Shown here: positions 1-64,000 of the stretch, one piece after another
How the letters are laid out: each line of letters opens with the position of its first letter
Position numbering within the stretch: position 1 is the stretch's first letter
IMG/VR virus record: IMGVR_UViG_3300027833_000001
Location: 64,001 to 128,000 of that record
Origin: a virus
Direction: 5' to 3' (one strand)
Length of the DNA: 64,000 nt
The notes under the pieces: model-generated
Told to the model about the DNA's origin: nothing
What the model saw: only the letters and a program-made list of their open reading frames with translations
Database searches by the model: none
Position numbers and translations under genes: made by a program

Positions 1-1386
1 AGATTCGGTGAAAGTGAAGAAGGTAAGTATCTTGTTAATGGTAGCACATTTGATATGCAATTTGAACACCACCCACAGGCATTGACTAGTTGTAGTGTTT
101 ATCCTAGTATGGTCCACGCCGGAGTTGATGTCACTGCCCAAAATACGATGGATCGTAAGGCGGTCAACATCTATCCAGTAGACTTATGGGTACATATGAA
201 CTTTGATACAGTCATTGATAAGATATCAGAAGAAGCAAAGACACTGATAAGAAAAGGAGACTTAATACTGTATCTAACTCTTTCTGGTGAGGCTTTTGGA
301 TGTGATGAGCAAAATTGGATAGCAGATTTAACAGATGGCATTGTAAGGAACAACCTGACTGATGCTAAGATTGCAATACAATGTGCCGATATGAATTTTG
401 AAGCTAACTATGATGCTTGGTTAAAAAACAACCAAGTAAGTTATACATTCCGTAATGTGTTCTCAATAGACTTTTTTCAGTGGACGTACTCAAAGCAATT
501 TCAGATGCGAACTGGTAAATGGAGTTGGGAGAACAATGCTCCCAAAAGATATAATGGTATACAAGTCATGTTTCCAAATGAAGTATTACATGGCACTACT
601 CCTGGCACTGAGAAAACTGGTGACTTACTATGCTTAAATGGAATGTCTAGACCACATAGAATCGCAACTGTCGCTGAGTTACATAGACTTGGTTGTTCGA
701 ATGACTTTGTAAGTTTATTGTGGCGGTACCAAGATATAAATAATCTAACAGGACTAGATAATGTAAAGAGTCATATCATGGATAACCTATTAGCGTCGGC
801 TGAACAGAAAGAATATTTTAATGAATATTTCGATATAAGTCCCAACAATATTCAACCACATCCAGGAATTATTGATATTGACCTACAAGAAAATATTTTC
901 TTGAATGATGATAGAAGAATTGAATTATCACACTACACAAAAACTTTTTTCAGTCTAGTTACCGAAACTGTTTTTGATTCAGGTAAGTCTGCGGTCAACA
1001 AAAATGGGTTTACGAGTATTGATCAGTTTGATAACGGTATATGTTTTATTACAGAAAAGACATATAAACCTATAGCGTATTTTCATCCATTCATTCTTAT
1101 GGGTTCTTTTAAGTCACTTGAATACTTACGAAAATCAGGATACGAAACTTTTCCAGAAATGTTTGATGAGAGTTATGACACTATGGAAGATTCTAAAGAC
1201 AGATTTAATGCTGTTATAGAACAAGTACGATTATGGAAAGAAAAAACACAAGAAGAAAAAATCACAATTTATGATTCTATTGTACCAAAGTTGGTACACA
1301 ATCATAATACTTTAATAAAGAAGTCTGCCCTACTTGATGCGGTAGCGTTTGAAGACTATAGTAAAATAGGGAGTGCATTGTTATGA
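1..1386 (+). CDS. Putative glycosyltransferase-like protein ('TEKT' family of marine phages), 5'-truncated by the window edge
   Basis: The frame is open from base 1 and in frame with the ATG at 55. C-terminal FSLVTET..FITEKTYKPI..HPFI..G..LEYLR..GYETF..FDESYD block is shared with 4758..5957 and 17803..18870. Sits next to UDP-glucose dehydrogenase. Confidence 0.55.
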   Translation, partial: RFGESEEGKYLVNGSTFDMQFEHHPQALTSCSVYPSMVHAGVDVTAQNTMDRKAVNIYPVDLWVHMNFDTVIDKISEEAKTLIRKGDLILYLTLSGEAFGCDEQNWIADLTDGIVRNNLTDAKIAIQCADMNFEANYDAWLKNNQVSYTFRNVFSIDFFQWTYSKQFQMRTGKWSWENNAPKRYNGIQVMFPNEVLHGTTPGTEKTGDLLCLNGMSRPHRIATVAELHRLGCSNDFVSLLWRYQDINNLTGLDNVKSHIMDNLLASAEQKEYFNEYFDISPNNIQPHPGIIDIDLQENIFLNDDRRIELSHYTKTFFSLVTETVFDSGKSAVNKNGFTSIDQFDNGICFITEKTYKPIAYFHPFILMGSFKSLEYLRKSGYETFPEMFDESYDTMEDSKDRFNAVIEQVRLWKEKTQEEKITIYDSIVPKLVHNHNTLIKKSALLDAVAFEDYSKIGSALL

Positions 1387-2537
1387 AAATAGGCTTTATT
1401 GGATTCGGTAAATTGGGTCAACCATGTGGAGAAGTAATTAAACTTAAAGGGCATGATGTAAAGGCATATGATGTAGCTAAAATTGATACATTCGTGCCAA
1501 TGTGTGACACTATAGAAGAAACTGTCAAAGATAGGCATATTGTGTTTGTTGCAGTTCCCACACCACATGATCCAGCGTATGAAGGAAGTTCGCCAACACA
1601 TCACTTACCTCCAAAAGACTTTTCTTATGATATCGTGAAAGATGTTATTATAGAAGCTAATAAACACATGAATCCAGACCAAATGTTGGTGGTTATAAGC
1701 ACTGTGTTACCGGGCACTGTACGTAGAGAGTTCGTACCATTAGTTACTAACACTAGATTTGTATATAACCCATACTTGATTGCTATGGGTACAGTCGCTT
1801 GGGATATGGTAAACCCAGAGATGGTAATGATTGGCACAGAAGATGGTGACACATCTAAAGAAGCTGGAGAACTAATTTACTTTTATGCAAGTATCATGGA
1901 GAATGATCCTCGTTATGTTGTAGGCACATGGGATGAATGTGAGTGTATCAAAGTTTTCTACAATACATTTATTAGTGCCAAGATAGGTCTTGTGAACATG
2001 ATACAAGATGTTGCAGAAAAACAGGGTAATATCAATGTTGATGTTGTTGCAGATGCATTGAGAGATAGCACTCAAAGAATTATGGGTCCTTCTTATATGA
2101 AACCTGGCATGGGTGACGGCGGTGCTTGTCACCCCAGAGACAATATTGCTTTACGTTATATGGCTGAAGAATTAAATCTTGGTTATGATATGTTTGCTGA
2201 AATTATGAAAGCTAGAGACATACAAGCAGAGAATATGGCAAAAGCCATACTGGATAAAGGAGAAGTTGTATACTTCACTTCAGACAGCTACAAACCAAAA
2301 GTCAAATATACAAATGGTAGTTATAGTTTACTTGTACAAGATTACGTAAAATCTTTGGGAGGGGAAGTGGCAACTGATCCATCTTGTGCAGAAGTTATTG
2401 TTATTGTACACCAAGGAGATACAGTGGGAGATGACGTACAAGTACCTAAAGAGGTTATCTACTTTGATCCTTGGAGAACATACAAGAGCGATACTAATTA
2501 TGTTATCCATTACGGCAATACAAGGAGAATTAAATGA
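1383..2537 (+). CDS. ugd: UDP-glucose/GDP-mannose 6-dehydrogenase
   Basis: N-terminal IGFIGFGKLG Rossmann motif, FVAVPTP, ISTVLPGT, KVFYNTF and catalytic GGACHPRD. Confidence 0.9.
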   Translation: MKIGFIGFGKLGQPCGEVIKLKGHDVKAYDVAKIDTFVPMCDTIEETVKDRHIVFVAVPTPHDPAYEGSSPTHHLPPKDFSYDIVKDVIIEANKHMNPDQMLVVISTVLPGTVRREFVPLVTNTRFVYNPYLIAMGTVAWDMVNPEMVMIGTEDGDTSKEAGELIYFYASIMENDPRYVVGTWDECECIKVFYNTFISAKIGLVNMIQDVAEKQGNINVDVVADALRDSTQRIMGPSYMKPGMGDGGACHPRDNIALRYMAEELNLGYDMFAEIMKARDIQAENMAKAILDKGEVVYFTSDSYKPKVKYTNGSYSLLVQDYVKSLGGEVATDPSCAEVIVIVHQGDTVGDDVQVPKEVIYFDPWRTYKSDTNYVIHYGNTRRIK

Positions 2538-2647
2538 AACAACTATGGGACAAAATACGCGCACCATATCTCAGATGGAAACTAAAACGAGAGTATAGGA
2601 AACGCATCAAAGAATTACAAGATAGAGATCCTTTTATATATGATTGA
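2534..2647 (+). CDS. Small basic protein (37 aa, MKQLWDKIRAPYLRWKLKREYRKRIKELQDRDPFIYD)
   Basis: Fills the ugd-carbamoyltransferase gap, overlapping both neighbours (ATGA at 2534); GGAG upstream. Below the ORF-track length cutoff. Confidence 0.65.
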   Translation: MKQLWDKIRAPYLRWKLKREYRKRIKELQDRDPFIYD

Positions 2648-4079
2648 ATGGGGAGTTAGTGCTGGCACACATGATGCCTCTTTGACTGTGATGTACGACA
2701 ATGGTTGGTCTACACCAGAAATTATTTTTGCATCGCATTCTGAAAGATATAGCAGATTTAAAAATGACAAGCACTTAAATGAAAGTTTAATACGTGAGGC
2801 TCTCAAGTATGGGCGACCCGATGTGGTTTACTGGTATGAGAATCCTCTACTTAAAGCAACTCGTAAGTTATATGCTAGACAGAGTAAACCTTGGCTTAGT
2901 CCTAAGAAGTATCTTAGAGAATGGGGTATCGATGCACCAGTAAAATGGGGTAATCACCATGAGAGTCATATGGCAGCCGGGTACTATACACGACCAAAAA
3001 ATTGGAGTACTGATTGTGCTACTCTTGTTATTGATGCTATAGGAGAATGGACAACTACTAGCATTTGGTACAATGATGAGCAATTGTGGACTCAGAATTA
3101 TCCTAAATCATTCGGATTGTTTTATTCTGCATTTACAGATAGAATTGGATTGAAAGCAAATGAAGATGAATATATTCTTATGGGTATGGCAGCCTACGGT
3201 GACCCTTCTAGATTTCATAGAGAGGTATTGGATCTTTGGCATTCCGGTGTTAATCTCCATAGAGGTATTTCTTGGTGGATGCCTGAACTTACTGAAGACG
3301 ATTATTTCGATGTAGCCGCGGCTGTTCAAACAGTATATGAGTATCAGTTTAGAATGTTACTTCAGAAAGCCCATACAATAACAAATACAAATAATCTAGT
3401 TTTTATGGGTGGGTGTGCATTGAATTGTCTTGCAAATCGATTGATACCAGATTACTTCAAGAATCATTGGATAATGCCTAATCCAGGAGATGCTGGTTCT
3501 TCATTGGGCGCTATATTAGCACACAAGAAATGTCATATTGATTTTAATGTTTATTTGGGTGAATCCATATATGGTAAATATCCAGTTAAGGCTTTGTTAG
3601 AGGAATTGAAAACTACTGGTATTGTAGGTGTTGCAAACGGTCAAGCAGAGTTTGGACCTAGAGCATTGGGTAATAGAAGTTTATTAGCTGATCCTAGAGG
3701 TAAGAAGATGCAAGACAAAGTAAACGCAATCAAACAACGACAAGAGTTTAGACCATTCGCTCCAGTTATTCTACAGAGAAACGCATATAAGTATTTTGAT
3801 GTGAATAAAAACTTTTCATCTCCGTATATGCAACAAGTAGTCAGATGTTTAGAGCCTAAAAAGTATCCTGCAATAGTACATAAAGATGGTACTAGCAGAG
3901 TTCAGACAGTAACTAGTCAAGATCATAAAGGGTTATACAAGCTACTGACACGATGGGAAGCAGAAACAGGATGTCCTATGTTGTTAAACACTAGTCTTAA
4001 TATCAAAGGTGAGCCAATAGTAAACTCCAGACAAGATGCTGAAGACTTTGAAATGGAATATGGTGTAAAGGTCTTTTAA
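2640..4079 (+). CDS. Carbamoyltransferase (NodU/CmcH/TobZ family)
   Basis: HDAS, ERYSRFKND, HHESH, DAIGE, EYILMGMAAYG, GGCALNC, PGDAGSSLGA, EFGPRALGNRSLLADPR, FRPFAP, LLNTSLN. Confidence 0.93.
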   Translation: MIEWGVSAGTHDASLTVMYDNGWSTPEIIFASHSERYSRFKNDKHLNESLIREALKYGRPDVVYWYENPLLKATRKLYARQSKPWLSPKKYLREWGIDAPVKWGNHHESHMAAGYYTRPKNWSTDCATLVIDAIGEWTTTSIWYNDEQLWTQNYPKSFGLFYSAFTDRIGLKANEDEYILMGMAAYGDPSRFHREVLDLWHSGVNLHRGISWWMPELTEDDYFDVAAAVQTVYEYQFRMLLQKAHTITNTNNLVFMGGCALNCLANRLIPDYFKNHWIMPNPGDAGSSLGAILAHKKCHIDFNVYLGESIYGKYPVKALLEELKTTGIVGVANGQAEFGPRALGNRSLLADPRGKKMQDKVNAIKQRQEFRPFAPVILQRNAYKYFDVNKNFSSPYMQQVVRCLEPKKYPAIVHKDGTSRVQTVTSQDHKGLYKLLTRWEAETGCPMLLNTSLNIKGEPIVNSRQDAEDFEMEYGVKVF

Positions 4080-4777
4080 TGCGTATCGTAGTTGGTGGTG
4101 ATAGTTGGACTAAAGGATGGGGCTTGGATTTTGCGATGGGTCAAGCACCATGGCCATGTTACTTAGACGGTAATAATGAAGTTAATAATGTCTCGCAAAG
4201 TGGTGATAGCAACTCAATAATCTGCCAAGAAATAAAATCAGCATATCATAAAAATAAACCCGATCTAATCATTGTCGGATGGACAAGTATGCTGAGATGT
4301 CACACAACAAGAGGCACTAAAGGTTGCCCCGCTGAGTCGTCCTATGTAGAGTGGTTAGCGAACAAATATGAAGCATCAACTATTGATGACTTTAGAAGTC
4401 AATGGTTTGATTATGTAAATCAGATTGAATCATTACCCTGCAATGTAATACACTTTACTGTATTTGGAGATGAATTACCACCTGTTAAGAACAAGATAGA
4501 TAAATCATATCTGGAGTATCTTGCCAACGACTCGGGCTATAACTTTCTATATCGTATCCCAACATTTGAGTTTGGACTATTACAGAAAGAAAGCGCCAAA
4601 AGCATGAAAATGTTATTTCAAAATTCTGGTGTTGAAGACTATGAATTGGCGTGTTTTGAAAGAGATAAAGTCCAGCTAGATTTTCAAAGCTCCAATTTTC
4701 AGATATGTGGTCATCCTACACATATAGGACACATGAAATGGGGAGAGGAAGTAAACCGTGCCATTCGATCATTATAA
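4079..4777 (+). CDS. SGNH/GDSL-hydrolase-like protein
   Basis: N-terminal GDSWTKG, N.S.SG.SN block and C-terminal GHP...GH..W. Confidence 0.6.
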   Translation: MRIVVGGDSWTKGWGLDFAMGQAPWPCYLDGNNEVNNVSQSGDSNSIICQEIKSAYHKNKPDLIIVGWTSMLRCHTTRGTKGCPAESSYVEWLANKYEASTIDDFRSQWFDYVNQIESLPCNVIHFTVFGDELPPVKNKIDKSYLEYLANDSGYNFLYRIPTFEFGLLQKESAKSMKMLFQNSGVEDYELACFERDKVQLDFQSSNFQICGHPTHIGHMKWGEEVNRAIRSL

Positions 4778-5957
4778 TTTTATATCATGTGTGACTGACA
4801 ATGTAGAAACAGTATTTTTTAAGAACGAAGAAGTAGAAGCTGAACACTACATAGACAAAAGACCCAGAGAAGAAGTATATCACTACTTGGTAGATAGTGC
4901 CTTTAATTTTGAAAAGGACACTATGGTAATATATGTCAAGGGCTACAAGTATAGCAATGGACATTCAAGTATTGTTAATCATATAAAGAAAGTCTCTCCC
5001 AAAAAAATAATCATATTCAATGATGACGCACACACTCCTTGGCAAGAACTTGATCTCATTATAGATACGCTTAGAGGTAAGACGCATGAAGGTCTTCTTA
5101 TCTCATATCTTGTTGCAGAGTCTGGCATAGAAGACTACGAGATATATGACTGTGAGTATGGTGCTTTACACTACTACCACAGCAACATACAAGCCGATAG
5201 GTACCATTACTACAATATATGGACTCATACGTATGTTCCACATTCTAGATTGTTATTAGAAGAATATAAACCCAATGATGATATTCAATACAAAGTTTGT
5301 TGTTGCAGTAAGAAGCCAGACATACATAGAGCATTAGCCGCCATCTGTTTAATTGGCAGAGAAGATGTTAAGTTGACGTATTACGAAAAGCATAGATTAC
5401 AAGAGATACATCGAATGATTTCTTATACGAATACTGACAAAGTTATCAATCCACCAGAACCTACATTTATGACATTGCCAGAAAAGTACAAGAAGTTGAT
5501 TAATGATAATCACAAAAAGTTTTTAGAAACTGACTTGACTTGGGACGTAAGTGCGATAAACCAGATTGCTGGACATGAGCAAGTCAAGACAATAGCACTA
5601 TCTAGAGATTCATTCCTAACAGTTGTACCAGAAACTCTGTGGGATACACAAACCAGATTCTGGTCAGAGAAGACATTAAAACCTATGTTGATGCACAGAC
5701 CTTTTGTGTTATTAGCCCCACCAAAAACATTAGACAAAATACGAAGATTAGGATTTCAGACGTTTAGTAATTTTTGGGATGAGTCTTATGATGAAGAATT
5801 GGATCATGGAAAAAGATTTGCTATGGTAATGGATATCGTGGATGATATTCTAAATAAAAGTAAGGAAGATTTAATATTTCTTTTAAAAGAAATGGGACCC
5901 ATACTAGCACACAATTTAAATCATGTGAGTGAGTTGACAAAGAGGAAAATAATGTAG
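4758..5957 (+). CDS. Putative glycosyltransferase-like protein ('TEKT' family)
   Basis: GTG start with GGGAGAGG RBS; VVPET..WSEKTLKPML..RPFV..LGFQTF..WDESYD. Confidence 0.55.
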   Translation: MPFDHYNFISCVTDNVETVFFKNEEVEAEHYIDKRPREEVYHYLVDSAFNFEKDTMVIYVKGYKYSNGHSSIVNHIKKVSPKKIIIFNDDAHTPWQELDLIIDTLRGKTHEGLLISYLVAESGIEDYEIYDCEYGALHYYHSNIQADRYHYYNIWTHTYVPHSRLLLEEYKPNDDIQYKVCCCSKKPDIHRALAAICLIGREDVKLTYYEKHRLQEIHRMISYTNTDKVINPPEPTFMTLPEKYKKLINDNHKKFLETDLTWDVSAINQIAGHEQVKTIALSRDSFLTVVPETLWDTQTRFWSEKTLKPMLMHRPFVLLAPPKTLDKIRRLGFQTFSNFWDESYDEELDHGKRFAMVMDIVDDILNKSKEDLIFLLKEMGPILAHNLNHVSELTKRKIM

Positions 5958-6797
5958 ATGGCTGAAATACTCCACATGAAAACCAGAAAGGTTGATATAG
6001 AACAGATTCATGTATATGGATGTTCGATGCCAGCTGGTGATGAATTGACTGTTCCAAGAGATAAAGACTATGTTCCTTTGGCAGGAAAAGAACTATTGGC
6101 GTGCGAAAAATCTGACAAACGGCAAGCATTCCCAAAGACTGTTGGTGATCATTTTGATATACCAGTTATCAATAATGCATTTTGGGGTGCATCAAATGAG
6201 CAGAGTGCATACATCTTACTTGAAGATATAATGAAACAAAGAATAGAGCGCAACCATGCAGTGTTCTTTTGTGTTACAATGATAACCCGTATTATGCACT
6301 TTGATAAAGATGATGGACACCCAATGTCTTTACAATTGGGTAAACCAGATGTGCTGAATAAAATTGCAGATGATGAGACTATAGTTAATCATTATAACGA
6401 CTTTAAGATGTTGTACCAATACTACACAACGATGCATCAAGTTATGTTGTTATGTAAATCTATAGGTGCTCCATTGTTCTTCATACCGATGTATGAACAT
6501 CCTACATGGAACTTAATGAGAGACTATATTCCATATGATCGTAAACTTAAAAAGAAACCGGATATAGTCAGGAATGAATGGAAATTTAGAAAAATTATTG
6601 ATAATATAGCAAGAGAAATGAATGGAGTATCTCTTTGTATAAATCCTATACGTATTGCAACATTCAACTGGTATACCAACAGTTTAGAGGAAAAGGGTAA
6701 AAAATATTATAGTGCAGGAGGTCATCCTAATAAATATGCACATGACCAGTATGCACAGAGATTAATTGAATTGCTAACACCCGAAAAAGCTAAATAG
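5958..6797 (+). CDS. SGNH-hydrolase-like protein
   Basis: YGCSMPAGDEL, NNAFWGASN and C-terminal GGHPN..AH. Confidence 0.55.
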   Translation: MAEILHMKTRKVDIEQIHVYGCSMPAGDELTVPRDKDYVPLAGKELLACEKSDKRQAFPKTVGDHFDIPVINNAFWGASNEQSAYILLEDIMKQRIERNHAVFFCVTMITRIMHFDKDDGHPMSLQLGKPDVLNKIADDETIVNHYNDFKMLYQYYTTMHQVMLLCKSIGAPLFFIPMYEHPTWNLMRDYIPYDRKLKKKPDIVRNEWKFRKIIDNIAREMNGVSLCINPIRIATFNWYTNSLEEKGKKYYSAGGHPNKYAHDQYAQRLIELLTPEKAK

Positions 6798-6801
6798 AAT
6801 T

Positions 6802-7110
6802 ATGAGCAATGTCATTCAGTTTCCATTGAATGCGAGATCACCAGAATATGAACCATCTGGTTATCGTATAAACCTTTACACGGAAGATCAAATAGAAGTG
6901 GTCTTACTCTGTGTCAACCTCTGTGAAGAGCAAGATTCCACAAAAAAATACGCGCGGAAGGATCTAAAATTAATGGATCCAGTATTCGTTATGGTCCGTA
7001 TGAACGTCTGTTTAGACAATAAATTTCTTTCACAACCAGCAAAGGAGGCGATCTTAAAAATTGTTAATTCAATCGAAGTAATTCCTATATCATCACTACA
7101 GCAAAAGTAA
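6802..7110 (+). CDS. Hypothetical protein
   Basis: ORF starting MSNVIQFP, preceded by late-promoter-like CTAAATA at 6790-6796. Confidence 0.6.
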   Translation: MSNVIQFPLNARSPEYEPSGYRINLYTEDQIEVVLLCVNLCEEQDSTKKYARKDLKLMDPVFVMVRMNVCLDNKFLSQPAKEAILKIVNSIEVIPISSLQQK

Positions 7111-7141
7111 GTTTTCACTAACCAACTAGGATTACACAAAT

Positions 7142-7903
7142 ATGCCAAGACGGAAATCCAATCTTCAGGTAATTTCTCAATACGAAGATGAAATTCGCCA
7201 ACCACAAAAAAATAATCAATGTAAAATTAAAATTGATGACCTAAAGACAATAGGAGCCCTTACAGAAACTCAAGGTCAATTCTTCTCTCAATATCCCACA
7301 GCAAACGCTATGTTACTACATGGTTCAGCTGGTACAGGGAAAACATTCATAGCCCTCTATAAAGCACTAGAGGAAGTTCTAGATCCATCCTCCAGATACG
7401 AAAAAGTAGTCATTATTCGCTCGGCTGTCCCTTCAAGAGATATCGGACATTTGCCTGGCGATCAAGATGAGAAAACTGCTGTCTATATGCAACCCTATAT
7501 TGATATGTGCGAAAAACTTATTCCACAAAAACGGGGTTCATTCAAGCGGCTCATCGAAAATAAGTATGTGGAGTGGATGATTACCTCGTTTGTTAGAGGC
7601 ATAACTCTGGATAACGCAGTCATAATTGTTGATGAGTGCCAGAATATGAACGATATGGAGCTAAATTCAGTCTTGACAAGAGTGGGAGATAATAGTAAGA
7701 TAGTGATGTGTGGAGATTTTAGGCAGTCTGACCTATATAAGAATAGAGCAGATAATTCTGGCTTACAGAAATTTATGGTAATTGCGGAAGATATGAAGTC
7801 TTTCAAAATAATGGAGTTCACACCAGACGATATTGTTAGGAGCAAGTTCGTCAAAGAGTATATTGTAGCAAGAATGCGCTATGAGGATGTGCATGGTAGC
7901 TAA
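7142..7903 (+). CDS. phoH: PhoH-family ATPase
   Basis: Walker A GSAGTGKT, IGHLPGD, FVRGITL, IIVDECQN, LTRVG, GDFRQSDL, DIVRS. Confidence 0.95.
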   Translation: MPRRKSNLQVISQYEDEIRQPQKNNQCKIKIDDLKTIGALTETQGQFFSQYPTANAMLLHGSAGTGKTFIALYKALEEVLDPSSRYEKVVIIRSAVPSRDIGHLPGDQDEKTAVYMQPYIDMCEKLIPQKRGSFKRLIENKYVEWMITSFVRGITLDNAVIIVDECQNMNDMELNSVLTRVGDNSKIVMCGDFRQSDLYKNRADNSGLQKFMVIAEDMKSFKIMEFTPDDIVRSKFVKEYIVARMRYEDVHGS

Positions 7904-7913
7904 GTCATTGATT
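7901..7913 (-). promoter_or_regulatory. IHF-consensus site
   Basis: Minus strand reads AATCAATGACTTA, an exact WATCAANNNNTTR match, about 40 bp upstream of a sigma70 -35 box. Confidence 0.45.
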
Positions 7914-7952
7914 TTGTTGACTTTAAATATTACGTAAAAAGCGTAAAAAAGG

Positions 7953-7981
7953 TTGACATTTGGCTATTGTTTTGCTATAAT
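7953..7981 (+). promoter_or_regulatory. Sigma70-type (early) promoter
   Basis: TTGACA (7953-7958), 17-nt spacer, TATAAT (7976-7981), extended -10 TG and A-tracts upstream. Confidence 0.85.
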
Positions 7982-7987
7982 AGTCTT

Positions 7988-8650
7988 ATGAAAATATTTA
8001 ATCACTTAGATTTACCAGAACTTCCTAGTCTTTCCAGAAAGAATATTGATGGAAAGCGTATGTATTGTACCGATAGTGGTGATAGATATCCGTCTATCAC
8101 TACTGTCCTCTCCTGTCGTGGCAAGAAAGGTTTGTACGAATGGAGACAGCGTGTTGGATCAGTAGAAGCTGATAAAGTCAGTAAGAAAGCATCTACACGT
8201 GGTACCAAAATTCACAAGATATGTGAAGACTATATCAACAATGAACCTCTACCAGAACTGACCCTAGTCGAACAAGAGACTTGGAACACGTTTAGACCTG
8301 TTGTAGAGCGTATCGATAACATCCATCATGTAGAACCATTCATGTTCAGTAACCATCTTGGTATTGCTGGTCAGTGTGATTGTATTGCAGAGTTTGATGG
8401 TAAACTGTCTATTATAGATTTCAAGACCTCACGTAGACTCAAATCTCACAAAATGATATCAAGTTACTTTGCACAGTGTGCCGCGTATGCAATCATGTAC
8501 GAAGAGTTGACTGGCATTGCAATCAATAGAACTGTTATATTAATGGCAGTTGATGATGAGCAACCACAGATATTCATTGAGAAGCGTGATAATTATGTCG
8601 ATTATTTACTAGAAAGTAAACGTATGTTTGAAGCTGGTGAAATTGATTAA
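7988..8650 (+). CDS. Cas4-like PD-(D/E)XK exonuclease of T4-like phages
   Basis: YPSITTVL, WRQRVG, RGTKIH..CE, AGQCDCIAEFDGKLSIIDFKTS, YFAQCAAYA. Start moved to ATG 7988 because the TTG at 7967 lies inside the promoter. Confidence 0.85.
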   Translation: MKIFNHLDLPELPSLSRKNIDGKRMYCTDSGDRYPSITTVLSCRGKKGLYEWRQRVGSVEADKVSKKASTRGTKIHKICEDYINNEPLPELTLVEQETWNTFRPVVERIDNIHHVEPFMFSNHLGIAGQCDCIAEFDGKLSIIDFKTSRRLKSHKMISSYFAQCAAYAIMYEELTGIAINRTVILMAVDDEQPQIFIEKRDNYVDYLLESKRMFEAGEID

Positions 8651-8659
8651 TATGAGACT

Positions 8660-8667
8660 ACTAAATA
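8660..8667 (+). promoter_or_regulatory. T4 late-promoter variant upstream of the tmRNA gene
   Basis: ACTAAATA followed by GAACT, the same downstream context as the TATAAATAGAACT promoter of gp25. Confidence 0.5.
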
Positions 8668-8672
8668 GAACT

Positions 8673-8930
8673 ACTAGATTTGATGAAGCGTATATTAGGA
8701 AGTTTGGACGCGGGTGCAACTCCCGCCGCCTCCACCATAAGCACATTTTGACGAGTGTTCTTATGTTGGGGGCGAGTTAGGTTCGACAGGCAACTGAAGG
8801 TACGTGGAGAATCGGTGCGGAAGCTACCGTAAACGCAACAAAACCTATAAATGCCAACGATGAGGTATTTGCACTAGCCGCATAAGCTAGTCGGGGTATG
8901 GGATCCACCTTGTAATCCAACGGTCCCACT
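8673..8930 (+). ncRNA. ssrA: Circularly permuted two-piece tmRNA (acceptor piece, intervening segment, coding piece); tag (A)ANDEVFALAA
   Basis: T arm GCGGG/CCCGC (8710-8726) and acceptor 3' strand CGCCTCC-A-CCA (8727-8737) come before the 5' strand GGGGGCG (8768-8774), giving the G3.U Ala identity pair. GGTTCGAC follows. Tag GCC AAC GAT GAG GTA TTT GCA CTA GCC GCA TAA at 8853-8885. Stop-codon hairpin ACTAGC/GCTAGT and pseudoknots on both sides. Ends are approximate. Confidence 0.93.
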
Positions 8931-8955
8931 TTTAAAGGCAAGAAGGATAAACTAT

Positions 8956-9534
8956 ATGCTTAAATCGACATTTATAACGATTAGCCCAATAATACTATTA
9001 TTATGTTTTCTTAATGGAGACAAAGAAGAAGTAAAACAGGAAGTCCAACTAAATGAGATTGAGATTGTAGAAGTAGTAGAACCATTACCACAAATTGATA
9101 AAAAAGAAATCCAATGTATGGCAATGAATATTTACCATGAAGCGAGGAACGAGTCTGAACTAGGACAAGTTGCTGTAGCCAATGTGACAATAAACAGAGC
9201 CAATTCTAAAAGATTTCCTGACACTATCTGTAGTGTTGTTTATCAAGCTAAAATGAGTAACTGGTGGAAACAAAATAAGAACAGAGATGTTCCTATAAGA
9301 AATGCTTGCCAGTTTAGCTGGTATTGTGATGGAAAATCTGATGTTGTACGTGAAGTTAAAGCGTATAAGGAAATAGAAAAGTTAGCAGAAGAAGTTCTGC
9401 AGGGATTACATAATGACAATACATATGGCAGTACACATTACCATGCACATTACGTTAATCCATACTGGGCAAGCAGTCTAGTGATGGTGTCACAAGTAGA
9501 CAGTCATATATTTTATATAAGTGGTAATAGATGA
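8956..9534 (+). CDS. Cell-wall hydrolase, SleB/CwlJ (Hydrolase_2) family, with hydrophobic N-terminus
   Basis: CMAMNIYHEARNE, GQVAVANVTINR, FPDTICSVVYQ, CQFSWYCDG, THYHA.YV.P.W. Confidence 0.9.
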   Translation: MLKSTFITISPIILLLCFLNGDKEEVKQEVQLNEIEIVEVVEPLPQIDKKEIQCMAMNIYHEARNESELGQVAVANVTINRANSKRFPDTICSVVYQAKMSNWWKQNKNRDVPIRNACQFSWYCDGKSDVVREVKAYKEIEKLAEEVLQGLHNDNTYGSTHYHAHYVNPYWASSLVMVSQVDSHIFYISGNR

Positions 9535-10421
9535 GTTGTTATATTGTTACCGGTGGTTGTGGATTTATAGGTTCGCACTTGGTGGAAGCATTACTAGCCA
9601 CTGGTAATAAAGTTGTTGTGATTGATGATATGCGATCTGGTTCCCATGTGGTCAAGGATGAGAATGTCCAGTATGTCACGGAAGAAGTTTGTAGCGTAGA
9701 CATTGAAGGAAGATATGATGGTATATTTCATTTTGCTAACACACCCCGAATTAGACTAGCATACGAAAAACCATTGTTGGCTCTACGAAATGGAATTGAT
9801 CCAACAATTCATATTGCGGAATTAGCAAGAAAGTTCAAATGCCCCTTGTATTTTGCCTCAAGTTCTAGTACAATATACTCTGATAGAACATCTAATCCTT
9901 ACACTCTTTCTAAAGCGGTAAGTCAAGATATTCTTGATATGTATTGGGAGTTGTATAATGTACCATCACACATACTATATTTTTACAATGTGTATGGACC
10001 AAGAGAAGCAGATTATGGAATTCATAGCACTGTTATCAGATCATTTAAGAATGCTATTCAAATAGAATCTCCATTGCACATATATGGTACAGGGAAGAAA
10101 ACTAGAGACTTTACACACGTTGATGATGTTGTTGATGGGTTACTAAACCTAATACTGATGAAGAAGAAGCCAAGACACGCCCACTTTGGAACAGGCAATC
10201 CTTATTCAATAAAAGAGATTGCAGATGCATTTGAGCATCCTGTAGTATATGAGTTTGACAAGAAAGGAGAAGCACAAGATACTATATGTGAAACCCCTTT
10301 CATAGTAGCAAACTATGATGTTATTGACTACATCAAATTTTGGAAACGAGAGTTTGATGAAGCAAAGAAGTATTTTGAAGTTAAAGAAAAATTACAGGAG
10401 ATAGATAGCCGAAATGCCTAA
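9531..10421 (+). CDS. NAD-dependent nucleotide-sugar epimerase/dehydratase
   Basis: VTGGCGFIGSHL, ASSS, YTLSK (YxxxK), YNVYGP, TRDFTHVDD. Confidence 0.9.
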   Translation: MSCYIVTGGCGFIGSHLVEALLATGNKVVVIDDMRSGSHVVKDENVQYVTEEVCSVDIEGRYDGIFHFANTPRIRLAYEKPLLALRNGIDPTIHIAELARKFKCPLYFASSSSTIYSDRTSNPYTLSKAVSQDILDMYWELYNVPSHILYFYNVYGPREADYGIHSTVIRSFKNAIQIESPLHIYGTGKKTRDFTHVDDVVDGLLNLILMKKKPRHAHFGTGNPYSIKEIADAFEHPVVYEFDKKGEAQDTICETPFIVANYDVIDYIKFWKREFDEAKKYFEVKEKLQEIDSRNA

Positions 10422-10701
10422 AGTAGTAGATGTAACAGCGGATAAGAATTCAATGAATGACCCCTTTCTCATAACAAAGGAATTCAAATCATCAATCGCG
10501 TTCTCACAACATATAGAGAGACTGGCTATTAAGACTGGTAGTTTCATTGATGCGATTGTTGATTATTGTGGTGCGAAAGATATCGATGTAGAGAGTGTTA
10601 AGAAGTTACTATCACCTTCATTGAAAGAAAAAATCAAAGCAGAAGCAGAGAACCTAAACTTATTGAAAGGTGGTAATAAGACGCACAAGTTACCAATTTA
10701 A
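10414..10701 (+). CDS. gp33: Late-promoter transcription coactivator gp33
   Basis: FS..IE, IDAIVDYC, ESVKKLLSPSLKEKIKAEAENLNLL; adjacent to gp59 and gp32. Confidence 0.85.
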   Translation: MPKVVDVTADKNSMNDPFLITKEFKSSIAFSQHIERLAIKTGSFIDAIVDYCGAKDIDVESVKKLLSPSLKEKIKAEAENLNLLKGGNKTHKLPI

Positions 10702-10702
10702 A

Positions 10703-11284
10703 ATGACCGAACCATTTGAAGTCTATAAACTTTACCTTGCACTGAAGTTACATTTCACAAAGAAAGACTATGACATTACCAAAACTAAAGGTGCTGTTAA
10801 GGTAAAGCAAGAAACATTCCTGAAACGTAAAGACCTTACTGCTATACGAAAGTTAGCTAGAGATTACAAACGGAGTGATATAATAGACTTCTTAGTAGCC
10901 AACTTTGTTAGTGGTGAAAAATGGGGTGGGTTATTTGATGTTGAAGCGAATAGAATATACAAGCAATGGTTAATCAGAAAAGGCAAGAGGGATTATACAT
11001 TCCAACAAGATGTGGAAGTAATCTTATTAGAAATGGAGAAGAGTGAAATTAAATCACCTTTTTATGAAAAAAGTTCTAAACACCCCTTGACTTTTAGATT
11101 ATACTATGCTAAAATGATCACAATTGAAACTCTTGTTATATTAGATAAGATTTTTAATTATGTAGATAGCGAAACGGATGATGTTTTTATTAGTGATTTA
11201 TCATTGATAATAAAGAAATATCGACCGTTCGTTAGAGTCACAGACAAAATGAAGTCTGCTGGCAAGTCCTTGGAAGTAGTATAA
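10703..11284 (+). CDS. gp59: Helicase loader gp59
   Basis: FEVYKLYLALKLHFT..YD, F.KRKD, FLVANF, ITIETLVILD; synteny. Confidence 0.88.
   Translation: MTEPFEVYKLYLALKLHFTKKDYDITKTKGAVKVKQETFLKRKDLTAIRKLARDYKRSDIIDFLVANFVSGEKWGGLFDVEANRIYKQWLIRKGKRDYTFQQDVEVILLEMEKSEIKSPFYEKSSKHPLTFRLYYAKMITIETLVILDKIFNYVDSETDDVFISDLSLIIKKYRPFVRVTDKMKSAGKSLEVV
11087..11115 (+). promoter_or_regulatory. Sigma70-type promoter inside gp59
   Basis: TTGACT, 17-nt spacer, TAAAAT with extended -10 TG. Confidence 0.55.
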
Positions 11285-11287
11285 ATA
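11280..11287 (+). promoter_or_regulatory. T4 late promoter
   Basis: TATAAATA. Confidence 0.75.
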
Positions 11288-11302
11288 GGAGTATACTGAA
11301 AG

Positions 11303-11494
11303 ATGGGCAAGAAACGTAATCGCACATTTCAGTGTGGTGACGAAGAGAAGCGTGTTCGTAGAGTACCAAGTGCGGGTAAAACCAAACTTGACAAATACAA
11401 GCACTTATTATATGATGGAATATATGATGATGAGGAACTATATGACGAGTTTTGTTATCATACAGAAAAAATACATCGCAAATTAAGTACATAA
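11303..11494 (+). CDS. Small hypothetical protein upstream of gp32
   Basis: AGGAG RBS; basic N-terminal half, acidic C-terminal half. Confidence 0.65.
   Translation: MGKKRNRTFQCGDEEKRVRRVPSAGKTKLDKYKHLLYDGIYDDEELYDEFCYHTEKIHRKLST
11388..11416 (+). promoter_or_regulatory. Sigma70-type promoter upstream of gp32
   Basis: TTGACA, 17-nt spacer, TATGAT. Confidence 0.6.
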
Positions 11495-11514
11495 CGTAAA
11501 CAATGGAGAAAAAT

Positions 11515-12432
11515 ATGTCTTTTAATTCACTTTCTGACCTCCGCAATTCCCGCGGCAACTTTAATTCTTTAATGAAAGAAGTTGAGAAAATGTCCACTAC
11601 AACCACAACACAATCCCGTGATGATGGTCGTGAGTGGAAACCCACAGTCGATCAAGCTGGTAATGGCTATGCTGTTATTCGATTCCTACCTGCACCAAAG
11701 GGAGAAGATTTCCCATGGGCAAGAATCTGGAATCATGGCTTTCAAGGCTCCACTGGCAAGTGGTATATCGAAAACTCTCTGACTACTCTTGGTCAACAAG
11801 ATCCAGTCTCTGAGTTAAACACCGAACTATGGAATAGTGGTGTTGATTCCGATAAAGAAATTGCACGTAAGCAGAAGCGTAGGCTTGCATACTATGCAAA
11901 CATTGTGGTTGTTAAAGATGCATCTAACCCTGCAAATGAAGGACAAGTATTCCTTTATAAGTTTGGTAAGAAAATCTTTGATAAGATTTCCGAAGCAATG
12001 AAGCCAGAGTTTGAGGACGAAACTCCTCTAAACCCATTCGACTTCTGGGAAGGTGTCAACTTTAAACTGAAGATTCGTCAAGTAGAGGGTTACCGAAACT
12101 ATGACAAGTCTGAGTTCGAAGCGACTACAACACCAGTAGCAGATAGTGATGACGCTATCGAAGCTATCTGGACAAAGCAGTATTCACTCGCTGAAATTAC
12201 TGATCCTAAGAACTTCAAATCATATGAAGCATTGCAAACTAAATTGCAACAAGTGCTTGGTGGAAGGGCTGTCCCTGCACCAGCGGCAAGTGTATCTTCA
12301 CAGACAGGTGATGTCGAAGATGATCTATTTGTAAAGAGTAACGGAGCAACTGATCCTGCCACAACTGTGGAATCAGCATCTACGGATGATGATGCATTAT
12401 CTTACTTTTCGAAGTTAGCCGATGAGGACTAA
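11515..12432 (+). CDS. gp32: Single-stranded DNA-binding protein gp32
   Basis: GNGYAVIRFLPAP, HGFQG..GKWYIENSLTT, YKFGKKIFDKI, NPFDFWEG.NFKLKIR, acidic tail ending DDALSYFSKLA; GGAG RBS before ATG 11515. Confidence 0.96.
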   Translation: MSFNSLSDLRNSRGNFNSLMKEVEKMSTTTTTQSRDDGREWKPTVDQAGNGYAVIRFLPAPKGEDFPWARIWNHGFQGSTGKWYIENSLTTLGQQDPVSELNTELWNSGVDSDKEIARKQKRRLAYYANIVVVKDASNPANEGQVFLYKFGKKIFDKISEAMKPEFEDETPLNPFDFWEGVNFKLKIRQVEGYRNYDKSEFEATTTPVADSDDAIEAIWTKQYSLAEITDPKNFKSYEALQTKLQQVLGGRAVPAPAASVSSQTGDVEDDLFVKSNGATDPATTVESASTDDDALSYFSKLADED

Positions 12433-12456
12433 ATAGTTCTGTCAGTTTGTTCTACT

Positions 12457-12484
12457 AGGGGAGCATCGCGCTCCCCTTTTTTTT
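12457..12484 (+). terminator. Rho-independent terminator after gp32
   Basis: AGGGGAGC-atcgc-GCTCCCCT followed by a T run. Confidence 0.9.
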
Positions 12485-12497
12485 ACTTAGGGTTATT

Positions 12498-13997
12498 ATG
12501 CACGGAATAATATTTGGTGGCTTGTTAGAAGATTTGGGAATGGACTCCAGTATGGTAGCTATTCGTAGATCATCTGGTGCACATAAGATTGCTACCTTTT
12601 TACGAAATCATAATTATGATATTGAGGTTGTTGATTATATTCATCGATGGTCTTTAGATCAATTAAAAGAATTTACAATAAAGAAAGTTGATACAGAAAC
12701 TCTTTTCTTTGGCTTTAGTTCTACGTTTATGATTAGCACACCAGAGTTGATTGAGTTTGTTCATTGGCTCAAACATAGATACCCCAATATCAAACAAGTT
12801 ATCGGTAGTCAAAATCAAACAATGAAAGAACTACCATGTGACTGGTATATTTACGGGTATGGTGAGTACGCTATACTAGCACTCTTAGACCACTTTAAGG
12901 GAGGACCAGAGCCGATACACGAAGGAAATCTTATAAATGCATATACTAACTACAAGGCATTTCCTAAAGAAGACCTTTCTGTTCAATATACAGAGAGAGA
13001 TTTTATCCACGACAGGGAAATACTACTGTTAGAGATGGCAAGAGGATGTAAGTTCAAATGCTCTTTCTGTAGTTTTCCTATTCTTGGTGTGAAAGATGAT
13101 CATACAACCTCAGAACAATATTTCTACGATGAGATGTCGAGAAACTATGACAAATGGGGTACGACTCATTACATGGTTCTAGATGAAACATTCAATGATT
13201 CTAGTGAAAAGATTGCGAAGTATGCGGCTGCCTGTAGAAAACTTCCATTCCAACCTAAGATGACTGCTTATATTAGAGCAGACTTAATGGTATCTAGAAT
13301 ACAAGATTGGGACAACTTGATAGATATGGGAATCACTTCTCACTTTTATGGTGTTGAGTCTATGCATTTACCTTCAGCTAAATCAATTGGCAAAGGAATG
13401 AACAGTGGGCGAATACAAGATGGCTTGCTTCATGTAGATGAGTACTTCAGAAAGAATGCTGGCTTTTATAAAGGACATATATCTTTGATTGCTGGTTTAC
13501 CACATGAGACATTAGAAACTCTCAGAGAAACAAAAGACTGGTTAGAAAAGTATTGGATAGAAAATAGTTATCATATGAATCTATTGATGATTAAAGATTT
13601 AGATAAAAATGGCGCGTCACTGAATCATAACTCTGCTATGGATAAAGATTGGAAAAAATTTGGATACGAGAAAACTACTTTTCCAGAAGAGTGTGATATT
13701 GATTGGAGTAAAAGTTATAATCCATATTTCAAAAATCTCTATGAGTACGTGGATAAGTATGAATACTATTTGAAATGGAAAAATGAAAATTTAAGTCTTT
13801 ACGAGGTTACTAAATTTGCAGTTGAAGAATGGAGTCAAGCTAAACTTAAAAATGGTATTGATCCGTTTATGTATGATAAGTTCTTTATTGATCCCACAGT
13901 TAAGTGGAGTGACTTTGCTGAATTAAATCATTTAGAAAGAAGAACAGACCACATCAATGCTCATATAGATGACTATATAAGTAAGAAATTATCCTAG
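12498..13997 (+). CDS. B12-binding-domain radical SAM protein
   Basis: ARGCKFKCSFC (CxxxCxxC), DETFND, YIRADL, GVES, IAGLPHET; N-terminal GAHKIA..LR...Y.IEVVD cobalamin-binding-like region. Confidence 0.85.
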   Translation: MHGIIFGGLLEDLGMDSSMVAIRRSSGAHKIATFLRNHNYDIEVVDYIHRWSLDQLKEFTIKKVDTETLFFGFSSTFMISTPELIEFVHWLKHRYPNIKQVIGSQNQTMKELPCDWYIYGYGEYAILALLDHFKGGPEPIHEGNLINAYTNYKAFPKEDLSVQYTERDFIHDREILLLEMARGCKFKCSFCSFPILGVKDDHTTSEQYFYDEMSRNYDKWGTTHYMVLDETFNDSSEKIAKYAAACRKLPFQPKMTAYIRADLMVSRIQDWDNLIDMGITSHFYGVESMHLPSAKSIGKGMNSGRIQDGLLHVDEYFRKNAGFYKGHISLIAGLPHETLETLRETKDWLEKYWIENSYHMNLLMIKDLDKNGASLNHNSAMDKDWKKFGYEKTTFPEECDIDWSKSYNPYFKNLYEYVDKYEYYLKWKNENLSLYEVTKFAVEEWSQAKLKNGIDPFMYDKFFIDPTVKWSDFAELNHLERRTDHINAHIDDYISKKLS

Positions 13998-15709
13998 ACA
14001 GTACTAACAAATCTAGCAGAACCAGGCGCACCAGGTAATGATTGATCTCCACTAATTACCGAAACAGACACATCGCTTGCTTGAACATTAACGGGTGCTG
14101 GATCAGCAGGAGGTACAATAATAGTTGCAGGTTCGTTTCGTGCTTCATTGGCTGCCTCTGTCTCGCGTGATACTTCTTGAGAATCAATGTTTGGTGTACC
14201 AGTAGATGGTGTTAGTTTAGCACGTTTTTCAAGTTCTGTATTGATAAGATTTTGATTTTCCTCACTGATATCATCATCTTTAATAATAGCATTAAGTTGA
14301 CCTGTGGTAGCAGTAGCTATTTTAGAAGCATCGACTTCACTCTTACCAATTAAGTCCTCATCATATAGTCCACTATCTTTGGCTGAAGATAGGTTATCCG
14401 ATTGTGTTTTTCTTGCTGTAATTTCTTTTTCTATAAAGGCTTCTACTTGATCAGATGCTTCAGTAATTAGAGCCGGGAATCTTTCTTTGACTTTAGGATC
14501 TTCTTCTGGATATACTTCATGCAGATTGAAATATGCTTCTCTTGCAATTTCGTAACCAGCAACACCTAAAGTACCCACAGTACCTACACCAGGAACAAGT
14601 GCAGTTGCGGCTAGTCCTGCTCCTACCATGTCACCTTTAACTAGCTTATGAATCCCTATACCTGCCGCTACCGCTGATCCAACAAAGGGTATTGTTCTTC
14701 CTAATAGTCCTGGACCTTTTGAAGCAATTGCTTTAGTAACAGCCGCGGCTATTTTTCCACTCTTGGTCACACCAGTGACGTTTGCTAAATCAGCAGATAA
14801 AGCCGCGCCCTTAGCCGCTATAATTTTGAGGTTTCCTAATTTTGAAGGGTCGGTAACTCCTTCTTTTAAAAGTTTTCCTCCAAACCCTGCCGTTTTCTGA
14901 GCCTTAGTTAACCTTTCAGCATTACGACCCAACTCTACCACCTTCCCTGATTTCTCAACGACAGTATTTGCTACACCACCAACGGCTCTTAGTACACTAG
15001 GAGCGGCAGCCGCAGTTGCTCTGACAGCAGTTGGACTTATCGCTTTTGCTAACTTTGTAGAGTCTAGTGCTGAACCTGCATCAAGTGGACCAGTTCTATT
15101 AGGGTCTGACTGTAAATCAAGAATCGGCTTTGTTGGTGGAACACCTGGTACAACTTCCCCGTTGTTCTCTTTACCTTTAGCCATCTGGTTCATTAACAGC
15201 GAGAATCCTGCCAGTCCAAGTCCCGCTTTACCCAGGGTACCACCTAATCCTTTAACATTAGGCATTGAGAAACCAGATTTAATCTGTTCCTCTGATTTTT
15301 CGTTTGTCTCAAATACTTCTTTTTCTTCTGTATTTTTATTTATTTCTTTAAGTTCGCTTTTGATATCGATTAAAACATTTTCAATTTCTTGAAGATTTTC
15401 TGTAGCAGAACCTAAGGCGTTTGCATTTACCGTAGTACTTCTACCATTGTTATTAGCAGTTGGTGCAGACACTTGTGCATTTAGTCCACCTATATTTTTT
15501 CCTGGATTAGTACTAGCTAGATTAGCCCTAGCCATAGAATTAAAAGGAATTACATTGTCACTATTACCACGTCCTCCAGAAAGCATTCGGGCACCCATGC
15601 CAACTCCTGCACCCACTCCCACAGTTTTTGCTGTTCCTTTAAGAATTGGCAATGCTCTTGAAGCCATGGGTGAAACGATTCTACCGGCTCCTGCTAAAAA
15701 TGGTAACAT
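13994..15709 (-). CDS. Tape-measure / baseplate hub candidate (gp29-like)
   Basis: 571 aa, Ala/Gly-rich helical, with hydrophobic IPFVGSAVAAG...VPGVGTVG segment; directly downstream of gp26/gp51. Confidence 0.55.
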   Translation of the reverse strand: MLPFLAGAGRIVSPMASRALPILKGTAKTVGVGAGVGMGARMLSGGRGNSDNVIPFNSMARANLASTNPGKNIGGLNAQVSAPTANNNGRSTTVNANALGSATENLQEIENVLIDIKSELKEINKNTEEKEVFETNEKSEEQIKSGFSMPNVKGLGGTLGKAGLGLAGFSLLMNQMAKGKENNGEVVPGVPPTKPILDLQSDPNRTGPLDAGSALDSTKLAKAISPTAVRATAAAAPSVLRAVGGVANTVVEKSGKVVELGRNAERLTKAQKTAGFGGKLLKEGVTDPSKLGNLKIIAAKGAALSADLANVTGVTKSGKIAAAVTKAIASKGPGLLGRTIPFVGSAVAAGIGIHKLVKGDMVGAGLAATALVPGVGTVGTLGVAGYEIAREAYFNLHEVYPEEDPKVKERFPALITEASDQVEAFIEKEITARKTQSDNLSSAKDSGLYDEDLIGKSEVDASKIATATTGQLNAIIKDDDISEENQNLINTELEKRAKLTPSTGTPNIDSQEVSRETEAANEARNEPATIIVPPADPAPVNVQASDVSVSVISGDQSLPGAPGSARFVSTV

Positions 15710-15895
15710 TTATTTGTTCCTTTGTTTATCTGCTTTCTTTTTCAGATGATCGACTAGCATACTTACGTATACTTCCCTTTCCCATGGTACCCAACTTTCG
15801 ATCTCTGTTAAACTGTATTTATGCTCTTGCATTAATAGAAAGTTAGTTTTGAAGAAATTCTCCATAGTTTCATGTGAAAGGGCTAGACGAAAAAA
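15710..15895 (-). CDS. gp51: gp51-like baseplate hub assembly protein, possibly made only as the -1 frameshift extension of gp26
   Basis: LSHE.MENFFKTNFLLMQEHKYSLTEIESWVPWEREVY. No SD-preceded start codon; the conserved part begins at the slippery site. Confidence 0.75.
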   Translation of the reverse strand, partial: FFRLALSHETMENFFKTNFLLMQEHKYSLTEIESWVPWEREVYVSMLVDHLKKKADKQRNK

Positions 15896-16590
15896 TCCAG
15901 ATAGCCATTCATCCAAAAAGTACTGGTTTTACCACAGTCAGTGTTCTTACACGTAAATGTGATTTCTTTTTCAAGTACTGGCATTGTTCCAAAAAAATCT
16001 TTGAATGCGCCAAACTCACCCAACGATAGTCCTTCAATGAACTCTATCTTTTCTTCTTTTGTTAAATCAGAACCTAATACAACGTCATCTTTAGTATGAA
16101 TCTCTTCAATACAATTAGCCGCGGCATCATAGATATCTAATTCTTCTTTTGCGGCACCTATATCCATTAAATCTTCCGCTGTTGGATATCCCATTAGTAT
16201 TGCGGTATCATCATTCACTTTGATAGGATTAATATGATTTTCATTCTCTGTTATGTCGAAGTCATTCATGTCTATCTCTTCAGGTATAGATTCGTCACAA
16301 TGTCCACATACAAAGTTTACTGCAAATTTGGGCGAGATTGATGCCGATCTAAGTTGCATAAAAATCTTTTGAAGATCAAAGATTGGTATATCATCACCTT
16401 GTACTTCTCCAAAAGAACAATTTGTAATAACTTGTTGTATCGCTTTCACGAGGTCAAGTTGATCATCTGATTGTGTTGCTAGTACTAGTATTTTTTCTTC
16501 CTTTACTAGAAAGGGTCTAAATTTGAACTTCTTTCTCCTTGACAGTATGTGTATGTCAAAGAGTCGCTGGTCACTTTGGGGTATGCTCAT
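15883..16590 (-). CDS. gp26: Baseplate hub assembly protein gp26
   Basis: KFRPFLVKEEKIL, FDL..IF.QLRSAS, CxxC pairs, FFGTMP.L, C-terminal G..DFF. Confidence 0.88.
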   Translation of the reverse strand: MSIPQSDQRLFDIHILSRRKKFKFRPFLVKEEKILVLATQSDDQLDLVKAIQQVITNCSFGEVQGDDIPIFDLQKIFMQLRSASISPKFAVNFVCGHCDESIPEEIDMNDFDITENENHINPIKVNDDTAILMGYPTAEDLMDIGAAKEELDIYDAAANCIEEIHTKDDVVLGSDLTKEEKIEFIEGLSLGEFGAFKDFFGTMPVLEKEITFTCKNTDCGKTSTFWMNGYLDFFV

Positions 16591-16608
16591 TATAACTCCT
16601 AATAATTA

Positions 16609-17319
16609 TTAAATATCGATAATGTCATCAAATGCATTTGATAAGCTATTCTTAATTTGATTCTCAAGACTGCCAAATCGTAAGTTAAGTATCTGTCCGA
16701 GAATACTTCTTCTATCTCCTTTTTCGTATGGAACCCATCTCTTGTACGAGAATGTTACTGTACAACGAGCCGCACCTTCACCACCACTATGAGATATTGG
16801 CGTTAGTGAGATGACTCTTGGAAAGGCTTCTTTCAAGCACCACTCTCCAACAATTCCATTAATTCTATCAAGTGCATAGACAGTTACTTCACCTATCATA
16901 TCACTGTAGAATGCGACTTCTTTAGAATAAGGGTTTACACTATTCATCATCCACTTCTCAAAATACTCTCTGACTTCCCAATCAGTATCACAGAAGAAAG
17001 TAAACGATGCTGTATCACCATAAAACTCTATGTTAGAAACTCTATTCTCTGTCCAAGATCCAATCTTTACTGGATTGTAGACTAGTTGTAGTCCTGGAAT
17101 AGCGGCTTCTTCACATAAAAGGGAAACATCTCTACTTCCATCAAGTCCTGTTGGTGCTTGAATGTATACAGCAAACCTATTTGCCCTGGCTAGATCATTG
17201 CGTCTAACCTTTGTGACCATATCACGTAGGTCAAATACGGGTTTATCTTTCCGCTTCTTAGTACTTGCTGTGTCTACATCGCTAGTATCTGTGGTTTTTT
17301 CTGGAGTTGTGTCTGTCAT
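16609..17319 (-). CDS. Tail-tube-fold protein (gp54-like tube initiator)
   Basis: LARANRFAV, LLCEEAAIPG, YFEKWM, L.EAFP, TVTFSY.RW. Confidence 0.75.
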   Translation of the reverse strand: MTDTTPEKTTDTSDVDTASTKKRKDKPVFDLRDMVTKVRRNDLARANRFAVYIQAPTGLDGSRDVSLLCEEAAIPGLQLVYNPVKIGSWTENRVSNIEFYGDTASFTFFCDTDWEVREYFEKWMMNSVNPYSKEVAFYSDMIGEVTVYALDRINGIVGEWCLKEAFPRVISLTPISHSGGEGAARCTVTFSYKRWVPYEKGDRRSILGQILNLRFGSLENQIKNSLSNAFDDIIDI

Positions 17320-17323
17320 GTGT

Positions 17324-17366
17324 GATAAATATCCTTAAAGATCAGTGTTTACGAGAACTATTTATA
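17324..17366. promoter_or_regulatory. Face-to-face pair of late promoters
   Basis: GATAAATA at 17324-17331 (+, towards gp4) and TATAAATA at 17359-17366 (-, towards the gp54-like gene). Confidence 0.65.
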
Positions 17367-17806
17367 TGACTTATAATAAACAATTGCACCAAGGTAAATT
17401 TATTCCAAAATTCCCCAATAAATATAAGGGAGATGTTGGTAATGTTATTTATCGCTCTGGATATGAAGTAAAATTTATGAACTGGTGTGATATGAATGAT
17501 GATGTTAGAGAATGGTCATCTGAAGAAGTTGTTATACCATATGTCTCTCCATTAGACAGTAGAGTACATAGGTATTACATTGACTTCTTGGTAAGAATAC
17601 GAGAGCAAACATACTTGATAGAAGTTAAGCCAGAAAGATTTACTAGAGAACCCTCTATACCAAAAAGAAAAACAAAAAGGTTTCTTAATGAAGTAGCACA
17701 GTATGCTGTAAATCAAGCGAAATGGAAATCTGCTAGAGAGTTTTGTGCAGATAGAAAATGGGAATTTAAGATTATAACTGAAAAAGAACTAGGAATAAAA
17801 TATTGA
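17366..17806 (+). CDS. gp4: Head completion nuclease gp4
   Basis: KYKGD..N.IYRS.YE.KFM.WCD, WSSEEVVIPY.SP.D...HRYY.DF, IEVKP, NQAKW. Confidence 0.92.
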   Translation: MTYNKQLHQGKFIPKFPNKYKGDVGNVIYRSGYEVKFMNWCDMNDDVREWSSEEVVIPYVSPLDSRVHRYYIDFLVRIREQTYLIEVKPERFTREPSIPKRKTKRFLNEVAQYAVNQAKWKSAREFCADRKWEFKIITEKELGIKY

Positions 17807-18870
17807 CTTATTCTGAAAAAATGTATAATACTGATATCTGGCATGATAAGTTCAAAGATATTCCAAATACGTGCGTACTAGGTTGTGAGAAAATTTTCGA
17901 ACGGGATTTGAGTGATCATGTTAGAAAAGCTATTGAGGTGTTACCCTTAACAGAAAACATAATCGTCACTTTTTTATACGAAGCATTACATTCTATACAT
18001 TGGAATGTTGTGTTTAATCTTTTGCTTGATGTGGGATACAAACGTATTTTGCTTATAGATGGAGGAGAATTGCCTCCTATTTTACTGGGAAAGCCAAGAC
18101 ACGAAAATATTCATCATTTTCCAGATAGAACATTACAAACTAGTCCTTATAGAAACAAGTTGGAACTATCTAATAGATACGGGAATAAACAATTAGTACC
18201 TGAACGAGAAAGAACAAAAGTTTTTATTAGTTTAGCAAGAATGGTTAGGGAAGAAAGAATATACTTCACAAATAAGATATTAAACGATACAGAATTATAC
18301 AATAAGGGTATAGTATCATGTGGGTGGGGAGACACAGAGCCCATGAAACTCCAGTGTATATCATTATCAGATGAAGAGATGAGTAGATTTCCTGTAACGC
18401 TTGGACATCAAAATGCCGATCAGCACGGTTACTTTGAGGAGTTCTCTACTGCTATGTTCAATGTAGTACTGGAATCTTCTATCGGTATGAATACATCACG
18501 ATACTATGATGGAGTATTTACAGATACAGATAGACTCTTTATAACAGAGAAAACAACTAAGGCATTCTATATGCACCAAATACCCATTATATTAGGAGCT
18601 CCAGGAATAGTACAACACCTAAGAAGCATGGGATATGATATGTTTGATGAGATTGTTAACCATGATTACGATAACGAAGATAATATTTTCAAACGATGTG
18701 ATATGATATTTGCCGAATTGAAACGACTATCTTCAATACCACTAAACCAATTAAACAATATGTTGACGATACAATCAACTTTACCCGATAGATTTCATCA
18801 CAATCGATCTTTATTGCACCAGTATGCTGAAGATAAAGTAATTTTAGATTGGATCGATAATAACTTTTAA
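17803..18870 (+). CDS. Putative glycosyltransferase-like protein ('TEKT' family) inserted between gp4 and gp2
   Basis: FNVVLES..FITEKTTKAF..QIPI..G..LRSMGYDMFDEIVNHDYD. Confidence 0.55.
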   Translation: MTYSEKMYNTDIWHDKFKDIPNTCVLGCEKIFERDLSDHVRKAIEVLPLTENIIVTFLYEALHSIHWNVVFNLLLDVGYKRILLIDGGELPPILLGKPRHENIHHFPDRTLQTSPYRNKLELSNRYGNKQLVPERERTKVFISLARMVREERIYFTNKILNDTELYNKGIVSCGWGDTEPMKLQCISLSDEEMSRFPVTLGHQNADQHGYFEEFSTAMFNVVLESSIGMNTSRYYDGVFTDTDRLFITEKTTKAFYMHQIPIILGAPGIVQHLRSMGYDMFDEIVNHDYDNEDNIFKRCDMIFAELKRLSSIPLNQLNNMLTIQSTLPDRFHHNRSLLHQYAEDKVILDWIDNNF

Positions 18871-18874
18871 TGAG

Positions 18875-18882
18875 TATAAATA
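18875..18882 (+). promoter_or_regulatory. T4 late promoter
   Basis: TATAAATA, 6 nt before the gp2 ATG. Confidence 0.8.
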
Positions 18883-18888
18883 CTATAT

Positions 18889-19461
18889 ATGCCTAATCCA
18901 TTTGAAAAGATACGAGCAAATTCCAACGACCAGCAAAAAAGTTTTGACTGGTACATGAGACAGGTACGCGAAGTAGCCAAAAGAATTAGTTCGCCTAGTA
19001 AAGTATTGAACTCTGAAATAGGAGAACTCACACAGAAGCTAGATATGGGAAGTATGTATTTGTTTAAGTATGATGCTAAACATAAAGATACATTACCATA
19101 CTACGATGGTTTCCCATTGTGTCTTCCTATAGAACCAGCACCGGGTGGATTTTACGGAATGAATTTACATTATTTGCCCCATGGTCTTAGAGCGCAATTG
19201 TTAGGAAAGTTATTGGAAACGGCTGATAACTCTGCCCTATCATCGGACACTAAAATGGCATACAATTGGGATATGTTAAAGAATGCATCTAGATTCGCTG
19301 AAGTTAAACCTTGTGTCAAACGATATTTAACGGTACAAATGCAATCTAGATTTTTGAAGATTAATCCACAAGACTGGAAAGCCGCAATATTCTTACCAGT
19401 AGAAAACTTCAAGGGTGCATCGAAAGCACAAGTGTACACAGATTCTAGGGAAATGATTTAA
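18889..19461 (+). CDS. gp2: DNA end protector gp2
   Basis: G.MYLF.YDAKHKDTLPYYD.FPL, GF.G.NLHYL, KPCVKRYL, W..AIFLP.E.F. Confidence 0.92.
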   Translation: MPNPFEKIRANSNDQQKSFDWYMRQVREVAKRISSPSKVLNSEIGELTQKLDMGSMYLFKYDAKHKDTLPYYDGFPLCLPIEPAPGGFYGMNLHYLPHGLRAQLLGKLLETADNSALSSDTKMAYNWDMLKNASRFAEVKPCVKRYLTVQMQSRFLKINPQDWKAAIFLPVENFKGASKAQVYTDSREMI

Positions 19462-20705
19462 TGACAACTGTATCAGATAAAATGGCTTCAAAAGGAACTG
19501 GGAAGTTAGTACTTTCATATCCGCATGAAGTAGATAATCCACAAAACACAGAAGACCCAATGTATGTACATTCGGTTATATTCCAAATTCTTGTTAGAGA
19601 GAAATCTCCTAGCCGGTCTGGTAGTACAGCGGGTGGACAGGCAATAGAAGTTTCAAACGGATCAGACAATCTTCCAATAGAATCAAATATGATTCAAAAC
19701 CAAGCCATTGTAGTCGCAGGGGCAGCGGCTATTGCGGCAGCAGGATCTAATCCCGGAACAACCGTGGCTGTTGGCGCAGGTGCCGCAATAGCCGGCATGG
19801 TTGACAAATTATTTGGTAGTGGTGATGGAGTTCAAGCCGTTATCGACACTACGGAAAGTAAAGTTCAAGAGTTATCAAAAAAAGTTAGTGATTATGCAGG
19901 CTCGATTAATCCAATAATAAGAACTGAAAAAATAATCAAGTTATATACTCCACAATCACCACAAGAAGAATATGGTGCTGGTTGGACAGATGTTGAGTTT
20001 GGATTAGCAGGTGCTTTAGCGAAACAAGGAAATGTATTAGACACGCTTAAAGGTATGGCAAACGGTAGTAACCCAGAAGCTAGAGAACGTGGAATCAGAT
20101 TACTTACTGGTATGAGTAATATCACACAAGCCGCAGGATTTGATTTTAAATTACAAGATGCAATAGAACTGCAAACAGGCAAGATACCAAATCCATATAA
20201 ACAGCAATTGTTTAAAGGAATGAACTTTAGATCATTTGCATACACATTCAAATTTATACCTAAAAATCAAGCAGAACTTGCATCGACATATGAAATAATC
20301 AAGACATTTAGAGATCATATGCATCCAGAAAGAACTGATGATTTCTTTATTATGTATCCTTCTACTTTTGAAATTGAGTATCAGTATAGAGGCATCAGAA
20401 ATAAGTGGCTAACTAAGATAGCTGATTGTGCATTAGTAAATATGAAAGTTGATTACGGAGCGGGTGGTGCTTTAACTACTTTCCAAAACACTGGTGGTGC
20501 ACCAACAGAGATAAACATAGAAATGCAATTCAGAGAACTTGCACTTATTACAAGAGAACATTTTAATGATTGGGATCCATTGCCCGATAATATATCTCCT
20601 ACTCCAACAGAGCCAGTTGATCAGGGTGATAACCAAACAGCAGAAGATGCTAAAGAAGATCAACAAAAACAAGATGAAGGGAATATTAAGGGAGTCACAA
20701 CATAA
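19461..20705 (+). CDS. gp48: Baseplate tail-tube cap gp48
   Basis: NPYKQQLFKGMNFRSF.Y.FKF.PKN..E, YPSTFEIEY, CAL.N..VDY, FRELALITR. Confidence 0.85.
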   Translation: MTTVSDKMASKGTGKLVLSYPHEVDNPQNTEDPMYVHSVIFQILVREKSPSRSGSTAGGQAIEVSNGSDNLPIESNMIQNQAIVVAGAAAIAAAGSNPGTTVAVGAGAAIAGMVDKLFGSGDGVQAVIDTTESKVQELSKKVSDYAGSINPIIRTEKIIKLYTPQSPQEEYGAGWTDVEFGLAGALAKQGNVLDTLKGMANGSNPEARERGIRLLTGMSNITQAAGFDFKLQDAIELQTGKIPNPYKQQLFKGMNFRSFAYTFKFIPKNQAELASTYEIIKTFRDHMHPERTDDFFIMYPSTFEIEYQYRGIRNKWLTKIADCALVNMKVDYGAGGALTTFQNTGGAPTEINIEMQFRELALITREHFNDWDPLPDNISPTPTEPVDQGDNQTAEDAKEDQQKQDEGNIKGVTT

Positions 20706-21211
20706 TGTTCTTTAGACAATTTCCAATAGTAGCTATGCAGATTGATGGGCAGTTGATTAATTACCCAGACATATTTCGCAGAGTAGCTAAAAACAAATTC
20801 TTTGAAAACCAAGCATATATTGATACTTACACAGTCAATGATGGCGAGAGACCAGAACATATTGCTAATAAATTATATAATAATCCACACTATCATTGGA
20901 TAGTACTGCTTGCTAATAACATAATAAGTCTCAACACTGACTGGCCCAAAAGCAGTCAAGACTTAGAATCTATGTGCAAAGATAAGTATGGTGCTGAACA
21001 ATTGTATGGTATTCATCACTATGTTTTTGCGGCTGACAAGAATGTACAAACTGACTATGATCAAACAGCATTCAATAATGGTACTATAACATCTGTAAGT
21101 AATTATGATTACGAGGTAAAATTGAACGAAGACAAAGCAGAAATACAATTATTGAAACCAGAATATGTACAACAGTTTGTTGGTCAATTCAAACAACTTA
21201 TAAAGAAGTAA
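20705..21211 (+). CDS. gp53: Baseplate wedge protein gp53
   Basis: MFFRQFP, Y.V.DGERPEHIA.KLY, HWIVLLAN, DWP, NYDYE..LNE.K. Confidence 0.9.
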   Translation: MFFRQFPIVAMQIDGQLINYPDIFRRVAKNKFFENQAYIDTYTVNDGERPEHIANKLYNNPHYHWIVLLANNIISLNTDWPKSSQDLESMCKDKYGAEQLYGIHHYVFAADKNVQTDYDQTAFNNGTITSVSNYDYEVKLNEDKAEIQLLKPEYVQQFVGQFKQLIKK

Positions 21212-21215
21212 TTAA

Positions 21216-22625
21216 ATGGCTGATAGTATTCCAGATAGTGCGTTTGCTACTGAAATTGAAGATTTATATCTTAACTTGGCTGGTAAGGTTATTGTTGACT
21301 TACGTGAATATGTCCAAGAGATAAAAATCTATGAGAACATCAATCAAAATTGTTTGTTTGTTGAGATGATGGTATCGGATGGTGCTAATATTTTAGGAAG
21401 ACTTGACATATCTGGTAGCACTACAGCTACAATGAAGCTCAAATCACCATTCTTACAAGACAGAGAATCTTACCAAAAAACATTTTCAATTTTTTCTGTG
21501 TCAGATAGAATTGTTAAAGATGATAGAAAGCAATACTATATACTCAATCTCATTTCAATAGAAGGAATGAAAGATTTATCAACCAAGATATCACAAAGAT
21601 TTAAGGGTTCTACTGAAGAATTGGCAGCCCAAATTTATGGTGATACTATTCAAGAGCCTAGAGTCAGAGCCAAAGATGGTACATTTTCAGGTCAGACTCC
21701 ATTAACTATATTAGGAACTCCACATAAGTCTAATAATTTTTCGTTTACTGCAACTAATTGGAGTGCATTTCAATGTATGCAATTCATTGCAAAAAATACA
21801 GATCCAGCTGATCTTGATGGCAAACTTGTTATGCCAAATAGTATGTTTTTTGAGACTAGAACTGGATTTAAAGTAGGTTCTTTAACCGAACTTATTGTAG
21901 CACAGAAGAAGAAAAAAATTCTATATGATGAGTACAACTTGTTACCAGCAGGATACGAGCAACATCTAGATGGCGAAGAAAGAAAGTCATTGGGTGATTA
22001 CAGCTACTCAAGTCCTTTCGTATCATCTCAATATTGCACAGTACTTGACTGTGACATGAAGTCTTATTTCAATGAGTTGAGTAATCAGCAATCTGGATAC
22101 TATGGTAGTACCACTGTAGGTATCGATATGATAACTAGACAAAACTATCATATGGTATTCGACTACACTTCTAACTCAGAAGCTAGAAACAAAATTCCTA
22201 AAGCATATGATGATTTTATCCATCTTGCAGATGAAAGTCCTATAGATGCAAATCCTATTTTTAGTCCAGCGGCTGTGACTAATGTTAAAATTGGAGCAAC
22301 AAATTTATATGATGATTCTACTTTTGGATACAATCCAACACATTTCGAAAACTTGACATATAGAAATACTGCTAGAGCAGAGATGAATAGAATTAGTATG
22401 CGTATTACAGTGCCAGGCAAAACTGATATGGAAGTCGGTAGTTTAATTCGATTTAATTTTCCAAGCATAGGTGAGAAGAGTAAAGGTATGAGTAGAGATG
22501 AAATATTTGATCCTAAAATATCTGGCATTTGGGCAGTAACTTCGGTTACACACAGCATTACACCTTCAGAACATAAAATGACTTTAAATATTGTCAGAGA
22601 TTCATATGGGGATTCAAATGAATAA
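21216..22625 (+). CDS. Baseplate hub protein (gp27-like)
   Basis: Lies between gp53 and gp5; I.IYENI, FFETRTGF, ITVPG....VG, SG.W.VT.V.H. Confidence 0.6.
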   Translation: MADSIPDSAFATEIEDLYLNLAGKVIVDLREYVQEIKIYENINQNCLFVEMMVSDGANILGRLDISGSTTATMKLKSPFLQDRESYQKTFSIFSVSDRIVKDDRKQYYILNLISIEGMKDLSTKISQRFKGSTEELAAQIYGDTIQEPRVRAKDGTFSGQTPLTILGTPHKSNNFSFTATNWSAFQCMQFIAKNTDPADLDGKLVMPNSMFFETRTGFKVGSLTELIVAQKKKKILYDEYNLLPAGYEQHLDGEERKSLGDYSYSSPFVSSQYCTVLDCDMKSYFNELSNQQSGYYGSTTVGIDMITRQNYHMVFDYTSNSEARNKIPKAYDDFIHLADESPIDANPIFSPAAVTNVKIGATNLYDDSTFGYNPTHFENLTYRNTARAEMNRISMRITVPGKTDMEVGSLIRFNFPSIGEKSKGMSRDEIFDPKISGIWAVTSVTHSITPSEHKMTLNIVRDSYGDSNE

Positions 22626-24369
22626 TCAATTATATCCTCAGTTTACATGGTGGCAAGGAATCGTTGAAGATAGATACGATCCCGATAAACTTGGAAGATA
22701 CAAAGTTCGAATTTTTGGCTATCATACAAATGATAAAACTAATATGCCAACTGAAGATTTGCCGTGGGCTATTCCTATGCAACCAGTTACATCTGCGGCT
22801 ATATCTGGAGTAGGAACAAGTGCTAATGGTCTAGTAGAAGGAAGCGCAGTAATAGGATTCTTTGCTGATGGACCAGATGGACAGATTCCAATTCTTATGG
22901 GCAGTTGGGGATGTATGTCTTTCTTACCAGAAGACTCGGAAGGTGAAGTTGTAGGCTTTGATAGAAGTAAGTCTGGATTTTATGATCCTTCTGGCACTTA
23001 TCCTAGACAAAAAGAGATTGATACTGAGATAGGAAGTGAGACCTTTGGTCAAAAGATCGATGTTGGTAAAAACATATTAAAAGAACCAGACTCTTCTAGA
23101 CTTGCTAGAGGAGCAGAATCATCTGAACAACATTTCTCACTTCAGGTAAAGAGAGATACTAGAATTACGGGAATTGGTAAAGCATTTGCGCCAGATATGA
23201 CAATATATGATCTACACGAAACATCTATTACACATCCTGATACTGATGCAACTCCAGCACCAAAATATGGTCCTGCCGAGACTTGGGATGAGCCACACCC
23301 ACAAGGAGCATTAAAATCAGTTTCAAAATATCCACATAACAAAGTTACTGAGACAGAAAGTGGACACATATTTGAAGTTGATGATACTCCTGGTGCAGGA
23401 AGAATTCACCAGATGCACAACTCTGGTACATATGAAGAGATACAACCAGATGGCACAAGAGCCGTAAAGATTATATCTGAAGATTATGAAATCATTGTTA
23501 GTAATAAGCATCTACTTGTTAAGGGAGACTTTAATATTACAGTAGAGGGTGATTATAATCTAAATGTATTAGGAAACAAATACGAAGATATACAAGGGCA
23601 TTCTTTTGAATCTGTACGTGGTAATAAAGTTACTAAAGTTCAAGGCAATAGAGTTGAAGAGAATTTGTCTGATTACTCTGTTCTTACTGTAAAAAATAAA
23701 TGGGAAACTGTACAATGTGATAAAGGACAAGGACAATACTCTACGCGGGTTGGTGGAAAATTCATCGAAGCAATTGGCAAAGAAACTACTATAACATATG
23801 GACAAGGTATTAATACCGTAGTTAGCGGAGACTATAAACTAACGACAGTACCATCATTTGGTGTCGAAGTTACTGAAGAGGGAATAAAACCCGTAATCAC
23901 TTATGGAGACTTCATAGTATTTACTACAGGTGATGTAACTCTTGGAACACAACTAACACCAAACTTGAACGGTACATTCCCAACAGTATCACTACAGTCT
24001 GCCTATATTAATACAATGGGAACTATGGGTCACTTAGAAGCGATTGGTATAGTGCCTGTTGTTCCACCAGCACCAGGACAGATAGTAGGTAAACGTATTA
24101 TGAATTCTGTCATTGCCGCTGATGGAACGTCATACGATGAGAAAATTATGCTTGGTAATGTGAAGAGGACTGTGGCAGTTGGTAATGTAGTTGATACAGT
24201 CGCAGTTGGATCATATACGATTAATGCTACATTGTCATTACTTGTGAACTCTCCAAACTTTACCACCTCAATACTTGGCACCTCAATAGTTGGCACTACA
24301 GCCGGTATTTCCATCGCCGCTGGTACCGGGGCACTGGTTCTTACCGCGGCAACAATTAGTCTTAACTAG
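22618..24369 (+). CDS. gp5: Baseplate hub spike gp5 (OB fold plus beta-helix, no lysozyme domain)
   Basis: WWQGIVEDR.DP..LGR.KVR..GYH, LPWA, GFFADG, YPHNKV.ETESGH..E.DDTPG..RIH..H.SGT, then beta-helix repeats. Confidence 0.92.
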   Translation: MNNQLYPQFTWWQGIVEDRYDPDKLGRYKVRIFGYHTNDKTNMPTEDLPWAIPMQPVTSAAISGVGTSANGLVEGSAVIGFFADGPDGQIPILMGSWGCMSFLPEDSEGEVVGFDRSKSGFYDPSGTYPRQKEIDTEIGSETFGQKIDVGKNILKEPDSSRLARGAESSEQHFSLQVKRDTRITGIGKAFAPDMTIYDLHETSITHPDTDATPAPKYGPAETWDEPHPQGALKSVSKYPHNKVTETESGHIFEVDDTPGAGRIHQMHNSGTYEEIQPDGTRAVKIISEDYEIIVSNKHLLVKGDFNITVEGDYNLNVLGNKYEDIQGHSFESVRGNKVTKVQGNRVEENLSDYSVLTVKNKWETVQCDKGQGQYSTRVGGKFIEAIGKETTITYGQGINTVVSGDYKLTTVPSFGVEVTEEGIKPVITYGDFIVFTTGDVTLGTQLTPNLNGTFPTVSLQSAYINTMGTMGHLEAIGIVPVVPPAPGQIVGKRIMNSVIAADGTSYDEKIMLGNVKRTVAVGNVVDTVAVGSYTINATLSLLVNSPNFTTSILGTSIVGTTAGISIAAGTGALVLTAATISLN

Positions 24370-24380
24370 GGAATAAAGAA

Positions 24381-25025
24381 ATGGCAGATTGTCAAATAGG
24401 AGCATTAGGAGAATTAGCTGACAAGCTAGACGAAGGCTTCTCCGTTATTCAGGACAAACTTCAAGCTGTTCAGAATAAGATTAATGCTTTTCCTGGAATG
24501 ATTAATGCCGAGTTGGCTGCAACTTATGCAGAAGTGCAGTTGGCTTTGCATACGCAGTTCCCACAAATCACAAGTTTAGCAGATATAAAGAACGCATTAC
24601 CAGAAGAAATAAAAAATATTGTTGGTCTTGCTCAGGATGCACTTGCATTTGCAACTGAAGTAGAAAGACTTAAAGAAAAATATGAAGATGCTGATCTGGA
24701 CTTATTAAAAGATCCACAAAATATAACCAATCTCTTGAGAGACATACAGGGAGATTTAAACAGACTATGTGATCTAGTGCCTACATATGTAGAAGTTACC
24801 GATCCAGAAACTGGTGAGACTAAAAGTGAATTACGTGGTAGAGGCAATTCAGAGATAGAACTTAGGTCTAGACCAAACATTGAAGCGAAGTCATTGTTTA
24901 CAAAAGAAGGCAGAAAACTAGCAGTTAAGCAAGTCACGGAGAGTTTGAAAGGTATCCGAGCAACATATGTTGACGAAGGTACAGGAAATATCTCTAATGA
25001 GGGTGAAAACCGCTATGGATGGTAA
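24381..25025 (+). CDS. Hypothetical helical protein between gp5 and gp25
   Basis: 214-aa ORF, coiled-coil-like. Confidence 0.6.
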   Translation: MADCQIGALGELADKLDEGFSVIQDKLQAVQNKINAFPGMINAELAATYAEVQLALHTQFPQITSLADIKNALPEEIKNIVGLAQDALAFATEVERLKEKYEDADLDLLKDPQNITNLLRDIQGDLNRLCDLVPTYVEVTDPETGETKSELRGRGNSEIELRSRPNIEAKSLFTKEGRKLAVKQVTESLKGIRATYVDEGTGNISNEGENRYGW

Positions 25026-25033
25026 CAAGGAGT

Positions 25034-25041
25034 TATAAATA
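25034..25041 (+). promoter_or_regulatory. T4 late promoter
   Basis: TATAAATA, 5 nt before the gp25 ATG. Confidence 0.8.
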
Positions 25042-25046
25042 GAACT

Positions 25047-25442
25047 ATGAGAAAAGAACCTGTAAGGCTATATAAAGACATAGATATGAAGTTCACAAAG
25101 AACTTTATTTCCAACGACATTGGCAAAAAATATGATGCCCATGCCGTCAGACAGGCAATGAAGAATATCATCTATACAAACCTCAATGAAAGACCATTTG
25201 ATCCTGCATGGGGATCTCAGATACGCCAGTTGATGTTTGAGCCAATAGATGATACTACTGGCAACGCATTAGAAAAATTAGTCAAACAGGCTATTGTAAA
25301 CCACGAACCCAGAGTCAATGTTGACCGAGTTCATGTAATAGCAAAGTTTGATTCGAATGAATATGAAGTCTATGTGTACTATTATATTTTAGGTATTACA
25401 GACTTACAAGAAATGAATTTAGTTCTATCGAGGTTACGATAA
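25047..25442 (+). CDS. gp25: Baseplate wedge gp25
   Basis: YKDID..F, AVRQA.KNI..T...ERPF.P..GS, L.FEP, EPRV. Confidence 0.92.
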   Translation: MRKEPVRLYKDIDMKFTKNFISNDIGKKYDAHAVRQAMKNIIYTNLNERPFDPAWGSQIRQLMFEPIDDTTGNALEKLVKQAIVNHEPRVNVDRVHVIAKFDSNEYEVYVYYYILGITDLQEMNLVLSRLR

Positions 25443-25753
25443 TGCCTAGTGTACTAGTTGGACCTGCAACCGCTGGCGCAGACACTGCCCATGCGACTCC
25501 ATTTGGAGTTGGCAATGTCACACTAGCCAACGTGACTGTCAAAGCTGGAGCAACTTATATAGTATGTGTTGGGGATGTCGTGGCACCACACAGCGGAACT
25601 TCCTCAACTCCGCACGTGGCACCACTTACAGTAAGTACAGGATCTAGTACGGTAAAAATAAATGGGAGAGCCGTGGCTATGGTAGGTTCAGTGGCTTCAT
25701 GTGGGGGAATTGTCACTACAACTCCTTACCCTACTGTCATAATTGGCGCATAA
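25442..25753 (+). CDS. PAAR-like spike tip protein (gp5.4-like)
   Basis: GD...PH...PH, GSSTVKING.AVA.VG..ASCG, TV.IG. Confidence 0.75.
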   Translation: MPSVLVGPATAGADTAHATPFGVGNVTLANVTVKAGATYIVCVGDVVAPHSGTSSTPHVAPLTVSTGSSTVKINGRAVAMVGSVASCGGIVTTTPYPTVIIGA

Positions 25754-25781
25754 ATAAAGATAACGAGAGAAGAGAAAAAAC

Positions 25782-27695
25782 ATGGCAATCAAAAACGTCA
25801 CAAATTTAGACTTTGAAGAAGTTAAAGCAAATCTAAAGTCACACTTACAGGCTCAGGATGAATTTTCTGATTATAATTTCGATGCATCTGGCTTGTCCGT
25901 GTTAGTTGATCTTCTTGCATACAATACACATTACAATGCGGTAATGGCACATTTGGTTGCTAATGAATCATTCATTGATTCCGCTGTTAAAAGAAATTCC
26001 GTTGTTTCAATTGCAAAGACTATGGGATACACTCCTAGATCAGCAAGGTCTGCAAGAGCAACCATCGATCTTACTATTACTCCCGATTCATCTTATTCTT
26101 CATCTACTCTATTCATTTCAAGATTAGCGACATTTACCGCTTCTGTAAATGGCAAATCTTATTCTTTCTTGCCTGCATCTGATACTACAATTACTAAAAC
26201 TTTTAATGCCGCTGGTGTAGGGCAGTTTATTGCAACAGGGCTTGAAATAGTTGAAGGTAGACTAACATCAACATCTGAAGTGATATCTACCAACAACAGA
26301 CAAGGTCCTGTGTTGTTACCAAACGATAACGTAGATACTACCACTATTAAAGTTACAGTCAAAGAGAATACAAATAGCAGTGTTACAACTGCATACTCTT
26401 TTTCTGATAACATTCTAGACGTAACGAGTACATCAAAAGTATTCTATATCGAAGAATCTACTTCTGGAAAATACGAGATTTATTTCGGTGATGGAGTTTT
26501 AGGTAAGAAGTTAGACGTAGGAAATATTGTTCAAGTAGAGTATGTTGTTTGTGCTGGTACCGCTCCAAATGGTGCTAGAGCGTTTAAAAATTCAGTAAAC
26601 TTTACGGGCGCGGCTGAGACTGTAACTGGTACGGTTTCATCTAATGCTGGTGGTGGTGCTGTTAGAGAAGATGTTGAGAGCATTCGATTTACTGCTCCAA
26701 GATTTAATGCTGTTAAAAACAGAATCGTAACAAAGACAGATTACGAAACAGTTATTAAAGCGGCTAATCCAAATATTAAATCCGTTACTGCTTGGGGTGG
26801 TGAAGATAACGATCCTCCAATCTACGGAAGAGTATTCGTATCTTTACAACCTGAAAGTGGATTTACTATAACACAATCAGAAAAAGCGACATTATTAAAT
26901 GACGTTATTTCTCTAAAACAACCTATTACAATGTCAACTCAGTTTGTTGATCCAGAATTTACTCATGTTGGATTAAACATTTCGGCAACGTATGATCCAA
27001 AATTAACAACACAAACTCCATCTGCATTACAAGCACTGATTACAGCGGAAGTAGAAACTTACTTTAACGGTACATTGAATGCATTGAAGAAAAACTTTTA
27101 CTATTCTTTTATTACAAATAGAATTAATAATGTTTCTAAAGCTATTATAGGAAACAATATTGAGTTGCGCCTTCAAAAACGATTAGTTCCTGCATTGAAT
27201 GTTGCAACTAGATATGAACCTAAGTTCAACAATAAGATTCTTCCAAACTCAATTAGAACAAACTATTTTAATGTTGTTATTAATGGCATAACATATTCAA
27301 AAGTTAGTATAACTGATACTCCAGACGCAGATGTGATAGCACCAGTGTACTCTGGTAAAGGTATACTTAAACTTACTGATGTACAATCATCAACTGTTTT
27401 ATTAGAATCACTAGGAACAATCGACTATGATACTGGTGCTCTTGATATACCAGCAATGTCAGTCGCTTCAGTTTCTGGTACAGTAACAGATATCAGAGTA
27501 AGCGCAACTCCTCACGAAGGGTCAAAAAACATATCTACTGACGTTTTGATTAGAACATCTGAAGAACAAAAGTTTGCGATTACTCCTTTACCTGCTAGAA
27601 ATGTAATTTTAACACTGGATTCAAGTGCATCCGATACGATAAATAATATCAGAGCCGGAGTCAGTGTGACTATGGTACCAAGAGTAGCTGATTAA
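25782..27695 (+). CDS. gp6: Baseplate wedge gp6
   Basis: LDFEEVK.NL, DYNFD.SGLSVL.DLLAYNTHY, YEIYFGDGVLGKK, ESIRF.AP, WGGEDNDPP.YG.VF. Confidence 0.95.
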   Translation: MAIKNVTNLDFEEVKANLKSHLQAQDEFSDYNFDASGLSVLVDLLAYNTHYNAVMAHLVANESFIDSAVKRNSVVSIAKTMGYTPRSARSARATIDLTITPDSSYSSSTLFISRLATFTASVNGKSYSFLPASDTTITKTFNAAGVGQFIATGLEIVEGRLTSTSEVISTNNRQGPVLLPNDNVDTTTIKVTVKENTNSSVTTAYSFSDNILDVTSTSKVFYIEESTSGKYEIYFGDGVLGKKLDVGNIVQVEYVVCAGTAPNGARAFKNSVNFTGAAETVTGTVSSNAGGGAVREDVESIRFTAPRFNAVKNRIVTKTDYETVIKAANPNIKSVTAWGGEDNDPPIYGRVFVSLQPESGFTITQSEKATLLNDVISLKQPITMSTQFVDPEFTHVGLNISATYDPKLTTQTPSALQALITAEVETYFNGTLNALKKNFYYSFITNRINNVSKAIIGNNIELRLQKRLVPALNVATRYEPKFNNKILPNSIRTNYFNVVINGITYSKVSITDTPDADVIAPVYSGKGILKLTDVQSSTVLLESLGTIDYDTGALDIPAMSVASVSGTVTDIRVSATPHEGSKNISTDVLIRTSEEQKFAITPLPARNVILTLDSSASDTINNIRAGVSVTMVPRVAD

Positions 27696-30600
27696 TGAGT
27701 ACGTCTCCAAGATTTAAAAAATATATAAAAGCTATTACCGTTACTAGTGGCGGTACTGGTTATCAGGCGGGCAATAAAAATGTCCTCACTTCTGGTGACC
27801 AACAATATGCTATCGACTATTTTGGAGACAACTATGTTCTTTATTATGGTCAATCTACAACCACACTTACCGCAGACTTAAAAGTATTAATTAGTGCGCC
27901 GACAAGTACTATACCTGGCGATACTCCTGTACAAGCAACTGGTACTATAACATTAAGTTCTTCTGGTGTTATCACAGCAATCACCATGACAAATATTGGT
28001 GATGGATATATTACTGAACCTACAGTAGATATTTTAGGTACGCCAAATTTAGTTACAGATATTTCTACTACCGATACACTGAGAGATGACGGAACGTATA
28101 CTAATATTCCTACTACATCGGTTGACGGAATTGGTACTGGTGTTAAAGTTGATATAATAATAGAATCTGGTAAGATTGTCAAGATTCTTCCAACTGGTGG
28201 TGAAGATTACAAAATAGGCGAAGAGCTTACTATAGATGCAATTGCTATTGGTGGTACTGGTGATGAGGATCCCATTAACTTCACTGTAACCAAAATTAAC
28301 GGTGGTAGCGGTGCAACATTCACAGTAGAATTAGATCAAGTAGGAAAGCCAGATGATTACTATGTGGAAAAACTTTCACCTGTAATCGAAAATCAAATAC
28401 CAGAATTTGTAAGAGATGAGTATCCATTATTCGCATCTTTCATTAAGAAATATTATGAGTACATGGATGATAATGATGCCACTTATGGCATGAATCCAAA
28501 TAATGTTCTTAATACTATACAAGATAGATTAGATGTTGACTTCAATGATGCAAATGAAGAAACCAGTACAGACTTCTTAGAGCAGTTCTTTGAAGACTAT
28601 GGAAAAGATTTCCCCATCTCAATGGCAGGAGATAAAAGACTTCTAGTTAAAAATATACGAGATTTCTATACATCAAAAGGCACAGCGAAAGCCGTAGAAA
28701 ATCTATTTAAGATTATGTACAACGAGAACATCGAAGTTTTCGTTCCCAACACTCATGTTCTAAGACCATCTGATAACACTTGGACAAGAGAGTATGTTGT
28801 TAAAGTCTATGAGAACATCTTCTTACCTTTTTTAGATCCTGGCGCGACTATATTCGATCCAGCAGAATTTGAAGGCAAAGAAATTGTTATCAGTCATTTT
28901 GAATCTATTGGGTCAGTAACAAATAGAAAAGAAAGAAAAGCAAATGTTAGTCAGGTAAAGAAAATTTCTTTCACTGTACCACAAGCGTATGAATTAACAT
29001 TAGATTTACCAGTAGATTATGTAATTCCTGGTGTAGGTTCAGGAGCAACATTTACCGCTGTTATTGGTGGTAAGATAGCATCAACTGGAACTGTAAGCGC
29101 CGCAGATTCAAACAGAACTTCTGGTACATATACTATTGGCGCATCTGATTACACAACATCTGGAAATGGAACGGGTGCAACATTTAGTATTGTAGTAGAT
29201 GGAAGTGGTAGCGCAGAAATAACTACTACGGGAGTTGGGCTAGACTATGCTCCTGATGAAACTATTACTGTTCCCAATGTACGACTTGGTAATGGCTCTG
29301 GGGCTGCCGCATTAACTTTTAAAGTTGCAACGATAACAGAAGGTAAGATACACTCTGTCACTATTGATAGTGCAGGAAATCAGTACTCTTCAAACATACC
29401 ATTAAAAGTAACACCTAATACCGCAGATACAATTACGACTGAAGCTACCCCTTTGATGCGAGTTACTAATGGATCAGTAACTTCTATCATATTCACTGAT
29501 GGTGTACAAGGAGTTGGATACAATCATGTTCCTACTTTAAGAGAATCAAACTATTTTCAGCAATCTTATATAAGTTTATCAACTGATGATAGAACACTTA
29601 ATGTAAATAAGAAAGCAATACCTGGTAGAATTCTATCAGGTGCTGTAGTCAAATCAACTAGCGGAGAAGCAATTGGTGGATTTGCGGTAGGACAATCTTA
29701 TAAGATTGACGAAAACGCTTCCTTGTCTCCATATGCAATTGATTACTTTGCGGGAGATTATACCCTAACTGGTATTGCAAACAACTCATTCGTTAAAGTA
29801 TCACAGATATCTTCTACTGGATTCCCAACTGCATTAGATGTAATCGCAATTGGTGCTGGATTCACAGGAGCGCATTTCGATGTAAACATAGTATCGCCAT
29901 TAGGTTATACTGCAACTCTCACTTGTACTACTGGCTATAACGCAGTCTATCCAGGAATGTTTGCTGGTACATCTGGTTTCTTATCAGACGCAAACAAAGC
30001 ACAAGATAATAGATTATACCAAGCATTCTCATATCAAGTTAGATCAGAAAGACCTAAATCTGAATGGGGCGAGTACGTAAAACGTGCGGCTCACCCAGCT
30101 GGTATGGTAGCATTCTCTGATTTACAGATTACAAATACAATAGATTTCTCAGGCACAACAACGGTAGATACTGACCTATTCTTCTACGTAGTTATGCCAG
30201 ATATAGATGTTATCTCTGTACAAGATGTACTAACTAAAGATATGCACTTGCCACTTGTTACTGATGTACCAACAACTTCAGAACCATATTACTCAATGGA
30301 ACCAGGACTTCATAAAGTCGATACAACTGATTTTATTGAAACACTGGCTAAAGATGTAGAGACTATCAGAACAGACGTATTTAATCCTTTCCATGGTTCT
30401 TTAATATTCGATGTAGAGGCAGTACTTCCTACAGAAAACTCTGTGATGTCTGATAGTATTTCGACATTTGAAATTGGCAGAGGATTAACTGATACATTTG
30501 CAGGTGCAGATGTTATTCAATTTGGAACTGAAACTGCATTCACTGAGCAAATTAAATGGGAAGACGTTGACTCAGAATACGCAACAGATTATTTCCTAAA

Positions 30601-31219
30601 TGATGGCGGTGCTTATACAGAGGGTGTTCCTCTTGTAGTACTTCATTTTGATAAGCATTTTGATCAACTCAGTTTTGGTGCATACGCAACAGATTACTTT
30701 GCTGAAGTCTATACAGATGAAACTTCGGAAACAAATTCTAATAATGCTGGTGATCGTCCAATTTGGTCAGACGCACCATCATTGCACGTAGTACCAGAAA
30801 CAATAATAGATACGTTTAGCGTACAAGATACACCAATAATGGTTCTTATTATAAACAGAACAGTGGCAGACTCGCTAAACACAGCAGATACTTTAAACTT
30901 GATGAATATCGAGTTGAGTAAAACAGAGGTTCCTGTAACCTCAGACTCGGTAAATGTGATTGAATTCACTACAGCCTTTACAGAACTTGCGAATACTCAA
31001 GAAGCTACAGTAGTTAAAGATATATTTAATGGATACTCAGAGTCCATAGCAACATTGGAAGGAACTGCTTCATATAACGTCTTAATATTCCCAAGCATAA
31101 ATAAAGCAGATACTTCAAACACAGCGGAATCTGGATCTGTAACGCAATCTGATTACGGAACTAGTACGGATTATTTCTTGGAAGATTATGTTGCAACTGA
31201 AGTAAGAAGCATTGCATAA
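27695..31219 (+). CDS. gp7: Baseplate wedge initiator gp7-like protein with extra domains
   Basis: QIPEFVR.EYP.F..FIK.YYE, LVKNIRDFY.SKGT, QDN..YQ.FSY, HPAGM; between gp6 and gp8. Confidence 0.8.
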   Translation: MSTSPRFKKYIKAITVTSGGTGYQAGNKNVLTSGDQQYAIDYFGDNYVLYYGQSTTTLTADLKVLISAPTSTIPGDTPVQATGTITLSSSGVITAITMTNIGDGYITEPTVDILGTPNLVTDISTTDTLRDDGTYTNIPTTSVDGIGTGVKVDIIIESGKIVKILPTGGEDYKIGEELTIDAIAIGGTGDEDPINFTVTKINGGSGATFTVELDQVGKPDDYYVEKLSPVIENQIPEFVRDEYPLFASFIKKYYEYMDDNDATYGMNPNNVLNTIQDRLDVDFNDANEETSTDFLEQFFEDYGKDFPISMAGDKRLLVKNIRDFYTSKGTAKAVENLFKIMYNENIEVFVPNTHVLRPSDNTWTREYVVKVYENIFLPFLDPGATIFDPAEFEGKEIVISHFESIGSVTNRKERKANVSQVKKISFTVPQAYELTLDLPVDYVIPGVGSGATFTAVIGGKIASTGTVSAADSNRTSGTYTIGASDYTTSGNGTGATFSIVVDGSGSAEITTTGVGLDYAPDETITVPNVRLGNGSGAAALTFKVATITEGKIHSVTIDSAGNQYSSNIPLKVTPNTADTITTEATPLMRVTNGSVTSIIFTDGVQGVGYNHVPTLRESNYFQQSYISLSTDDRTLNVNKKAIPGRILSGAVVKSTSGEAIGGFAVGQSYKIDENASLSPYAIDYFAGDYTLTGIANNSFVKVSQISSTGFPTALDVIAIGAGFTGAHFDVNIVSPLGYTATLTCTTGYNAVYPGMFAGTSGFLSDANKAQDNRLYQAFSYQVRSERPKSEWGEYVKRAAHPAGMVAFSDLQITNTIDFSGTTTVDTDLFFYVVMPDIDVISVQDVLTKDMHLPLVTDVPTTSEPYYSMEPGLHKVDTTDFIETLAKDVETIRTDVFNPFHGSLIFDVEAVLPTENSVMSDSISTFEIGRGLTDTFAGADVIQFGTETAFTEQIKWEDVDSEYATDYFLNDGGAYTEGVPLVVLHFDKHFDQLSFGAYATDYFAEVYTDETSETNSNNAGDRPIWSDAPSLHVVPETIIDTFSVQDTPIMVLIINRTVADSLNTADTLNLMNIELSKTEVPVTSDSVNVIEFTTAFTELANTQEATVVKDIFNGYSESIATLEGTASYNVLIFPSINKADTSNTAESGSVTQSDYGTSTDYFLEDYVATEVRSIA

Positions 31220-31223
31220 GTGT

Positions 31224-31231
31224 TATAAATA
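31224..31231 (+). promoter_or_regulatory. T4 late promoter
   Basis: TATAAATA. Confidence 0.8.
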
Positions 31232-31265
31232 GAATTACAATATACAAACCCCTTAGGAGAAAACG

Positions 31266-31718
31266 ATGATTACTAATAACAAAATGAACGCTACAGGCAA
31301 GTTGCACGTAGCACTTTTCGGAGCAGATGGTTCTTTGAAAGAAGAACGAACTGTCACAAACGTAGTAGTAGATGATGGTCTTGACCACATTGCAAGTAGA
31401 CTGGGCGCAAGTTCTGCACCTACAGCAATGTCACATATGGCTATTGGCTCTTCAACTACAGCAGCCGCTGCCGCTGACTCAGCACTTGGAACAGAACTTG
31501 GTAGAGTTGCATTAACTTCTACAACTGTTACCAACTCATCTGTACAGTACATTGGGGATTTCCCTGCTGGAACTGGAACAGGTGCAGTAGTTGAAGCTGG
31601 TGTATTAAACGCATCAAGTGGCGGAGTTTTATTGTGCCGCACAGTATTCGCAGTAGTAAACAAAGGTGCCGCGGATACTTTAAAGATTACTTGGACCGTA
31701 ACTGTAGCTGATTCTTAA
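31266..31718 (+). CDS. Conserved phage tail/baseplate-associated protein
   Basis: NVVVDDG, MSHMAIG, ALGTELGRVAL, GTGAVVEAG, RTVF.VVNK...DTL.ITW; late promoter and AGGAG RBS. Confidence 0.65.
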   Translation: MITNNKMNATGKLHVALFGADGSLKEERTVTNVVVDDGLDHIASRLGASSAPTAMSHMAIGSSTTAAAAADSALGTELGRVALTSTTVTNSSVQYIGDFPAGTGTGAVVEAGVLNASSGGVLLCRTVFAVVNKGAADTLKITWTVTVADS

Positions 31719-31738
31719 TCTAGCATAGGGATTCATTA

Positions 31739-33364
31739 GTGACTTTACTACTTACAAATCAGTCAAGAGTTCAACTGGCGAGGTCGTTCTACAGGGACAT
31801 CTTCAATAGCAATGACTATTTCTACTTCTACGCAAGTAGACCATTGCCTTGGACAGACGACCTTGTTCCTGCAACACCTGAAGATGCTCAATCGCAACTT
31901 TCGGATGTCAGGCGTGATACTCTTTTCGTCAAACGGGTGCAAGGTTCAGATGCCTGTATGCTTGCTACCCGAAGAAACTGGGTAAGTGGTACGATCTATG
32001 ATCAATACGATGATGCTTATACCGCAACGAATACCGCGACCAGTGGAGCGACTTCTTTAGACGCTTCATTGTTCTATGTTATTACTTCCGATTTTAATGT
32101 ATATAAATGTATTGAAAACGGAAAGGGTGTTGCAAGTGTTCGAAAGCCGACAAGCACAGGTGCAGAAATCTTTGAACTGAATGATGGCTATAAATGGCAA
32201 TTTATGTTTCAAGTTAGTGTATCAGATAGAGGTAAATTTTTAACGGATGATTATATTCCTGTTAGAAAGGCTTCTGGTTCTGGTCAACCAGCATTTGATG
32301 TAAACGGTGAGATTGATGCTATAACGAAAACTGCTGGTGGCTCTGGATATTCCAGTGCGCCCACTGTTACTATAACAGGAGATGGCACAGGAGCATCGGC
32401 TACCGCTACTGTATCCGGGGGTGCGGTAACTGCGCTCACGTTGAACACAGCAGGATTCGGATATTCGTTCGCATTTGTGCAATTTACTGGTGGTGGAGGC
32501 TCTGGTGCTACCGCTACAGCGACATTAGGCTCAACAGAGACAGATACACTACAGTCAAATGTTGAATCACAAGCAATTTCTGGCACGATTGATCGAATCG
32601 AAGTATCTGCAATAGGTGTTGACTACACTGCTGGAGACTCTATAATATCTATTATTGGTGATGGTACGGGTGCAACAGCAACTCCTACAATCAACACACG
32701 AGGAGAGATCACATCGGTTACTATAGTCTCTCCAGGAACTGGATATACTTTTGCGGATGTTACCGTAACTCAGACAGTGGGTACTGGTGCAAATGCAGTA
32801 TTTAGAGCAGTCTGTTCTCCAATAAATGGACATGGATCACACTCACAGAAAGAACTGTTTGCAAAGAATCTAGGAGTCAATGTATCGTTCTCTAATGACA
32901 ACGATGATATTGTAGTAGGTGATCCATTAGCATCACCTGCGGCTGGACAAGACTTCAGACAGATTGGGATTATGAAGAATCTTACTCAATATGGTTCTTC
33001 TACATTGTTTACTAATACTACCGCAACACCATGTTTCATCATTACAGTCGCTAACACAGGCGAATACAACTTAGACGATGTTATCACATCATCCGATGGT
33101 GGCAAATTTACGGTAATACAAAAAGTAGACACTGACAATAACGCCGCATATGACAAAGTATATTTACAACGTATCTATGGCAATATAACTGCTTCATCAA
33201 CACTCACAAACGCAACAACATCGACTGGAAATTTGACTATAAATAGTATTACAAATCCAGAGATAGATGTGTTTTCAGGAGATATCCTGTACATAGACAA
33301 CAGACGACCTGTTGTCAGAGATGTTGATCAGACGGAAACTATTAAAGTCGTATTTAAATTCTAG
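31739..33364 (+). CDS. gp8: Baseplate wedge gp8 with inserted GSGY beta domains
   Basis: [50 protein letters not shown]...QTE.IK.V.KF. Confidence 0.9.
33238..33245 (+). promoter_or_regulatory. T4 late promoter inside the 3' end of gp8
   Basis: TATAAATA, about 130 nt upstream of the large fibre gene. Confidence 0.6.
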
Positions 33365-33373
33365 GACAGAGAA

Positions 33374-36300
33374 ATGGCATTAGACCTTAACGTATCACCA
33401 TATTATAACGATTTTGATGCAACCAAACAGTTTGAAAAAGTTCTTTTCAAGCCAGGTGTTGCAGTGCAGGCGAGAGAATTAACTCAGCTACAGTCATATC
33501 TTTCCAACGCGATTAAGAATCATGCCGAGTTTAGTCTCACTGAGGGTACACGGGTATCTGGTGGTGAGGGTACGGTATTATTTAAACCATATATTAAAAT
33601 CAACGATCTCGATTCCGCATCTGCAACCGTAGTCGATTCTACTTTAATAAACTATGTCGGTGATACTATTACAGGCAGTAGTACGGGCATCACAGCAACA
33701 ATTCTTTCAACTCAAACTGGCGCCGATTCTGATAACGTAAATAAGAAAACTCTTTACTTAGGCTATACTGGCGGTAATCCAACTGGTGCTGGAAGTCAAG
33801 GTAATGCAGTTCACTTTGACAGCGGAGAAACTCTTACTGTAACATCAACTGATTCTGGTAGAAATGGTGATACTTTTGTAGTTGATAGTACAAGAAGCAC
33901 AACTGATGTTGCATTAAACTATTATGGAATAGGATTGTTTTTTGTAGTCGCAGATGGTGTATTCTTTCTCAAGAATCAATTTGTAACACACTTACGACAA
34001 GAAATTCTACTGGAAAAATATAATCCAGTTGCTAGTTACTTTGTTGGTCTTCAAGTAAAAGAGACCATAATAACATCCGATACAGATACAAGTCTTCTTG
34101 ATCCATCTTCAGGATCATTTAACTTCAATGCACCCGGAGCAGACAGATATAAAGTTTCCACTGTACTTACTAAGAAGACATTAACAGAAGATTCCGACGC
34201 AGACTTTGTTGCAATCGATAAAGTCATTGATGGTAAATATTACCAGAAAGTAACAGAAGATGTTGGACAACTAAATGAAATTGGTAAGATTCTAGCAGGT
34301 AGAACATATGAAGAATCTGGAAACTATGTAACCGCACCATTCTCAATTGTGGTTGATGAGCATTTAAAAACTTCCAATAATAGAGGTAAGTTCCTATCGT
34401 CTAATACTGCTAGACCAGGAAACTCACAGAAACTGGCATTATCAATTGGTAGTGGTACAGCATATGTTAATGGATTTAGACACAACTTTCAGACACCACA
34501 AATTGTAGACATTGATAAAGCAACCACTACTCAGATAACTGAAGGACAAACCATATCAACTGGATACGGTAACTACTTCTATGTAAATGAGTTTGCTGGT
34601 ACTTGGAACATAAAAGACGGAACACTTGTAACAATTTATAATACAGCAAAAACTGCGGTAACTTCTGGCACATACGGCAGTACTTCAGCACCCGGTTCTT
34701 CTAATATTATAGGTCAAGCAAGAATTAAACAGATTGAATATTCTTCTGGCACATTGGGTGCAGCCGCAACAGTATACAGAATGTATCTTTATGATATTTC
34801 TATTACTAAGGGCAAACTCTCAGATGCTAAAGGATTATACTATTCAAATAGCACAGATAGTGGCTTTGCAGATTGTGTTTTAGAATCATCAAAAGCAGTT
34901 ATCAAAGAATCCACACAGAATAAATTAGTCTTCAGAACTCCTTATAGTAGCGCAAAAACTCTTGCGGCAGCCTCAGGCGGTTCATACGATACGCAGTATT
35001 ATTATCAAGAAGAATTTGATGTTACTTTCGCTGCCGATGGTACAGCAACAATATCAGTAACAGGAAGTTCACAGTTCCCATACACTGGAAGTATAACACA
35101 GACTATAATTGATAGAAACTTTATATTAGTTGCAACCAGTGGATCAACTATTAATGGCACAGCAATAACTGCCGGTAGAGTTATACCATTAACACCTGCA
35201 ATGATTACATCTGCATCAACTGGATCTCTGGTATTTGATCTGGGTACTGTTAGTGGTACTTCTACTGCTAAGATGTTTGTTAAAGTAGTCAATGTCGATT
35301 CAGCTCCTGTTCCTAAAAATCTCATATCAAATGTATATGTTAAAATTAACACCGCAACTAATGAGGGTGGAGCAACTGGACCATGGAACTTAGGTATATC
35401 TGACATATTCAGAATTACTGATGTTTACCTAGATGGTGATGGGTATGTTGAAACTGGAGAGAATCAACGAGCGAAATTCCTTCTCGATAACGGACAGAAA
35501 GATAACGTATATGGACATGGTAAGTTAAAGAAGAATACCAATTCTCCAATCAACACTACAAGCAAGTACATTGTTGTAAAATTGAAATGCTTCACACCAA
35601 ACTATGCCTCTACAGGCGGAACATATTTTGCAGTAAATTCATATCCTACAGATGATACTGGTTCAGCTGGTATCTACACATATGAAATTCCAAGATATGA
35701 TTCTAAACAATCTGGCTCATATAATCTTAGAGATTGTATTGACTTCAGACCAATGATTACAAATACAGCCGTAACAGCAACAGCTAACTTAGCCGCGGCA
35801 ACGATTAATCCATCTAAGAGTAATACGATAAATGCTCCAACTGATGGAGTACAACACCCTGCACCTACTCAGAATTTCACAACAGACGTTGAGTTCTATT
35901 TAAAAAGAATCGACAAAGTTGTGATTACAGATCAGAGTGAGTTCAAAGTCTTTAAGGGAATTCCGTCTGTTAGTCCCCGCAGTCCAATTGTACCTGAAAA
36001 TCAGGGAATGGCTTTGGTTGAACTGAATATTCCTGCATATCCTTCTGTATCTCCATTTGTAGGAGATGCTTTTGGAGTACCTGGTTATACAGTAGGTAAG
36101 AGACTATTACAGAATCGTAGATATACGATGTCCGATATTAGTCGTATAGAAAAAAGAATTAACAGATTAGAATATTATACTGCCTTGTCTCTTATGGAAC
36201 AAGAATCTCAGAATATGAACATTGTTGATGCTGATGGTAATACTAGATTTAAAAATGGTATTTTTATCAATGTGTTTACAACTCACGCATTAAGTGATGT

Positions 36301-39300
36301 TGCAGATCCCGCATTCAAGTGTGCTATTGATCCAACTACAAAACGTGTTGGACCAGCATACAAAGAAACTCGCGCAGATTTAGTTTTTAACTCCACAACA
36401 TCTTCTGGTGTAACTAGATCAGGCGATCTACTTACTCTTCCATTTACGAAGACAGTATTCTCAGAAAATAGATTCTCTTCTAAAGCTAGAAATTGTGTTG
36501 GTGAATTACTGTTCGCATGGGAAGGAGACTTGAATGTTTATCCTCGAGGTGCAAACTATGTAGATACTACTACGTTGGATGATTATCATGTTGAAGATAA
36601 TTCTTTAAGTGAGTTTGGTAACCAACTTGCAAATGATATCAGTAAAGCACAGATAATTTCTTCCTACGATGTTTCTTTTAGCTCCGTACCAAATGAACCA
36701 ACCTCACAAAGTTGGGGAGCTGAAACTTCAGCCTCTGACGAATTCACAACCACAACTGCATTTAGTGCAGGTGCCGAAGCGTCATCATCTGGATCAGATG
36801 CTATAGGCGGTCGAGGAGTTAGAGGCATTGCAGGCGTAAACGTAGATACAAATGCAACCGTTGACATAACAGGAACTGTCACTACTACTGGTAGAGTAGA
36901 TTCTTCATCTAGTATTTCAGGTTCAATAATAACAAACTCATCTACAACTACTGCAACAGCAACAAAACAGATGTTGACAGCAACAGCGGCACCCTATACA
37001 ACACAACAAGTTGCTATGGGTGAAAAACTTGTTTCCGCTGAACTTAATCTGTATATGAAAGCAATGCCATTGATGTATATTGGTACAAGATTTAAACCAA
37101 ATACAAAACTGTATGGATTCTTTGACGGTGAAGCACAGACTGCGGTAAAGTTTCAACCAGTACTCGCTTCAAATGTTAATAATTTAATCGCGCTGAAAAA
37201 TCAGCACTCAAGACCAGGGGATTTATTGGCGGCAGCGAGTGCCGCGGGGTATTTACTGCCTAGAGGTACTTCAATTACTTCAGACGCAAACGGAATTATT
37301 TGTGGATTCTACTATATGCCGGGCGGTACATTCATGGTCGGTGAGAGACAATTACGTTTTACCGATGATGTAAAAGATAGAGCATCATTTGTTACTACTT
37401 CAGCGCAAGCACCATTTAGTTCATCTGGCATATCTACAGTAGCACAACAAACTGTAGTATCAACAGCAATACCTAAAATTAATTTTGGACAAACTGCACC
37501 AGTATCAACGAACGTAGGTTCTTGGACACAAGTTACAAGCGTTGAAATGGGTGCTGTAAATATGTCTTCTTCTGTAACGGCTACTGCAAAATCTACCGTT
37601 GATCTGAATGTTGATTTAGAAACAGAAACACACGTTCAAGTTACAGGTGGTTTCGATCCAATAGCACAGACATTCTTTGTAGAAGATCCTGAAGGAGTAA
37701 TGGCAACAGAAGTCAAAGTATTCTTTAGAAAGAAATCTAGTACTGCTAGTATTACATTACAACTCAGAGAAGTTGTTAATGGTTATCCTTCACGATCAGT
37801 ACTGCCATACGGTGAAGTTAATCTAGCACCAAGTCAAGTTACAGTAACTACGGAAGATGCTGATGGAACTATCAGATTCTCTCCTGAAGGTCAGCCAGCG
37901 AATCCTTATACAACAACATTTGCATTCGAAGCACCAGTACAACTTAAAGGAAATACTGAATATTGTTTCGTTCTTCTCCCTGCTGGTAATAGTCCAGACT
38001 ATGAAGTTTGGTGTTCAGAACTAGGACAGAACAAAGTTGGAGTTGGTGTTCAGAATCAACGCATCTTTGCTGAAGATACAAACATAGGCGGAATACTATT
38101 CACATCTTCTAATAACAGAACTTGGAACGCTCACCAATCTGAAGATATGACCTATCAAATAACTAAAGCGGTATATGCTTCAAGTAACGGTACAGTACAT
38201 TTAGAAAATGGAAACACAGATTACATTATAGGCGAAAGCTATTCTGGTGGAAGACCTGCTGTTGGTACAGTCGTACACGGATGGAAAGCAACACTAACAT
38301 CTGGTGGTTCAGGTCATGCAGTGAATGATATTGTTACCCTAGCAAATGCAACTGACTCAGGTGGAAATACTCTTACTGGAGTTAAAGCTAAAGTAACAAC
38401 AGTATCGGGTGGAGCAATCACAGCATTTGCAATTAGCGATCCCGGCACACTTGCAGATAACTGGACAGGTAATCCGGGTGGGTTAAACCAGCTATCAACT
38501 AGTGGCACAGGAACAGGTGCATCAATATCACTTGTTCTTGCTAGAGGTCGAGTTACTAATTCTAATCCAATTACAGAACAAATAGATGTTGATGTAGATA
38601 CTGGACATTTCAGAAATCAAACTGATGGTGCTCTGATTACTCCAATAGGAAATGGCACAACATTCTTTACTAATACTGCAATTGAAGATAGAAAGTTTAA
38701 TCAAGTTAGAACTACGATGAATCTAGTTGAGAATGATGGTATAATGACATATGAATATGCACCAACAAAGTCTTCTAATGTATCTTCAGTCAGTACAACT
38801 TATGAAGTCCTTGGACTGAATGTAAGAAAGAATACTGCGGATGAGAAGTCAATTAGATCATATTCTAACGAAGACTATTATCTTTCTGGTGCCGACACGA
38901 AGTCGCTACACTTTAAGATAACATTACCAGCAGGTACTAATACTAACCTATCACCAGTGCTAGACTTATCAGCACTTGGATTGTTGACTGTTCAAAACTT
39001 GTTGAATAACGACAGCACAAACGAAACTACTAATGATGGTAATGCATTATCTAGATACATCAATAAGCCAGTTGTTCTCGCAGATGGTATGGAAGCACAA
39101 GATGTTGTTCTTCAAGTTGCGTTATTACAACCACCTGGTGCATCTATTGAAGTTTATGGTAAGTTCCAAGCAGAAGCAGATGATGCTAACTTCAATGAAG
39201 ATTTGCCTTGGATAAAATTAGCAAGAGATGATGACTGGTCGCCTATTGGGAGTTCTGTTACACAATCAGCATTTGTTGATTTTGGATTTAAAATACCTGA

Positions 39301-39823
39301 TGCAAACAAAACTGCAGGAGTATTTACATACTCAACTGACAGGGTCACAGAAATATCAATTGACACTGCTGGTTCTGGATATACATCTGCTCCCGAATTA
39401 TTCTTTAGTGCAGGAGAAGCAACAGCATTTGCTCTACTAAGTGGTAATACTGTAGGAAGTTTGACATTGACAGCACCGGGAAGAGATTATAGTAGCACTC
39501 CTACTATTGTAGTAGGTACGCAACACGCTGTATCAACACAATTTGCCACAAATCAGCAAGTAGCTAATGGAGCGAATCTATATACAGTGACAACTGGAGG
39601 TACTACAGCCGCATCTGGTAGCGCACCTACTCATACTAGTGGTAGTGCAACTGATGGAACTGTAGTGTTTGCATATGCAGGAGCTGCCGCACTTGTTTCA
39701 TGTACAGTGAATACAGTAACATTTGAAGAGTTCAAGAAGTTTTCTACTAAGTTTGTCTTCTTGTCTTCTAATACATCAAAAGTTCCATATGCAAAAGACT
39801 TACGCATTATAGCGACAACATAG
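33374..39823 (+). CDS. Large virion structural/fibre protein (VrlC-like, DUF4815-type)
   Basis: LNVSPYYNDFD, VLFKPG.AVQARELTQLQS, APGADRYK, RTYEESGNY, RRYTMSDI..IEKRI..LEYYT, DPIAQTF; CBM-like module near the C-terminus. Confidence 0.82.
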   Translation: MALDLNVSPYYNDFDATKQFEKVLFKPGVAVQARELTQLQSYLSNAIKNHAEFSLTEGTRVSGGEGTVLFKPYIKINDLDSASATVVDSTLINYVGDTITGSSTGITATILSTQTGADSDNVNKKTLYLGYTGGNPTGAGSQGNAVHFDSGETLTVTSTDSGRNGDTFVVDSTRSTTDVALNYYGIGLFFVVADGVFFLKNQFVTHLRQEILLEKYNPVASYFVGLQVKETIITSDTDTSLLDPSSGSFNFNAPGADRYKVSTVLTKKTLTEDSDADFVAIDKVIDGKYYQKVTEDVGQLNEIGKILAGRTYEESGNYVTAPFSIVVDEHLKTSNNRGKFLSSNTARPGNSQKLALSIGSGTAYVNGFRHNFQTPQIVDIDKATTTQITEGQTISTGYGNYFYVNEFAGTWNIKDGTLVTIYNTAKTAVTSGTYGSTSAPGSSNIIGQARIKQIEYSSGTLGAAATVYRMYLYDISITKGKLSDAKGLYYSNSTDSGFADCVLESSKAVIKESTQNKLVFRTPYSSAKTLAAASGGSYDTQYYYQEEFDVTFAADGTATISVTGSSQFPYTGSITQTIIDRNFILVATSGSTINGTAITAGRVIPLTPAMITSASTGSLVFDLGTVSGTSTAKMFVKVVNVDSAPVPKNLISNVYVKINTATNEGGATGPWNLGISDIFRITDVYLDGDGYVETGENQRAKFLLDNGQKDNVYGHGKLKKNTNSPINTTSKYIVVKLKCFTPNYASTGGTYFAVNSYPTDDTGSAGIYTYEIPRYDSKQSGSYNLRDCIDFRPMITNTAVTATANLAAATINPSKSNTINAPTDGVQHPAPTQNFTTDVEFYLKRIDKVVITDQSEFKVFKGIPSVSPRSPIVPENQGMALVELNIPAYPSVSPFVGDAFGVPGYTVGKRLLQNRRYTMSDISRIEKRINRLEYYTALSLMEQESQNMNIVDADGNTRFKNGIFINVFTTHALSDVADPAFKCAIDPTTKRVGPAYKETRADLVFNSTTSSGVTRSGDLLTLPFTKTVFSENRFSSKARNCVGELLFAWEGDLNVYPRGANYVDTTTLDDYHVEDNSLSEFGNQLANDISKAQIISSYDVSFSSVPNEPTSQSWGAETSASDEFTTTTAFSAGAEASSSGSDAIGGRGVRGIAGVNVDTNATVDITGTVTTTGRVDSSSSISGSIITNSSTTTATATKQMLTATAAPYTTQQVAMGEKLVSAELNLYMKAMPLMYIGTRFKPNTKLYGFFDGEAQTAVKFQPVLASNVNNLIALKNQHSRPGDLLAAASAAGYLLPRGTSITSDANGIICGFYYMPGGTFMVGERQLRFTDDVKDRASFVTTSAQAPFSSSGISTVAQQTVVSTAIPKINFGQTAPVSTNVGSWTQVTSVEMGAVNMSSSVTATAKSTVDLNVDLETETHVQVTGGFDPIAQTFFVEDPEGVMATEVKVFFRKKSSTASITLQLREVVNGYPSRSVLPYGEVNLAPSQVTVTTEDADGTIRFSPEGQPANPYTTTFAFEAPVQLKGNTEYCFVLLPAGNSPDYEVWCSELGQNKVGVGVQNQRIFAEDTNIGGILFTSSNNRTWNAHQSEDMTYQITKAVYASSNGTVHLENGNTDYIIGESYSGGRPAVGTVVHGWKATLTSGGSGHAVNDIVTLANATDSGGNTLTGVKAKVTTVSGGAITAFAISDPGTLADNWTGNPGGLNQLSTSGTGTGASISLVLARGRVTNSNPITEQIDVDVDTGHFRNQTDGALITPIGNGTTFFTNTAIEDRKFNQVRTTMNLVENDGIMTYEYAPTKSSNVSSVSTTYEVLGLNVRKNTADEKSIRSYSNEDYYLSGADTKSLHFKITLPAGTNTNLSPVLDLSALGLLTVQNLLNNDSTNETTNDGNALSRYINKPVVLADGMEAQDVVLQVALLQPPGASIEVYGKFQAEADDANFNEDLPWIKLARDDDWSPIGSSVTQSAFVDFGFKIPDANKTAGVFTYSTDRVTEISIDTAGSGYTSAPELFFSAGEATAFALLSGNTVGSLTLTAPGRDYSSTPTIVVGTQHAVSTQFATNQQVANGANLYTVTTGGTTAASGSAPTHTSGSATDGTVVFAYAGAAALVSCTVNTVTFEEFKKFSTKFVFLSSNTSKVPYAKDLRIIATT

Positions 39824-39840
39824 GATAGGAAGTATAAATA

Positions 39841-40047
39841 ATGTTGCAAGCAGAAAAAATAATAAGAGATCCTTCTACTGGAGCAATATTATCTACCGAT
39901 GTTGCAGGCTTGAGGGCTTTTAAGAAAAAAAGAGAGATTCAGCGAATGCAAGCTACAACTATTGTCGAAATGTCTGATGATATAAATAGTCTAAAAGATG
40001 AACTCTCAGAGATCAAATTACTTTTAAAGTCAATAATTCAACGCTGA
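39841..40047 (+). CDS. Small coiled-coil protein
   Basis: RDPSTGAIL, DINSLKDELSEIKLLL; follows the large structural gene. Confidence 0.75.
   Translation: MLQAEKIIRDPSTGAILSTDVAGLRAFKKKREIQRMQATTIVEMSDDINSLKDELSEIKLLLKSIIQR
39981..39988 (+). promoter_or_regulatory. T4 late promoter (a second copy is at 39833-39840)
   Basis: TATAAATA. Confidence 0.65.
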
Positions 40048-40060
40048 ACAGGAAGAGCAA

Positions 40061-40897
40061 ATGGCCACAATTACATTAAGATCAGCTAAGGGTAGTCCCC
40101 TTACAAATACTGAGGTAGATAATAACTTTACTAACCTCAATAACGACAAATACGAAAGTGGTGACAATATAGTAGCAGCCGCATTAACAGCTACTGGAAA
40201 TGTTACACTTGGAATCGCAACTGTAACTGCCGCAGGTAGTACACAGAGTGCGGCACAAGCACTTTCAAAAACTTATAACATTATATCTACAGCATCCGCT
40301 AACCAAGGTGTTAAACTACCTGACGCGGTAGCTGGATTAGTAATCAATGTCTACAACACATCTGGTGCAACGATTAAGGTTTATCCTTTCTCTGGCGATA
40401 CTATCAATGGCGGTAGTGCAGATGCTCCTGTAGACCTTGTAACTGATAACGGTGCAGAATATGTAGGAACATCAACCGGTGCATGGAGATCAGTTGGATC
40501 TGGCGGAAACAACGTACAAGATTTTACTGTTAACGGTACAGCCGAACTTTTAGGAGCAGTTAAGTATGGTATTCAGAGCGCAACTGCGGCTGGTACTGAC
40601 CAAGCTGGTGCTACTGCAATTACTGAAACTGTAGTTGTTGTTGCATCTGGTTCTGCTAATAACGGAGTAGTACTTCCTACAGCGGTAGCCGGACTAACAG
40701 TGGTCGTACAAAATTCAACAACCGCAGATTTAAAATTATACCCTAATACTTCAGATGCTATTGATGGAGCGACTGCTAACGCGGCAAAGTCTTTACCAGC
40801 AAAAACAACCATTACAGTAACTTGTAATGATGCTACAAACTGGTTATCACATAGATCGCTTGCAATATATGACGCATCTGGAACATTGATTAACTAA
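40061..40897 (+). CDS. Fibre/adaptor protein with two tandem domains
   Basis: N-terminal ITLRSAKGSPLTNTEVDNNFTNLN; duplicated TAAG.TQ..A...GV.LP.AVAGL...V.N....KxYP...D.I.G unit; C-terminal IYDASGTLIN. Confidence 0.65.
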   Translation: MATITLRSAKGSPLTNTEVDNNFTNLNNDKYESGDNIVAAALTATGNVTLGIATVTAAGSTQSAAQALSKTYNIISTASANQGVKLPDAVAGLVINVYNTSGATIKVYPFSGDTINGGSADAPVDLVTDNGAEYVGTSTGAWRSVGSGGNNVQDFTVNGTAELLGAVKYGIQSATAAGTDQAGATAITETVVVVASGSANNGVVLPTAVAGLTVVVQNSTTADLKLYPNTSDAIDGATANAAKSLPAKTTITVTCNDATNWLSHRSLAIYDASGTLIN

Positions 40898-40908
40898 GAG
40901 GATTCACA

Positions 40909-41886
40909 ATGGCTGGCCCAATTACACTAAAAGCAAGTTCGTACCCTGCAACCGCGGCAACAATCCAAGGCGTACGGGAACTTTCTTCTGCTGAAATGAG
41001 AGATCATATCGCATTTGTTATTACTAATAAGTTTGCTGGTGATCACGATGGGACTGGCACTGCTGAATTAGATACTATTACTGGCTCATTGACTTCTGGA
41101 TATACTGAAGTAGGTACTTTCACAAACAGAGAGCGTGATGAAGCAGTCGGAACTCATCCTGCAAGTGGTAACATGACCACAACAACGTATAGAATTCAAC
41201 AGAAAAATACTGTAGTTTCTGAAAGTGGCGTTGTAAGACCACTCAGATATACTGGTGGAACCATTGAAGAGATGTCTGATGGAGAAATTGACACTGAATT
41301 GCTAGATGAAGTTATTGCGGCAATGGTATTTGAAGATGCAAACACAGTCGGACAATATCATATCAAAACTACCGCACCAACTGGCGGCACATGGGCAGTA
41401 CGTGATACTATTACTGAAACTCAAGTTGATGGTACAGACGTAGCATACAATCTTTATCAAAAGACTGCTCCTACAACTGCCGCGGCTACTAATATTAACC
41501 GCTTGTTGAAGAGTGATGGTACTGGCGGTAGTGCTGAGATGACTGACGCAGAAATGGAAACTCTTGTATCTTCATTCAGAAATAGAATTATTGCTTCTGG
41601 AATAGGAACGTATCTATTGAACAGTGGATCACCTAGTGCCTCTGGAACGTGGGCTCAAATGGGTTCAACGATGACTGACCAATTAAAAACTATTTCAGCA
41701 CAAAACTATTCTGGTGGTTATACAGGATCATACACTGGTTACTATAATAGATTCTTTTCTGGATTCTTAAATGGCGCATATGCCGGTTCGTACTCTGGTA
41801 CATACACAGGAACATATGCAGGTAACACAGTACAATCATCATCATCAACACAAGAAACTAAGGCACTATTCGTAAGAACTGCCTAA
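40909..41886 (+). CDS. Virion protein with Tyr-x-Gly-x repeats
   Basis: YSGGYTGSYTGYYNRFFSGFLNGAYAGSYSGTYTGTYAG near the C-terminus; internal repeats of an E(M/L)S..E unit. Confidence 0.6.
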   Translation: MAGPITLKASSYPATAATIQGVRELSSAEMRDHIAFVITNKFAGDHDGTGTAELDTITGSLTSGYTEVGTFTNRERDEAVGTHPASGNMTTTTYRIQQKNTVVSESGVVRPLRYTGGTIEEMSDGEIDTELLDEVIAAMVFEDANTVGQYHIKTTAPTGGTWAVRDTITETQVDGTDVAYNLYQKTAPTTAAATNINRLLKSDGTGGSAEMTDAEMETLVSSFRNRIIASGIGTYLLNSGSPSASGTWAQMGSTMTDQLKTISAQNYSGGYTGSYTGYYNRFFSGFLNGAYAGSYSGTYTGTYAGNTVQSSSSTQETKALFVRTA

Positions 41887-41905
41887 AACTCTTCTATAGA
41901 AGTGA

Positions 41906-41939
41906 TATAAATATATGGCACAGAACTCAAACTGTGCCA
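41906..41939 (+). promoter_or_regulatory. Late promoter followed by an 8-bp hairpin
   Basis: TATAAATA at 41906-41913; TGGCACAG (41916-41923) pairs with CTGTGCCA (41932-41939). Confidence 0.7.
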
Positions 41940-41965
41940 GTATTTTATAATTATGAGGATTTATT

Positions 41966-42412
41966 ATGTCAGAAGAACAACCTAAGTACAAAAACCCCAT
42001 TTGGCTAAACAAAGAGAATCGCTCAATTGAGTGTGACATTCTCTATGGCAAAGAATATCAACGAAGCATAATCAATGCAGGTCCAGCTTCAGAAGGATAT
42101 GTCAATAGAGATTATGATCAGATTATGATAGACATCGGTGAAACGGAAATTGATCGTCTTACAGTCATAGATGATGAAAGTAAAGCCGAAGCGGTTGTGA
42201 AAGCAAAAGAACAAGAAGAAGTTCACAAGAATAGAATCAAACAAGAAACTCTATTTGAAATTAAACTTGAGGCTTTTGAAATTCCCATCATCAAAAATTC
42301 TAAAAATTCAGAAATGAAGAAGAAAATTCGTAGGGCAAAGAACCCACTAGAGGTTACTGCATATGCGACAATACTCATACAAGAAGAATTAGGTGCTGTA
42401 ATAGATGACTAA
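41966..42412 (+). CDS. Hypothetical protein (possible fibre-assembly chaperone)
   Basis: GAGG RBS; LFEIKLEAFEI..IKNSKN...KKKIR.AK. Confidence 0.6.
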   Translation: MSEEQPKYKNPIWLNKENRSIECDILYGKEYQRSIINAGPASEGYVNRDYDQIMIDIGETEIDRLTVIDDESKAEAVVKAKEQEEVHKNRIKQETLFEIKLEAFEIPIIKNSKNSEMKKKIRRAKNPLEVTAYATILIQEELGAVIDD

Positions 42413-43142
42413 GGGCTACGTTTATGTGGCTTCTCTGAAAAAAGACTATTACTATGCCGCCAAGCTGTCGGCACTATCTTTATTAGATTTTTATCCAGAT
42501 GCCAAAATTACACTATTCACTCATGCCGCGTGGGTTGAATTAGATGACTTCAAAATATTTGATCAGATACGAACAACGGATCTTATGGGTGTCGATATGC
42601 CCGTCAATAATCGTGCCAAGCTGTGGGCATTATCACAGACTCCATATGACTTGACAATGTACCTTGATTGTGACACCATGATAGAAGATGGAGATATACG
42701 ATTTGCGTTTGATTTTATTAGAGAACATGACATAATATTCACTAGAAATAGACCGTACAACGCCAAGATCACTAAGCTAAATGATGAAGATGAGATGATC
42801 TACCATTGCGGTGTATTCGTATATAGAAACACTGACGCAGTAAAGAAATTAATGGATGACTGGTATTACTACTACAGAATCCAATGTGCGCCCGCGCATG
42901 ATGTGAGTCCTTATCCCGAAGCAGTTAAACCATGGGATACATTTACAATGTGGTACTTACTAAATAAAACGAAGCACAAAGAAACTATTAATGTAGGAGA
43001 GTTTCCATCACCTGATGCTAGATGGAATTTTGTCATGGGTCAACGACCTGAAGAATTGGAAGGTAATGATGTAGTTGTGAGACATTACCTATTAGATAGG
43101 CACTTTAATTCAAATGAAACTATTAACGAACCTCAATCCTGA
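42405..43142 (+). CDS. GT-A fold glycosyltransferase
   Basis: RAKLWAL..TPYD.T.YLDCD (DxD), HCGVF, WD, RWNF. Confidence 0.75.
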   Translation: MTKGYVYVASLKKDYYYAAKLSALSLLDFYPDAKITLFTHAAWVELDDFKIFDQIRTTDLMGVDMPVNNRAKLWALSQTPYDLTMYLDCDTMIEDGDIRFAFDFIREHDIIFTRNRPYNAKITKLNDEDEMIYHCGVFVYRNTDAVKKLMDDWYYYYRIQCAPAHDVSPYPEAVKPWDTFTMWYLLNKTKHKETINVGEFPSPDARWNFVMGQRPEELEGNDVVVRHYLLDRHFNSNETINEPQS

Positions 43143-43764
43143 ACTGTTAGAACGCCTTGACCGCTATCGAAATTGGTTTGATGAGCAAGACGATATCAAT
43201 ACAATTATTCCTGATAAAGATAGAGAAGGTACACATACACTAGAAAGTGCAACATCTCCAGAGTATCTAAAAGAAGTACAAAAAGATACACACGCAGGCA
43301 CACCAGAATGTGCTATAGTTACTGACTTTCATATAAGTGATGGCTCACCTACAAAGTATCGAAATGCTTCCCTAGAGTTATGTACAGACGTATGTGCATT
43401 TTTAGGAGCAAAATTTACTGCCGTTCATGCATATTATCCAGCAGATGGATTTATGGGATGGCATTGTAATTGGGATACTCCTGGATATAATATTCTTTTG
43501 AGTTACAGCGAAAATGATCAAGGCTTCTTTAGGTATACAGATAAAGAAGGTAACATTGTAACGATGTATGATACACCAGGATGGTCAGCTAAGGTTGGTT
43601 ATTTTGGAGGCAAAGATGAAGACGCATCTAATATTGTTTGGCATTGTGCGGGAAGTAAATTGCCTAGACAGACATTAGGATTCGTCATTCCAGATAGAGA
43701 TATGTGGCAAATGATGATAGATGATATAGATGATAAACCTTTTAATAGAAGTCTATTCCCATGA
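43114..43764 (+). CDS. 2OG-Fe(II) oxygenase-like / cupin-fold protein
   Basis: YPADGFMGWHCN, GFFRY, WHC...RQTLGF. Confidence 0.6.
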   Translation: MKLLTNLNPELLERLDRYRNWFDEQDDINTIIPDKDREGTHTLESATSPEYLKEVQKDTHAGTPECAIVTDFHISDGSPTKYRNASLELCTDVCAFLGAKFTAVHAYYPADGFMGWHCNWDTPGYNILLSYSENDQGFFRYTDKEGNIVTMYDTPGWSAKVGYFGGKDEDASNIVWHCAGSKLPRQTLGFVIPDRDMWQMMIDDIDDKPFNRSLFP

Positions 43765-43931
43765 AGAGTCGATGGGAAGTCTGGAAACACGCTCTAGGTT
43801 CTTTTGATGAAGAAGATGGGTACGATGCACTTAATGAAGATCGCATAGCATTAATAAGAACTTTCATAGTGGGTTCTAATTTACTATGCGCTTACGTCAT
43901 TATAATTAATATCATTGTTGGTTGGTTCTAA
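43761..43931 (+). CDS. Small membrane protein (56 aa)
   Basis: MKSRWEVWKHALGSF...DRIALIRTFIV... with a hydrophobic C-terminus; ATGA overlap with the preceding gene. Not in the ORF track. Confidence 0.65.
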   Translation: MKSRWEVWKHALGSFDEEDGYDALNEDRIALIRTFIVGSNLLCAYVIIINIIVGWF

Positions 43932-44626
43932 AAGAAACCTTCTCGTTGACCTATAATCATAAATCGGTCATATACTTTCTTGCCTTCCCATGAGTAATAA
44001 GTTTGCTGTCTAGTACCTTCATATCCAACTTCATCGATTCCAACTTGATCTTTTAAATCAGCGATACTACTTACACAGTTAATACCGTACATCTCTTCAA
44101 TAACATTACTATTTTGTACTGCAAGAACAGCATTTGGATTCTTTGTAGTCAATTCTTTAAGTGGATACATTTGTTCTGTACACATACAGATAACTAGGTC
44201 AACATCAATCTTATTTAAATTTTCAAATTCAAATGGAACATCTAGATTCCAATGACGAATGTTTACAAATTTTTCTTGGGCGTAATACTTGTGAAGAATT
44301 TTAGATAACTCAATCGACTCTTCATCAATATCTACCATGTGTATTTGTGATACATCAATGTTCTCACATAGCAACGGTACTATAGGCATACCTAGCCAAG
44401 AGTTTAATATCAGTACTCTCATAGAACCAGTTTTAGTGTAGTACTCTTCCATGTACTCTTTAACTTCTTCTATTAGCCAAGTGCTGGCTTCCATGTTGTT
44501 GCCTTCTAGTGACTGTCTAAAGTCAACCAGCTTATGTGGCATTCGTTTTTCAATAACCGAGAGTGCTTCACCCCAGTTTTTAAAGTTGTTTAGAAAATTA
44601 TAATTTAATTCTTTAGAACTTGACAT
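43928..44626 (-). CDS. Class I SAM methyltransferase-like protein
   Basis: VLILNSWLG (degenerate motif I), MVDIDEE, DLVICMCTEQM, AVQNSN, RFMIIG. Confidence 0.55.
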   Translation of the reverse strand: MSSSKELNYNFLNNFKNWGEALSVIEKRMPHKLVDFRQSLEGNNMEASTWLIEEVKEYMEEYYTKTGSMRVLILNSWLGMPIVPLLCENIDVSQIHMVDIDEESIELSKILHKYYAQEKFVNIRHWNLDVPFEFENLNKIDVDLVICMCTEQMYPLKELTTKNPNAVLAVQNSNVIEEMYGINCVSSIADLKDQVGIDEVGYEGTRQQTYYSWEGKKVYDRFMIIGQREGFF

Positions 44627-45287
44627 CTTCACTTTTCCCCATTGAGTCAAAAATACATACGTATGGTAGATCACGATACACATGAGATTCAGTATCATGT
44701 GGATGGATAAAACCTTGATTGAAACTATACACCCAACCTATTGGGAATAGTTTAGTTTTTACAATTCGTCTATTATAGAAAAAGTTATCCAGACCACGAT
44801 AATACCATAATATTTGAGACTTGTATTGATTGAAATATTCAGTGATTTCATTACTATTTAGACTATCATTCCAACGAAGAACTGACGAATTTAAATCAGT
44901 GTACTTATGTGGAATGTGGCGTGTATCTTTGTATTGAGTCTCTAAGTCGTGCCACCATGTTTTAACGAAACATAAACAATCTTCAGGATCAAAGTTTGCT
45001 ATATCATCGATGTTCTTTTGTAGTATAGTATCTAAATCAAAGAACATCTTTTCACCTCTTTGAGTAACAATAGTCTCATCGAAGAGGTACATTTTATTCC
45101 ACCACTTCTCCAATTTGTTACCACCAGGCAATGAAAGTATTTTAATATCAGAATTTATATCTTTACTATCTTCAGTTAGACAATGAAACGTAAAATCTAT
45201 TGTCAGGTTCTCAAGACAACTTTCATATAGTTGATTGACATGAGATGCATTATATTTTGTACCCCATTTTACAGTATAGATATTCAT
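44613..45287 (-). CDS. Glycosyltransferase (KWG.KY family)
   Basis: TVKWGTKY, FHCLTED, WWNKMYLF, FFDLD, NSSVLRW. Confidence 0.75.
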   Translation of the reverse strand: MNIYTVKWGTKYNASHVNQLYESCLENLTIDFTFHCLTEDSKDINSDIKILSLPGGNKLEKWWNKMYLFDETIVTQRGEKMFFDLDTILQKNIDDIANFDPEDCLCFVKTWWHDLETQYKDTRHIPHKYTDLNSSVLRWNDSLNSNEITEYFNQYKSQILWYYRGLDNFFYNRRIVKTKLFPIGWVYSFNQGFIHPHDTESHVYRDLPYVCIFDSMGKSEDVKF

Positions 45288-46102
45288 TCGCCTCTCCAAT
45301 GTCTAAGAAGTTCTGGATGGGAGAGATCATCTTGTTTAGTACTTCCTCTACTTGCATCTTCAAATGGTAGTAAGTCAATATTAAATACACAGACAATACA
45401 GTGTTCTCTATACTTGGCTACATTCAAATCATCTTCATCCCATGATCTACCTCTATTCCAAGAGTATGCCATCCAAGATGGAAAATGATCCCATAAGTCT
45501 TCACCATATCTACCCCATTTCCATGAGTGGTAGTTATCAGTTCCATCTGTATATGTAAACCATATCTTCTTTTGGTTTGCCATCACATCATCCCAAATAC
45601 ACTCACATTGATCATCTGACCATACTTTACATGAGCCATTTGTATACGCTCCATGTGATAGTTTAAATCTTCTTGTTTGCATTGGTTTAGGATCTTGCCA
45701 CCACGATTTCATTTTTGTGGGTCTTTCCATATTGTATGTAATTATAGGAGTTAAGTCACCTTGAATAATTACATCTAAGTCAAAGAACACAAAGCGACCA
45801 CTAGGTTTATCAGGAGCAAAGTTGTGCGTGTTGAATACAAAAGTCTTTGCTCTGTCCCAACACCTTGCCATTCCATACTTAAAATCTTCAGCACCAAACC
45901 AATACTTAGGATGTATGTCTGGAATATCTGGGAAGTCAATTATCTGAACATCATCATCGATACCCTTAGCATCATCTGTATAGCAATAGAAATGAAACTC
46001 AAACTGATCGGGAGTATTTCTCTTTGCCATCTCTTTCAATCTGTTTACAAAATGTGGTCCATATTTCGTACCCCATTTAGCACATACATAATTTACTCTC
46101 AT
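45284..46102 (-). CDS. Glycosyltransferase (KWG.KY family)
   Basis: CAKWGTKYGP..VNRL, FYCYTDD, FFDLDVII, NGSC.VW. Confidence 0.75.
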   Translation of the reverse strand: MRVNYVCAKWGTKYGPHFVNRLKEMAKRNTPDQFEFHFYCYTDDAKGIDDDVQIIDFPDIPDIHPKYWFGAEDFKYGMARCWDRAKTFVFNTHNFAPDKPSGRFVFFDLDVIIQGDLTPIITYNMERPTKMKSWWQDPKPMQTRRFKLSHGAYTNGSCKVWSDDQCECIWDDVMANQKKIWFTYTDGTDNYHSWKWGRYGEDLWDHFPSWMAYSWNRGRSWDEDDLNVAKYREHCIVCVFNIDLLPFEDASRGSTKQDDLSHPELLRHWRGE

Positions 46103-48600
46103 TTACATTTACCACATTTCATTGTACATATATTCAAAGGCTTTCTCTTTAGATGTTCGCTGATATTAGCAAAATCTGTATTGTGTATTACTTCACCTGT
46201 AGTAAAACCTGCTAAGTTATTATACTTCATATTGTATGGATAGTCAATAGGGTGATATGGTAAAAGTTTATTTTCTACTACATCTCTTGCAATGAACGCA
46301 CAAGGAAAAGCATTACTAGACGAACCAATATAAAAGTATCCACTTTTTCTAGCATCACACCATACTGGATCTTTTTCTTTCATTTTTGGTTTAGTTGTTC
46401 TTATTTCATTTTTCTTTGCAAACTGCTTTAGGGTGTGAAAGTCTATTGGTTTATCTTTTGCAATAGTATTTTCAATTTGATTCTCTTGTTCTGACTTTAA
46501 CTCAGGCAGTACTTTTTGTATATGATCAACATATACAAGAGACTCAATATCACTAAATGTTTGTAGGGTTATAGTAATATTTTTGTCTTTTAAGTACTTA
46601 CAGATTTCTTCTAACTCTACACAGTTTACTGGGTCTGTTATTTCACACATAAAAGTTACCCAAGAAACTTTGTAACTATCGAATATATTTTTTATACTCT
46701 TTAGAGTGTGTTCATTACCGTCTACAAAAATGTCATTGAACTCTATGTTCGTATCATTCTGGCGAGTACTCAATTGTATCAGTGCGCCATCTGGTTCTTC
46801 ATCTTCATATAGACCACGATATAAGTCACTGTATTGTTCTCCATGCATTTGGAAATATTTTATGAGTGTATTTGTATCATCATTTTTCTGATTCATTATA
46901 GAAAGCAATTCTTCTTTAGGCATGATGTTGTATAATCGCTCAAAGACTTTCTCATAATTTTCTTTGTAAAACAATTCTTTTAGATATTCGATATAATATT
47001 TTTTATATAGCGATTGAACCTCATCCGAATCTGTATCCCAGAAGATACACTGAATACCATTGTCTACTACATTCTTCATAAAGTCTACTTTAATTGTTGG
47101 TAAAGTATTTTTATGCCACATTCTTCTATACAATGCGATTGCTTGTAGTCTAGTTATTTTCCAAAAGTATCTTACTGGTCCGTGTACTTTTACTTCTTCT
47201 GCTACAACTTTGTGCATCTTAGAAATATATCTTTCTTTGTAGAAATCATATACTTCCATTACAGTTTTGTTCCAGTACAATGATTCGTCACCATTTACAA
47301 GCATTGAGTCATCTGGATAATCAGCAATAAACTTCTTGTGCATAGAAATCATATCGCCAGTTTCATAAAGTTCTTTTATGGTCTGTAAATGTATTGAATC
47401 TATTTGTCTAATAAATGTAGTATCTGATATTTCTCTTTCCAATTCTGGAAGAGATTTCTTTATATCGTCTACATTACCAGTTAAGTGTGCATCTATCTCT
47501 GGAAAATCATTTACGAATTTATTTACAAGAGACTGTAAATCATTGCTCTTTATCAGTGATTCAATATCTTCAACAACCTCTTTATTCATAAAACGATTCT
47601 CTAACATTTCATCTGTCAGAGATTTCATTCCTAACCATTCTTTTAGAGTGTTGAAATTTTTTGAGTACTGATCCCAATCAGACCGTAGGCTAGGCAAATC
47701 TTTTGCAAATTTCTTTTCTAGTGTATCGTAGTCTTTATTTGTAAGAAGATTATCAATCTTAACCGTGTGCTTGTTTCTAGTAAAGAAGTTTTTAGGAAAT
47801 TTAGGTAACCATAACTTTTCAAATTCATCTTTGCCGTGCCAATGTATTAATAGATTGTAATTCTTTAGTTCGTGTGGTTTAACACCAGACGTATTCTTAC
47901 CAAGCATATCGACATTGAACAGAGCAAACTTTGCATTATCTCTATACAAGTTTTGTGAAAGATCATCTGGATATTGTTTGCCTCTATTGTAAGAGTACAC
48001 CCAGTCTACTGGTAAGAAGTTCCAGTAATTATCACCCACTGTTTGATGTTCTCTATATGGATAATAATTGTCGGTGCCTTTATAGAATGTTTTGAACACA
48101 ACATCACTATGTGCCATAACATCATCATAAATCTTTTCACCCTGATCAGTACACCACAACATCACACTAGAGTTATATAGTGATCCTTTTATATCTAAGA
48201 ATCGTCTATCTTTAATTACAGAGGGATCTTCCCAATGAGAATAGATCATATGAGGAGACTTTGCGAGTTGTTCTATTTCGTCAATGTTGTTTTGTATTAT
48301 GATATCTAAATCAAGATAGCAGAAAGGACCTTTTGTTTTTAGCCATCGATGTGAATTGAGCATAAGAAACTTGGCTCTATCCCAACAGTAATTCTCTTCA
48401 CCAAACCAGTATCTAGGATGTAATGGCTTAACATTAGGAATTGGGCGAGTAGTAATACCCTTATTGATACCTTCTGGCTCATCTGTATAGCAGATGAATT
48501 TAAAACGCTTTGTATAATTGCGTTTGACCATTCCGTGAAGGTTGTTTACATATTCTGCGGTATACTTGTTACCCCATTTTATGCATAGAAAGTGCATCAT
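46099..48600 (-). CDS. Multidomain protein: glycosyltransferase, helical region, Cys-rich SPASM/Twitch-like C-terminus
   Basis: CIKWGNKY..YVNNL, CYTDE, YLDLDIII, NSSVMLW; C-terminal WCDA...YI.....FPCAF...CTMKCGKC. Confidence 0.7.
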   Translation of the reverse strand: MMHFLCIKWGNKYTAEYVNNLHGMVKRNYTKRFKFICYTDEPEGINKGITTRPIPNVKPLHPRYWFGEENYCWDRAKFLMLNSHRWLKTKGPFCYLDLDIIIQNNIDEIEQLAKSPHMIYSHWEDPSVIKDRRFLDIKGSLYNSSVMLWCTDQGEKIYDDVMAHSDVVFKTFYKGTDNYYPYREHQTVGDNYWNFLPVDWVYSYNRGKQYPDDLSQNLYRDNAKFALFNVDMLGKNTSGVKPHELKNYNLLIHWHGKDEFEKLWLPKFPKNFFTRNKHTVKIDNLLTNKDYDTLEKKFAKDLPSLRSDWDQYSKNFNTLKEWLGMKSLTDEMLENRFMNKEVVEDIESLIKSNDLQSLVNKFVNDFPEIDAHLTGNVDDIKKSLPELEREISDTTFIRQIDSIHLQTIKELYETGDMISMHKKFIADYPDDSMLVNGDESLYWNKTVMEVYDFYKERYISKMHKVVAEEVKVHGPVRYFWKITRLQAIALYRRMWHKNTLPTIKVDFMKNVVDNGIQCIFWDTDSDEVQSLYKKYYIEYLKELFYKENYEKVFERLYNIMPKEELLSIMNQKNDDTNTLIKYFQMHGEQYSDLYRGLYEDEEPDGALIQLSTRQNDTNIEFNDIFVDGNEHTLKSIKNIFDSYKVSWVTFMCEITDPVNCVELEEICKYLKDKNITITLQTFSDIESLVYVDHIQKVLPELKSEQENQIENTIAKDKPIDFHTLKQFAKKNEIRTTKPKMKEKDPVWCDARKSGYFYIGSSSNAFPCAFIARDVVENKLLPYHPIDYPYNMKYNNLAGFTTGEVIHNTDFANISEHLKRKPLNICTMKCGKCK

Positions 48601-49228
48601 AATATTTCTGTCTCAAATTAACGGTAGTTTCACTTTGTCCGTTCAGTAGTACTATAGGATATTCTGGTAATATCTGATACGCTCTAGGTGAAGTATCAGT
48701 CTCAGTATCTACACCACATAAAAATGAATAAATCATATTTTTAGGAAATGTTCTTTGAATCAATTTTTCATGGAATAAATACCAATCATCATTGTCTTTA
48801 TATTTAGTCATGTAGTAATCAATGTTTTCTAGCCAATCATCATATATCAAAGATGGGTGTTTTTCATCTGAATTCCATGTCATCACCGAAGAGTTGTATT
48901 TACTTCCAAAATCTTTCCAGTAGGTTTGACATATAGTTGGCTTATCACAGTAAGAAAAGAATTCATATATGTCACATTGTAACACAATATCTAGGTCTAA
49001 GTAAAGAACTTCACCAATATTTTTTAGACTAAATAGTTGTATCTTTCTCCAATTACTTTCAATATCTTCATTAATGAATTTAACATCTATTTCAGGTCGA
49101 AGTAAATGTGCATGGTCTGAAGTAGTTAAACAAACATAATTATATTCGCCACGAGTACTATCATATATTCTATGTACGTCATCAACGCTATACTTATCTC
49201 CATACAGAAGGGTTAGGATTGTCTTCAA
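48569..49228 (-). CDS. Glycosyltransferase (same family)
   Basis: YGDKY, VCLT, WRKIQLF, YLDLDIV, YNSSVMTW; TTG start with GGAG RBS. Confidence 0.72.
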   Translation of the reverse strand: MKTILTLLYGDKYSVDDVHRIYDSTRGEYNYVCLTTSDHAHLLRPEIDVKFINEDIESNWRKIQLFSLKNIGEVLYLDLDIVLQCDIYEFFSYCDKPTICQTYWKDFGSKYNSSVMTWNSDEKHPSLIYDDWLENIDYYMTKYKDNDDWYLFHEKLIQRTFPKNMIYSFLCGVDTETDTSPRAYQILPEYPIVLLNGQSETTVNLRQKYYDALSMHKMG

Positions 49229-49245
49229 GTCTAAACTCCATGTTA

Positions 49246-49253
49246 TATAAATA
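49246..49253 (+). promoter_or_regulatory. T4 late promoter
   Basis: TATAAATA. Confidence 0.8.
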
Positions 49254-49280
49254 GATTACAGAACAGAGGAACTGCAATAT

Positions 49281-49607
49281 ATGGCAACGGTAAATAATAT
49301 CGTGATTGATCAGGGCACTACCTTTTCATTTACGGTCAATCTTACGAATGACGATGGTACCAAGAAAGATTTGACGAATTATGCCGTCACTTCTCAGATG
49401 CGTAAAAGTTATTACACTACTACTTATACGTCATTCACTACAGCGAAAATAGATTTAGAAGGTCAGATTACTATATCTTTGACCGCCGCTCAATCATCTG
49501 CTGTAAAGGCTGGAAGATACGTTTACGATATTGAGATTGCTAGTTCAACTGAAACATTGAGGATTATGGAAGGAATTGTGACTGTAACTCCGGAGGTTAC
49601 AAAGTAA
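49281..49607 (+). CDS. Ig-like adaptor protein (BppU N-terminal-like)
   Basis: IDQGTTF, DLT.Y....QMRKSY, G.I.ISLTA.Q, GRYVYDIEI, EG.VTVTPEVT. Confidence 0.7.
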   Translation: MATVNNIVIDQGTTFSFTVNLTNDDGTKKDLTNYAVTSQMRKSYYTTTYTSFTTAKIDLEGQITISLTAAQSSAVKAGRYVYDIEIASSTETLRIMEGIVTVTPEVTK

Positions 49608-49885
49608 TGGCAATAAAAGTAAATATACCATCGAATGCAAGTACTACGAAAGTAAGCATACCGACAACAGGTACTATTGCTTCAGTTGTTACTACACAAT
49701 CTCAGGCAATTACAAACGCAAAGTTACAAAATTTAGCCAATATTGATATTTCAACTAATGGTTTATTGGACGGTCATACTTTGGTTTATGATGAAGAAAC
49801 AGGCAATTTTGTTGCCCAAGCATTAACCGCTTCTGTTGATATTGATTCATTGAATCTAACATCACTAGATGGTGGAACGTATTAG
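49607..49885 (+). CDS. Small fibre adaptor ending in LDGGTY
   Basis: L..L..ID....DG.TLVYD...G.F; C-terminal LDGGTY. Confidence 0.65.
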   Translation: MAIKVNIPSNASTTKVSIPTTGTIASVVTTQSQAITNAKLQNLANIDISTNGLLDGHTLVYDEETGNFVAQALTASVDIDSLNLTSLDGGTY

Positions 49886-49946
49886 TGATCAACATTCGTT
49901 ATGAACAAAAGATTTCAGTAAACATAGAAAAATGAGGAAACATTAA

Positions 49947-51209
49947 ATGGCAACCACTATTCAGATTAAGCGATCAACCGCTTCTGCCGCACCAGCAACT
50001 ACTGATTTAGTAGAAGCGGAACTGGCATATAGCCAAGACAAAAGCAATGATGGCACCGGTGCCATCCTTTATATTGAATCCGTAAACAACGATAACAGTG
50101 CAGTAATCCACAAACTTGGTGGTAAATTCTATACAGATATCGTTGACGGTGCAACCAATGCGAACACCGGAAACAAACTTGTAAAAAGAGATGCGAGTGG
50201 TAACATTGCCGCTGGTACTATTACGTTTGGCAGTCTTGCTGACGGTACAATCACAGCAACAGGTTTTGTTGATGAAGATAACATGGCATCAAATAGTGCC
50301 ACACTTATCCCAACTCAGCAATCAGTTAAAGCATACGTAGATTCTAAAGATTTCTATGTAGACCTTGGTATAGCTGGCGACTCTGGTACTGGAGCAATTA
50401 CAGATGCAGAAACACTTACTCTTACTGGTGGAACAGGTATCACAACAGCGGTATCTGGCAATGAAGTTACTCACACACTAGATAACACCGCAGTAAGTGC
50501 GGGTAGTTATGGTAGTACTACTGCTATTCCTACTTTTACAGTAGACGCACAAGGTAGATTGACAGCCGCAGGCACTGCTTCAATTTCAACTTCATTTAAT
50601 ATTGCTGGTGACAGTGGTACTACAAATGCTATTGATGGTGCAGAAACGCTTACTTTTAACGGCACAACAAATGAAATAGAAACCGCAGTATCAGCAAATG
50701 CAGTTACTATTGGTCTTCCTACTAACCCAACTATCGGTGGTAATCTTACTGTCTCTGGTAACTTGATTGTTTCTGGTACTAGAACAGAAGTAAACACACA
50801 GACTTTGGAAGTAGTTGATCCACTATTTGCACTTGCAACGAACAACAGTAGTTCCGATGCAGTTGATATTGGTTTCTACGGACTCTATGATACGTCTGGA
50901 TCTCAAGACCTATACAGTGGTCTTTTCAGAGATGCAAACGATGGTAAATGGAAACTGTTTAAAGATACACAAGCAGTACCAACAACAGTGGTTGATACTA
51001 CTGGTACTGGTTATGCAGTCGCATCGCTAGTAGCAAACTTGGAAGGTAACGTAACTGGTAACGTAACTGGTACAACTTCAAGTATTGCAAACCACGATAC
51101 GGATGCCCTTAGTGAAGGGTCAAGTAATCTTTACTACACAGCCGCACGTTTCAATAGTGCATTTGACACTAGACTTGACGCCGCAACTATAGACGGTGGT
51201 ACTTACTAA
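49947..51209 (+). CDS. Fibre protein
   Basis: N-terminal IQIKRS..P..L..AELAYS, GSYGS.TAIP.FTVDAQGRLT.A, G.LTV.GNL.V.G; C-terminal IDGGTY. Confidence 0.72.
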   Translation: MATTIQIKRSTASAAPATTDLVEAELAYSQDKSNDGTGAILYIESVNNDNSAVIHKLGGKFYTDIVDGATNANTGNKLVKRDASGNIAAGTITFGSLADGTITATGFVDEDNMASNSATLIPTQQSVKAYVDSKDFYVDLGIAGDSGTGAITDAETLTLTGGTGITTAVSGNEVTHTLDNTAVSAGSYGSTTAIPTFTVDAQGRLTAAGTASISTSFNIAGDSGTTNAIDGAETLTFNGTTNEIETAVSANAVTIGLPTNPTIGGNLTVSGNLIVSGTRTEVNTQTLEVVDPLFALATNNSSSDAVDIGFYGLYDTSGSQDLYSGLFRDANDGKWKLFKDTQAVPTTVVDTTGTGYAVASLVANLEGNVTGNVTGTTSSIANHDTDALSEGSSNLYYTAARFNSAFDTRLDAATIDGGTY

Positions 51210-51235
51210 CAATTAATTATTTTTGGAGATGATAC

Positions 51236-51385
51236 ATGGATGAGAAATTAGTGAATCAATATATTCAAACTATGGCGGAAGAAATTAACCGCTTGACGCA
51301 AGAAAATATTGTTTTGAAATCGAAGTTAGTGATTGCAACACAATCATTGAATACTCAGAATGAAGAAACAAAAGAAGAGGACTAA
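51236..51385 (+). CDS. Small coiled-coil protein (49 aa, possible fibre chaperone)
   Basis: GGAG RBS; MDEKLVNQYIQTMAEEINRLTQENIVLKSKL...; not in the ORF track. Confidence 0.65.
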   Translation: MDEKLVNQYIQTMAEEINRLTQENIVLKSKLVIATQSLNTQNEETKEED

Positions 51386-51808
51386 ATGGCTACAGTAATA
51401 CGATTAAAAAGATCCGAAACAGCAAGTGATGCTCCAACTGCATCTGACTTAGCTGTGGGTGAAATTGCCATGAATATGGCAGATCGTCTACTGTACTCTA
51501 AGAAAACTGACGGAAGTATAATTTCCATAGGCGCCGCAAGATTACCAGAATCTTTTACTTGGTCAAATGACTTAGATTTTGGTACCTTAGCTACTGCGAC
51601 TGGAGATGCTTACGATTGGGGTGACCTCACATCTGCTTCAACTGAGTACGATTTAGGCGCGGTAACAACAATAACCAATATACATTCAGATGCGCCTGCC
51701 AGTGCAACTGCAAGTGGAACAAAAGGGGATTTAACTTTCGACTCGGACTATATGTACGTCTGTGTCGCTACTAATACCTGGAAACGTGTTGCGCTTTCAA
51801 GTTGGTAA
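51386..51808 (+). CDS. Short fibre/adaptor protein
   Basis: N-terminal IRLKRS..AP..DLAVGEIA.N.AD..LY; three D[FWL]G motifs; C-terminal PASATASGTKG...D.DY.YVCVATNTWKRVALSSW. Confidence 0.7.
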   Translation: MATVIRLKRSETASDAPTASDLAVGEIAMNMADRLLYSKKTDGSIISIGAARLPESFTWSNDLDFGTLATATGDAYDWGDLTSASTEYDLGAVTTITNIHSDAPASATASGTKGDLTFDSDYMYVCVATNTWKRVALSSW

Positions 51809-51844
51809 GCTAATATATATTTATAGAGAGTAAAGAGATAAACT

Positions 51845-52864
51845 ATGCCAACAAAATTACAACTAAGACGAGGTAGTACATCAGACCATTCCAGTTTTAC
51901 TGGCGCCGTCGGTGAAGTTACCATCGATACAGACAAGGATACTCTGGTAGTTCATGACGGATCAACCGCTGGTGGATTTGTAGTACCTAGACTATCTGAT
52001 ATTAGCGTAACCGATTCGGGTGGTGACGGCTCGCTTTCATATAACAATTCAACCGGTGTACTTACTTATACTGGTCCAAGCGCATCTGAAGTTAGAGCGC
52101 ACATTACTGCTGGTGCTGGTATTTCAGTTTCAAGTGGTGTTGTTACATTAGACATACTTGACGAAGATAACTTTTCAACAGATAGTGCCACAAAAGCTCC
52201 TTCACAGCAATCTACAAAAGCATATATTGCTAGCCAGATTGCAACCAAAGACAATACAGATGAGATGACAGAAGGGTCAACCAATCTCTACTTTACGAAT
52301 TCTAGAGCAGACGCAAGAATATCAAATGCTCTTAAAGATGAAGATAACATGGCATCTGATAGTGCTACACATCTTCCTTCTCAACAAAGCGTTAAAGCAT
52401 ACGTTGATGCACAGACAACAGACGAAACTGCGGAAGGTTCATCTAATTTATATTTTACCACTGCCCGAGTTGATTCACAAATAGATTCATATCTCAATGC
52501 AGGAACTGGAATAACACTTGCTGGTAGTGGCGCAGTCGCAGTTAATACCTCTGTCATACCAACAATAACTGCAATGAATTCAGCAATTGCAACAAGCATA
52601 TCTAACCTAGTCGATTCATCACCAGATGCATTGAATACGTTAAATGAGTTAGCCGCAGCCTTAGGCGATGATGCTAACTTCAGTACGACAGTAACAAACA
52701 GTATAGCAACAAAAGCTCCACTTGCTAGTGCGGCTCTTACGGGTACACCAACAGCACCCACAGCAAGTACGGGTACAAACACTACTCAACTAGCTACTAC
52801 TGCTTACGTAAAACAAGAAATAGATGCACTCAAGGCACTCTTGTATGCATATGATCAATCATAA
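51845..52864 (+). CDS. Fibre protein with an Mtd_N-like N-terminal domain
   Basis: LQLRRGSTSDHSSFTGAVGEVTIDTDKDTLVVHDGSTAGG; PDALNTLNELAAALGDDANF; LTGTPTAPT..TNTTQLATTAYV. Confidence 0.78.
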   Translation: MPTKLQLRRGSTSDHSSFTGAVGEVTIDTDKDTLVVHDGSTAGGFVVPRLSDISVTDSGGDGSLSYNNSTGVLTYTGPSASEVRAHITAGAGISVSSGVVTLDILDEDNFSTDSATKAPSQQSTKAYIASQIATKDNTDEMTEGSTNLYFTNSRADARISNALKDEDNMASDSATHLPSQQSVKAYVDAQTTDETAEGSSNLYFTTARVDSQIDSYLNAGTGITLAGSGAVAVNTSVIPTITAMNSAIATSISNLVDSSPDALNTLNELAAALGDDANFSTTVTNSIATKAPLASAALTGTPTAPTASTGTNTTQLATTAYVKQEIDALKALLYAYDQS

Positions 52865-52875
52865 GGCGGAGTTAA

Positions 52876-53841
52876 ATGGCGTTATCAACTAGACAAGGAC
52901 TAATAGACTATTGTTTAAGACGTTTGGGCTTCCCGGTTATTGAGATTAATATCGATGATGATCAGATAGAAGACCGCGTTGACGATGCTTTACAATTATT
53001 CCAAGAATACCACTTTGATGGTGTTGAAAGAACATATGTAAAGCACCAAATAACAGGGTCTACTTTAAACATTCAAACTGGCATTGCCGCAAACTTCAAT
53101 GTGGGTGAAACTGTAACTGGAGCAACTAGTGGTGCTACAGCGGAAGTAGTAACTGGAGTAGCAAGCGCATTAACAGTAGACAATATTAAAGGCACATTCG
53201 TAGCAAGCGAAGTACTTAACGGTTCAGTAAGTGGACTATCTGCTACACTCTCAGCATCGAATTTCTATGCCGCGGGTGATTTGGAAAATGGATACTTTCC
53301 AATCAATTCAAACATTCTAAGTATACAGAGACTATTCCCAATAGGGCAGAGTTCTCAGACAACTGGTACAAACAATATGTTTGACCTTATGTATCAAATG
53401 CGAATGAATGATATGTACAGTTTACTGAGTGCTGACCTCACGTATTACAGCATGGTACAGACGCACCTAAGCACTCTGGATCAAATGTTTGTTAATCAGC
53501 GACAGATACGTTGGAATAGAAAAACGAACAAACTTTATATCGACACTGATTGGGATTTAACTTTCAATGTGGGCGATTATGTTGTAGCAGAAGCATACGC
53601 AATCATAGACCCTTCACTATATCCTGAAGTGTGGGATGATATGTTCCTTAAAAAATATCTTACCGCATTGCTCAAAAGACAATGGGGAGAAAACATGAAG
53701 AAATTTGGAGGAATACAATTACCGGGCGGAGTGACTTTAAACGGTGTAGAATTATTTCAAGAAGCAACCGCCGAGATCGCACAGATTGAAGATGAGATGC
53801 AGATGAAGTATGAACTACCACCGACATTTATGGTGGGATAA
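52876..53841 (+). CDS. gp13: Neck protein gp13
   Basis: LIDYCLRRLG.PVIEINIDDDQ.EDR.DDALQ.F.EYHFDG, KRQWGEN.KKF.GIQLPGGVTLNG. Confidence 0.95.
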   Translation: MALSTRQGLIDYCLRRLGFPVIEINIDDDQIEDRVDDALQLFQEYHFDGVERTYVKHQITGSTLNIQTGIAANFNVGETVTGATSGATAEVVTGVASALTVDNIKGTFVASEVLNGSVSGLSATLSASNFYAAGDLENGYFPINSNILSIQRLFPIGQSSQTTGTNNMFDLMYQMRMNDMYSLLSADLTYYSMVQTHLSTLDQMFVNQRQIRWNRKTNKLYIDTDWDLTFNVGDYVVAEAYAIIDPSLYPEVWDDMFLKKYLTALLKRQWGENMKKFGGIQLPGGVTLNGVELFQEATAEIAQIEDEMQMKYELPPTFMVG

Positions 53842-53848
53842 ATAGAGC

Positions 53849-54586
53849 ATGGCTACTAATTTTTACTTCCAAAATGGTGACACCTCAGGCACAACCTCAG
53901 AACAAAGGCTAGTAGAAAGCCTTGTAATAGAGAGTCTGAAGATTTACGGGCATGATGTTTTTTATTTGCCACGTACTCTGGTAAACAGAGATACAATCTT
54001 TGACGAAGATGCACTGTCTAAGTTCACACAATCATATCCTTTAGAAATGTACATGGAGAATGTACAAGGGTTTGAGGGCGACGGAGATATATTTTCTAAG
54101 TTTGGTATAGAAATACGAGACTCAGCCACATTTGTATTGGCAAAGAAACGATGGGAAGATTTAGTAGATACTTCTGGCGGTACTTTTCAGTTAGACGCAA
54201 GACCTGCAGAAGGAGACTTACTGTATTTTGCTAAGACAGGATCACTATTTGAAATTAAATTTGTAGAGTTTCAAAATCCATTCTATCAACTTGGAAAGAT
54301 ATACGTATTTAGATTACAATGTGAATTGTTTCAGTATAGTTCAGAAGTACTTGATACTGGTAATGCTGGTGTTGATGCTATCGAAGATGGTAATTCTCTC
54401 GATTCATTCCTGTTTCAGTTGAAGACTGAAGCTGGTGATCTACTACTTTCAGAGACAAGCGATTCAATTATTAAAGAAGAATTTGCAACAACGAAGACTA
54501 ATGCAAATACTGATAACGATGACTTCTTAAACTTCACTGATATAGTGGACTTCACTGAAGTAAATCCATTTGGTGAGGTAGGTTAA
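53849..54586 (+). CDS. gp14: Neck protein gp14
   Basis: EQRL.E.L.IES.KIYG.D..YLPR, SKFG.EIRD, RP.EGDL.Y, PFYQLGK, DFTE.NPFG. Confidence 0.95.
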   Translation: MATNFYFQNGDTSGTTSEQRLVESLVIESLKIYGHDVFYLPRTLVNRDTIFDEDALSKFTQSYPLEMYMENVQGFEGDGDIFSKFGIEIRDSATFVLAKKRWEDLVDTSGGTFQLDARPAEGDLLYFAKTGSLFEIKFVEFQNPFYQLGKIYVFRLQCELFQYSSEVLDTGNAGVDAIEDGNSLDSFLFQLKTEAGDLLLSETSDSIIKEEFATTKTNANTDNDDFLNFTDIVDFTEVNPFGEVG

Positions 54587-55590
54587 TGTTTAAAGATAAA
54601 CAGTTTTATCATTCTACAACGAAGAAAGCAATTATTGCATTCGGCACAATCTTTAGTAACATACAGATTGAAAGAAAAAACTCTGCTGGTGAAATAGCAC
54701 AGTCAATAAGAGTACCACTTGCGTATTCACCAAAGCAAAAGTTTTTAGCTAGGATAGCGGCAATACCAGATACCGAGAGTCGTGGTGAAGTTGCTATTAC
54801 TTTGCCTAGACTTGGCTTTGAGATTACTGGTATTTCATATGATCCAAACAGAAAGATTTCACCAATAAACAAAAACGTAGCATTGCATACAGATAGTACA
54901 CTTACAGCAAGAACCAGTTTTGTATCTACACCATATGACTTAAATCTTACCCTGTACTCTTTCGCAAAGAATCAAGATGATGCCTTGCAGATAGCAGAAC
55001 AGATAATGCCACATTTTAATCCAGACTTTAATATCACAGTTAATGATTTACCTGAAATGGGTATCAAAAGAGATATTAAAATAAACTTGGACAGCATTGC
55101 ATATGAAGATAATTATGAAGGTTCATATGCTGGAGACAGACAGAGTATTATATGGTCTTTTAATTTCACGATGAAGTTAAACTACTACGGCTTTGTGAGT
55201 ACACAAGGTATGATAAGAAAAGCAATTGCGTCTACTTGGCAGAATCCAGAACTACTAGGAGAGTATGTCAAGCAAACATATTCAGTAGAGAACGTAAAAG
55301 CAACAGCAACAGCGACAGTTTCAAGTGGTGCAGTAAATGCTGTTAATTTGGTGTATAGCGGTGATAAGTACACTTATGCACCCAATGTAACATTCTCTAC
55401 AGGCACCGCAAGAGCAACAGCAGTTCTTGGTACTGATGGCAAGATTAAATCTATAACAGTTACTAATGGTGGTACTGGATATAGTACTGCTCCCACAGTA
55501 GATATTGAAGCGCCAGAAGGATATCAAGAGTTCCCTGGTCCAGCAGATGCATATAGATTCGTGGAAGAGTTTGAACAGGAATTTTCATAA
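54586..55590 (+). CDS. gp15: Tail sheath stabiliser gp15 with C-terminal GSGY domain
   Basis: FYH...KAII.FGT.F, VPLAY.PKQKFL, LPR.GFEI, DALQI.EQI.P.F.P. Confidence 0.93.
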   Translation: MFKDKQFYHSTTKKAIIAFGTIFSNIQIERKNSAGEIAQSIRVPLAYSPKQKFLARIAAIPDTESRGEVAITLPRLGFEITGISYDPNRKISPINKNVALHTDSTLTARTSFVSTPYDLNLTLYSFAKNQDDALQIAEQIMPHFNPDFNITVNDLPEMGIKRDIKINLDSIAYEDNYEGSYAGDRQSIIWSFNFTMKLNYYGFVSTQGMIRKAIASTWQNPELLGEYVKQTYSVENVKATATATVSSGAVNAVNLVYSGDKYTYAPNVTFSTGTARATAVLGTDGKIKSITVTNGGTGYSTAPTVDIEAPEGYQEFPGPADAYRFVEEFEQEFS

Positions 55591-56033
55591 TGACAAACAA
55601 AGTATTCGATGCTCTGGATAAAACTTTTCAAGTTTCCCAGACAAAAACAGAAGAACTAAAGACGCCTGCAATAGTGCAGACTGCTATAGATTCAACAGTT
55701 GCAAGTGATTTTGAGGAAGCAAGACAAGCACTCAAGAGATCAATGTCGTATAACGAAGAGGCTATACAAGGCATATTAAGCATAGCACAGAACAGCGACA
55801 ACCCTAGAGCATTTGAAGTTGCAGGACAGCTAATCAAATCTATGGCTGAAGGTGCAAAAGATATTATGGAAGTACAAAGAACGAAGCAAACAATTGATAA
55901 AGTAAATGGTAACATTGATACTAGTAATGTTACGAATAATAATCTTTTTGTTGGCAGTACCTCTGAACTTCTTAAAATGATTAACAAACAGAAAGAAGAT
56001 CAAGAAAAATTGGTGAGTAATGGCTCTGATTGA
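55590..56033 (+). CDS. gp16: Terminase small subunit gp16
   Basis: DFE.AR, NPRAFEVAGQLIK, NNNLFVGSTSELLK. Confidence 0.93.
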   Translation: MTNKVFDALDKTFQVSQTKTEELKTPAIVQTAIDSTVASDFEEARQALKRSMSYNEEAIQGILSIAQNSDNPRAFEVAGQLIKSMAEGAKDIMEVQRTKQTIDKVNGNIDTSNVTNNNLFVGSTSELLKMINKQKEDQEKLVSNGSD

Positions 56034-57654
56034 AACTTCATATCATGGTAATCCAAACCTAAAACCAGTAGGATATCAACACGATTTTACTCCTGAACAA
56101 ATTGAAGAGTATTTGAAGTGTAAAGATGATGTAATTTACTTTATCGAAAACTACTGCAAAATTGTCACACTAGATTCTGGATTGCAACCCTTCAAACTTT
56201 ACGAATGTCAAAAGCGAAAAGTAGAGTTTATCATGGAAGAGCGTAAAGCTATTCTTATGGAAGGCAGACAGCAAGGTAAAACAATTACAGCCGCAGCCTG
56301 CATACTACATTATAGTATATTTAATGATAGTAAAACAGTTGCTATTATGGCAAACAAGACTTCGGCTGCCCGAGAAGTTCTATCCCGTTATCAAATCATG
56401 TACGAACATCTACCTATATGGATGCAACAAGGTGTTAAGACTTGGAACAAAGGTAACGTAGACTTAGAGAATGGATCAGTAATATTCACAGCCGCAACAA
56501 CAGCCTCTGGTATTCGTGGTAAATCTGTAAACTGGTTGTACATCGATGAGGCTGCCATCATACCAAACAACGTAGCAGATGAATTTTTCACTTCAGTTTA
56601 TCCTACCATTTCTGCTGGTGAGACTACAAAGATTCTACTTACTTCTACACCACTTGGATACAATCACTTCTGGAAATTTTGGAATGAGTCTAAGAAAGGA
56701 TTAAATGGATTCAAGAGTATGTTTGTACCATACTCAGAGATTCCAGGAAGAGATGAGAAATGGGCAGAAGAACAATTTAAACTATTGGGTGAATTAAAGT
56801 TTAACCAAGAAGTTTTATGTGATTTTCTAGGGTCATCTAACACATTGATTAGTGGTAAAGCATTAGGAATGATGTCATCATATGACCCAGAATATACAAA
56901 AGATGGATTAGACATATATGAAGAACCTCAAAAGGATAAATACTATGTTGTAATAGTGGACACTTCTAGAGGCATAGGAGGTGACTATAGTGCATTTACA
57001 ATGATGGATATAACTGAAATGCCATTTAAAGTAGTGGGTAAGTATCGAAACAATCAGATATCACCACTATTATATCCCAATATAATTGGTAAAGTAGCAT
57101 CGGACTTCAATGATGCATACGTCTTAATAGAAACAAATGACATTGGACAACAAGTATCAGATATACTTCACCAAGAATTAGAATATGAAAATATATTTAG
57201 CACAGTTTCAGAGAATAACAAACAATATGTTTCTCCTGGATTCGGAAAGAAAAGCGCATTAGGAGTACGAACAACCAAATCAGTTAAACGACAAGGTTGT
57301 TTTGCACTTAAAGCATTAATAGAAGAACAAAAACTATTGATTTTCGATGCCGACTGTATTAGTGAATTATCTACATTCGTAGAGAAAGGCGGTACCTTTG
57401 TTGCAGATGAAGGATACCATGATGATTTAGCCATGACCTTAGTGTTATTTGCGTGGCTTAGTACGAATACATTCTTTAAAGACTTGACCAACGTTGATAT
57501 GAGACAGAATTTATACAATTCAGAGATGAGAACAATAGAAAGAGACTTAACACCATTCGGTGTTATAGACGATGGTCAACGAGAAGAAGTATTTGTAGCA
57601 AGTGGTGATGTATGGATGTGGGCAGACGAGAAAGAGAAATACGAATTATTATAA
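56020..57654 (+). CDS. gp17: Terminase large subunit gp17
   Basis: Y.GNPNLK, RQQGKT (Walker A), YIDEAA (Walker B), STPLG.NHF, D.SRG.GGDYS, HDDL.M.LV.F.W. Confidence 0.97.
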   Translation: MALIETSYHGNPNLKPVGYQHDFTPEQIEEYLKCKDDVIYFIENYCKIVTLDSGLQPFKLYECQKRKVEFIMEERKAILMEGRQQGKTITAAACILHYSIFNDSKTVAIMANKTSAAREVLSRYQIMYEHLPIWMQQGVKTWNKGNVDLENGSVIFTAATTASGIRGKSVNWLYIDEAAIIPNNVADEFFTSVYPTISAGETTKILLTSTPLGYNHFWKFWNESKKGLNGFKSMFVPYSEIPGRDEKWAEEQFKLLGELKFNQEVLCDFLGSSNTLISGKALGMMSSYDPEYTKDGLDIYEEPQKDKYYVVIVDTSRGIGGDYSAFTMMDITEMPFKVVGKYRNNQISPLLYPNIIGKVASDFNDAYVLIETNDIGQQVSDILHQELEYENIFSTVSENNKQYVSPGFGKKSALGVRTTKSVKRQGCFALKALIEEQKLLIFDADCISELSTFVEKGGTFVADEGYHDDLAMTLVLFAWLSTNTFFKDLTNVDMRQNLYNSEMRTIERDLTPFGVIDDGQREEVFVASGDVWMWADEKEKYELL

Positions 57655-57657
57655 ATA
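57650..57657 (+). promoter_or_regulatory. T4 late promoter for gp18
   Basis: TATAAATA. Confidence 0.85.
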
Positions 57658-57718
57658 ATTCATAGGAACAGTAACGTACATTACACGATAACCGTAATTT
57701 AACATCGAGGAGAATAAC

Positions 57719-59638
57719 ATGGCTTTTCAGCTATCACCAGGAGTTCAGGTCAGAGAACAAGACTTGACTAATGTTGTTCCCGCAGTTGCAACCACAATTG
57801 GTGCGATTGTAGGAGACTTTAGTTGGGGTCCTGCCCATCAAATACAAAACGTAGACTCGGAAAACAATTTAGCAGAAATGTTTGGGAAACCAACAACAAG
57901 TAATTTCATAGACTTTATGACTGCTTCATCATTTTTAGCATATGGGTCTAACTGCTTAACAGTCAGAGAAGTTGGTACTGCCGCAAGAAATGCGACTGCC
58001 GATGCATCTGGTTTACTAATAAAAAACAGAGAGATTTTTAACGAATCTTATGGTAATGGAGAAGCTAGTGTAGGAGTTTGGGCAGCCAAATATCCTGGAA
58101 CATTAGGCAACTCTTTAAAAGTCTCAATGGCAGACTTAACTTCTACCACAAACACTTCAGTTGCATCTATTGCAGTGACAGCAGGAGGTTCTGGTTATAC
58201 TTCAGCACCAACAGTCACAGTAGCTAATCCAGATACTGGTACTACAGTTGCAACAGCAACAGCAACAGTATCGGGTGGAGCAATCACTGCTATCAGTGTA
58301 CCGTTTGGTGGAGTTGGATACACTTCAGTACCTACAATCACTATTTCAGGTGGGGGCGGTTCTGGTGGAACAGCAACAGCAACTCTATCTACTGCTTGGA
58401 CTTACGCAAATCAATTTGATAACGTACCAACCACTACTTCTTGGGGTACTAGATCAGGTACTACAGTAGATGAATTGCACGTTATCGTAGTTGACGAAGA
58501 CGGATCAATTACAGGTGTAGCTGGAACAGTCTTAGAAAAGTTTGCAGGATTATCTAAAGCATCCGATGCTAAAGATGATGTCAATCAGTCCAACTACTGG
58601 AAAAAAGTTATCAATGACAGATCCAAATGGATATGGGTCATGGATAATCCAACAGAAGGAACAGATTGGGGTACTTCAGCCGCAGGTAATGTCGGATTCG
58701 ATACACTAACAGCAGGTGTTGCAGATCAAGAAGTTTCACTATCTGGTGGAGTATTAGCCGCACCAGCAACCGCAGACTTACAATCTGGTTACTTAATGTT
58801 TGACAATGACGAATTAATTGACGTATCGTTAATTATGACTTCGGGTCATGCTCTTGCAGTTTCAGACTATGCAATCGATAACATTGCAGAGATCAGAAAA
58901 GACTGTATGGTATTTGTATCTCCAGAAAGAGATTCAGTTGTTAATAATTCTGGATCAGAAGTAACTGCAATCGTTGCTGATAGAAGTGCATTAACACGCA
59001 GTTCATTCGCTGTCATGGACAGTGGGTGGAAGTATATGTATGACAAGTACAACGACCAGTATGTTTACGTACCACTTAATGGTGACGTAGCTGGTGCTTG
59101 TGTTACTTCAGATAACGCAAATGATCCTTGGTTCTCACCTGCAGGTTATGCCCGCGGAGTAATTAAGAACGCTGTTAAACTTGCATTCTCTCCTAAGAAA
59201 GTTGATAGAGATGAGTTATACAGACAAGGTATTAACCCAGTAGTTGGATTCCCTGGAAACGGTATTGTACTCTTCGGAGACAAAACTTTGCTAGACAAAC
59301 CTTCTGCATTTAATAGAATCAATGTACGTAGACTGTTTATTGTATTAGAAAAAGCAGTTGCTACAGCCGCTAAGTTCCAACTCTTTGACTTCAACGATGC
59401 TTTCACAAGAGCGCAGTTCAGATCATTAGTTGAGCCTTTCTTACGTGACGTACAAGGCAGAAGAGGGATCTATGACTTCAGAGTAGTTTGTGACGAAACA
59501 AACAACACTACTGAAACAATAGATGCAAACGAATTCAGAGCAGATATTTTCGTTAAGCCAGCAAAATCAATCAACTTCATTACGTTGACATTTGTTGCTA
59601 CACGAACTGGTATCTCTTTTGAAGAACTTGGTGCCTAA
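57719..59638 (+). CDS. gp18: Tail sheath protein gp18
   Basis: SPGVQVRE.DLT, WFSPAG..RG, RDELY..GINP, GDKT, AFNRINVRRLF, KPAKSINFITL.FVATRTG. Confidence 0.97.
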   Translation: MAFQLSPGVQVREQDLTNVVPAVATTIGAIVGDFSWGPAHQIQNVDSENNLAEMFGKPTTSNFIDFMTASSFLAYGSNCLTVREVGTAARNATADASGLLIKNREIFNESYGNGEASVGVWAAKYPGTLGNSLKVSMADLTSTTNTSVASIAVTAGGSGYTSAPTVTVANPDTGTTVATATATVSGGAITAISVPFGGVGYTSVPTITISGGGGSGGTATATLSTAWTYANQFDNVPTTTSWGTRSGTTVDELHVIVVDEDGSITGVAGTVLEKFAGLSKASDAKDDVNQSNYWKKVINDRSKWIWVMDNPTEGTDWGTSAAGNVGFDTLTAGVADQEVSLSGGVLAAPATADLQSGYLMFDNDELIDVSLIMTSGHALAVSDYAIDNIAEIRKDCMVFVSPERDSVVNNSGSEVTAIVADRSALTRSSFAVMDSGWKYMYDKYNDQYVYVPLNGDVAGACVTSDNANDPWFSPAGYARGVIKNAVKLAFSPKKVDRDELYRQGINPVVGFPGNGIVLFGDKTLLDKPSAFNRINVRRLFIVLEKAVATAAKFQLFDFNDAFTRAQFRSLVEPFLRDVQGRRGIYDFRVVCDETNNTTETIDANEFRADIFVKPAKSINFITLTFVATRTGISFEELGA

Positions 59639-59643
59639 TCCCT

Positions 59644-59651
59644 TATAAATA
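59644..59651 (+). promoter_or_regulatory. T4 late promoter for gp19
   Basis: TATAAATA. Confidence 0.85.
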
Positions 59652-59678
59652 ATAATATTCAACTAGGAGATAAATTAA

Positions 59679-60194
59679 ATGAATATTGAAGAATTTAAAG
59701 CGAGACTAGGTGCTGGCGGTGCTAGACCAAACCAGTTTCGGGTTTCTCTTGCTTTCCCGAGTTATGTGTCTGGTGTTGATCCATCATACAGTCTTCTCGT
59801 TACGGGCGCGGCATTGCCAGCTTCTAACGTAAATCCCGCAATCATTCAGTATCGAGGTCGTGAGATCAAGATGGCTGGAGAAAGAATCTTTGATCCATGG
59901 ACTATTACAGTAGTCAATGATTCAGGTTTCTCTTTGCGTAAACCATTTGAGACATGGATGAACGGTCTTAATGATCGTGAAACCAACGAAGGTGTTCTCA
60001 ATCCAAGAGACTATCAAGCAGACTTAACAGTTGAACATCTTGATAGAAATGATGCAGTTCTAAATGGTGGTACTTATACTCTCAGAAATGCATTCCCAAT
60101 ACAGATGTCAGAAATTGCACTACAGTATGCACAGAACGATATCTTTGAAGAATTTACTGTGACGTTCCAATACTTACACTACGATGTAAAATAG
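59679..60194 (+). CDS. gp19: Tail tube protein gp19
   Basis: GGARPNQF.V, ALPAS, YRGR.IK.AGER.FDPWT.TV.ND, FP..MSEI.L, EEFTVTFQY. Confidence 0.96.
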   Translation: MNIEEFKARLGAGGARPNQFRVSLAFPSYVSGVDPSYSLLVTGAALPASNVNPAIIQYRGREIKMAGERIFDPWTITVVNDSGFSLRKPFETWMNGLNDRETNEGVLNPRDYQADLTVEHLDRNDAVLNGGTYTLRNAFPIQMSEIALQYAQNDIFEEFTVTFQYLHYDVK

Positions 60195-60218
60195 AGTTGG
60201 ACATAGGATTATTATAAT

Positions 60219-61790
60219 ATGGAATTATTTGGGTTTGAAATAAACCGGAAGAAGGCGCTAAAGACAGAGAAATCTTTTGTCGCGCCTGATTCGGACGGTG
60301 CTTTAGAAAGCATCCAAGCAGGTGGCTATTTTGGTACATACTTTGACGTTGAAGGTGTAGCAAATAACGAAGCCGAACTTATTAAGAAGTATCGTGACAT
60401 ATCAATGATGGCAGATGTTGATTCAGCTATTGAAGATATCGTCAACGATTCAATAAGTAATATGGACAATGAGAAACCTTTAGGATTAAATCTAGAGAAT
60501 CTCAAAATGTCTGCAACAATAAAGAAAGCAATACAAGTTGAATTTGATAACATTGTTTCTTTAATGGACTTCAACGATAAAGCACAAGATTACTTTAGAC
60601 GTTGGTATGTTGATGGTAGAATTTACTTTCATAAAGTTATTGATACTGCAAAACCAAAAGAAGGTATCAAAGACATAAGATATATTGATCCTAGAAAGAT
60701 CAAAAAAGTACGGAAAGTAAACAAAGAGAAAGATAAGAATGGTGTTGCTCTTATTACTAATATTGATGAACATTTTATATTTGATGACAAAGGACTAGCT
60801 ACTAAGTCTGGACAATATAAAGCGGGTAATGCTCAAGACAAAGCAATCAAGATAAGCAAAGACGCTATCACATATTGTACCTCAGGCTTGATGGACATGG
60901 ATAAACTGATCCCTGTCTCATATGTGCATAAAGCAATAAGACCTGCGAATCAACTTAGAATGATGGAAAATGCTGTAGTTATCTATCGTATTACTAGAGC
61001 ACCAGAAAGACGAATCTTTTATATAGATGTCGGCAATTTACCTACTGGTAAAGCAGAACAATATCTAAAAGACATTATGGAAAGATATCGTAATAAATTA
61101 GTATATGATGCTGGCACGGGTGAAATCAGAGATGATAAGAAGTTTATGTCAATGCTTGAAGACTTTTGGCTCCCACGGAAAGAGGGTGGTAGAGGCACAG
61201 AGATTCAAACATTACCAGGTGGACAAAATCTAGGACAGATAGAAGACGTTGAATACTTTCAGCGCAAACTTTATCAGGCACTAAATGTGCCACTGTCTAG
61301 ACTAGAGCAACAAGCTGGATTAAATTTTGGTAGAAGTGCAGAGATTACAAGAGATGAACTTAAATTTACTAAGTTTATTTCAAAGCTAAGAAGAAGATTC
61401 TCAGGAGTCTTCCACGATCTACTCAAGACTCAGTTGGTACTCAAGGGTGTCATAGCTGAGTCTGAATGGGATGATATTAAAGATGACTTGATGTACGATT
61501 ATGCAAGTGATGTTTACTACACAGAGTCTAAAGAACAAGAGATTCTACGTAGTCGTATTGAAGTACTCAATGGTGTTGCTCCGTTTATGGGACAATTATA
61601 CAGTAAGAGATATGTGCAGACTAAGATTCTACGCCTTACTGATGAAGAGATTGAGACAATCGATAAAGAGATCGGTGAAGCAGACGAAGGTGAGCATCTA
61701 GTTGGCGATGCCGCTGAAGCAGAAAGAGATAGACAACACCAGATTGCAATGTCGCAAGATGATGAAGAACAACCAAATGGAGAAGAGTGA
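60219..61790 (+). CDS. gp20: Portal protein gp20
   Basis: LFGFEI, FRRWYVDGR, YRITRAPERRIFYIDVGNLP..KAEQY, EDFWLPR.EGGRGTEI.TLPGG, ITRDELKF. Confidence 0.98.
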   Translation: MELFGFEINRKKALKTEKSFVAPDSDGALESIQAGGYFGTYFDVEGVANNEAELIKKYRDISMMADVDSAIEDIVNDSISNMDNEKPLGLNLENLKMSATIKKAIQVEFDNIVSLMDFNDKAQDYFRRWYVDGRIYFHKVIDTAKPKEGIKDIRYIDPRKIKKVRKVNKEKDKNGVALITNIDEHFIFDDKGLATKSGQYKAGNAQDKAIKISKDAITYCTSGLMDMDKLIPVSYVHKAIRPANQLRMMENAVVIYRITRAPERRIFYIDVGNLPTGKAEQYLKDIMERYRNKLVYDAGTGEIRDDKKFMSMLEDFWLPRKEGGRGTEIQTLPGGQNLGQIEDVEYFQRKLYQALNVPLSRLEQQAGLNFGRSAEITRDELKFTKFISKLRRRFSGVFHDLLKTQLVLKGVIAESEWDDIKDDLMYDYASDVYYTESKEQEILRSRIEVLNGVAPFMGQLYSKRYVQTKILRLTDEEIETIDKEIGEADEGEHLVGDAAEAERDRQHQIAMSQDDEEQPNGEE

Positions 61791-62062
61791 TGTCAGATAT
61801 TGAAGTAGAAGTGAATGATAAGGTTGAAACAGATAACATAGTCCGTCAGATGATGGACAAAATGGCATCTGGTGACACAACTGGTGCGGCAGACGATTTT
61901 AATGTTGCAATGGGACAAAGAGTAGGCGATGCTTTAGCCACTAGAAAACAAGAAGTGGCAGATACAGTATTCAACACTACCCCAGAAATGGAAAAAATGG
62001 GACTTGTAGCAGGTGCTGATGAGTCCATAGAAACAAATGGAGAGACAGATGAAGACGTTTAG
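61790..62062 (+). CDS. Prohead core protein (gp67-like)
   Basis: Small acidic ORF directly after gp20; A...F...M..RV.DAL..RK.EVA...F. Confidence 0.65.
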   Translation: MSDIEVEVNDKVETDNIVRQMMDKMASGDTTGAADDFNVAMGQRVGDALATRKQEVADTVFNTTPEMEKMGLVAGADESIETNGETDEDV

Positions 62063-62399
62063 GCAGTTTCAAGAAGAAGCTAAACCGGTAAAGAAGCCCA
62101 CAAAATCAGACCCAACTGCTAATCATCCAGCAGAAGACGGTGATGAAGGCGATACTACCCCACCTAAACAAGGCTCATCAACAGATCCAAAATTGACACA
62201 TAATTGTGCAATGAAAGTATTGCATAAAGAACATGGTGAAGGGCGACCACTTCACTCTGAACACGCTATACCGAGCGCAGATGGTGACATTGCATGGTAT
62301 AAAGTAATGTTCGAACACGGAATTGAAACTTGTGATACAGTAGACCTTGATGTTTTATTAACGGAGTCGCATTCCAATCACAAGAAAAAAGGCTATTAG
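62049..62399 (+). CDS. Putative internal head protein with capsid-targeting-like N-terminus and His-rich domain
   Basis: GGAG RBS before ATG 62049; starts MKTFRQFQEE; HNCA..V.H..HG.G...HSEH..P...G.IAWY.V.FEHG.E...SH.NH. Confidence 0.6.
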   Translation: MKTFRQFQEEAKPVKKPTKSDPTANHPAEDGDEGDTTPPKQGSSTDPKLTHNCAMKVLHKEHGEGRPLHSEHAIPSADGDIAWYKVMFEHGIETCDTVDLDVLLTESHSNHKKKGY

Positions 62400-62408
62400 G
62401 AGAATTAA

Positions 62409-62795
62409 ATGGCGGTCACAGTAGACGTTTTAAAATTAACTCAAGTTCAAGGCGTAGTAGCCGTTAGTGGAACTGGCGCGGCAGGTACCATCGCTCTTGC
62501 AACTACTCTAAAGAAATCAACCGAAACACAATCGACACCAATAGCTAATATTAGATCCATTAAGTGGACATTAGCTGCCGCTGGTGTTGCGACTGTTACG
62601 AGAAACAGTAAAGTTCTTTATGATCTAGATAAGTCTGGTGAGATTGAGTTTAACGGCTTCTCTGATATTAGAGAAAATGGCTCTGATATAGTAGTGACAC
62701 TATCAGGTGGATCAGGTACAGTAATCGTTGAAACAACAAAAGTAAGTGGTTATGGATCACAACAGCATCAAGGTGCAGATGGGAGTCTAGGTTAA
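62409..62795 (+). CDS. Hypothetical head-associated protein
   Basis: AGGAG RBS; between the gp67-like and gp21 genes. Confidence 0.65.
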   Translation: MAVTVDVLKLTQVQGVVAVSGTGAAGTIALATTLKKSTETQSTPIANIRSIKWTLAAAGVATVTRNSKVLYDLDKSGEIEFNGFSDIRENGSDIVVTLSGGSGTVIVETTKVSGYGSQQHQGADGSLG

Positions 62796-63448
62796 TGAAA
62801 CTAATTACAGAAACAGTTGAAGATGTCAAGTACATCGTAGAAGAGAAAGATGGCAAAAAATCAATGTTTATTGAGGGTGTCTTTCTTCAGTCAGAATTAA
62901 AAAATAGAAACGGTAGGATGTACCCCAAAGAAATCATGCAACGAGAAGTTGCTAGGTACACCAAAGAAAACATCGATACTAAGAGAGCAATGGGCGAACT
63001 TGGTCATCCTGATGGACCTACTGTCAATCTAGACCGTGTGTCACATCTTATTACTTCACTAAAAGAAGATGGCAATAACTATATCGGTAGAGCAAAAATT
63101 CTTGATACACCAATGGGCAACATTGCAAGAAACCTCATAGAAGAGGGCGCACAATTAGGAGTGAGTTCACGTGGACTTGGATCACTAAAAGAGCGCAACG
63201 GTATCAATGAAGTACAGGACGATTTCATGCTGTCTACCGCCGCAGATATAGTTTCTGATCCTTCAGCACCAGATGCATTCGTAAGAGGCATCATGGAGAA
63301 TAGAGAATGGATTATGGAGAACGGTTGTTGGCGCGAAAGGGAAGTAGACATGGCAAAGGCTTTTATACATAAGACTTCTGCCCGTGAACTGGAAGAAGCA
63401 AAACTAGTTGTCTTTGAATCGTTTATGAAACGACTTTCGAAAATCTAA
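62795..63448 (+). CDS. gp21: Prohead protease gp21
   Basis: MKLITE, IEG.FLQ...KNRNGR.YP, GELGHP.GP..NLDRVSH, LGVSSRG.GSL, AADIVSDPSAPDAFV.GIME. Confidence 0.97.
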   Translation: MKLITETVEDVKYIVEEKDGKKSMFIEGVFLQSELKNRNGRMYPKEIMQREVARYTKENIDTKRAMGELGHPDGPTVNLDRVSHLITSLKEDGNNYIGRAKILDTPMGNIARNLIEEGAQLGVSSRGLGSLKERNGINEVQDDFMLSTAADIVSDPSAPDAFVRGIMENREWIMENGCWREREVDMAKAFIHKTSARELEEAKLVVFESFMKRLSKI

Positions 63449-63453
63449 CTTTT

Positions 63454-63461
63454 TATAAATA
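63454..63461 (+). promoter_or_regulatory. T4 late promoter for gp22
   Basis: TATAAATA. Confidence 0.85.
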
Positions 63462-63497
63462 TTATCAGAAACATAATCCTAAAAGGAGATCAGTAAC

Positions 63498-64000
63498 ATG
63501 AGTGTAGAAAATAAGATCAGAGAGTTTCTTGCGAAGGGTTCAGCCCTTAGTGAAGAACTCCAAGAACTGGATGAGAAGGCAGACAACCTTTCTCCCAATA
63601 GTAAACCAGGTGATTCATCTGCCCCTACTCAGGGTAGTTCAGATGCTAATCCTGAAAAAGACGATTTAAGTGGAACTAACAACAAGGAAGGTGGTTTAAC
63701 TGCTGAAGTTGGTAAAGCCGCATCTGCTAAAGCGAAGAAAGATGGAACATTACCTAAGGGTAATGGTGCTAAAGAAGCTCCTTCTAACTTTGAAAACGAA
63801 GAAAACACAGAAGCCTCTGTAAACAATAGTTCATCACAAGGCGTAGTCGCACAAGAAGAAGTAGCATCTGAAGAAGAAGTTATCTCTGAAGACGAAGGCA
63901 CTGAAGAAGAATTGGAAGTTGTTTCCGAGACTGAAGAAGTTGTAGCAGAAGACGACCAAGAAGTTGTGTCTGAAGATGAAAGTCTTTTCAGTCAAGACAT
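63498..64000 (+). CDS. gp22: Prohead scaffold gp22, 3'-truncated by the window edge
   Basis: AAGGAG RBS; open frame MSVENKIREFL... to the window end; very acidic with many [LIV]-x-E gp21-type sites; follows gp21. Confidence 0.8.
   Translation, partial: MSVENKIREFLAKGSALSEELQELDEKADNLSPNSKPGDSSAPTQGSSDANPEKDDLSGTNNKEGGLTAEVGKAASAKAKKDGTLPKGNGAKEAPSNFENEENTEASVNNSSSQGVVAQEEVASEEEVISEDEGTEEELEVVSETEEVVAEDDQEVVSEDESLFSQD

Follow-up and report, generated by a model that had tools for sequence, protein, structure and literature searches.

A flank-dependent purge of restriction-type words in a marine T4-like phage, and a possible mark on GG/CC steps

Why would a phage remove a restriction-type site from its genome except where one particular base lies just outside it? 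The question is raised by a 64,000-nucleotide stretch (the window; positions 64001–128000) of the complete 165,127-bp genome of an uncultured, abundant marine T4-like virus, near-identical copies of which occur in marine metagenomes from about a dozen studies. A reading of this DNA from sequence alone had proposed that GCWGC is present only with a G immediately 5' and/or a C immediately 3', that the host cuts GCWGC, and that sites overlapping GGC/GCC survive because the phage modifies that context.

Sites were classed as full (GGCWGCC), half (5' G or 3' C) or unflanked (H-GCWGC-D). All 24 window copies of GCWGC (11 full, 13 half; Table 1) and all 49 in the whole genome (31 full, 18 half) carry at least one of the two flanking bases, and the coordinates originally quoted (2972, 3188, 13226, 19736, 24515 and the alanine run at 31461) are all correct. 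The count against Markov and codon-shuffled nulls that the sequence-only reading had proposed for window and genome confirms the pattern, with no unflanked copy against 133 ± 8 expected by codon shuffling. Markov models of orders 0–3 predict 32–46 unflanked and approximately two doubly flanked copies in the window, and the Markov expectation for the genome is 86–111 unflanked copies. Shuffling synonymous codons within genes (200 shuffles) gives 69.1 ± 5.3 unflanked, 21.1 half and 1.7 full copies (maximum 6) for the window, and 132.6 ± 7.8 (minimum 113), 51.4 ± 6.0 and 6.3 ± 2.6 (maximum 15), respectively, for the genome. The genome total of 49 compares with 131–165 (Markov) and approximately 190 (codon shuffle), while GGCWGCC exceeds every null 5–6 fold. 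The purge of GCWGC is classic restriction avoidance, and the flank exemption is not due to chance, composition or codon constraint. Since unflanked sites are absent, half-flanked sites reach approximately 0.15–0.35 of their expected number and doubly flanked sites equal or exceed theirs, the exemption behaves like protection.

Table 1. Surviving copies of purged words, in window coordinates
Sequence	Position	Strand	Remarks
GGCAGCC	2972..2978	.	both flanks; Met-Ala-Ala
GGCAGCC	3188..3194	.	both flanks
GGCTGCC	13226..13232	.	both flanks
GGCTGCC	14150..14156	.	both flanks; minus-strand gene
GGCAGCC	15005..15011	.	both flanks
GGCAGCG	19721..19727	.	5' G only
GGCAGCA	19736..19742	.	5' G only
GGCAGCC	21623..21629	.	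both flanks
GGCTGCA	24515..24521	.	5' G only
GGCTGCC	29302..29308	.	both flanks
AGCAGCC + CGCTGCC	31460..31472	.	3' C only each; Ala run GCA GCC GCT GCC GCT
TGCAGCC	34759..34765	.	3' C only
GGCAGCC	34966..34972	.	both flanks
CGCTGCC	35029..35035	.	3' C only
GGCAGCG	37231..37237	.	5' G only
AGCTGCC	39682..39688	.	3' C only; overlaps surviving GGAGCTG at 39680
AGCAGCC	40174..40180	.	3' C only
CGCAGCC	52654..52660	.	3' C only
CGCAGCC	56292..56298	.	3' C only
GGCTGCC	56364..56370	.	both flanks
GGCTGCC	56550..56556	.	both flanks
GGCAGCC	58081..58087	.	both flanks
AGCTGCC	62573..62579	.	3' C only
GGAGCTCC	18595..18602	.	sole GAGCTC in window; doubly flanked
CCTGCAGG (CTGCAG)	59138..59145	.	
CTGCAG	9396, 39311, 54203		one doubled end each; remaining three copies
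CCAGCTGG (CAGCTG)	6030..6037	.	
CAGCTG	30095		both ends
CAGCTG	7325, 21804, 35663		one end; no unflanked copy in window
CCTCGAGG	36542..36549	.	sole CTCGAG in window
GGTGCACC (GTGCAC)	20496..20503	.	
GGTGCACA	12576		other GTGCAC
CCGTCGG (CGWCG)	51906..51912	.	
CGWCG	793, 34194, 54078		one doubled end each; remaining copies
TGGCCA	4151..4156	.	one of four GGCC
GGCC	20942, 40062, 40914		other GGCC

At least 20 restriction-type words have been purged from this genome; besides GCWGC they include RCATGY, AGATCT, AAGCTT, TCATGA, CTTAAG, TGCGCA, AACGTT, GGCC and GAGCT. The exemption extends to at least nine words besides GCWGC, and only to G/C-ended ones. GAGCT, CTGCAG, CAGCTG, CGWCG, GTCGAC, CTCGAG, GTTAAC and GTGCAC survive only where the flank doubles a terminal G or C, as in GGAGCT, CCTGCAGG, CCAGCTGG, GGTCGACC and GGTTAACC, whereas A/T-ended palindromes are purged whatever the flank. 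When motifs are picked solely because their unflanked class is depleted, the G/C-ended palindromes, with GCWGC and GGCC set aside, give observed/expected counts of 2/259 (unflanked), 44/110 (half) and 18/12 (full); those for A/T-ended palindromes are 3/178, 1/156 and 0/34. Words that start with G stand at 119/184 after G, and at 10/344, 13/135 and 42/383 after A, C and T; words that start with C stand at 48/74 after C and at ratios of at most 0.14 after other bases. GAGCT takes the form GGAGCT in 27 of 31 cases, in every frame as well as between genes (P about 1e-17), and besides the single GAGCTC in the window, 9 of the 11 other GAGCT/AGCTC copies there are GGAGCT/AGCTCC.

Because any site with a flank-doubled terminal G or C is spared, the relevant context is the GG/CC step, of which the GGC/GCC originally proposed is a special case; the exemption does recur at other palindromes, but is tied to the broader step. 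CTTAAG, GACGTC and half-flanked GCATGC, although G/C-ended, show no exemption here. The most strongly purged word is GGCC (18 copies in the genome, 167 expected), which no flank spares, though it is built of GG/CC steps alone and has GGC on either strand. Its survivors are TGGCCN in all four window cases and in 16 of 18 in the genome, and are read as putative Trp-Pro pairs (TGG-CCN), which would have no synonymous escape. A full-text literature search found no earlier description of such a flank-conditional purge.

The exemption is present in some phage lineages and absent in others. The closest relative, G001, behaves alike (observed/expected 72/62 with a G flank, 32/39 with a C flank). HTVC008M, a cultured Pelagibacter phage that infects SAR11, has 0, 55 and 28 unflanked, half and full copies of GATC (208, 78 and 7 expected) and 0, 33 and 10 of GANTC (232, 87 and 8 expected); GAATTC, GTGCAC and CGCG are not exempt there. 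Locus L053 shows unflanked/half/full counts of 0/3/0 for GCWGC, 0/3/15 for GATC and 0/4/8 for GCGC. Relatives exempt further cores, such as GGATCC and GGCGCC, and purge GGWCC, CCGG and CCWGG irrespective of flank. In KVP40 the exemption is confined to G-started words preceded by G (88/199); all 18 of its SalI sites are G-flanked, and 13.7% of its G residues are preceded by G. KVP40 encodes FolE, QueD, QueC, QueF and DpdA2 (PMC8056088), and in a congener 15% of dG is replaced by dPreQ1 (PMC12028318); since only about 0.1% of G is modified in its relative nt-1 (PMC6884629), KVP40 is a suggestive rather than a proven positive control. RB49, S-PM2 and HTVC010P-type podoviruses (678-kb pool) purge CTGCAG, CAGCTG, CTCGAG, GTCGAC, GTGCAC, GTTAAC or GCGC with no exemption, the first five of these words in RB49 and S-PM2.

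This distribution bears on whether the rule could lie with the host. Its nucleases or defense systems might themselves discriminate against a doubled terminal G or C (effectively recognizing HGCWGCD or HGAGCT), or a methylase of the host group might mark GG/CC-overlapping sites at each passage, so that no phage modification is needed. We consider this unlikely. It would fit the failure to find a phage modification gene and the motif dependence of the exemption, some G/C-ended words being excluded as expected from enzyme-specific flank tolerance; moreover, the phages that serve as negative controls infect other hosts or avoid a largely different set of words, HTVC010P purging neither GATC nor GANTC at all. 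However, at least nine unrelated words in one genome would require enzymes that share the same odd flank rule, and characterized enzymes do cut such flanked sites: GGATCC is a substrate of Sau3AI and DpnII, and CCTGCAGG of PstI. CTGCAG, CAGCTG, CTCGAG, GTCGAC and GTGCAC are purged from RB49 and S-PM2 with no exemption, and HTVC008M and HTVC010P were isolated on one and the same host strain, yet only HTVC008M follows the rule.

Since these two phages differ in their purged words on a shared host, the purge tracks the phage. This would also be expected if the words were targets of the phage's own nucleases, directed against host or rival DNA, and the flank rule were the way those nucleases read their sites. 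Several nucleases are encoded (SNase, PD-(D/E)XK, NUMOD3), but approximately 20 distinct palindromes would need many of them, Pfam scans of the genome found no restriction-endonuclease-like family, and a flank rule common to the words would be left unexplained. Such self-avoidance is therefore improbable.

Codon choice offers a further candidate. Removal of GCWGC proceeds by synonymous recoding (GCW-GCN to GCS-GCN), and, as first noticed by eye, most Ala-Ala pairs (170 of 215) are written GCC-GCN or GCG-GCN. Sites might then be kept merely where removal would create the more avoided GGCC: a preceding G rules out GCC as the first Ala codon, and a following GCC rules out GCG, which makes xxG-GCW-GCC a mutational trap. 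Indeed, 45 of 49 sites in the genome are Ala-Ala pairs in exactly this frame, GCG-GCC never occurs and G-GCC essentially never does. The conflict is real, but it accounts for codon choices only, not for the exemption. Of 179 pairs preceded by a base other than G, 168 open with GCC or GCG. Of the 36 preceded by G, 27 are GCW-GCC, even though GCG-GCD would avoid the site; this alternative occurs 65 times following a base other than G and only twice following G, the reverse of what the trap predicts. G-GCW-GCD occurs 7 times against about 29 expected. Because GCW-GCC is favored despite the available GCG-GCD, GGCWGCC is not selected against, whereas G-GCW-GCD is. Three GGCWGCC persist in other reading frames, each removable by one silent change, against no unflanked survivor of approximately 130 expected over all frames under codon shuffling. 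Nor does the conflict explain the presence of GGAGCT in every frame and between genes, the other eight words, or L053, where the flank pattern is seen while GGCC is not avoided. As sole cause it is refuted by the Ala-Ala table, the GGAGCT frames and the other words, and we give it very little credence. That GGCWGCC is a binding, nicking or recombination signal, positively selected on a background of full GCWGC avoidance, would suit its enrichment but is hardly credible, given that conversion of half-flanked Ala-Ala sites accounts for the enrichment, half-flanked sites persist too, many unrelated words and the other cores of relatives show the same pattern, and 28 of 31 copies lie in the Ala-Ala frame with no positional or intergenic preference seen.

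The graded exemption, the number of words and the lineage pattern, including KVP40, point to a phage-borne mark on GG/CC steps as the best explanation, which we hold tentatively and at slightly less than even confidence. The phage would face many type II-like nucleases and would have recoded away their target words, including GCWGC. A site would be tolerated when its outermost G:C pair is repeated just outside, placing a GG/CC step over the boundary, completely with both ends flanked and partially with one. Virion DNA of this lineage may carry a context-specific modification, either on the step's guanines (or cytosines) or on the phosphate joining them, that makes boundary-overlapping sites poor substrates, so that selection would stop removing them and half-protected sites would be driven to full protection (for example, G-GCW-GCD to G-GCW-GCC). 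Since G|G... and ...G|G are both spared, the mark would have to lie on each of the step's two bases or on the intervening phosphate; we know of no system that does either. A general mark should also protect GGCC, GGWCC, CCGG and CCWGG, unless their nucleases ignore it. Of the sequence-only reading, restriction avoidance with a protection-like exemption stands and the GGC/GCC context does not; a DNA modification as the cause, together with its chemistry and enzyme, is what we infer from sequence patterns.

Family and homology searches found no modification enzyme, which counts against the mark. The C5, N4/N6 and Dam-type methylase families (PF00145, PF01555, PF02086) have no match in the complete genome; the sole methyltransferase match is weak (Methyltransf_24, E 4e-4) and lies inside a biosynthetic operon. 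The DpdA search covered PF01702 and DpdA2. PF01702 (TGT/DpdA), a model that also misses the DpdA2 of KVP40, has no match; phrog_10773 (DpdA2) recovers KVP40 with E 1e-242 but matches nothing in this genome, G001 or HTVC008M. Searches of these three with DpdA2 and KVP40 FolE, QueD and QueF by tblastn and phmmer gave no homolog, and Pfam scans of the genome revealed no preQ0 pathway FolE, QueD or QueF. From the 7-deazaguanine set the three phages have only a 211-residue protein resembling the QueC C-terminus (in this genome E 9e-10, residues 117–203; encoded between nrdA and nrdB), so that the genes originally suggested (dpdA/queC/folE, DNA methylases) are absent save for this partial match. Many radical SAM genes, none identified as QueE, are present in the genome. 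The Tet_JBP dioxygenase (PF12851) and the ThyA-type hydroxymethylase (PF00303) are absent, ThyX being present instead of the latter. The TET-associated glycosyltransferase PF20691 occurs twice (genome 43253–44194, E 3e-44; 16450–17310, E 1e-8, directly after ThyX), and sugar-nucleotide enzymes are encoded; as tblastn with the two copies finds nothing in HTVC008M, PF20691 is not the shared factor.

If the exemption is a modification footprint, genomes alone would reveal both a modification and its target context, in uncultured viruses and at metagenome scale, and a modification made by novel enzymes would occur in phages that are very abundant in the ocean. All 28 GGATCC of HTVC008M would then be predicted to resist BamHI and Sau3AI, and all 18 G-flanked SalI sites of KVP40 to resist cutting. 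If the cause lies with the host, flank dependence would be a so far unrecognized property common to many marine restriction enzymes. It is tempting to speculate, though we regard it as doubtful, that marine T4-like phages including HTVC008M possess a novel GG/CC-marking system unrelated to methylases, DpdA or TET, possibly acting on both guanines or the phosphate, with its target readable from the flank-conditional purge, and that the context of KVP40-like DpdA2 is G preceded by G.

Among known systems, DpdA-family transglycosylases reportedly make context-specific 7-deazaguanine modifications in CAjan and 9g. Such systems replace a fraction of G according to its neighbors and guard against restriction, and DpdA2-bearing KVP40 has a footprint similar in kind to the present one; in contrast, this phage, G001 and HTVC008M lack PF01702, phrog_10773 and FolE/QueD/QueF, and the sparing here extends to words that start with C and have a C flank, for which a single "G after G" rule is insufficient. 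Phage iggy has a 7-deazaguanine modification with a GA motif (PMC10484667), and Schizotequatrovirus, the genus of KVP40, a DpdA2 system (PMC6884629, PMC12028318). In some phages a C5-methylase, a TET-like dioxygenase and a glycosyltransferase hypermodify cytosine after replication, in a GpC context (PMC8256090; bioRxiv 10.1101/2023.12.21.572611). This system resembles the present case as a partial, short-context mark and in the two PF20691 glycosyltransferases and sugar-nucleotide enzymes, but the genome has no C5-methylase or Tet_JBP domain, and a mark on GpC should shield all copies of GCWGC, GGCC and AGCT whatever their flanks, contrary to the pattern found. Chlorella viruses encode frequent-cutter methylases such as M.CviPII (CCD). 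A CC-context mark of this type would overlap site boundaries; however, the three main methylase Pfam families are absent, survivors include GCWGCCC, which is not CCD, and GGCC is purged although such a mark would protect it. Pre-replicative replacement of the T4 hmC type differs in that PF00303 is absent and ThyX present, and the massive site avoidance argues against global pyrimidine replacement, with which such avoidance would be needless. Avoidance of short palindromic restriction sites is classical in lytic dsDNA phages. It was reportedly surveyed by Rusinov et al. in 2018. As in that phenomenon, many 4–6-bp type II palindromes have been removed here, mostly by silent recoding, and relatives purge different word sets; the difference is that here a single base beyond the site decides whether it is purged, and flank-doubled copies are spared or enriched.

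Each of the 24 GCWGC sites in the window is preceded by G, followed by C, or both; eleven are flanked on both sides and no site lacks both flanking bases, against 32–46 unflanked and approximately two doubly flanked sites expected under Markov models of orders 0–3. Counts are given below as triplets for sites with neither, one, or both terminal bases doubled just outside the word. The complete genome contains 49 GCWGC (0/18/31), for which shuffling of synonymous codons within genes predicts 132.6 ± 7.8 unflanked (minimum 113), 51.4 ± 6 half-flanked, and 6.3 ± 2.6 fully flanked copies (maximum 15). The claim of the sequence-only reading that GCWGC is kept only beside a 5' G or a 3' C is therefore borne out in both window and genome, very far from chance, and every coordinate it listed is accurate. 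Chance or composition as the cause is excluded by the Markov models and by codon shuffling, and a one-sided flank rule of the type IIS (BbvI-like) kind by the genome half-sites, which divide 9:9 by orientation.

Ala-Ala codon pairs in the frame xxG-GCW-GCC make up 45 of the 49 sites, and tabulating all 215 Ala-Ala pairs in the genome gave the most informative result. Of the 179 pairs whose preceding codon does not end in G, 168 begin with GCC or GCG, although these are rare Ala codons, and in the remaining 11 the second codon is always GCC. GCG-GCC does not occur and GCC essentially never follows G; both arrangements generate GGCC, which is avoided more strongly than any other tetramer. When the preceding codon does end in G, GCW-GCC accounts for 27 of the 36 pairs, and the site-free GCG-GCD is found in two pairs as compared with 65 elsewhere. 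If avoidance of GGCC and of GCWGC formed a mutational trap, the opposite choice, G-GCG-GCD, would be expected, and this model of conflicting codon demands is rejected as sole cause. Relative to codon-usage priors, acceptance is below 0.006 for unflanked and approximately 0.15–0.25 for half-flanked sites, and for doubly flanked sites at least equals that of site-free recodings. Three GGCWGCC in other frames (genome positions 8259, 8977, and 37210) are kept, though each is removable by one silent change. Coding constraint is likewise rejected for GGCWGCC, GGAGCT, and the other survivors, all of which are silently removable.

The flank effect extends to other words. Palindromes were picked by depletion of the unflanked class alone, and the flanked classes were examined afterwards. 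G/C-ended palindromes (observed/expected) number 13/492 unflanked (11 of the 13 being GGCC), 69/208 with one end doubled, and 49/22 with both; excluding GCWGC and GGCC, the values are 2/259, 44/110, and 18/12. Words spared when flank-doubled include CAGCTG, CTGCAG, CGWCG, GTCGAC, CTCGAG, GTTAAC, GTGCAC, and GAGCTC. Words starting with G survive after a 5' G (119/184) and fall to at most 0.11 of expectation after A, C, or T, and those starting with C survive after a 5' C (48/74) and after no other base. The pattern also holds for the surviving copies of purged non-palindromic words (e.g. TCGTCGg, TCGACGg, gGCGTGC). From the flank-base counts and these non-palindromic survivors, what spares a site is a GG/CC step spanning either of its boundaries. 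The GGC/GCC context proposed from the sequence alone was too narrow, as GAGCT and other words are spared by such steps; GAGCT is depleted 8-fold, and 27 of its 31 survivors are GGAGCT, occurring between genes as well as in three reading frames. A/T-ended words (AGATCT, AAGCTT, ACATGT, TCATGA, AACGTT, TGCGCA, AGCGCT) are purged at any flank (3/178, 1/156, 0/34). An artefact of motif selection can be dismissed, since identical selection on A/T-ended palindromes and on the phages RB49, S-PM2, and the HTVC010P type yields no exemption.

The principal exception is GGCC, which has 18 genomic occurrences against 167 expected and is spared by no flank. TGGCCN accounts for 16 of the 18 survivors, and its simplest reading is putative Trp-Pro, the sole dipeptide for which every codon choice contains GGCC. 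CTTAAG, GACGTC, and half-flanked GCATGC are likewise unspared in this phage, and GGWCC, CCGG, CCWGG, and CGCG are never spared in its relatives. That GGCC is purged speaks against a simple mark that protects every site. Modification of T or A would account for unspared GGCC, CCGG, and CGCG; it was rejected, given that GGCGCC is spared in relatives and that no common T/A context exists.

The closest relative, G001 (approximately 80% identity in gp6, 116 kb), presents the same flank picture. In a more distant clade (loci L006–L009), GCWGC stands at 1/26/4 against 35/15/1.6, and is kept as half or full copies with one exception; in its neighbors L010 and L011, the word is not avoided and has ordinary flanks. 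The Pelagibacter phage HTVC008M does not avoid GCWGC and conditionally purges GATC (0/55/28 against 208/78/7) and GANTC (0/33/10 against 232/87/8), with GTATAC purged in the same way. In three negative controls, namely RB49, S-PM2, and a 678-kb pool of HTVC010P-type podoviruses, the purge takes in some of the same words and comes with no exemption (G/C-ended words: RB49, 1/326, 4/153, 0/18; S-PM2, 0/222, 0/102, 0/12). Present in some genomes and absent from these controls, the exemption is a trait of particular phage lineages; it is neither produced by the method nor common to all G/C-ended words or all T4-like phages. HTVC008M and HTVC010P were isolated on the same Pelagibacter strain, and their purged word sets are almost disjoint (GATC, GANTC, TCGA, CGCG, and RGCY; CTNAG, GTSAC, ACGT, GGCC, and GCGC, respectively), so that a purge profile is no simple mirror of that strain. 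An 18.7-kb T4-like IMG/VR contig (L053) is an extreme case in which both flanks are required (GATC 0/3/15, with 15 GGATCC against 3.4 expected; GCGC 0/4/8). It lacks GAGCT altogether and has GGCC at twice the expected frequency.

The window spans positions 64001–128000 of the virus record, which has direct terminal repeats and is complete at 165,127 bp and 38% GC. The genome encodes T4-type genes (baseplate, tail sheath, gp23 capsid, gp32, gp59, UvsX/Y/W, family B polymerase), and the gene order of HTVC008M runs parallel to its own. Megablast against known GenBank phages gave no match and hence no close relative. Near-identical DNA occurs in metagenomes, mostly marine or seawater: window 20000–29000 was found in 12 runs from seven to about a dozen studies (2017–2025), with 64–100% of sampled words matching. 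The phage is widespread and sequence-stable. One of these runs is labeled 'air metagenome'. A cyanobacterial host, suspected from the list of avoided sites, was discarded, psbA being absent and no sign of such a host remaining. Genome-wide, five-G runs (AGGGGG, GGGGGA) are depleted approximately 7-fold relative to first-order Markov expectation.

Genome searches for the enzymes proposed in the sequence-only reading (dpdA, queC, folE, or DNA methylases) returned only a QueC-like fragment. No C5, N4/N6, or Dam-type methylase, TGT, ThyA-like hydroxymethylase, or Tet_JBP was found in the genome. Because the Pfam TGT model misses the DpdA2 of phage KVP40, phrog_10773 and KVP40's own proteins were used as queries; these detected no homologs of DpdA2, FolE, QueD, or QueF in the studied genome, G001, or HTVC008M. 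HTVC008M has a similar-sized gene, annotated 'ferredoxin', at the place of the QueC-like gene, and the two show no similarity by tblastn. One glycosyltransferase copy directly follows ThyX, overlapping its stop codon, and precedes a 291-residue protein with no Pfam match. SHMT, dCMP deaminase, and sugar-nucleotide enzymes are also encoded. NodU/TobZ-family enzymes can carbamoylate 5hmC, only alongside a ThyA-type hydroxymethylase (PMC8670742), which this genome lacks. The biosynthetic operon further holds a fatty-acid desaturase, cupins, an Asp/Arg hydroxylase-like oxygenase, a methyltransferase, UDP-glucose dehydrogenase, and an epimerase/dehydratase, and may act in modifying DNA or virion glycans. 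Among the few genomes compared, 20 genes are common to the studied phage and HTVC008M and missing from RB49 and S-PM2, with no evident DNA-modifying enzyme; they include UDP-glucose dehydrogenase, a carbamoyltransferase, a zeta/AAA_33 kinase-like 608-residue protein, a 195-residue protein matching an HTVC008M region annotated 'DNA binding protein', and small unknowns.

Coordinates of GGCC survivors and candidate modification genes (genome, whole-record numbering; L084–L087, stretches of the studied genome)
Feature	Location	Remarks
GGCC sites in window	window 4151, 20942, 40062, 40914	
QueC-like protein, 211 aa	genome 20275–20907 (L085:2275–2907)	between nrdA and nrdB; matches only C-terminal third of QueC, E 9e-10
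TET-associated-family glycosyltransferases PF20691, two copies	genome 16450–17310 (in region 15774–18190, L084), 43253–44194 (L086)	genome without TET or C5-methylase
NodU/TobZ-type carbamoyltransferase	window 2640–4079	in biosynthetic operon
Biosynthetic operon, large, same-strand	window 1–6797 and genome 44.6–64 kb (L086, L087)	6–7 radical SAM/SPASM enzymes

The direction of the original interpretation, restriction avoidance with context-dependent escape, stands; its GGC/GCC context gives way to the wider GG/CC step, and its enzymes are missing. A phage-borne mark on GG/CC steps is tentatively proposed, against which stand the purge of GGCC and the absence of the proposed enzymes. Sparing through a flank effect on the host side is unlikely, and avoidance by the phage of its own nucleases highly improbable.

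No description of flank-conditional purging, or of DNA modification in HTVC008M-type phages, was found in the literature. A positive control for a phage-borne mark is provided by KVP40, which encodes FolE, QueD, QueC, QueF, and the divergent transglycosylase DpdA2 (PMC8056088, in agreement with its annotation). The gene cluster is core to the genus, and in one member mass spectrometry shows dPreQ1 in place of 15% of dG (PMC12028318); in nt-1, only approximately 0.1% of G is modified (PMC6884629). In KVP40, a word is spared only if it starts with G and is preceded by G (88/199; C-started words, 4/106), as for GTCGAC (0/15/3) and GCGCGC (0/6/3). All 18 SalI sites (GTCGAC) and all nine GCGCGC have a flanking G at one end or both, and the C-started palindromes CTGCAG, CAGCTG, CTCGAG, and CGATCG are wholly absent. 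This footprint is consistent with the DpdA2 system obeying a one-base rule, 'G preceded by G', a context that comprises 13.7% of KVP40 G. The match between system and footprint makes it plausible, and does not prove, that a flank-conditional purge may report a context-specific modification.

Follow-up and report, generated by a model that had tools for sequence, protein, structure and literature searches.

A predicted two-piece tmRNA with mixed alpha- and beta-type features in the genome of a T4-like phage

What is a tmRNA gene with its parts in permuted order doing in the genome of a T4-like phage, and is its RNA likely to work? The window analysed here is a stretch of 64,000 nucleotides, positions 64001–128000 of a virus record. 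That record is complete, 165,127 bp long, and has direct terminal repeats and 38% G+C. Gene content near the tmRNA is that of a T4-like marine myophage (PhoH, a PD-(D/E)XK exonuclease and a gp32-like SSB), and the best protein matches, at about 40–47% identity, are to cyanophages and to the Pelagibacter phage Mosig. The RNA genes of the record are one tRNA-Arg(TCT) and the window tmRNA. (Elsewhere in the window, a 499-aa open reading frame at 12498–13997 had no tblastn match at E ≤ 1e-5 among 50,697 phage records.) A preliminary description, made by reading the sequence, had proposed a phage-encoded circularly permuted tmRNA, and the proposal is borne out. ARAGORN called a permuted tmRNA at 8645–8976 with the predicted tag ANDEVFALAA*, the sole gene that it called in the 64-kb window. 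Rfam searches of the same window gave full-length matches to RF04321 (tmRNA_permuted; 121 bits against a cut-off of 47, E = 4e-23, match 1–213) and to RF01850 (beta_tmRNA; 118 bits against a cut-off of 84, E = 3e-35). With scores so far past the cut-offs, chance is excluded. Judged from sequence, the gene very probably encodes a functional-type phage two-piece tmRNA (ssrA) of the kind known from marine T4-like myophages, a reading to which a probability of about 0.9 may be given.

The permuted order is plain from the layout, all of it on the plus strand: the T arm, the 3' acceptor strand and the CCA (ending at 8737) stand 5' of G1 (8768), with a 30-nt spacer between them. The acceptor piece (8677–8737, from the Rfam alignment) holds the 5' strands of P2, the T arm (8710–8726; stem GCGGG/CCCGC, loop UGCAACU at 8715–8721), the 3' acceptor strand CGCCTCC (8727–8733), the discriminator A8734 and an encoded CCA (8735–8737). 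The spacer (8738–8767) folds into a hairpin of -9.4 kcal/mol and is predicted to be excised. The coding piece (8768–8928, from the RF01850 and RF04321 alignments) opens with the 5' acceptor strand GGGGGCG (8768–8774), followed by the D-loop analogue (8775–8786, including A8779 and G8780), the 3' strands of P2 (8787–8812) and pk1 (8813–8836). The tag reading frame called by ARAGORN (8853–8885) runs from the resume codon GCC through ANDEVFALAA to the stop codon UAA (8883–8885), which lies in the loop of a hairpin (8873–8878/8886–8891). Last comes the 3' pseudoknot (8893–8928), in which GGGGU (8893–8897) pairs with ACCUU (8907–8911) and UGGGAUC (8899–8905) with GGUCCCA (8922–8928), with a run of U after it.

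A reading of positions 8500–9100 found the coordinates of the preliminary description correct throughout (T arm, acceptor strands, CCA, spacer, G3.U70 and tag frame), and the foldable spacer, the stop-codon hairpin and the final pseudoknot that it described are all present. Its other helices fared less evenly. For P2, the pairings CAGGC/GTTTG and TACGT/GCGTA match the Rfam consensus structure; CTGA 8794/TTAG 8695 is doubtful, being absent from that structure and losing one of its pairs to a G8698A change in the related viral contig L049. For pk1, the stem 8813–8816/8826–8829 aligns to a model hairpin, and the second stem, GCG 8817–8819 with CGC 8834–8836, is drawn by eye only. The alanine-type acceptor stem and the LAA-ended tag of that description both hold: the identity features for alanine comprise a 7-bp acceptor stem, the G3.U70 pair (G8770.U8731) and the discriminator A73 (A8734), and 8 of the 10 tag residues are those of the tag in the RF01850 consensus line. 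The exact tag ANDEVFALAA was not found in the papers searched. RF01850 has a helix to which the second stem of the 3' pseudoknot aligns. It also closes with a 9-bp hairpin that the window RNA lacks, the last 20 model positions being deleted in the alignment.

Could such a gene be no more than a passenger, a fragment of the host's ssrA acquired when a prophage was excised imprecisely, or kept as an attachment site, with no role for the phage? The ssrA gene is the integration site of many temperate phages, which then carry its 3' end, and several standard-form matches in IMG/VR and in GenBank phages do look like pieces of that sort. The window gene, however, is whole, neither piece nor the tag being absent, it lies in a 165-kb T4-like record with terminal repeats, and dozens of related phages share the synteny of its locus. 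Its T-arm, moreover, was not found in a permuted gene of any bacterial species genome (185,579 searched), and the flanks have diverged far more than the RNA. A passenger is accordingly hardly credible.

The conservation was measured in a trio made up of the window and two related viral contigs with the same gene, L065 and L049. The acceptor piece (8677–8737) is 100% identical to that of the window in L065 and 98.4% in L049, and the coding piece (8768–8928) is 98.1% and 100% identical, respectively. Identity within the trio is 83–84% in phoH, 89.7% in the nuclease gene, 65–69% in the 26-nt gap before the tmRNA and 81.5% in the 3' tail. The spacer has diverged as well: in L049 it is 38 nt long and 47% identical to that of the window, with a perfect 12-bp hairpin stem. 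The boundaries between conserved pieces and diverged flanks and spacer, at 8677, 8737, 8768 and about 8928, thus predict the ends of the mature RNA. The tag ANDEVFALAA was called identically by ARAGORN in L049 and L065, and the tags that it gave for related viral genes all end in AA after a hydrophobic residue. In the window, the spacer hairpin pairs the CA of the CCA with bases just 5' of G1, and the spacer of L049 does likewise. Among 72 unique viral spacers of at least 18 nt, the median folding z-score was -3.3, and the ends were paired in 58.

Do the proposed helices covary? The trio is too alike for compensatory changes within its own beta-like body, and covariation was judged in a MAFFT alignment of 101 unique viral permuted genes, leaving aside the outer P2, pk1 and the stop hairpin, where the alignment is unreliable. 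The acceptor pair 6:67 (8728:8773) is A-U in 72 of the 101 sequences, U-A in 15 and G-C in 13, and the G3.U70 pair is invariant in all 101. The T-stem pair 8711:8725 occurs as five pair types without a mismatch in any of the 101, and the inner P2 pairs 8704:8789, 8705:8788 and 8706:8787 are canonical in 98–101 of them, with two to five pair types each. In the 3' pseudoknot, the pairs 8894:8910, 8895:8909 and 8896:8908 are canonical in 94–98 of about 100, with exchange between G-C and A-U. The second pk1 stem (8817–8819/8834–8836) is invariant in the trio and lies where the broad alignment is unreliable. The minimum free energy fold of the precursor recovered the T arm, the acceptor stem, the spacer hairpin, the pk1 stem and the stop hairpin, but not P2, and its energy was only modestly better than that of shuffled sequences (z = -1.5).

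The T-loop, UGCAACU, is unusual in having a G at position 55 (G8716), which is U55 in tRNAs and in most tmRNAs. Exact matches to the T-arm and acceptor pattern came from 101 viral contigs, with a permuted gene in about 90. In the species genomes the same pattern turned up in 35 of the 185,579; ARAGORN found a tmRNA in 30 of these loci, always one-piece, and a permuted layout was seen in none of the 35, which belong to Elusimicrobiota, Patescibacteria, Omnitrophota and a few Bacillota. A sample of IMG/VR, taken without bias from stretches whose T-arm and acceptor end are of tmRNA type, was 53/80 permuted, with G55 in 33 of the 53 permuted genes and U55 in all 11 standard ones. Burks et al. (2005, PMC1168896) had already described a G here for Caulobacter and a GG for the mitochondria of Reclinomonas. 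The G55 T-loop was considered as a phage-specific signature and rejected, given the G in Caulobacter (PMC1168896) and in the alpha consensus and the many viral permuted genes with U55. Two viral one-piece tmRNAs (L030 and L068, with tags ANDNVELVPTAIAA and ANDNVEFVPAAIAA) have the UGCAACU loop as well, so this elbow type is not confined to permuted genes in viruses.

The elbow comparison, made over loci L005–L105, L106–L140 and L144–L301, set position 55 beside the equivalent of position 18, taken as the D-loop base four before UCGA. Among unique viral permuted genes, G55 goes with A18 in 59 of 62 and U55 with G18 in 41 of 41, counts that are uncorrected for relatedness. The bacterial one-piece tmRNAs with G55 have A at the position-18 equivalent in 33 of 34 cases, and the Rfam alpha consensus has the T-loop GGCgGUA, with AAAuAGGA before UCGAC. 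This 18:55 pairing rule was not found stated in the structure paper (PMC1168896). In the window RNA, A8779 would form a tertiary pair with G8716, and G8780 one with C8717. Since G55 is matched by A18, as in the alpha consensus, the RNA appears to have a working alpha-type elbow and an intact tRNA-like domain.

A non-canonical T-loop in a phage without its own SmpB might also be read as the mark of a decoy, which would titrate SmpB, AlaRS or ribosomes and so block trans-translation in the host, and there is a precedent: as cited in PMC11915505, a decoy role has been reported for the tmRNA-like RNA of mycobacteriophage DS6A, which has no CDS. A pure decoy, however, would have no need of the resume codon, the 10-codon tag, the stop hairpin and the pseudoknots, all kept at 98–100% identity, and the change in the T-loop is compensated in the D-loop, which makes it equal to the working alpha-type design. 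A decoy is for these reasons very unlikely, and a functional tmRNA remains the preferred reading.

To which type does this tmRNA belong? The preliminary description had pointed to the alpha, beta and cyano two-piece models of Rfam as a check. Both of the former exceed their cut-offs (beta, 118 bits against 84; alpha, 85.9 against 50), but the cyano model, at 27.2 bits, falls below its cut-off of 70, and beta is the best model of the clan. The betaproteobacterial two-piece tmRNA (RF01850; Sharkady and Williams 2004, as cited in PMC9004378) aligns with the window RNA in the resume region, the ANDE.FA.AA-type tag and the 3' pseudoknot of GGGG/CCUU plus 6–7 bp. The beta consensus elbow, on the other hand, has U55 with GG (T-loop UUCGAUU), whereas the window has the alpha-type G55 with UAGG, and the window gene is phage-borne, not betaproteobacterial. 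With the alphaproteobacterial two-piece tmRNA (RF01849), known from Caulobacter (Keiler et al. 2000, as cited in PMC9004378), the window RNA shares the two-piece design, the spacer hairpin, G55 in the T-loop and A at the position-18 equivalent. Its alpha score is nonetheless 32 bits below its beta score, and it has U54 where the alpha consensus has G, and a tag that is short and beta-like. The window tmRNA is therefore mixed, with a beta best score and an alpha-type elbow.

Relatives outside the trio show the same features in other combinations. Further beta-scoring viral genes (L194, 155 bits; L152, 149 bits) both have U55, and viral genes with the UGCAACU loop are mostly alpha-scoring. The nearest relatives beyond the trio, L146 and L165, agree with the window in T-stem, acceptor stem and P2 core but carry a U55/GG elbow, and reach no cut-off of the clan. 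Recombination of a single tract was tried as an explanation of the mixed type and set aside as not clean, because the T-stem and acceptor match L146, and the T-loop, D-loop and spacer ends are Mosig-like.

The closest named systems are the pelagiphage Mosig EXVC030M (MT647606) and the OM43 phage Melnitz EXVC044M (MZ577097), in both of which a two-piece ssrA was described by Buchholz et al. (2022, PMC9004378). Both have the permuted order, a T4-like (Kyanoviridae-type) genome, a G at position 55 and an LAA-ended tag, as in the window, and in both there are upstream sites of the form TTGACA-17-TATAAT/TATAAA, analogous to the window promoter. The likeness to Mosig goes further, in that the T-loop is UGCAACU in both and the permuted gene lies just 3' of a PD-(D/E)XK nuclease gene. 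Outside the tRNA-like domain, however, sequence similarity to the window is low. The tags differ, being GEDNFALAA in Mosig and ANDNYVPVDYALAA in Melnitz against ANDEVFALAA in the window, and so does the best model, which is alpha for Mosig (67.6 bits) and Melnitz (106.7 bits) and beta for the window (118 bits). The Melnitz spacer is 138 nt long, whereas that of the window is a plain 30-nt hairpin without a nested gene. (The 138-nt spacer, at L263 1564–1701, contains an ATG-initiated stretch.) Melnitz, finally, has a glutamine riboswitch after ssrA, which scored 52.8 bits in the same search. Such a riboswitch at the 3' end of ssrA is common in Melnitz- and Mosig-like phages, without defining them (PMC9004378). 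In the window, RF01739 was absent at the gathering score, as it was from 8400–9200 at E ≤ 10, and no further Rfam family was found near the tmRNA gene.

When would the RNA be made? Directly 5' of the tmRNA is the PD-(D/E)XK exonuclease gene (7988–8650, plus strand; phrog_298 exonuclease, E = 1.9e-67), and upstream of that a putative sigma-70-like early promoter (7953–7981, plus strand), TTGACA-17-TGcTATAAT, with 12 of 12 consensus matches and the TG of an extended -10. L065 and L049 have the same two hexamers. As there is no promoter-like site of comparable quality in the 26-nt gap between the exonuclease stop (8650) and the tmRNA, and no terminator was found 3' of the tmRNA, the tmRNA is probably carried on an early transcript with the nuclease gene, read from the promoter at 7953–7981. 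The arrangement is a common one: among 77 viral loci with the UGCAACU T-loop, 61 have a PD-(D/E)XK homologue directly upstream on the same strand. The first in-frame ATG of the exonuclease gene (7988) comes 7 nt after the end of the promoter, and the exonuclease message may therefore be leaderless; the TTG start at 7967 in the list of open reading frames falls inside the promoter.

How would such an RNA act? After early transcription with the nuclease gene, host RNase P may cut 5' of G8768, and nucleases would trim back to the CCA at 8737, the 30-nt spacer being discarded; further cuts would give ends near 8677 and 8928. These processing steps are suggested by the conservation boundaries and by what is known of the two-piece tmRNA of Caulobacter. 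The 7-bp acceptor stem and P2, helices whose pairs are present, with covariation, would hold the two pieces together. Host AlaRS presumably charges the RNA, for which G3.U70 and A73 are in place. With host SmpB, the RNA would enter stalled ribosomes, translation would resume at GCC 8853, and ANDEVFALAA would be added as an LAA-ended degradation tag that marks the product for proteolysis. The need for host SmpB, which the preliminary description had also proposed, follows from the genome: a six-frame Pfam search (PF01668) of the complete 165,127-bp record was empty at E ≤ 10. The function of the window tmRNA is thus dependent on its compatibility with host SmpB.

Why should a phage bring its own? 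The benefit might be that ribosomes are kept free and truncated proteins recycled amid broken messages, a speculation shared by Buchholz et al. (2022, PMC9004378). Those authors also raised the possibility of targeted proteolysis, under which the tmRNA would be selected for the degradation of host proteins with phage-cut messages or of the phage's own non-stop products, in the service of amino-acid recycling or the timing of infection. The replacement of host tmRNA cut by a defence nuclease, put forward in the preliminary description, would be a further conjecture. The early promoter, the nuclease gene that adjoins the tmRNA in most relatives and the invariance of the tag in the trio would all suit such a role. 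No target is known, however, and the adjoining nuclease is of the PD-(D/E)XK exonuclease type, a fold characteristic of nucleases that act on DNA. The sequence, moreover, offers nothing to tell targeted proteolysis from general rescue, and a dedicated role of this kind is unlikely, if somewhat less so than a decoy.

Two-piece tmRNAs in marine T4-like phages are already published and are common in viral metagenomes. Buchholz et al. (2022, PMC9004378) counted 53 that ARAGORN called permuted among 133 unique phage tmRNAs, 50 of the 53 being marine or aquatic, and found permuted tmRNAs in 17 of 47 Melnitz-like contigs. The premise of the preliminary description that phage tmRNAs are one-piece is contradicted by these cases, Melnitz and Mosig among them. 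The window gene itself has no cultured close relative among 50,697 phage records: a blastn search with the gene matched by the T-arm only, in Mosig and in an Alcaligenes phage. The latter, vB_Af_QDWS595 (OK149171.2), is N4-like (Schitoviridae) with a betaproteobacterial host, and ARAGORN called in it a permuted tmRNA with the tag ANDNVYAAAA* (L143 1444–1820, about 55 kb into the record), at a site where the GenBank record has no feature. Another viral contig with a permuted tmRNA, L024, also has a manA RNA motif (RF01745) at 3533–3740, which scored 57 bits against a cut-off of 55.2.

What, then, does the window gene add? The small new points are its mixed alpha and beta character and the clean covariation of positions 18 and 55 in the elbow. 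With a short, empty spacer, no riboswitch, sharp conservation boundaries and a complete genome that lacks smpB, the gene also offers a clean minimal reference for its kind. It is possible, though tentative, that the elbow has two interchangeable states, G18/U55 and A18/G55, and that the RNA of the window lineage is a hybrid made by nature, its elbow alpha-type and its body beta-scoring. If this is true, the elbow has been switched, or exchanged between phage ssrA genes, within one lineage, and the change perhaps fits the RNA to the SmpB or the modification enzymes of a new host. Typing a phage tmRNA as alpha or beta would then say little about its host or origin. The preliminary description had taken the gene as a clue to the host lineage, and the clue is weak: Melnitz infects OM43, a host of betaproteobacterial type, yet carries an alpha-type gene, which makes type a poor guide to the host, and the window RNA joins a beta best score to an alpha-type elbow. 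For host prediction this is a caution, since within the window RNA itself two domains point to different types.

Follow-up and report, generated by a model that had tools for sequence, protein, structure and literature searches.

The window analysed here is a stretch of 64,000 nucleotides from an uncultured marine virus (IMG/VR record IMGVR_UViG_3300027833_000001, positions 64,001 to 128,000 of that record). Four genes lie head to tail on its minus strand, namely a tube-fold gene, gp26, a gp51-like ORF and a gene encoding a 571-aa protein (Table 1), and neither promoter-like nor terminator-like sites were found between the four. They are surrounded by a T4-type module comprising gp32, gp4, gp2, gp48, gp53, gp5, gp25 and a PAAR protein. 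An unusual insertion among these core T4-type genes is a plus-strand ORF of 499 aa (12498-13997), which is located between gp32 (11503-12432, phrog_224) and the convergent 571-aa gene, carries a CxxxCxxC motif and looks radical-SAM-like by eye.

Table 1. Features of the gp26/gp51 locus, in window coordinates
Feature	Position	Strand	Basis
Tube-fold gene, 236 aa	16609-17319	minus	phrog_45 "tail tube", 5.4e-33
gp26 short form, 235 aa	15883-16590	minus	PF12322 T4_baseplate, 5.9e-49; phrog_150, 4.5e-50
Slippery heptamer T_TTT_TTC, in the X_XXY_YYZ phase of the gp26 frame	15895-15889	minus	direct reading
Predicted -1 extension, 59 aa past Phe-Phe, gp51-like C-terminal module	15710-15889	minus	phrog_634, 1.3e-25
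571-aa Gly/Ala-rich protein, candidate tape measure (gp29 role)	13994-15709	minus	position, composition

The original prediction, made from the letters alone, had placed a tube-fold gene upstream of gp26. This gene order stands, but the product is, by its phrog_45 membership, a gp54-type baseplate tail-tube initiator and not the major tube protein; T4 gp54 matches the same family at 1.2e-65. In gp26, the PF12322 match extends over residues 17-234 and the phrog_150 match over residues 2-234. The gp51-like ORF is in the -1 frame and overlaps the 3′ end of gp26. It is continuous with the gp26 body through a -1 shift only and also matches phrog_150, at positions 228-281.

The 3′ end of gp26 reads ...GGC TAT CTG GAT TTT TTC GTC TAG in the 0 frame, with the TAG at 15885-15883, while the -1 frame reads FFRLALSHETMENFFKTNF... 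at the junction and is open to the stop codon TAA at 15712-15710. After a -1 slip, base 15889 would be read twice and the next codon would be CGT (15889-15887). The unshifted product has 235 aa and the shifted product 234 + 59 = 293 aa, and the junction tryptic peptide of the predicted fusion would end in ...TFWMNGYLDFFR. Re-reading of the sequence agreed with what had been predicted for the end of gp26, the site of the heptamer, the -1 continuation and the sizes of both products. Two ATG codons without SD had also been proposed in the -1 frame, at 15916 and 15865; the second is an ATG, the first proved to be a TTG, and neither has an SD. Upstream of gp26, AGGAG lies 6 nt before the ATG, and AAGGA precedes the ATG of the 571-aa gene.

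The motif TTTTTTY occurs 34 times in the window, i.e., less often than in shuffled sequences (54 +/- 9). By itself, the heptamer is not above chance; its conservation, phase and register across relatives are. The contigs of three metagenome runs from three studies span the junction without any indel or substitution (X1 and X4 are possibly the source of the window's DNA, X8 is independent), hence the T6 run and the stop codon are real in the DNA and not an assembly error. The one metatranscriptome run that contains this phage yielded contigs for parts of gp26, of the 571-aa gene and of the tube gene, and the junction lies outside them.

Near-identical versions of the region 13994-17319 occur in marine and seawater metagenomes sequenced by many studies (2016 to 2025) and in a single air metagenome, and four of these runs were compared with the region in detail. 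The phage would seem to be widespread in seawater. A megablast of the locus against phage genomes gave no match, and relatives came from protein comparison only.

Fold of gp26 and the tape-measure candidate

The AlphaFold (AF2) model of gp26 has a pLDDT of 86 and a pTM of 0.81. In an exhaustive VIA-align structural search of 48,161 chains with residues 1-90 of gp26, the best hit was 3fgx_B (Z 7.3, rmsd 4.3, 87 aligned), followed by 2ob9_B, described as "bacteriophage HK97 tail assembly chaperone" (Z 6.6, rmsd 4.8, 84 aligned), and by 3klu_A, YqbN of B. subtilis (Z 6.2), with later hits at 5.2 or below; Z values of 6-7, under 8, fall in the range where the tool warns of common arrangements. A Foldseek search of gp26 against the PDB returned nothing below E 0.2 and a PDB sequence profile search returned 0 hits. 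Because the top hits of the model are solved structures of the tail assembly chaperone type, the assignment of such a fold to the N-domain of gp26 leans positive but is not proven.

Two β-hairpins of gp26 (residues ~88-107 and 205-228), carrying a CxxC (CGHC) and a CxxxxC (CKNTDC) motif, are packed in the model like a small zinc ribbon. The VIA matches of this hairpin pair are to zinc-ribbon ribosomal proteins and to the ZitP zinc finger, at a Z of ~3. T4 gp26 and the proteins of the Aeromonas, Stenotrophomonas and Vibrio phages retain the hairpin cysteines, whereas the cyanophages have lost them.

The 571-aa protein is encoded directly after the predicted chaperone pair, as a tape measure would be. 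It matched no Pfam or PHROG family and showed no BLASTP similarity to T4 gp29, and an Atlas search yielded a model of low confidence and no hits other than hypothetical proteins of viruses. A weak similarity (E 0.004) was found to a protein of 811 aa that occupies the corresponding position in cyanophage S-RIM8. The proposal that 13994-15709 encodes the tape measure fits in position and composition, with no homology support from Pfam, PHROG or T4 gp29, and from its position this role is somewhat likely.

The 811-aa protein of S-RIM8 (L001 3892-6327), which follows gp51, matches phrog_790, labelled "endolysin", at 3.4e-283. By position, it is the candidate tape measure of S-RIM8, so that the "endolysin" label may be misleading.

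Junctions of related loci

The junctions of 119 loci were compared, comprising the window, 114 IMG/VR contigs and four phage records, with T4 left out; two further phage records were examined separately. The gp26 proteins of the 119 loci form 83, 27 and 12 clusters at 90, 70 and 50% identity, respectively, and their identity falls to ~25%. It had been proposed that aligned gp26/gp51 junctions should share a slippery heptamer and a fixed -1 register, and this is what the alignment revealed. An in-phase T_TTT_TTY is present in 118 of the 119 loci (T_TTT_TTC in 110 and T_TTT_TTT in 8) and the gp51 module lies in the -1 frame in 117 of the 119, the register being -1 in all 12 deep lineages. No module was called in two loci, namely L057, at a contig end, and L035, which is Vibrio phage K445 and has no heptamer. 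Because the distance from the heptamer to the stop codon varies (one codon in 110 loci, none in 5 and three in 3), the heptamer, and not the stop, is the fixed point of the junction.

The lineages carrying the heptamer include marine uncultured clades and the cyanophages S-RIM8, P-SSM4 and MA01, and it is also found in Aeromonas phage Aszh-1 (Straboviridae) and in Stenotrophomonas YB07. Rhizobium phage RHph_I46 (L120, ~1825-1845) combines T_TTT_TTG with a TGATG stop-start overlap, and from this arrangement the recoding and the stop-start routes both look possible in one phage. The heptamer is absent from Vibrio phage K445 (L035, 3700-3720) and Pseudomonas phage Cygsa01 (L121, ~1925-1945), in which the ATG of gp51 overlaps the stop codon of gp26 as TAATG and the -1 register is kept. 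In these lineages, gp51 may be made as a free small protein via translational coupling or independent initiation. No related loci were found with K445 as a query. The 120 listed gp26 homologues are 132-251 aa long, full-length ones being 218-251 aa, and no in-frame fusion of ~290 aa is found among them.

Probable origin of the predicted long form

The conservation of the heptamer and of the register supports the original prediction that gp26 and the small gp51 ORF are a -1 pair similar to lambda G/GT. Judging from the compared sequences, the phage probably uses -1 ribosomal frameshifting of this type to obtain a long form of the predicted chaperone beside the short one. Most ribosomes would end at the TAG and release the 235-aa short form. 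A minority would slip back one base with tRNA-Phe on the TTT and the TTC of T_TTT_TTC, the slipped tRNAs would re-pair on TTT TTT and the -1 frame would go on with CGT CTA GCC..., leading to a minor 293-aa long form bearing the 59-residue gp51 module. Lambda G/GT and the T4 proteins gp26 and gp51 suggest by analogy that both forms together would serve, at a fixed ratio, as assembly chaperones of the tail and baseplate hub, and that neither would be expected in the virion; a pair of the G/GT type would also be expected to bind the tape measure and the tube protein. We infer the occurrence of the shift, the ribosome rather than RNA polymerase as its agent, its efficiency and the chaperone function of the products. 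The efficiency may be low, because re-pairing of tRNA-Phe from UUC to UUU is not thermodynamically favoured.

Across 26 lineage representatives, RNAalifold found no consensus structure downstream of the slip site, and the fold of the window has a z score of -0.16 (single-sequence z scores, relative to mononucleotide shuffles, have a mean of -1.6 and a range of -6.9 to +1.9). Upstream, an SD-like GAGGG is located 9-11 nts from the slip in many cyanophage lineages and is weak in the window; the pairing with the anti-SD amounts to -3.1 kcal/mol in the window versus -6 to -10 kcal/mol in many cyanophage lineages, a signal that is confounded by conserved Glu-Gly codons. The window site differs in this respect from dnaX-type sites, where frameshifting is stimulated by a stem-loop or pseudoknot on the downstream side or by an SD-like sequence upstream. 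However, a stimulator is not a defining feature of G/GT sites, and lambda G/GT is not known to have one either.

Readthrough of the stop codon was dropped as a candidate, the 0 frame past the TAG not being conserved and the module lying in the -1 frame.

The main rival to ribosomal frameshifting is slippage of RNA polymerase, in which an extra U added on the T6 run would bring gp26 and gp51 into one frame for normal translation. A homopolymer run of 6-8 T is present at the slip site in all lineages and rU:dA hybrids are the easiest to slip. In addition, the insertion of one U would give a protein identical to the frameshift product, so that protein data cannot separate the two. Efficient slippage by bacterial RNA polymerase is, however, usually reported for runs of ~8-9 or more, and selection for polymerase slippage should lengthen the run. 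Instead, the run is exactly six T in 110 of the 118 loci. Phe is preferentially encoded by TTT, with TTC making up 29% of its codons in the rest of these genes, but 110 of the 118 terminal heptamers close with TTC, and through this codon the run is held at six T.

The internal Phe-Phe sites of the same genes also bear on polymerase slippage. A second conserved Phe-Phe of gp26, in the "FF.TMP" motif, has an in-phase heptamer in 1 of 99 loci. Over all internal Phe-Phe sites, an in-phase heptamer is found in 1 of 121, versus 118 of 118 at the terminus, and T_TTT_TTC, terminal in 110 loci, is internal in none. Codon usage in these genes (TTT for 71% of Phe, and NNT for ~72-85% of Asp, Asn and AGY-Ser) would alone predict a heptamer frequency of ~57%, hence the observed internal frequency implies that the heptamer has been purged from the interior of the gene while being fixed at the terminus. 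An out-of-phase T6 (V TTT TTT) is tolerated at the internal site of gp26 (27 of 99 loci), where the in-phase heptamer is nearly absent, and never occurs at the terminal site, which is always in phase. On these sequence patterns, it is the phase that matters and not the length of the run, and polymerase slippage is an unlikely source of the long form.

One internal heptamer is found in the window itself, where an in-phase T_TTT_TTT occupies 15997-15991 (minus strand) within the "FF.TMP" motif of gp26. It is unique to the window among the 99 loci, close relatives reading TTC TTT, and a -1 slip at this site would stop after six codons and give a truncated product.

More improbable still is that gp51 is a separate small protein of ~50-68 aa, translated from its own start or by termination-reinitiation at the gp26 stop, with no fusion. 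Databases annotate gp51 as a separate gene, the stop-start overlaps of K445 and Cygsa01 (TAATG, without heptamer) and of RHph_I46 (TGATG, with heptamer) would suit such a protein, and the -1 frame of the window offers the TTG at 15916 and the ATG at 15865. However, these two codons lack an SD, relatives at 64-80% identity do not conserve them, and the annotated gp51 starts lie at differing, non-homologous places in the relatives and cut into conserved sequence (19 codons past the slip in S-RIM8). In a survey of 26 lineage representatives, including L035 without heptamer, 16 had no ATG, GTG or TTG up to codon +4 past the slip, i.e., near the beginning of the conserved peptide, and 4 had no start codon within 30 codons; in several representatives the -1 frame is interrupted by a stop codon right in front of the heptamer. 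From the slip site on, and ahead of any start codon, the relatives keep the peptide FFR[LIV]x[LM]xH..L..[YF][YF]..NF.L; that the gp51-like sequence begins at the slip site had been noted for the window. Independent gp51 starts are likewise absent or unconserved in most lineages, as had been anticipated, with the TAATG lineages without heptamer among the exceptions. Furthermore, a separate gp51 explains neither the conservation of the heptamer nor its avoidance elsewhere, and T4 carries the gp51 module fused.

Finally, the heptamer might simply follow from an Asp/Ser-Phe-Phe C-terminus conserved in an AT-rich genome, with compact gene packing producing the -1 register by coincidence. This reading is strongly disfavoured and hardly credible: TTTTTTY is common in the window, even if less so than in shuffles, and TTT and NNT codons are preferred, but the same dipeptide hardly ever forms the heptamer elsewhere in gp26 and always does at the terminus, the register is -1 in every deep lineage and the peptide is conserved from the slip point, ahead of any start codon.

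Comparison with T4, lambda and other recoding systems

T4 gp26 (208 aa) and gp51 (249 aa) match PF12322 at 8.8e-64 and 3.9e-52, and cover positions 14-235 and 13-280 of phrog_150, respectively. The -1 module of the window aligns with the C-terminal 54 residues of T4 gp51, and T4 gp51 aligns unbroken across the junction (...DVF-KLLVNPDE... versus ...DFF-RLALSHET... in the window). From this alignment, T4 gp51 is a paralog of gp26 with the same C-terminal tail in one frame, and because it aligns straight across the junction, T4 has the short and long forms as paralogous genes. The likeness to T4 thus consists of the common membership in PF12322 and phrog_150 and of the match between T4 gp51 and the predicted long form of the window. 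In contrast to the window, in which one gene would be combined with recoding, genes 26 and 51 of T4 are separate, divergently transcribed paralogs and there is no frameshift; in the original prediction, T4 was not known to use one.

Cyanophage gp51 is only ~20% of the length of T4 gp51 (Sullivan et al. 2010, PMC3037559). A cyanophage gp51 that is a recoded tail of gp26 would explain its resemblance to only the last fifth of T4 gp51 (PMC3037559). For annotation, the small "gp51" ORF of cyanophages and marine T4-like phages would be best read as such a tail and not as a free-standing gene. T4-like phages would then fall under the general rule that long-tailed phages produce their tail assembly chaperone in two lengths, short and long, T4 being the two-gene variant. 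For the window, the outcome is a corrected gene model (predicted products of 235 and 293 aa) together with a lead, from gene position, to the tape measure.

Vladimirov, Gautam and Davidson (PMID 34826709; Virology 2022) reportedly identified gp26 and gp51 as the chaperones of T4-like phages; both PMC10885494 and PMC12846349 cite their study. [quoted passage not shown] The paper on phage Adele mentions poly-T as known -1 signals in "TAC-N genes of T4-like phages" (PMC12846349). Going by these citing papers, the gp26/gp51 frameshift device is not new and was published for T4-like phages in 2022. The window shares with the phages of that study, as far as it is cited, the gp26/gp51 family and the idea of a short and a long chaperone; it differs in coming from an uncultured marine virus, and no isolate in the phage collection searched has a gp26 more than 35% identical to that of the window. 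It is doubtful that the phase-specific pattern at the Phe-Phe sites provides new evidence on the mechanism that decides for the ribosome, and that the heptamer at 15997-15991 could make a third, truncated gp26 product; if this were true, the phase pattern would settle the question of mechanism left open by the title of the 2022 paper on T4-like phages, a title that one citing paper (PMC10885494) relates to the two genes of T4.

U-rich -1 sites, in which tRNA-Phe slips on X_XXY_YYZ, include the U_UUU_UUA of HIV-1 gag-pol and the site of T7 gene 10. The HIV-1 and T7 sites rely on downstream RNA structure or other context, whereas none is conserved at the gp26/gp51 site.

A -1 frameshift conserved in the tail assembly chaperones of long-tailed phages, with lambda gpG/gpGT as an example, was reportedly described by Levin et al. 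in 1993 and by Xu, Hendrix and Duda in 2004. The window differs from lambda in its heptamer (U_UUU_UUC versus G_GGA_AAG), and gp26 and gp51 have no sequence similarity to lambda G or T. The short form of the window (235 aa) is about twice as long as that of lambda and has an extra C-terminal part with the zinc-ribbon-like hairpins; the extension (59 aa) is short. The gene upstream is of the gp54 type in the window and encodes the major tube protein in the lambda layout. As in lambda G/GT, the two predicted products have a common N-terminus, the shift would be -1 from a heptamer close to the end of the short ORF, and no stimulatory structure is obligatory. The pair lies between a tube-fold gene and a long candidate tape measure, which may correspond to the lambda layout, and in the model the N-domain of gp26 seems chaperone-like.

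Follow-up and report, generated by a model that had tools for sequence, protein, structure and literature searches.

Class-specific pairing of C-terminal motifs and N-terminal domains in a fiber gene module of a T4-like marine phage suggests a linear, multi-segment fiber

Introduction

The Mtd_N family is defined by a trimeric beta-prism that joins the protein to a tail fiber; in Bordetella phage Mtd, it is the end attached to that fiber. Multi-protein tail fibers and conserved N-terminal anchor domains are already well known; recognition between successive fiber proteins is poorly resolved, even for gp36 and gp37 of T4. The T4 distal rod has the composition (gp36)3-(gp37)3 (preprint 10.64898/2026.03.06.709160), and the joint between the two proteins is not resolved at residue level in the papers on T4 fibers that were consulted. 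Another form of attachment is represented by the p132/LtfC collar, a dodecameric ring that surrounds the tail tube. This collar anchors lateral fibers via strand augmentation (PMC10038345, PMC10713586).

Here we analyze a group of fiber genes in a window of 64,000 nucleotides (the whole stretch of DNA that was analyzed, positions 64,001 to 128,000 of IMG/VR record IMGVR_UViG_3300027833_000001; all coordinates below are those of the window). The record is the complete 165-kb genome of a T4-like marine phage with 204 genes.

Results

Layout of the module and its motifs

The features of the module are listed below; "plug" denotes the short motif containing D-x-G, and "socket" denotes the related N-terminal domain.

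49281..49607, + strand: Ig-like protein of 108 aa, predicted to be of the T5 p132/DT57C LtfC type (phrog_1084, phrog_3304, AF2, and Foldseek)
49607..49885, + strand: 92-aa starter with a C-terminal plug, L-D-G-G-T-Y, at 49865-49882 and without a socket
49947..51209, + strand: 420-aa fiber with a gp37_N-type socket at 49947-50111 and a plug, I-D-G-G-T-Y, at 51189-51206
51236..51385, + strand: 49-aa coiled-coil protein (phrog_1399, E 9e-5; weak coiled-coil Pfam matches)
51386..51808, + strand: 140-aa adaptor with a gp37_N-type socket at 51386-51541, D-x-G plugs at 51575-51658, and a C-terminal domain at 51671-51805
51845..52864, + strand: 339-aa distal fiber with an Mtd_N socket at residues 6-41 and no C-terminal plug
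52876..54586, + strand: gp13 and gp14 neck genes (phrog_211, E 4.8e-42; phrog_460, E 7e-80; Pfam T4_neck-protein, E 3.8e-35)

The gp13 and gp14 genes, listed only for context, bound the module on its downstream side.

A preliminary description of this DNA had reported LDGGTY and IDGGTY endings, basic protein starts, and three D-x-G motifs, and each of these was found where it had been placed. The pentapeptide D-G-G-T-Y occurs twice in the whole 165-kb genome, both times as the C terminus of adjacent fiber genes (encoding the 92-aa and 420-aa proteins), and a D-x-G tail was found on none of the remaining genes of the 204. Related, basic N-terminal domains open three clustered genes, whose products begin with M-A-T-T-I-Q-I-K-R-S (420 aa), M-A-T-V-I-R-L-K-R-S (140 aa), and M-P-T-K-L-Q-L-R-R-G (339 aa). 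In the 140-aa adaptor, D-F-G at residue 64, D-W-G at residue 77, and D-L-G at residue 89 are spaced by 12-13 residues; given the genome-wide density of D-[FYWLMG]-G (0.00087 per residue), approximately 0.12 such motifs would be expected in 140 aa, and three were seen. The motif pattern exceeds chance.

Collar-type protein and starter

The first gene had been proposed to encode an Ig-like adaptor, and the matches of the 108-aa protein point to an Ig-like protein with an anchoring role, akin to the T5 p132/LtfC collar. They included phrog_1084 (E 7.5e-26) and phrog_3304, "L-shaped tail fiber protein assembly" (E 4.4e-19); the score against Pfam PF23926 LtfC was 15.5 bits, under the cut-off of 27. 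The AF2 model had a pLDDT of 90.5, and ranks 1 to 4 of the Foldseek search of the PDB were occupied by 8hqz_T/Q and 7qg9_L/J (TMq, 0.71-0.79; E, approximately 1e-8), chains that were read as LtfC/p132 on the basis of their lengths of 137-140 aa and of PMC10038345 and PMC10713586. The 108-aa protein models as a p132/LtfC-type collar protein, and we propose it as the anchoring ring.

The next gene product, the 92-aa starter, has an N terminus rich in beta-strands, and its homologs (71-103 aa) invariably follow an Ig-like gene and invariably end in [LI]-D-G-G-T-[YF]. A BLASTP comparison of the starter with T4 gp36 gave only E 0.38 over 13 residues, the tail pattern alone being shared, and the starter would seem to work like gp36 without belonging to the gp36 family.

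Two classes of N-terminal domain

Judged by its sequence, the KRS domain corresponds to the domain at the N terminus of T4 gp37. Residues 1-52 of the 140-aa adaptor are 46% identical to residues 1-54 of T4 gp37 (E 1e-12), and the N-terminal 55 aa of the adaptor had tblastn matches in 1056 phage records. The corresponding domain of the 420-aa fiber was detected by a gp37_N family profile search of the genome (E 1.1e-21); its first 58 residues, as a tblastn query, matched nothing among phage records. No Pfam family was found for the gp37_N-type domain, and PDB sequence searches returned no structure for the 420-aa protein, the 140-aa protein, T4 gp36, or the gp37_N profile, the N-terminal end of gp37 being uncovered.

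The RRG domain had been called Mtd_N-like, and the 339-aa protein indeed matched Pfam PF18454 Mtd_N well above the cut-off (53.6 bits versus 26.3; E 2e-14; residues 6-41). Residues 1-64 also matched Mtd in PDB entry 1yu0 (phmmer E 2e-12), with 59% identity between the N terminus and Mtd over 49 residues in tblastn. The gp37_N and Mtd_N profiles align in register (hhalign probability, 74%; E 2.8e-5). Beyond the sockets, the shaft of the 420-aa fiber matched fiber and baseplate PHROGs, and that of the 339-aa fiber had many fiber PHROG matches and common fiber repeats. Since the 339-aa protein has no C-terminal plug, it was taken to be the chain terminator.

Conservation of the module in relatives

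The motifs were kept at the protein level in all 18 of the 18 distinct syntenic modules examined, and the grammar of the module was identical among them. In related IMG/VR loci, [LI]-D-G-G-[TS]-[YF] was the most frequent ORF ending (83 ORFs), and the many synonymous codon combinations that encode this tail argue for selection at the protein level. Some proteins encoded by relatives, with 66-84 aa, extend hardly beyond one socket and one plug. Homologs of the adaptor have two or three D-x-G motifs, and its 45-aa C-terminal domain matched phrog_17312. The gene for the 49-aa coiled-coil protein sits between the large fiber and adaptor genes; the same slot is filled by a gene encoding 49-181 aa in most related modules, and its product may possibly be an assembly chaperone.

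Numbers of tails and domains were also compared in complete genomes. The phage analyzed here has two aromatic tails and two gp37_N domains, together with one aliphatic segment and one Mtd_N domain; two relatives have three aromatic tails and three gp37_N domains, together with two aliphatic segments and two Mtd_N domains. An exception to the class rule was seen in five distinct modules of relatives, representing three sequence types and lying on contigs that are 18-48% complete, in which an adaptor ending in D-G-G-T-Y lies immediately 5' of the Mtd_N fiber and the third gp37_N gene is absent.

Pairing of tails and domains across unrelated phages

The tail motif was not confined to this clade. 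T4 gp36 ends in D-F-G-Y-Y directly upstream of gene 37, gp36 of T4-like phages of Acinetobacter, Klebsiella, and Salmonella ends in D-F-G-[TSY]-[YF], and BPP-1 bbp9, just upstream of mtd, ends in D-L-G-G-I-A. No description of the motif was found in the literature on Mtd_N fibers, Bbp9, 9D93, BPP-1 cryo-EM, or the pentapeptide. Among 48 junctions outside the clade, which are partly related phylogenetically and therefore not all independent, and with gene adjacency used as a proxy for physical adjacency, an aromatic tail preceded a gp37_N domain in 14 cases and an aliphatic tail preceded an Mtd_N domain in 23, whereas an aliphatic tail preceded a gp37_N domain in none (Fisher p = 1.6e-9, computed with one doubtful aromatic-to-Mtd_N junction included). 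There were no real crossovers, because the downstream gene of that sole aromatic-to-Mtd_N junction matches neither domain. A socket without a recognizable upstream tail was present at 10 of the 48 junctions, for example, in the cyanomyophages S-CAM3, S-SSM7, and S-CAM9.

The reverse scan, starting from the tail, gave a corresponding result. True ORF ends accounted for 81 of 82 DNA matches to I-D-G-G-T-F-stop, and a gp37_N-type domain lay within 300 nt downstream of 46 of 77 such ends versus 24 of 646 control ORF ends (odds ratio, 38; p, 3e-34). Some of the aromatic tails preceded a third N-domain subtype, one directly preceded gp13, and five were followed by a gene similar to that of the 49-aa coiled-coil protein. 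In Vibrio phage 1.007.O, a tail and an Mtd_N domain occur in one polypeptide, four residues apart. The co-occurrence expected of docking partners was seen, with tail class tracking N-domain class across unrelated phages in both search directions. The preliminary description had gone further, regarding acidic-aromatic peptides as ligands of both the KRS and RRG domains; the co-occurrence supports a link between tails and domains, and docking itself is a proposal from sequence data. A monomeric model of a read-through fusion between the starter of a relative and the next socket, with TAA read as Q and an unpaired block alignment, was of low confidence (pLDDT, 45.6; pTM, 0.28) and speaks neither for nor against docking.

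Proposed assembly of the fiber

Sequence comparison establishes the motifs and how well they are kept, which domains are present, and that tail and domain classes occur together in both directions of search; tail-domain contact, the order of the chain, its stoichiometry, and its site in the virion are inferences. The region 49281-52864 probably encodes one multi-segment fiber that is assembled head to tail as a linear chain, for which the best reading of the order is collar, 92-aa starter, 420-aa fiber, 140-aa adaptor, and 339-aa Mtd_N fiber. The p132/LtfC-like Ig protein, arranged as a ring or patch, would grip the strand-rich N terminus of the starter, whose aromatic-ended D-G-G-T-Y tail would seat in the gp37_N-type domain opening the 420-aa fiber. 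The identical tail of the 420-aa fiber would enter the gp37_N-type domain of the adaptor, and the tandem aliphatic D-x-G segment of the adaptor would engage the Mtd_N domain of the distal fiber, which would end the chain. The tail-domain joints would be of the same kind as those from T4 gp36 to gp37 and from the BPP-1 upstream fiber protein to Mtd.

Gene order had been suggested to spell out an assembly hierarchy. The counts in complete genomes fit such a hierarchy in the form of a linear chain; within a class, however, the order cannot be dictated by the hexapeptide on its own, because D-G-G-T-Y is identical at each position where it occurs. A position-specific code inside the D-G-G-T-Y class was rejected on this ground, since relatives have an unchanged motif at all three positions.

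Alternative arrangements

Parallel attachment, in which each gp37_N or Mtd_N protein would bind the virion (collar, baseplate, or neck) by itself, is unlikely. The D-x-G tail would then be a generic feature of fiber C termini, for example, a trimer cap or a signal recognized by a chaperone, and co-occurrence would follow from the clustering of fiber genes. Receptor-binding proteins do generally anchor to the tail by their N termini (PMC12143355), and the invariance of D-G-G-T-Y wherever it is present, hence its lack of order information, the conserved coiled-coil gene for a potential chaperone inside the module, and the aromatic tail immediately before gp13 would all suit this arrangement. However, it leaves the pairing of tail class with domain class in unrelated phages unexplained, turns the 66-84-aa proteins into shaftless fibers, and does not account for the natural fusion of a tail to Mtd_N; moreover, this tail and this domain also lie on either side of the junction of T4 gp36 and gp37, which are two proteins of one rod.

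A branched fiber, in which the adaptor would be a three-way hub with each of its three D-x-G motifs recruiting its own Mtd_N trimer, appears improbable. The even spacing of the motifs, the occurrence of tandem motifs in many lineages, a Vibrio phage with a two-motif tail and two Mtd_N genes downstream, and the DT57C precedent of LtfB attached through LtfA (PMC10713586) speak for branching. Against it, this genome has a single Mtd_N gene, and most of the many lineages in which two- or three-motif runs recur likewise show one Mtd_N gene in the stretch examined; motif number varies from one to three without a matching shift in partners, and three trimeric fibers on such closely spaced motifs would be expected to clash unless the linker were fully extended. 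The "up to three terminal fibers" of the preliminary description left no sign in the tail and domain counts of the three complete genomes, which fit the linear chain.

Similarly improbable as a separate explanation is a split domain, in which the tail would supply the final strand (or strands) of a once-continuous joint domain, the genes would have arisen by fission of longer fibers, and assembly would be fold complementation. Consistent with this idea are the contiguous tail and Mtd_N domain of Vibrio phage 1.007.O, the joining of LtfA to LtfC by strand donation (PMC10713586), and the internal position of the aliphatic motifs in the 140-aa protein, from which it follows that a free carboxylate is not needed. 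On the other hand, that fusion was the only one among the loci examined, and the regions immediately preceding the tails differ from protein to protein without sign of kinship, more as for a portable short motif than for the remnant of a domain. A split domain refines the head-to-tail chain more than it opposes it. An origin of the motifs at the DNA or RNA level (repeat, read-through, or coupling signal) was rejected, since synonymous positions vary freely, gap lengths and frames differ, and several stops intervene.

Discussion

With the linear chain, five genes that lacked annotation can be described by a specific model of a single appendage. Whether the same joint is general, with a short C-terminal plug (hydrophobic, D, x, G, x, hydrophobic) fitting an N-terminal socket superfamily of approximately 45 residues in phages of all tail types, we regard as evenly balanced. 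Besides gp37_N and Mtd_N, the sockets would include one or more additional subtypes; pairing would be class specific, assembly order and exchangeable modules would be readable from genes, and the joint would be represented by both T4 gp36/gp37 and BPP-1 Bbp9/Mtd. If this is true, the assembly order of fibers may be read from sequence. A rule linking a six-residue tail to an N-terminal domain would let annotators order fiber proteins and separate adaptors from tips in uncultured phages, would account for many tiny "hypothetical" genes in fiber clusters, and would offer structural biologists a defined interface spanning myoviruses, siphoviruses, and podoviruses.

Comparison with known systems

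The position of the module just upstream of gp13 is comparable to that of T4 fibritin (wac); fibritin and foldon families were absent among the listed Pfam and PHROG matches of every module protein. A neck or collar location had been suggested from this slot, but it does not follow from gene position, because the same T4 interval holds gp9-gp12 as well as wac.

In BPP-1, as in the module, the gene upstream of the Mtd_N protein has an aliphatic D-x-G tail, here that of the 140-aa adaptor. Unlike Mtd, the 339-aa protein shows no C-type lectin variable domain, and no diversity-generating retroelement was seen at this locus. BPP-1 is a short-tailed phage, whereas the phage analyzed here is a myovirus. 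The tail-domain pairing covers two joints known in virions, T4 gp36/gp37 and Mtd at the BPP-1 fiber ends.

The 108-aa protein has a predicted fold like that of T5 p132 and DT57C LtfC and matches the corresponding PHROG, although it is no more than 23-26% identical to them and has 108 aa instead of approximately 140 aa. T5 is a siphovirus with its collar at the tail tip, whereas this phage has a contractile tail. In DT57C, LtfA inserts into LtfC (PMC10713586), as the N terminus of the next gene product would do here, and a second fiber protein is likewise hung on the first.

The T4 fiber starts at gp9/gp34, whereas the chain proposed here would start from a p132/LtfC-like protein, and the T4 fiber genes form a separate late cluster, whereas those of this module lie beside gp13. 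Homology to gp36 stops at the tail, equivalents of gp34 or gp35 were not seen, and the chain would have more joints and mix two socket classes. In common with the T4 distal rod, both the adaptor and the 420-aa fiber have an N-terminal domain of the gp37 type, and the gp36 tail has the same D-x-G-x-aromatic pattern as D-G-G-T-Y. As in the T4 long tail fiber, several proteins would be joined end to end in one fiber.

Organization of the fibre module

The fibre module fills the interval directly upstream of gp13 in a virus record that is complete (165,127 bp, with direct terminal repeats) and of which the window is a part. The record has the gene complement of a T4-like marine myovirus, and the closest cultured relatives at the DNA level were cyanophages and pelagiphage HTVC008M, at ~70% identity restricted to gp13/gp14. 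The ORFs bearing C-terminal D-x-G tails or N-terminal socket domains, together with the flanking structural genes, were as follows.

Window features
22.6-33.4 kb: baseplate genes gp5, gp6, gp7-like and gp8
49607-49885: 92-aa ORF (starter), C-terminal end L-D-G-G-T-Y
49947-51209: 420-aa ORF (fibre), start I-Q-I-K-R-S, end I-D-G-G-T-Y
51386-51808: 140-aa ORF (adaptor), start I-R-L-K-R-S, with D-F-G, D-W-G and D-L-G at residues 64, 77 and 89
51845-52864: 339-aa ORF (distal fibre), start L-Q-L-R-R-G
52.9-55.6 kb: gp13, gp14 and gp15

All tails, N-terminal motifs and D-x-G triplets named in the preliminary description were recovered at these positions. The pentapeptide D-G-G-T-Y was absent from every other ORF of the whole genome, no other gene ended in a D-x-G tail (204 genes checked), and the three N-terminal motifs were confined genome-wide to the three real genes. 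In the 140-aa protein, three D-[FYWLMG]-G triplets were seen against ~0.12 expected in 140 residues. The motif pattern is not due to chance.

Other genes lie around the module. A run of glycosyltransferase-like paralogues (phrog_1962), including an 833-aa fusion, occupies 43928-49228 on the minus strand, next to the fibre module and divergent from it; its position is kept in related IMG/VR loci, with a variable number of paralogues, and the cluster may glycosylate Ser/Thr-rich fibres. Between gp8 and the fibre region, at 33374-39823, is an ORF of 2149 aa, probably a VrlC-like giant structural protein as in HTVC008M.

Identity of the socket domains

The 339-aa protein was assigned to Mtd_N by Pfam (53.6 bits) and matched PDB 1yu0 (E 2e-12), by which sequence evidence its domain is a bona fide Mtd_N; its residues 243-309 (window 52571-52771) also matched a "tail collar fibers, gp4" chain, PDB 9d93 (E 2.2e-8). 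The "KRS" domain of the 140-aa protein was 46% identical over 54 residues to the N-terminal domain of T4 gp37 (E 1e-12), and the N-terminal 55 aa matched 1056 phage records, chiefly gp37 of T4-like phages; the domain was accordingly classed as gp37_N by homology. In a profile search, the N-domain of the 420-aa protein fell in the same gp37_N profile. No solved structure of the gp37_N type was found in PDB sequence searches. A profile comparison placed gp37_N and Mtd_N in register (probability 74%, E 2.8e-5), and the two classes are probably distant relatives. In addition, a third socket subtype, resembling [KR]-R-G, gap, G-E-P, gap, T-D, as at the start of hyaluronidase-type fibres, followed some aromatic tails (comparison loci L148, L150, L151, L163, L173 and L182), so that the superfamily comprises at least three classes.

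Conservation across related modules

With the 420-aa and 92-aa proteins as queries, IMG/VR scans yielded 85 loci, in which [LI]-D-G-G-[TS]-[YF] was the most frequent ORF ending (83 ORFs). Because this ending was written in dozens of synonymous codon combinations, selection at the tails acts on protein and not on DNA. One common grammar was found in 18 distinct complete modules.

Elements of the module grammar
1: Ig-like gene
2: small starter, 71-103 aa, with a tail but no socket
3: large fibre with socket and tail
4: coiled-coil gene, present in most modules
5: small adaptor with a socket and aliphatic-type D-x-G motifs
6: 66-84-aa protein consisting of Mtd_N and D-G-G-T-Y alone, often present
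7: large Mtd_N fibre without a tail
8: second small adaptor, in some modules
9: gp13, closing the module

The subclade of the window lacks the 66-84-aa protein, and its adaptor has an additional C-terminal domain (residues 96-140, window 51671-51805, after the three motifs). Related adaptors stop at the last motif; the 45-residue domain also terminates other phage tail proteins (phrog_17312 and phrog_21017). The coiled-coil gene, at 51236-51385 between the large fibre and adaptor genes, encodes 49-181 aa in most related modules. Similar coiled-coil genes followed D-G-G-T-F tails in unrelated contigs, and the protein may be a fibre chaperone.

Tail-to-socket pairing in unrelated phages

The gene endings upstream of Mtd_N or gp37_N were then sought in unrelated phages. 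Aliphatic D-x-G tails preceded Mtd_N in the following: BPP-1 (bbp9 directly before mtd), HTVC008M, Roseobacter phage CRP-3, the T7-like cyanophage S-TIP37, a Syntrophomonadaceae phage, Vibrio phages D69 and 1.021.A, and E. coli phage Minorna, at two successive joints. The near-variants N-L-G-G and D-R-G, counted as aliphatic by the junction script, preceded Mtd_N in Pseudomonas AH02 and Vibrio K437b. In bacterial genomes (prophages or MAGs), 13 of the 14 evaluable loci carrying a clear Mtd_N also had an aliphatic tail upstream, which frequently comprised two or three D-x-G motifs in tandem. Such tandem motifs are widespread in tails, for example in Vibrio phage K437b (L099), where two Mtd_N genes come after a tail with two motifs, and in MAG contigs L117 and L124. 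Vibrio phage 1.007.O carries a natural fusion (L095:3542-5812), a 756-aa protein with an aliphatic D-L-G tail 4 residues before Mtd_N.

Upstream of gp37_N, the gp36 ending is D-F-G-Y-Y in T4 and D-F-G-[TSY]-[YF] in T4-like phages of Acinetobacter, Klebsiella and Salmonella. Tails of the form [DSN]-G-G-x-[YF] preceded gp37_N-type domains in a Vibrio podovirus (two joints), a Ralstonia phage, cyanosiphovirus S-CBS2 (two joints), jumbo phage RsoM2USA, an uncultured podovirus, Limnohabitans phage DC31 and Methylophilales phage Melnitz; the Ig-like gene and small starter were present in DC31 and Melnitz as well.

Junctions by tail and socket class (48 junctions, all outside the clade of the window's phage; many families, not all independent)
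Aromatic tail to gp37_N: 14
Aliphatic tail to Mtd_N: 23
Aliphatic tail to gp37_N: 0
Aromatic tail to Mtd_N: 1 as scored; the downstream gene matches neither domain
No tail to either domain: 10

Since the single aromatic-to-Mtd_N case has neither domain downstream, there were no real crossovers. The Fisher p was 1.6e-9, computed with that case included and on junctions that are not all independent. A reverse scan of IMG/VR with a DNA pattern for I-D-G-G-T-F-stop gave at least 82 matches. Among the matches listed, 81 of 82 were genuine ORF ends, and a gp37_N-type domain lay within 300 nt after the tail in 46 of 77 evaluable cases, versus 24 of 646 control ORF ends from the same loci (odds ratio 38, p 3e-34); about half of the control matches were the Ig-like gene of the same module. 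For 28 tails no socket was detected next: a coiled-coil gene followed five, as in the window, the third N-domain subtype followed six, and gp13 directly followed one. At ~5796 of locus L159, a 133-codon ORF ending in I-D-G-G-T-F directly precedes a gp13 homologue, without an intervening socket gene. The preliminary description had proposed a peptide docking code, and the co-occurrence of motif and domain across phages supported it in part, as class-specific pairing, with which the reverse scan agreed.

Proposed order of the chain

We infer from sequence that tail and socket are in physical contact. A tail without a socket would mark the base and a socket without a tail the tip; by elimination, the chain would run from a collar through the 92-aa starter, 420-aa fibre and 140-aa adaptor to the 339-aa fibre, by putative contacts. 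Tail and socket counts balanced by class in the genome of this phage and in those of two relatives, all three complete; in the relatives, the class rule would place the second small adaptor after the Mtd_N mini-adaptor and before the terminal fibre. The second adaptor was missing from five distinct modules (three sequence types), all on incomplete contigs, in which the D-G-G-T-Y protein directly precedes the Mtd_N fibre; either the class rule allows exceptions or the partner gene lies at another site. The preliminary description also proposed that the 140-aa adaptor branches the fibre by way of its three motifs; this could occur, but no support for it was found.

Comparison with known fibre systems

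Neither fibres built with joints nor the conservation of N-terminal anchors is new; the literature searched yielded no account of the tail motif or its class-specific pairing with sockets. In older T4 work, the C-terminal end of gp36 meets the N-terminal end of gp37. No residue-level view of this joint was found in the T4 fibre literature; the two proteins have been placed in one rod (10.64898/2026.03.06.709160).

At the proposed base, the 108-aa Ig-like protein matched a PHROG with the annotation L-shaped tail fibre assembly protein. The best four PDB matches of its confident AF2 model (pLDDT 90.5) were chains of ~140 residues from the DT57C baseplate and T5 tail tip, which are LtfC and p132. 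These build a dodecameric collar of Ig fold to which lateral fibres are anchored, with N-terminal strands of the fibre extending the collar sheets (PMC10038345, PMC10713586). The 92-aa starter, whose gene always comes next after the Ig-like gene and whose N-terminus is conserved and strand-like, could by analogy take the role of LtfA. As to the place of the module on the virion, T4 carries genes for both baseplate fibres and whiskers in the position preceding gp13, and in T5 the collar of p132 type is found at the tip of the tail.
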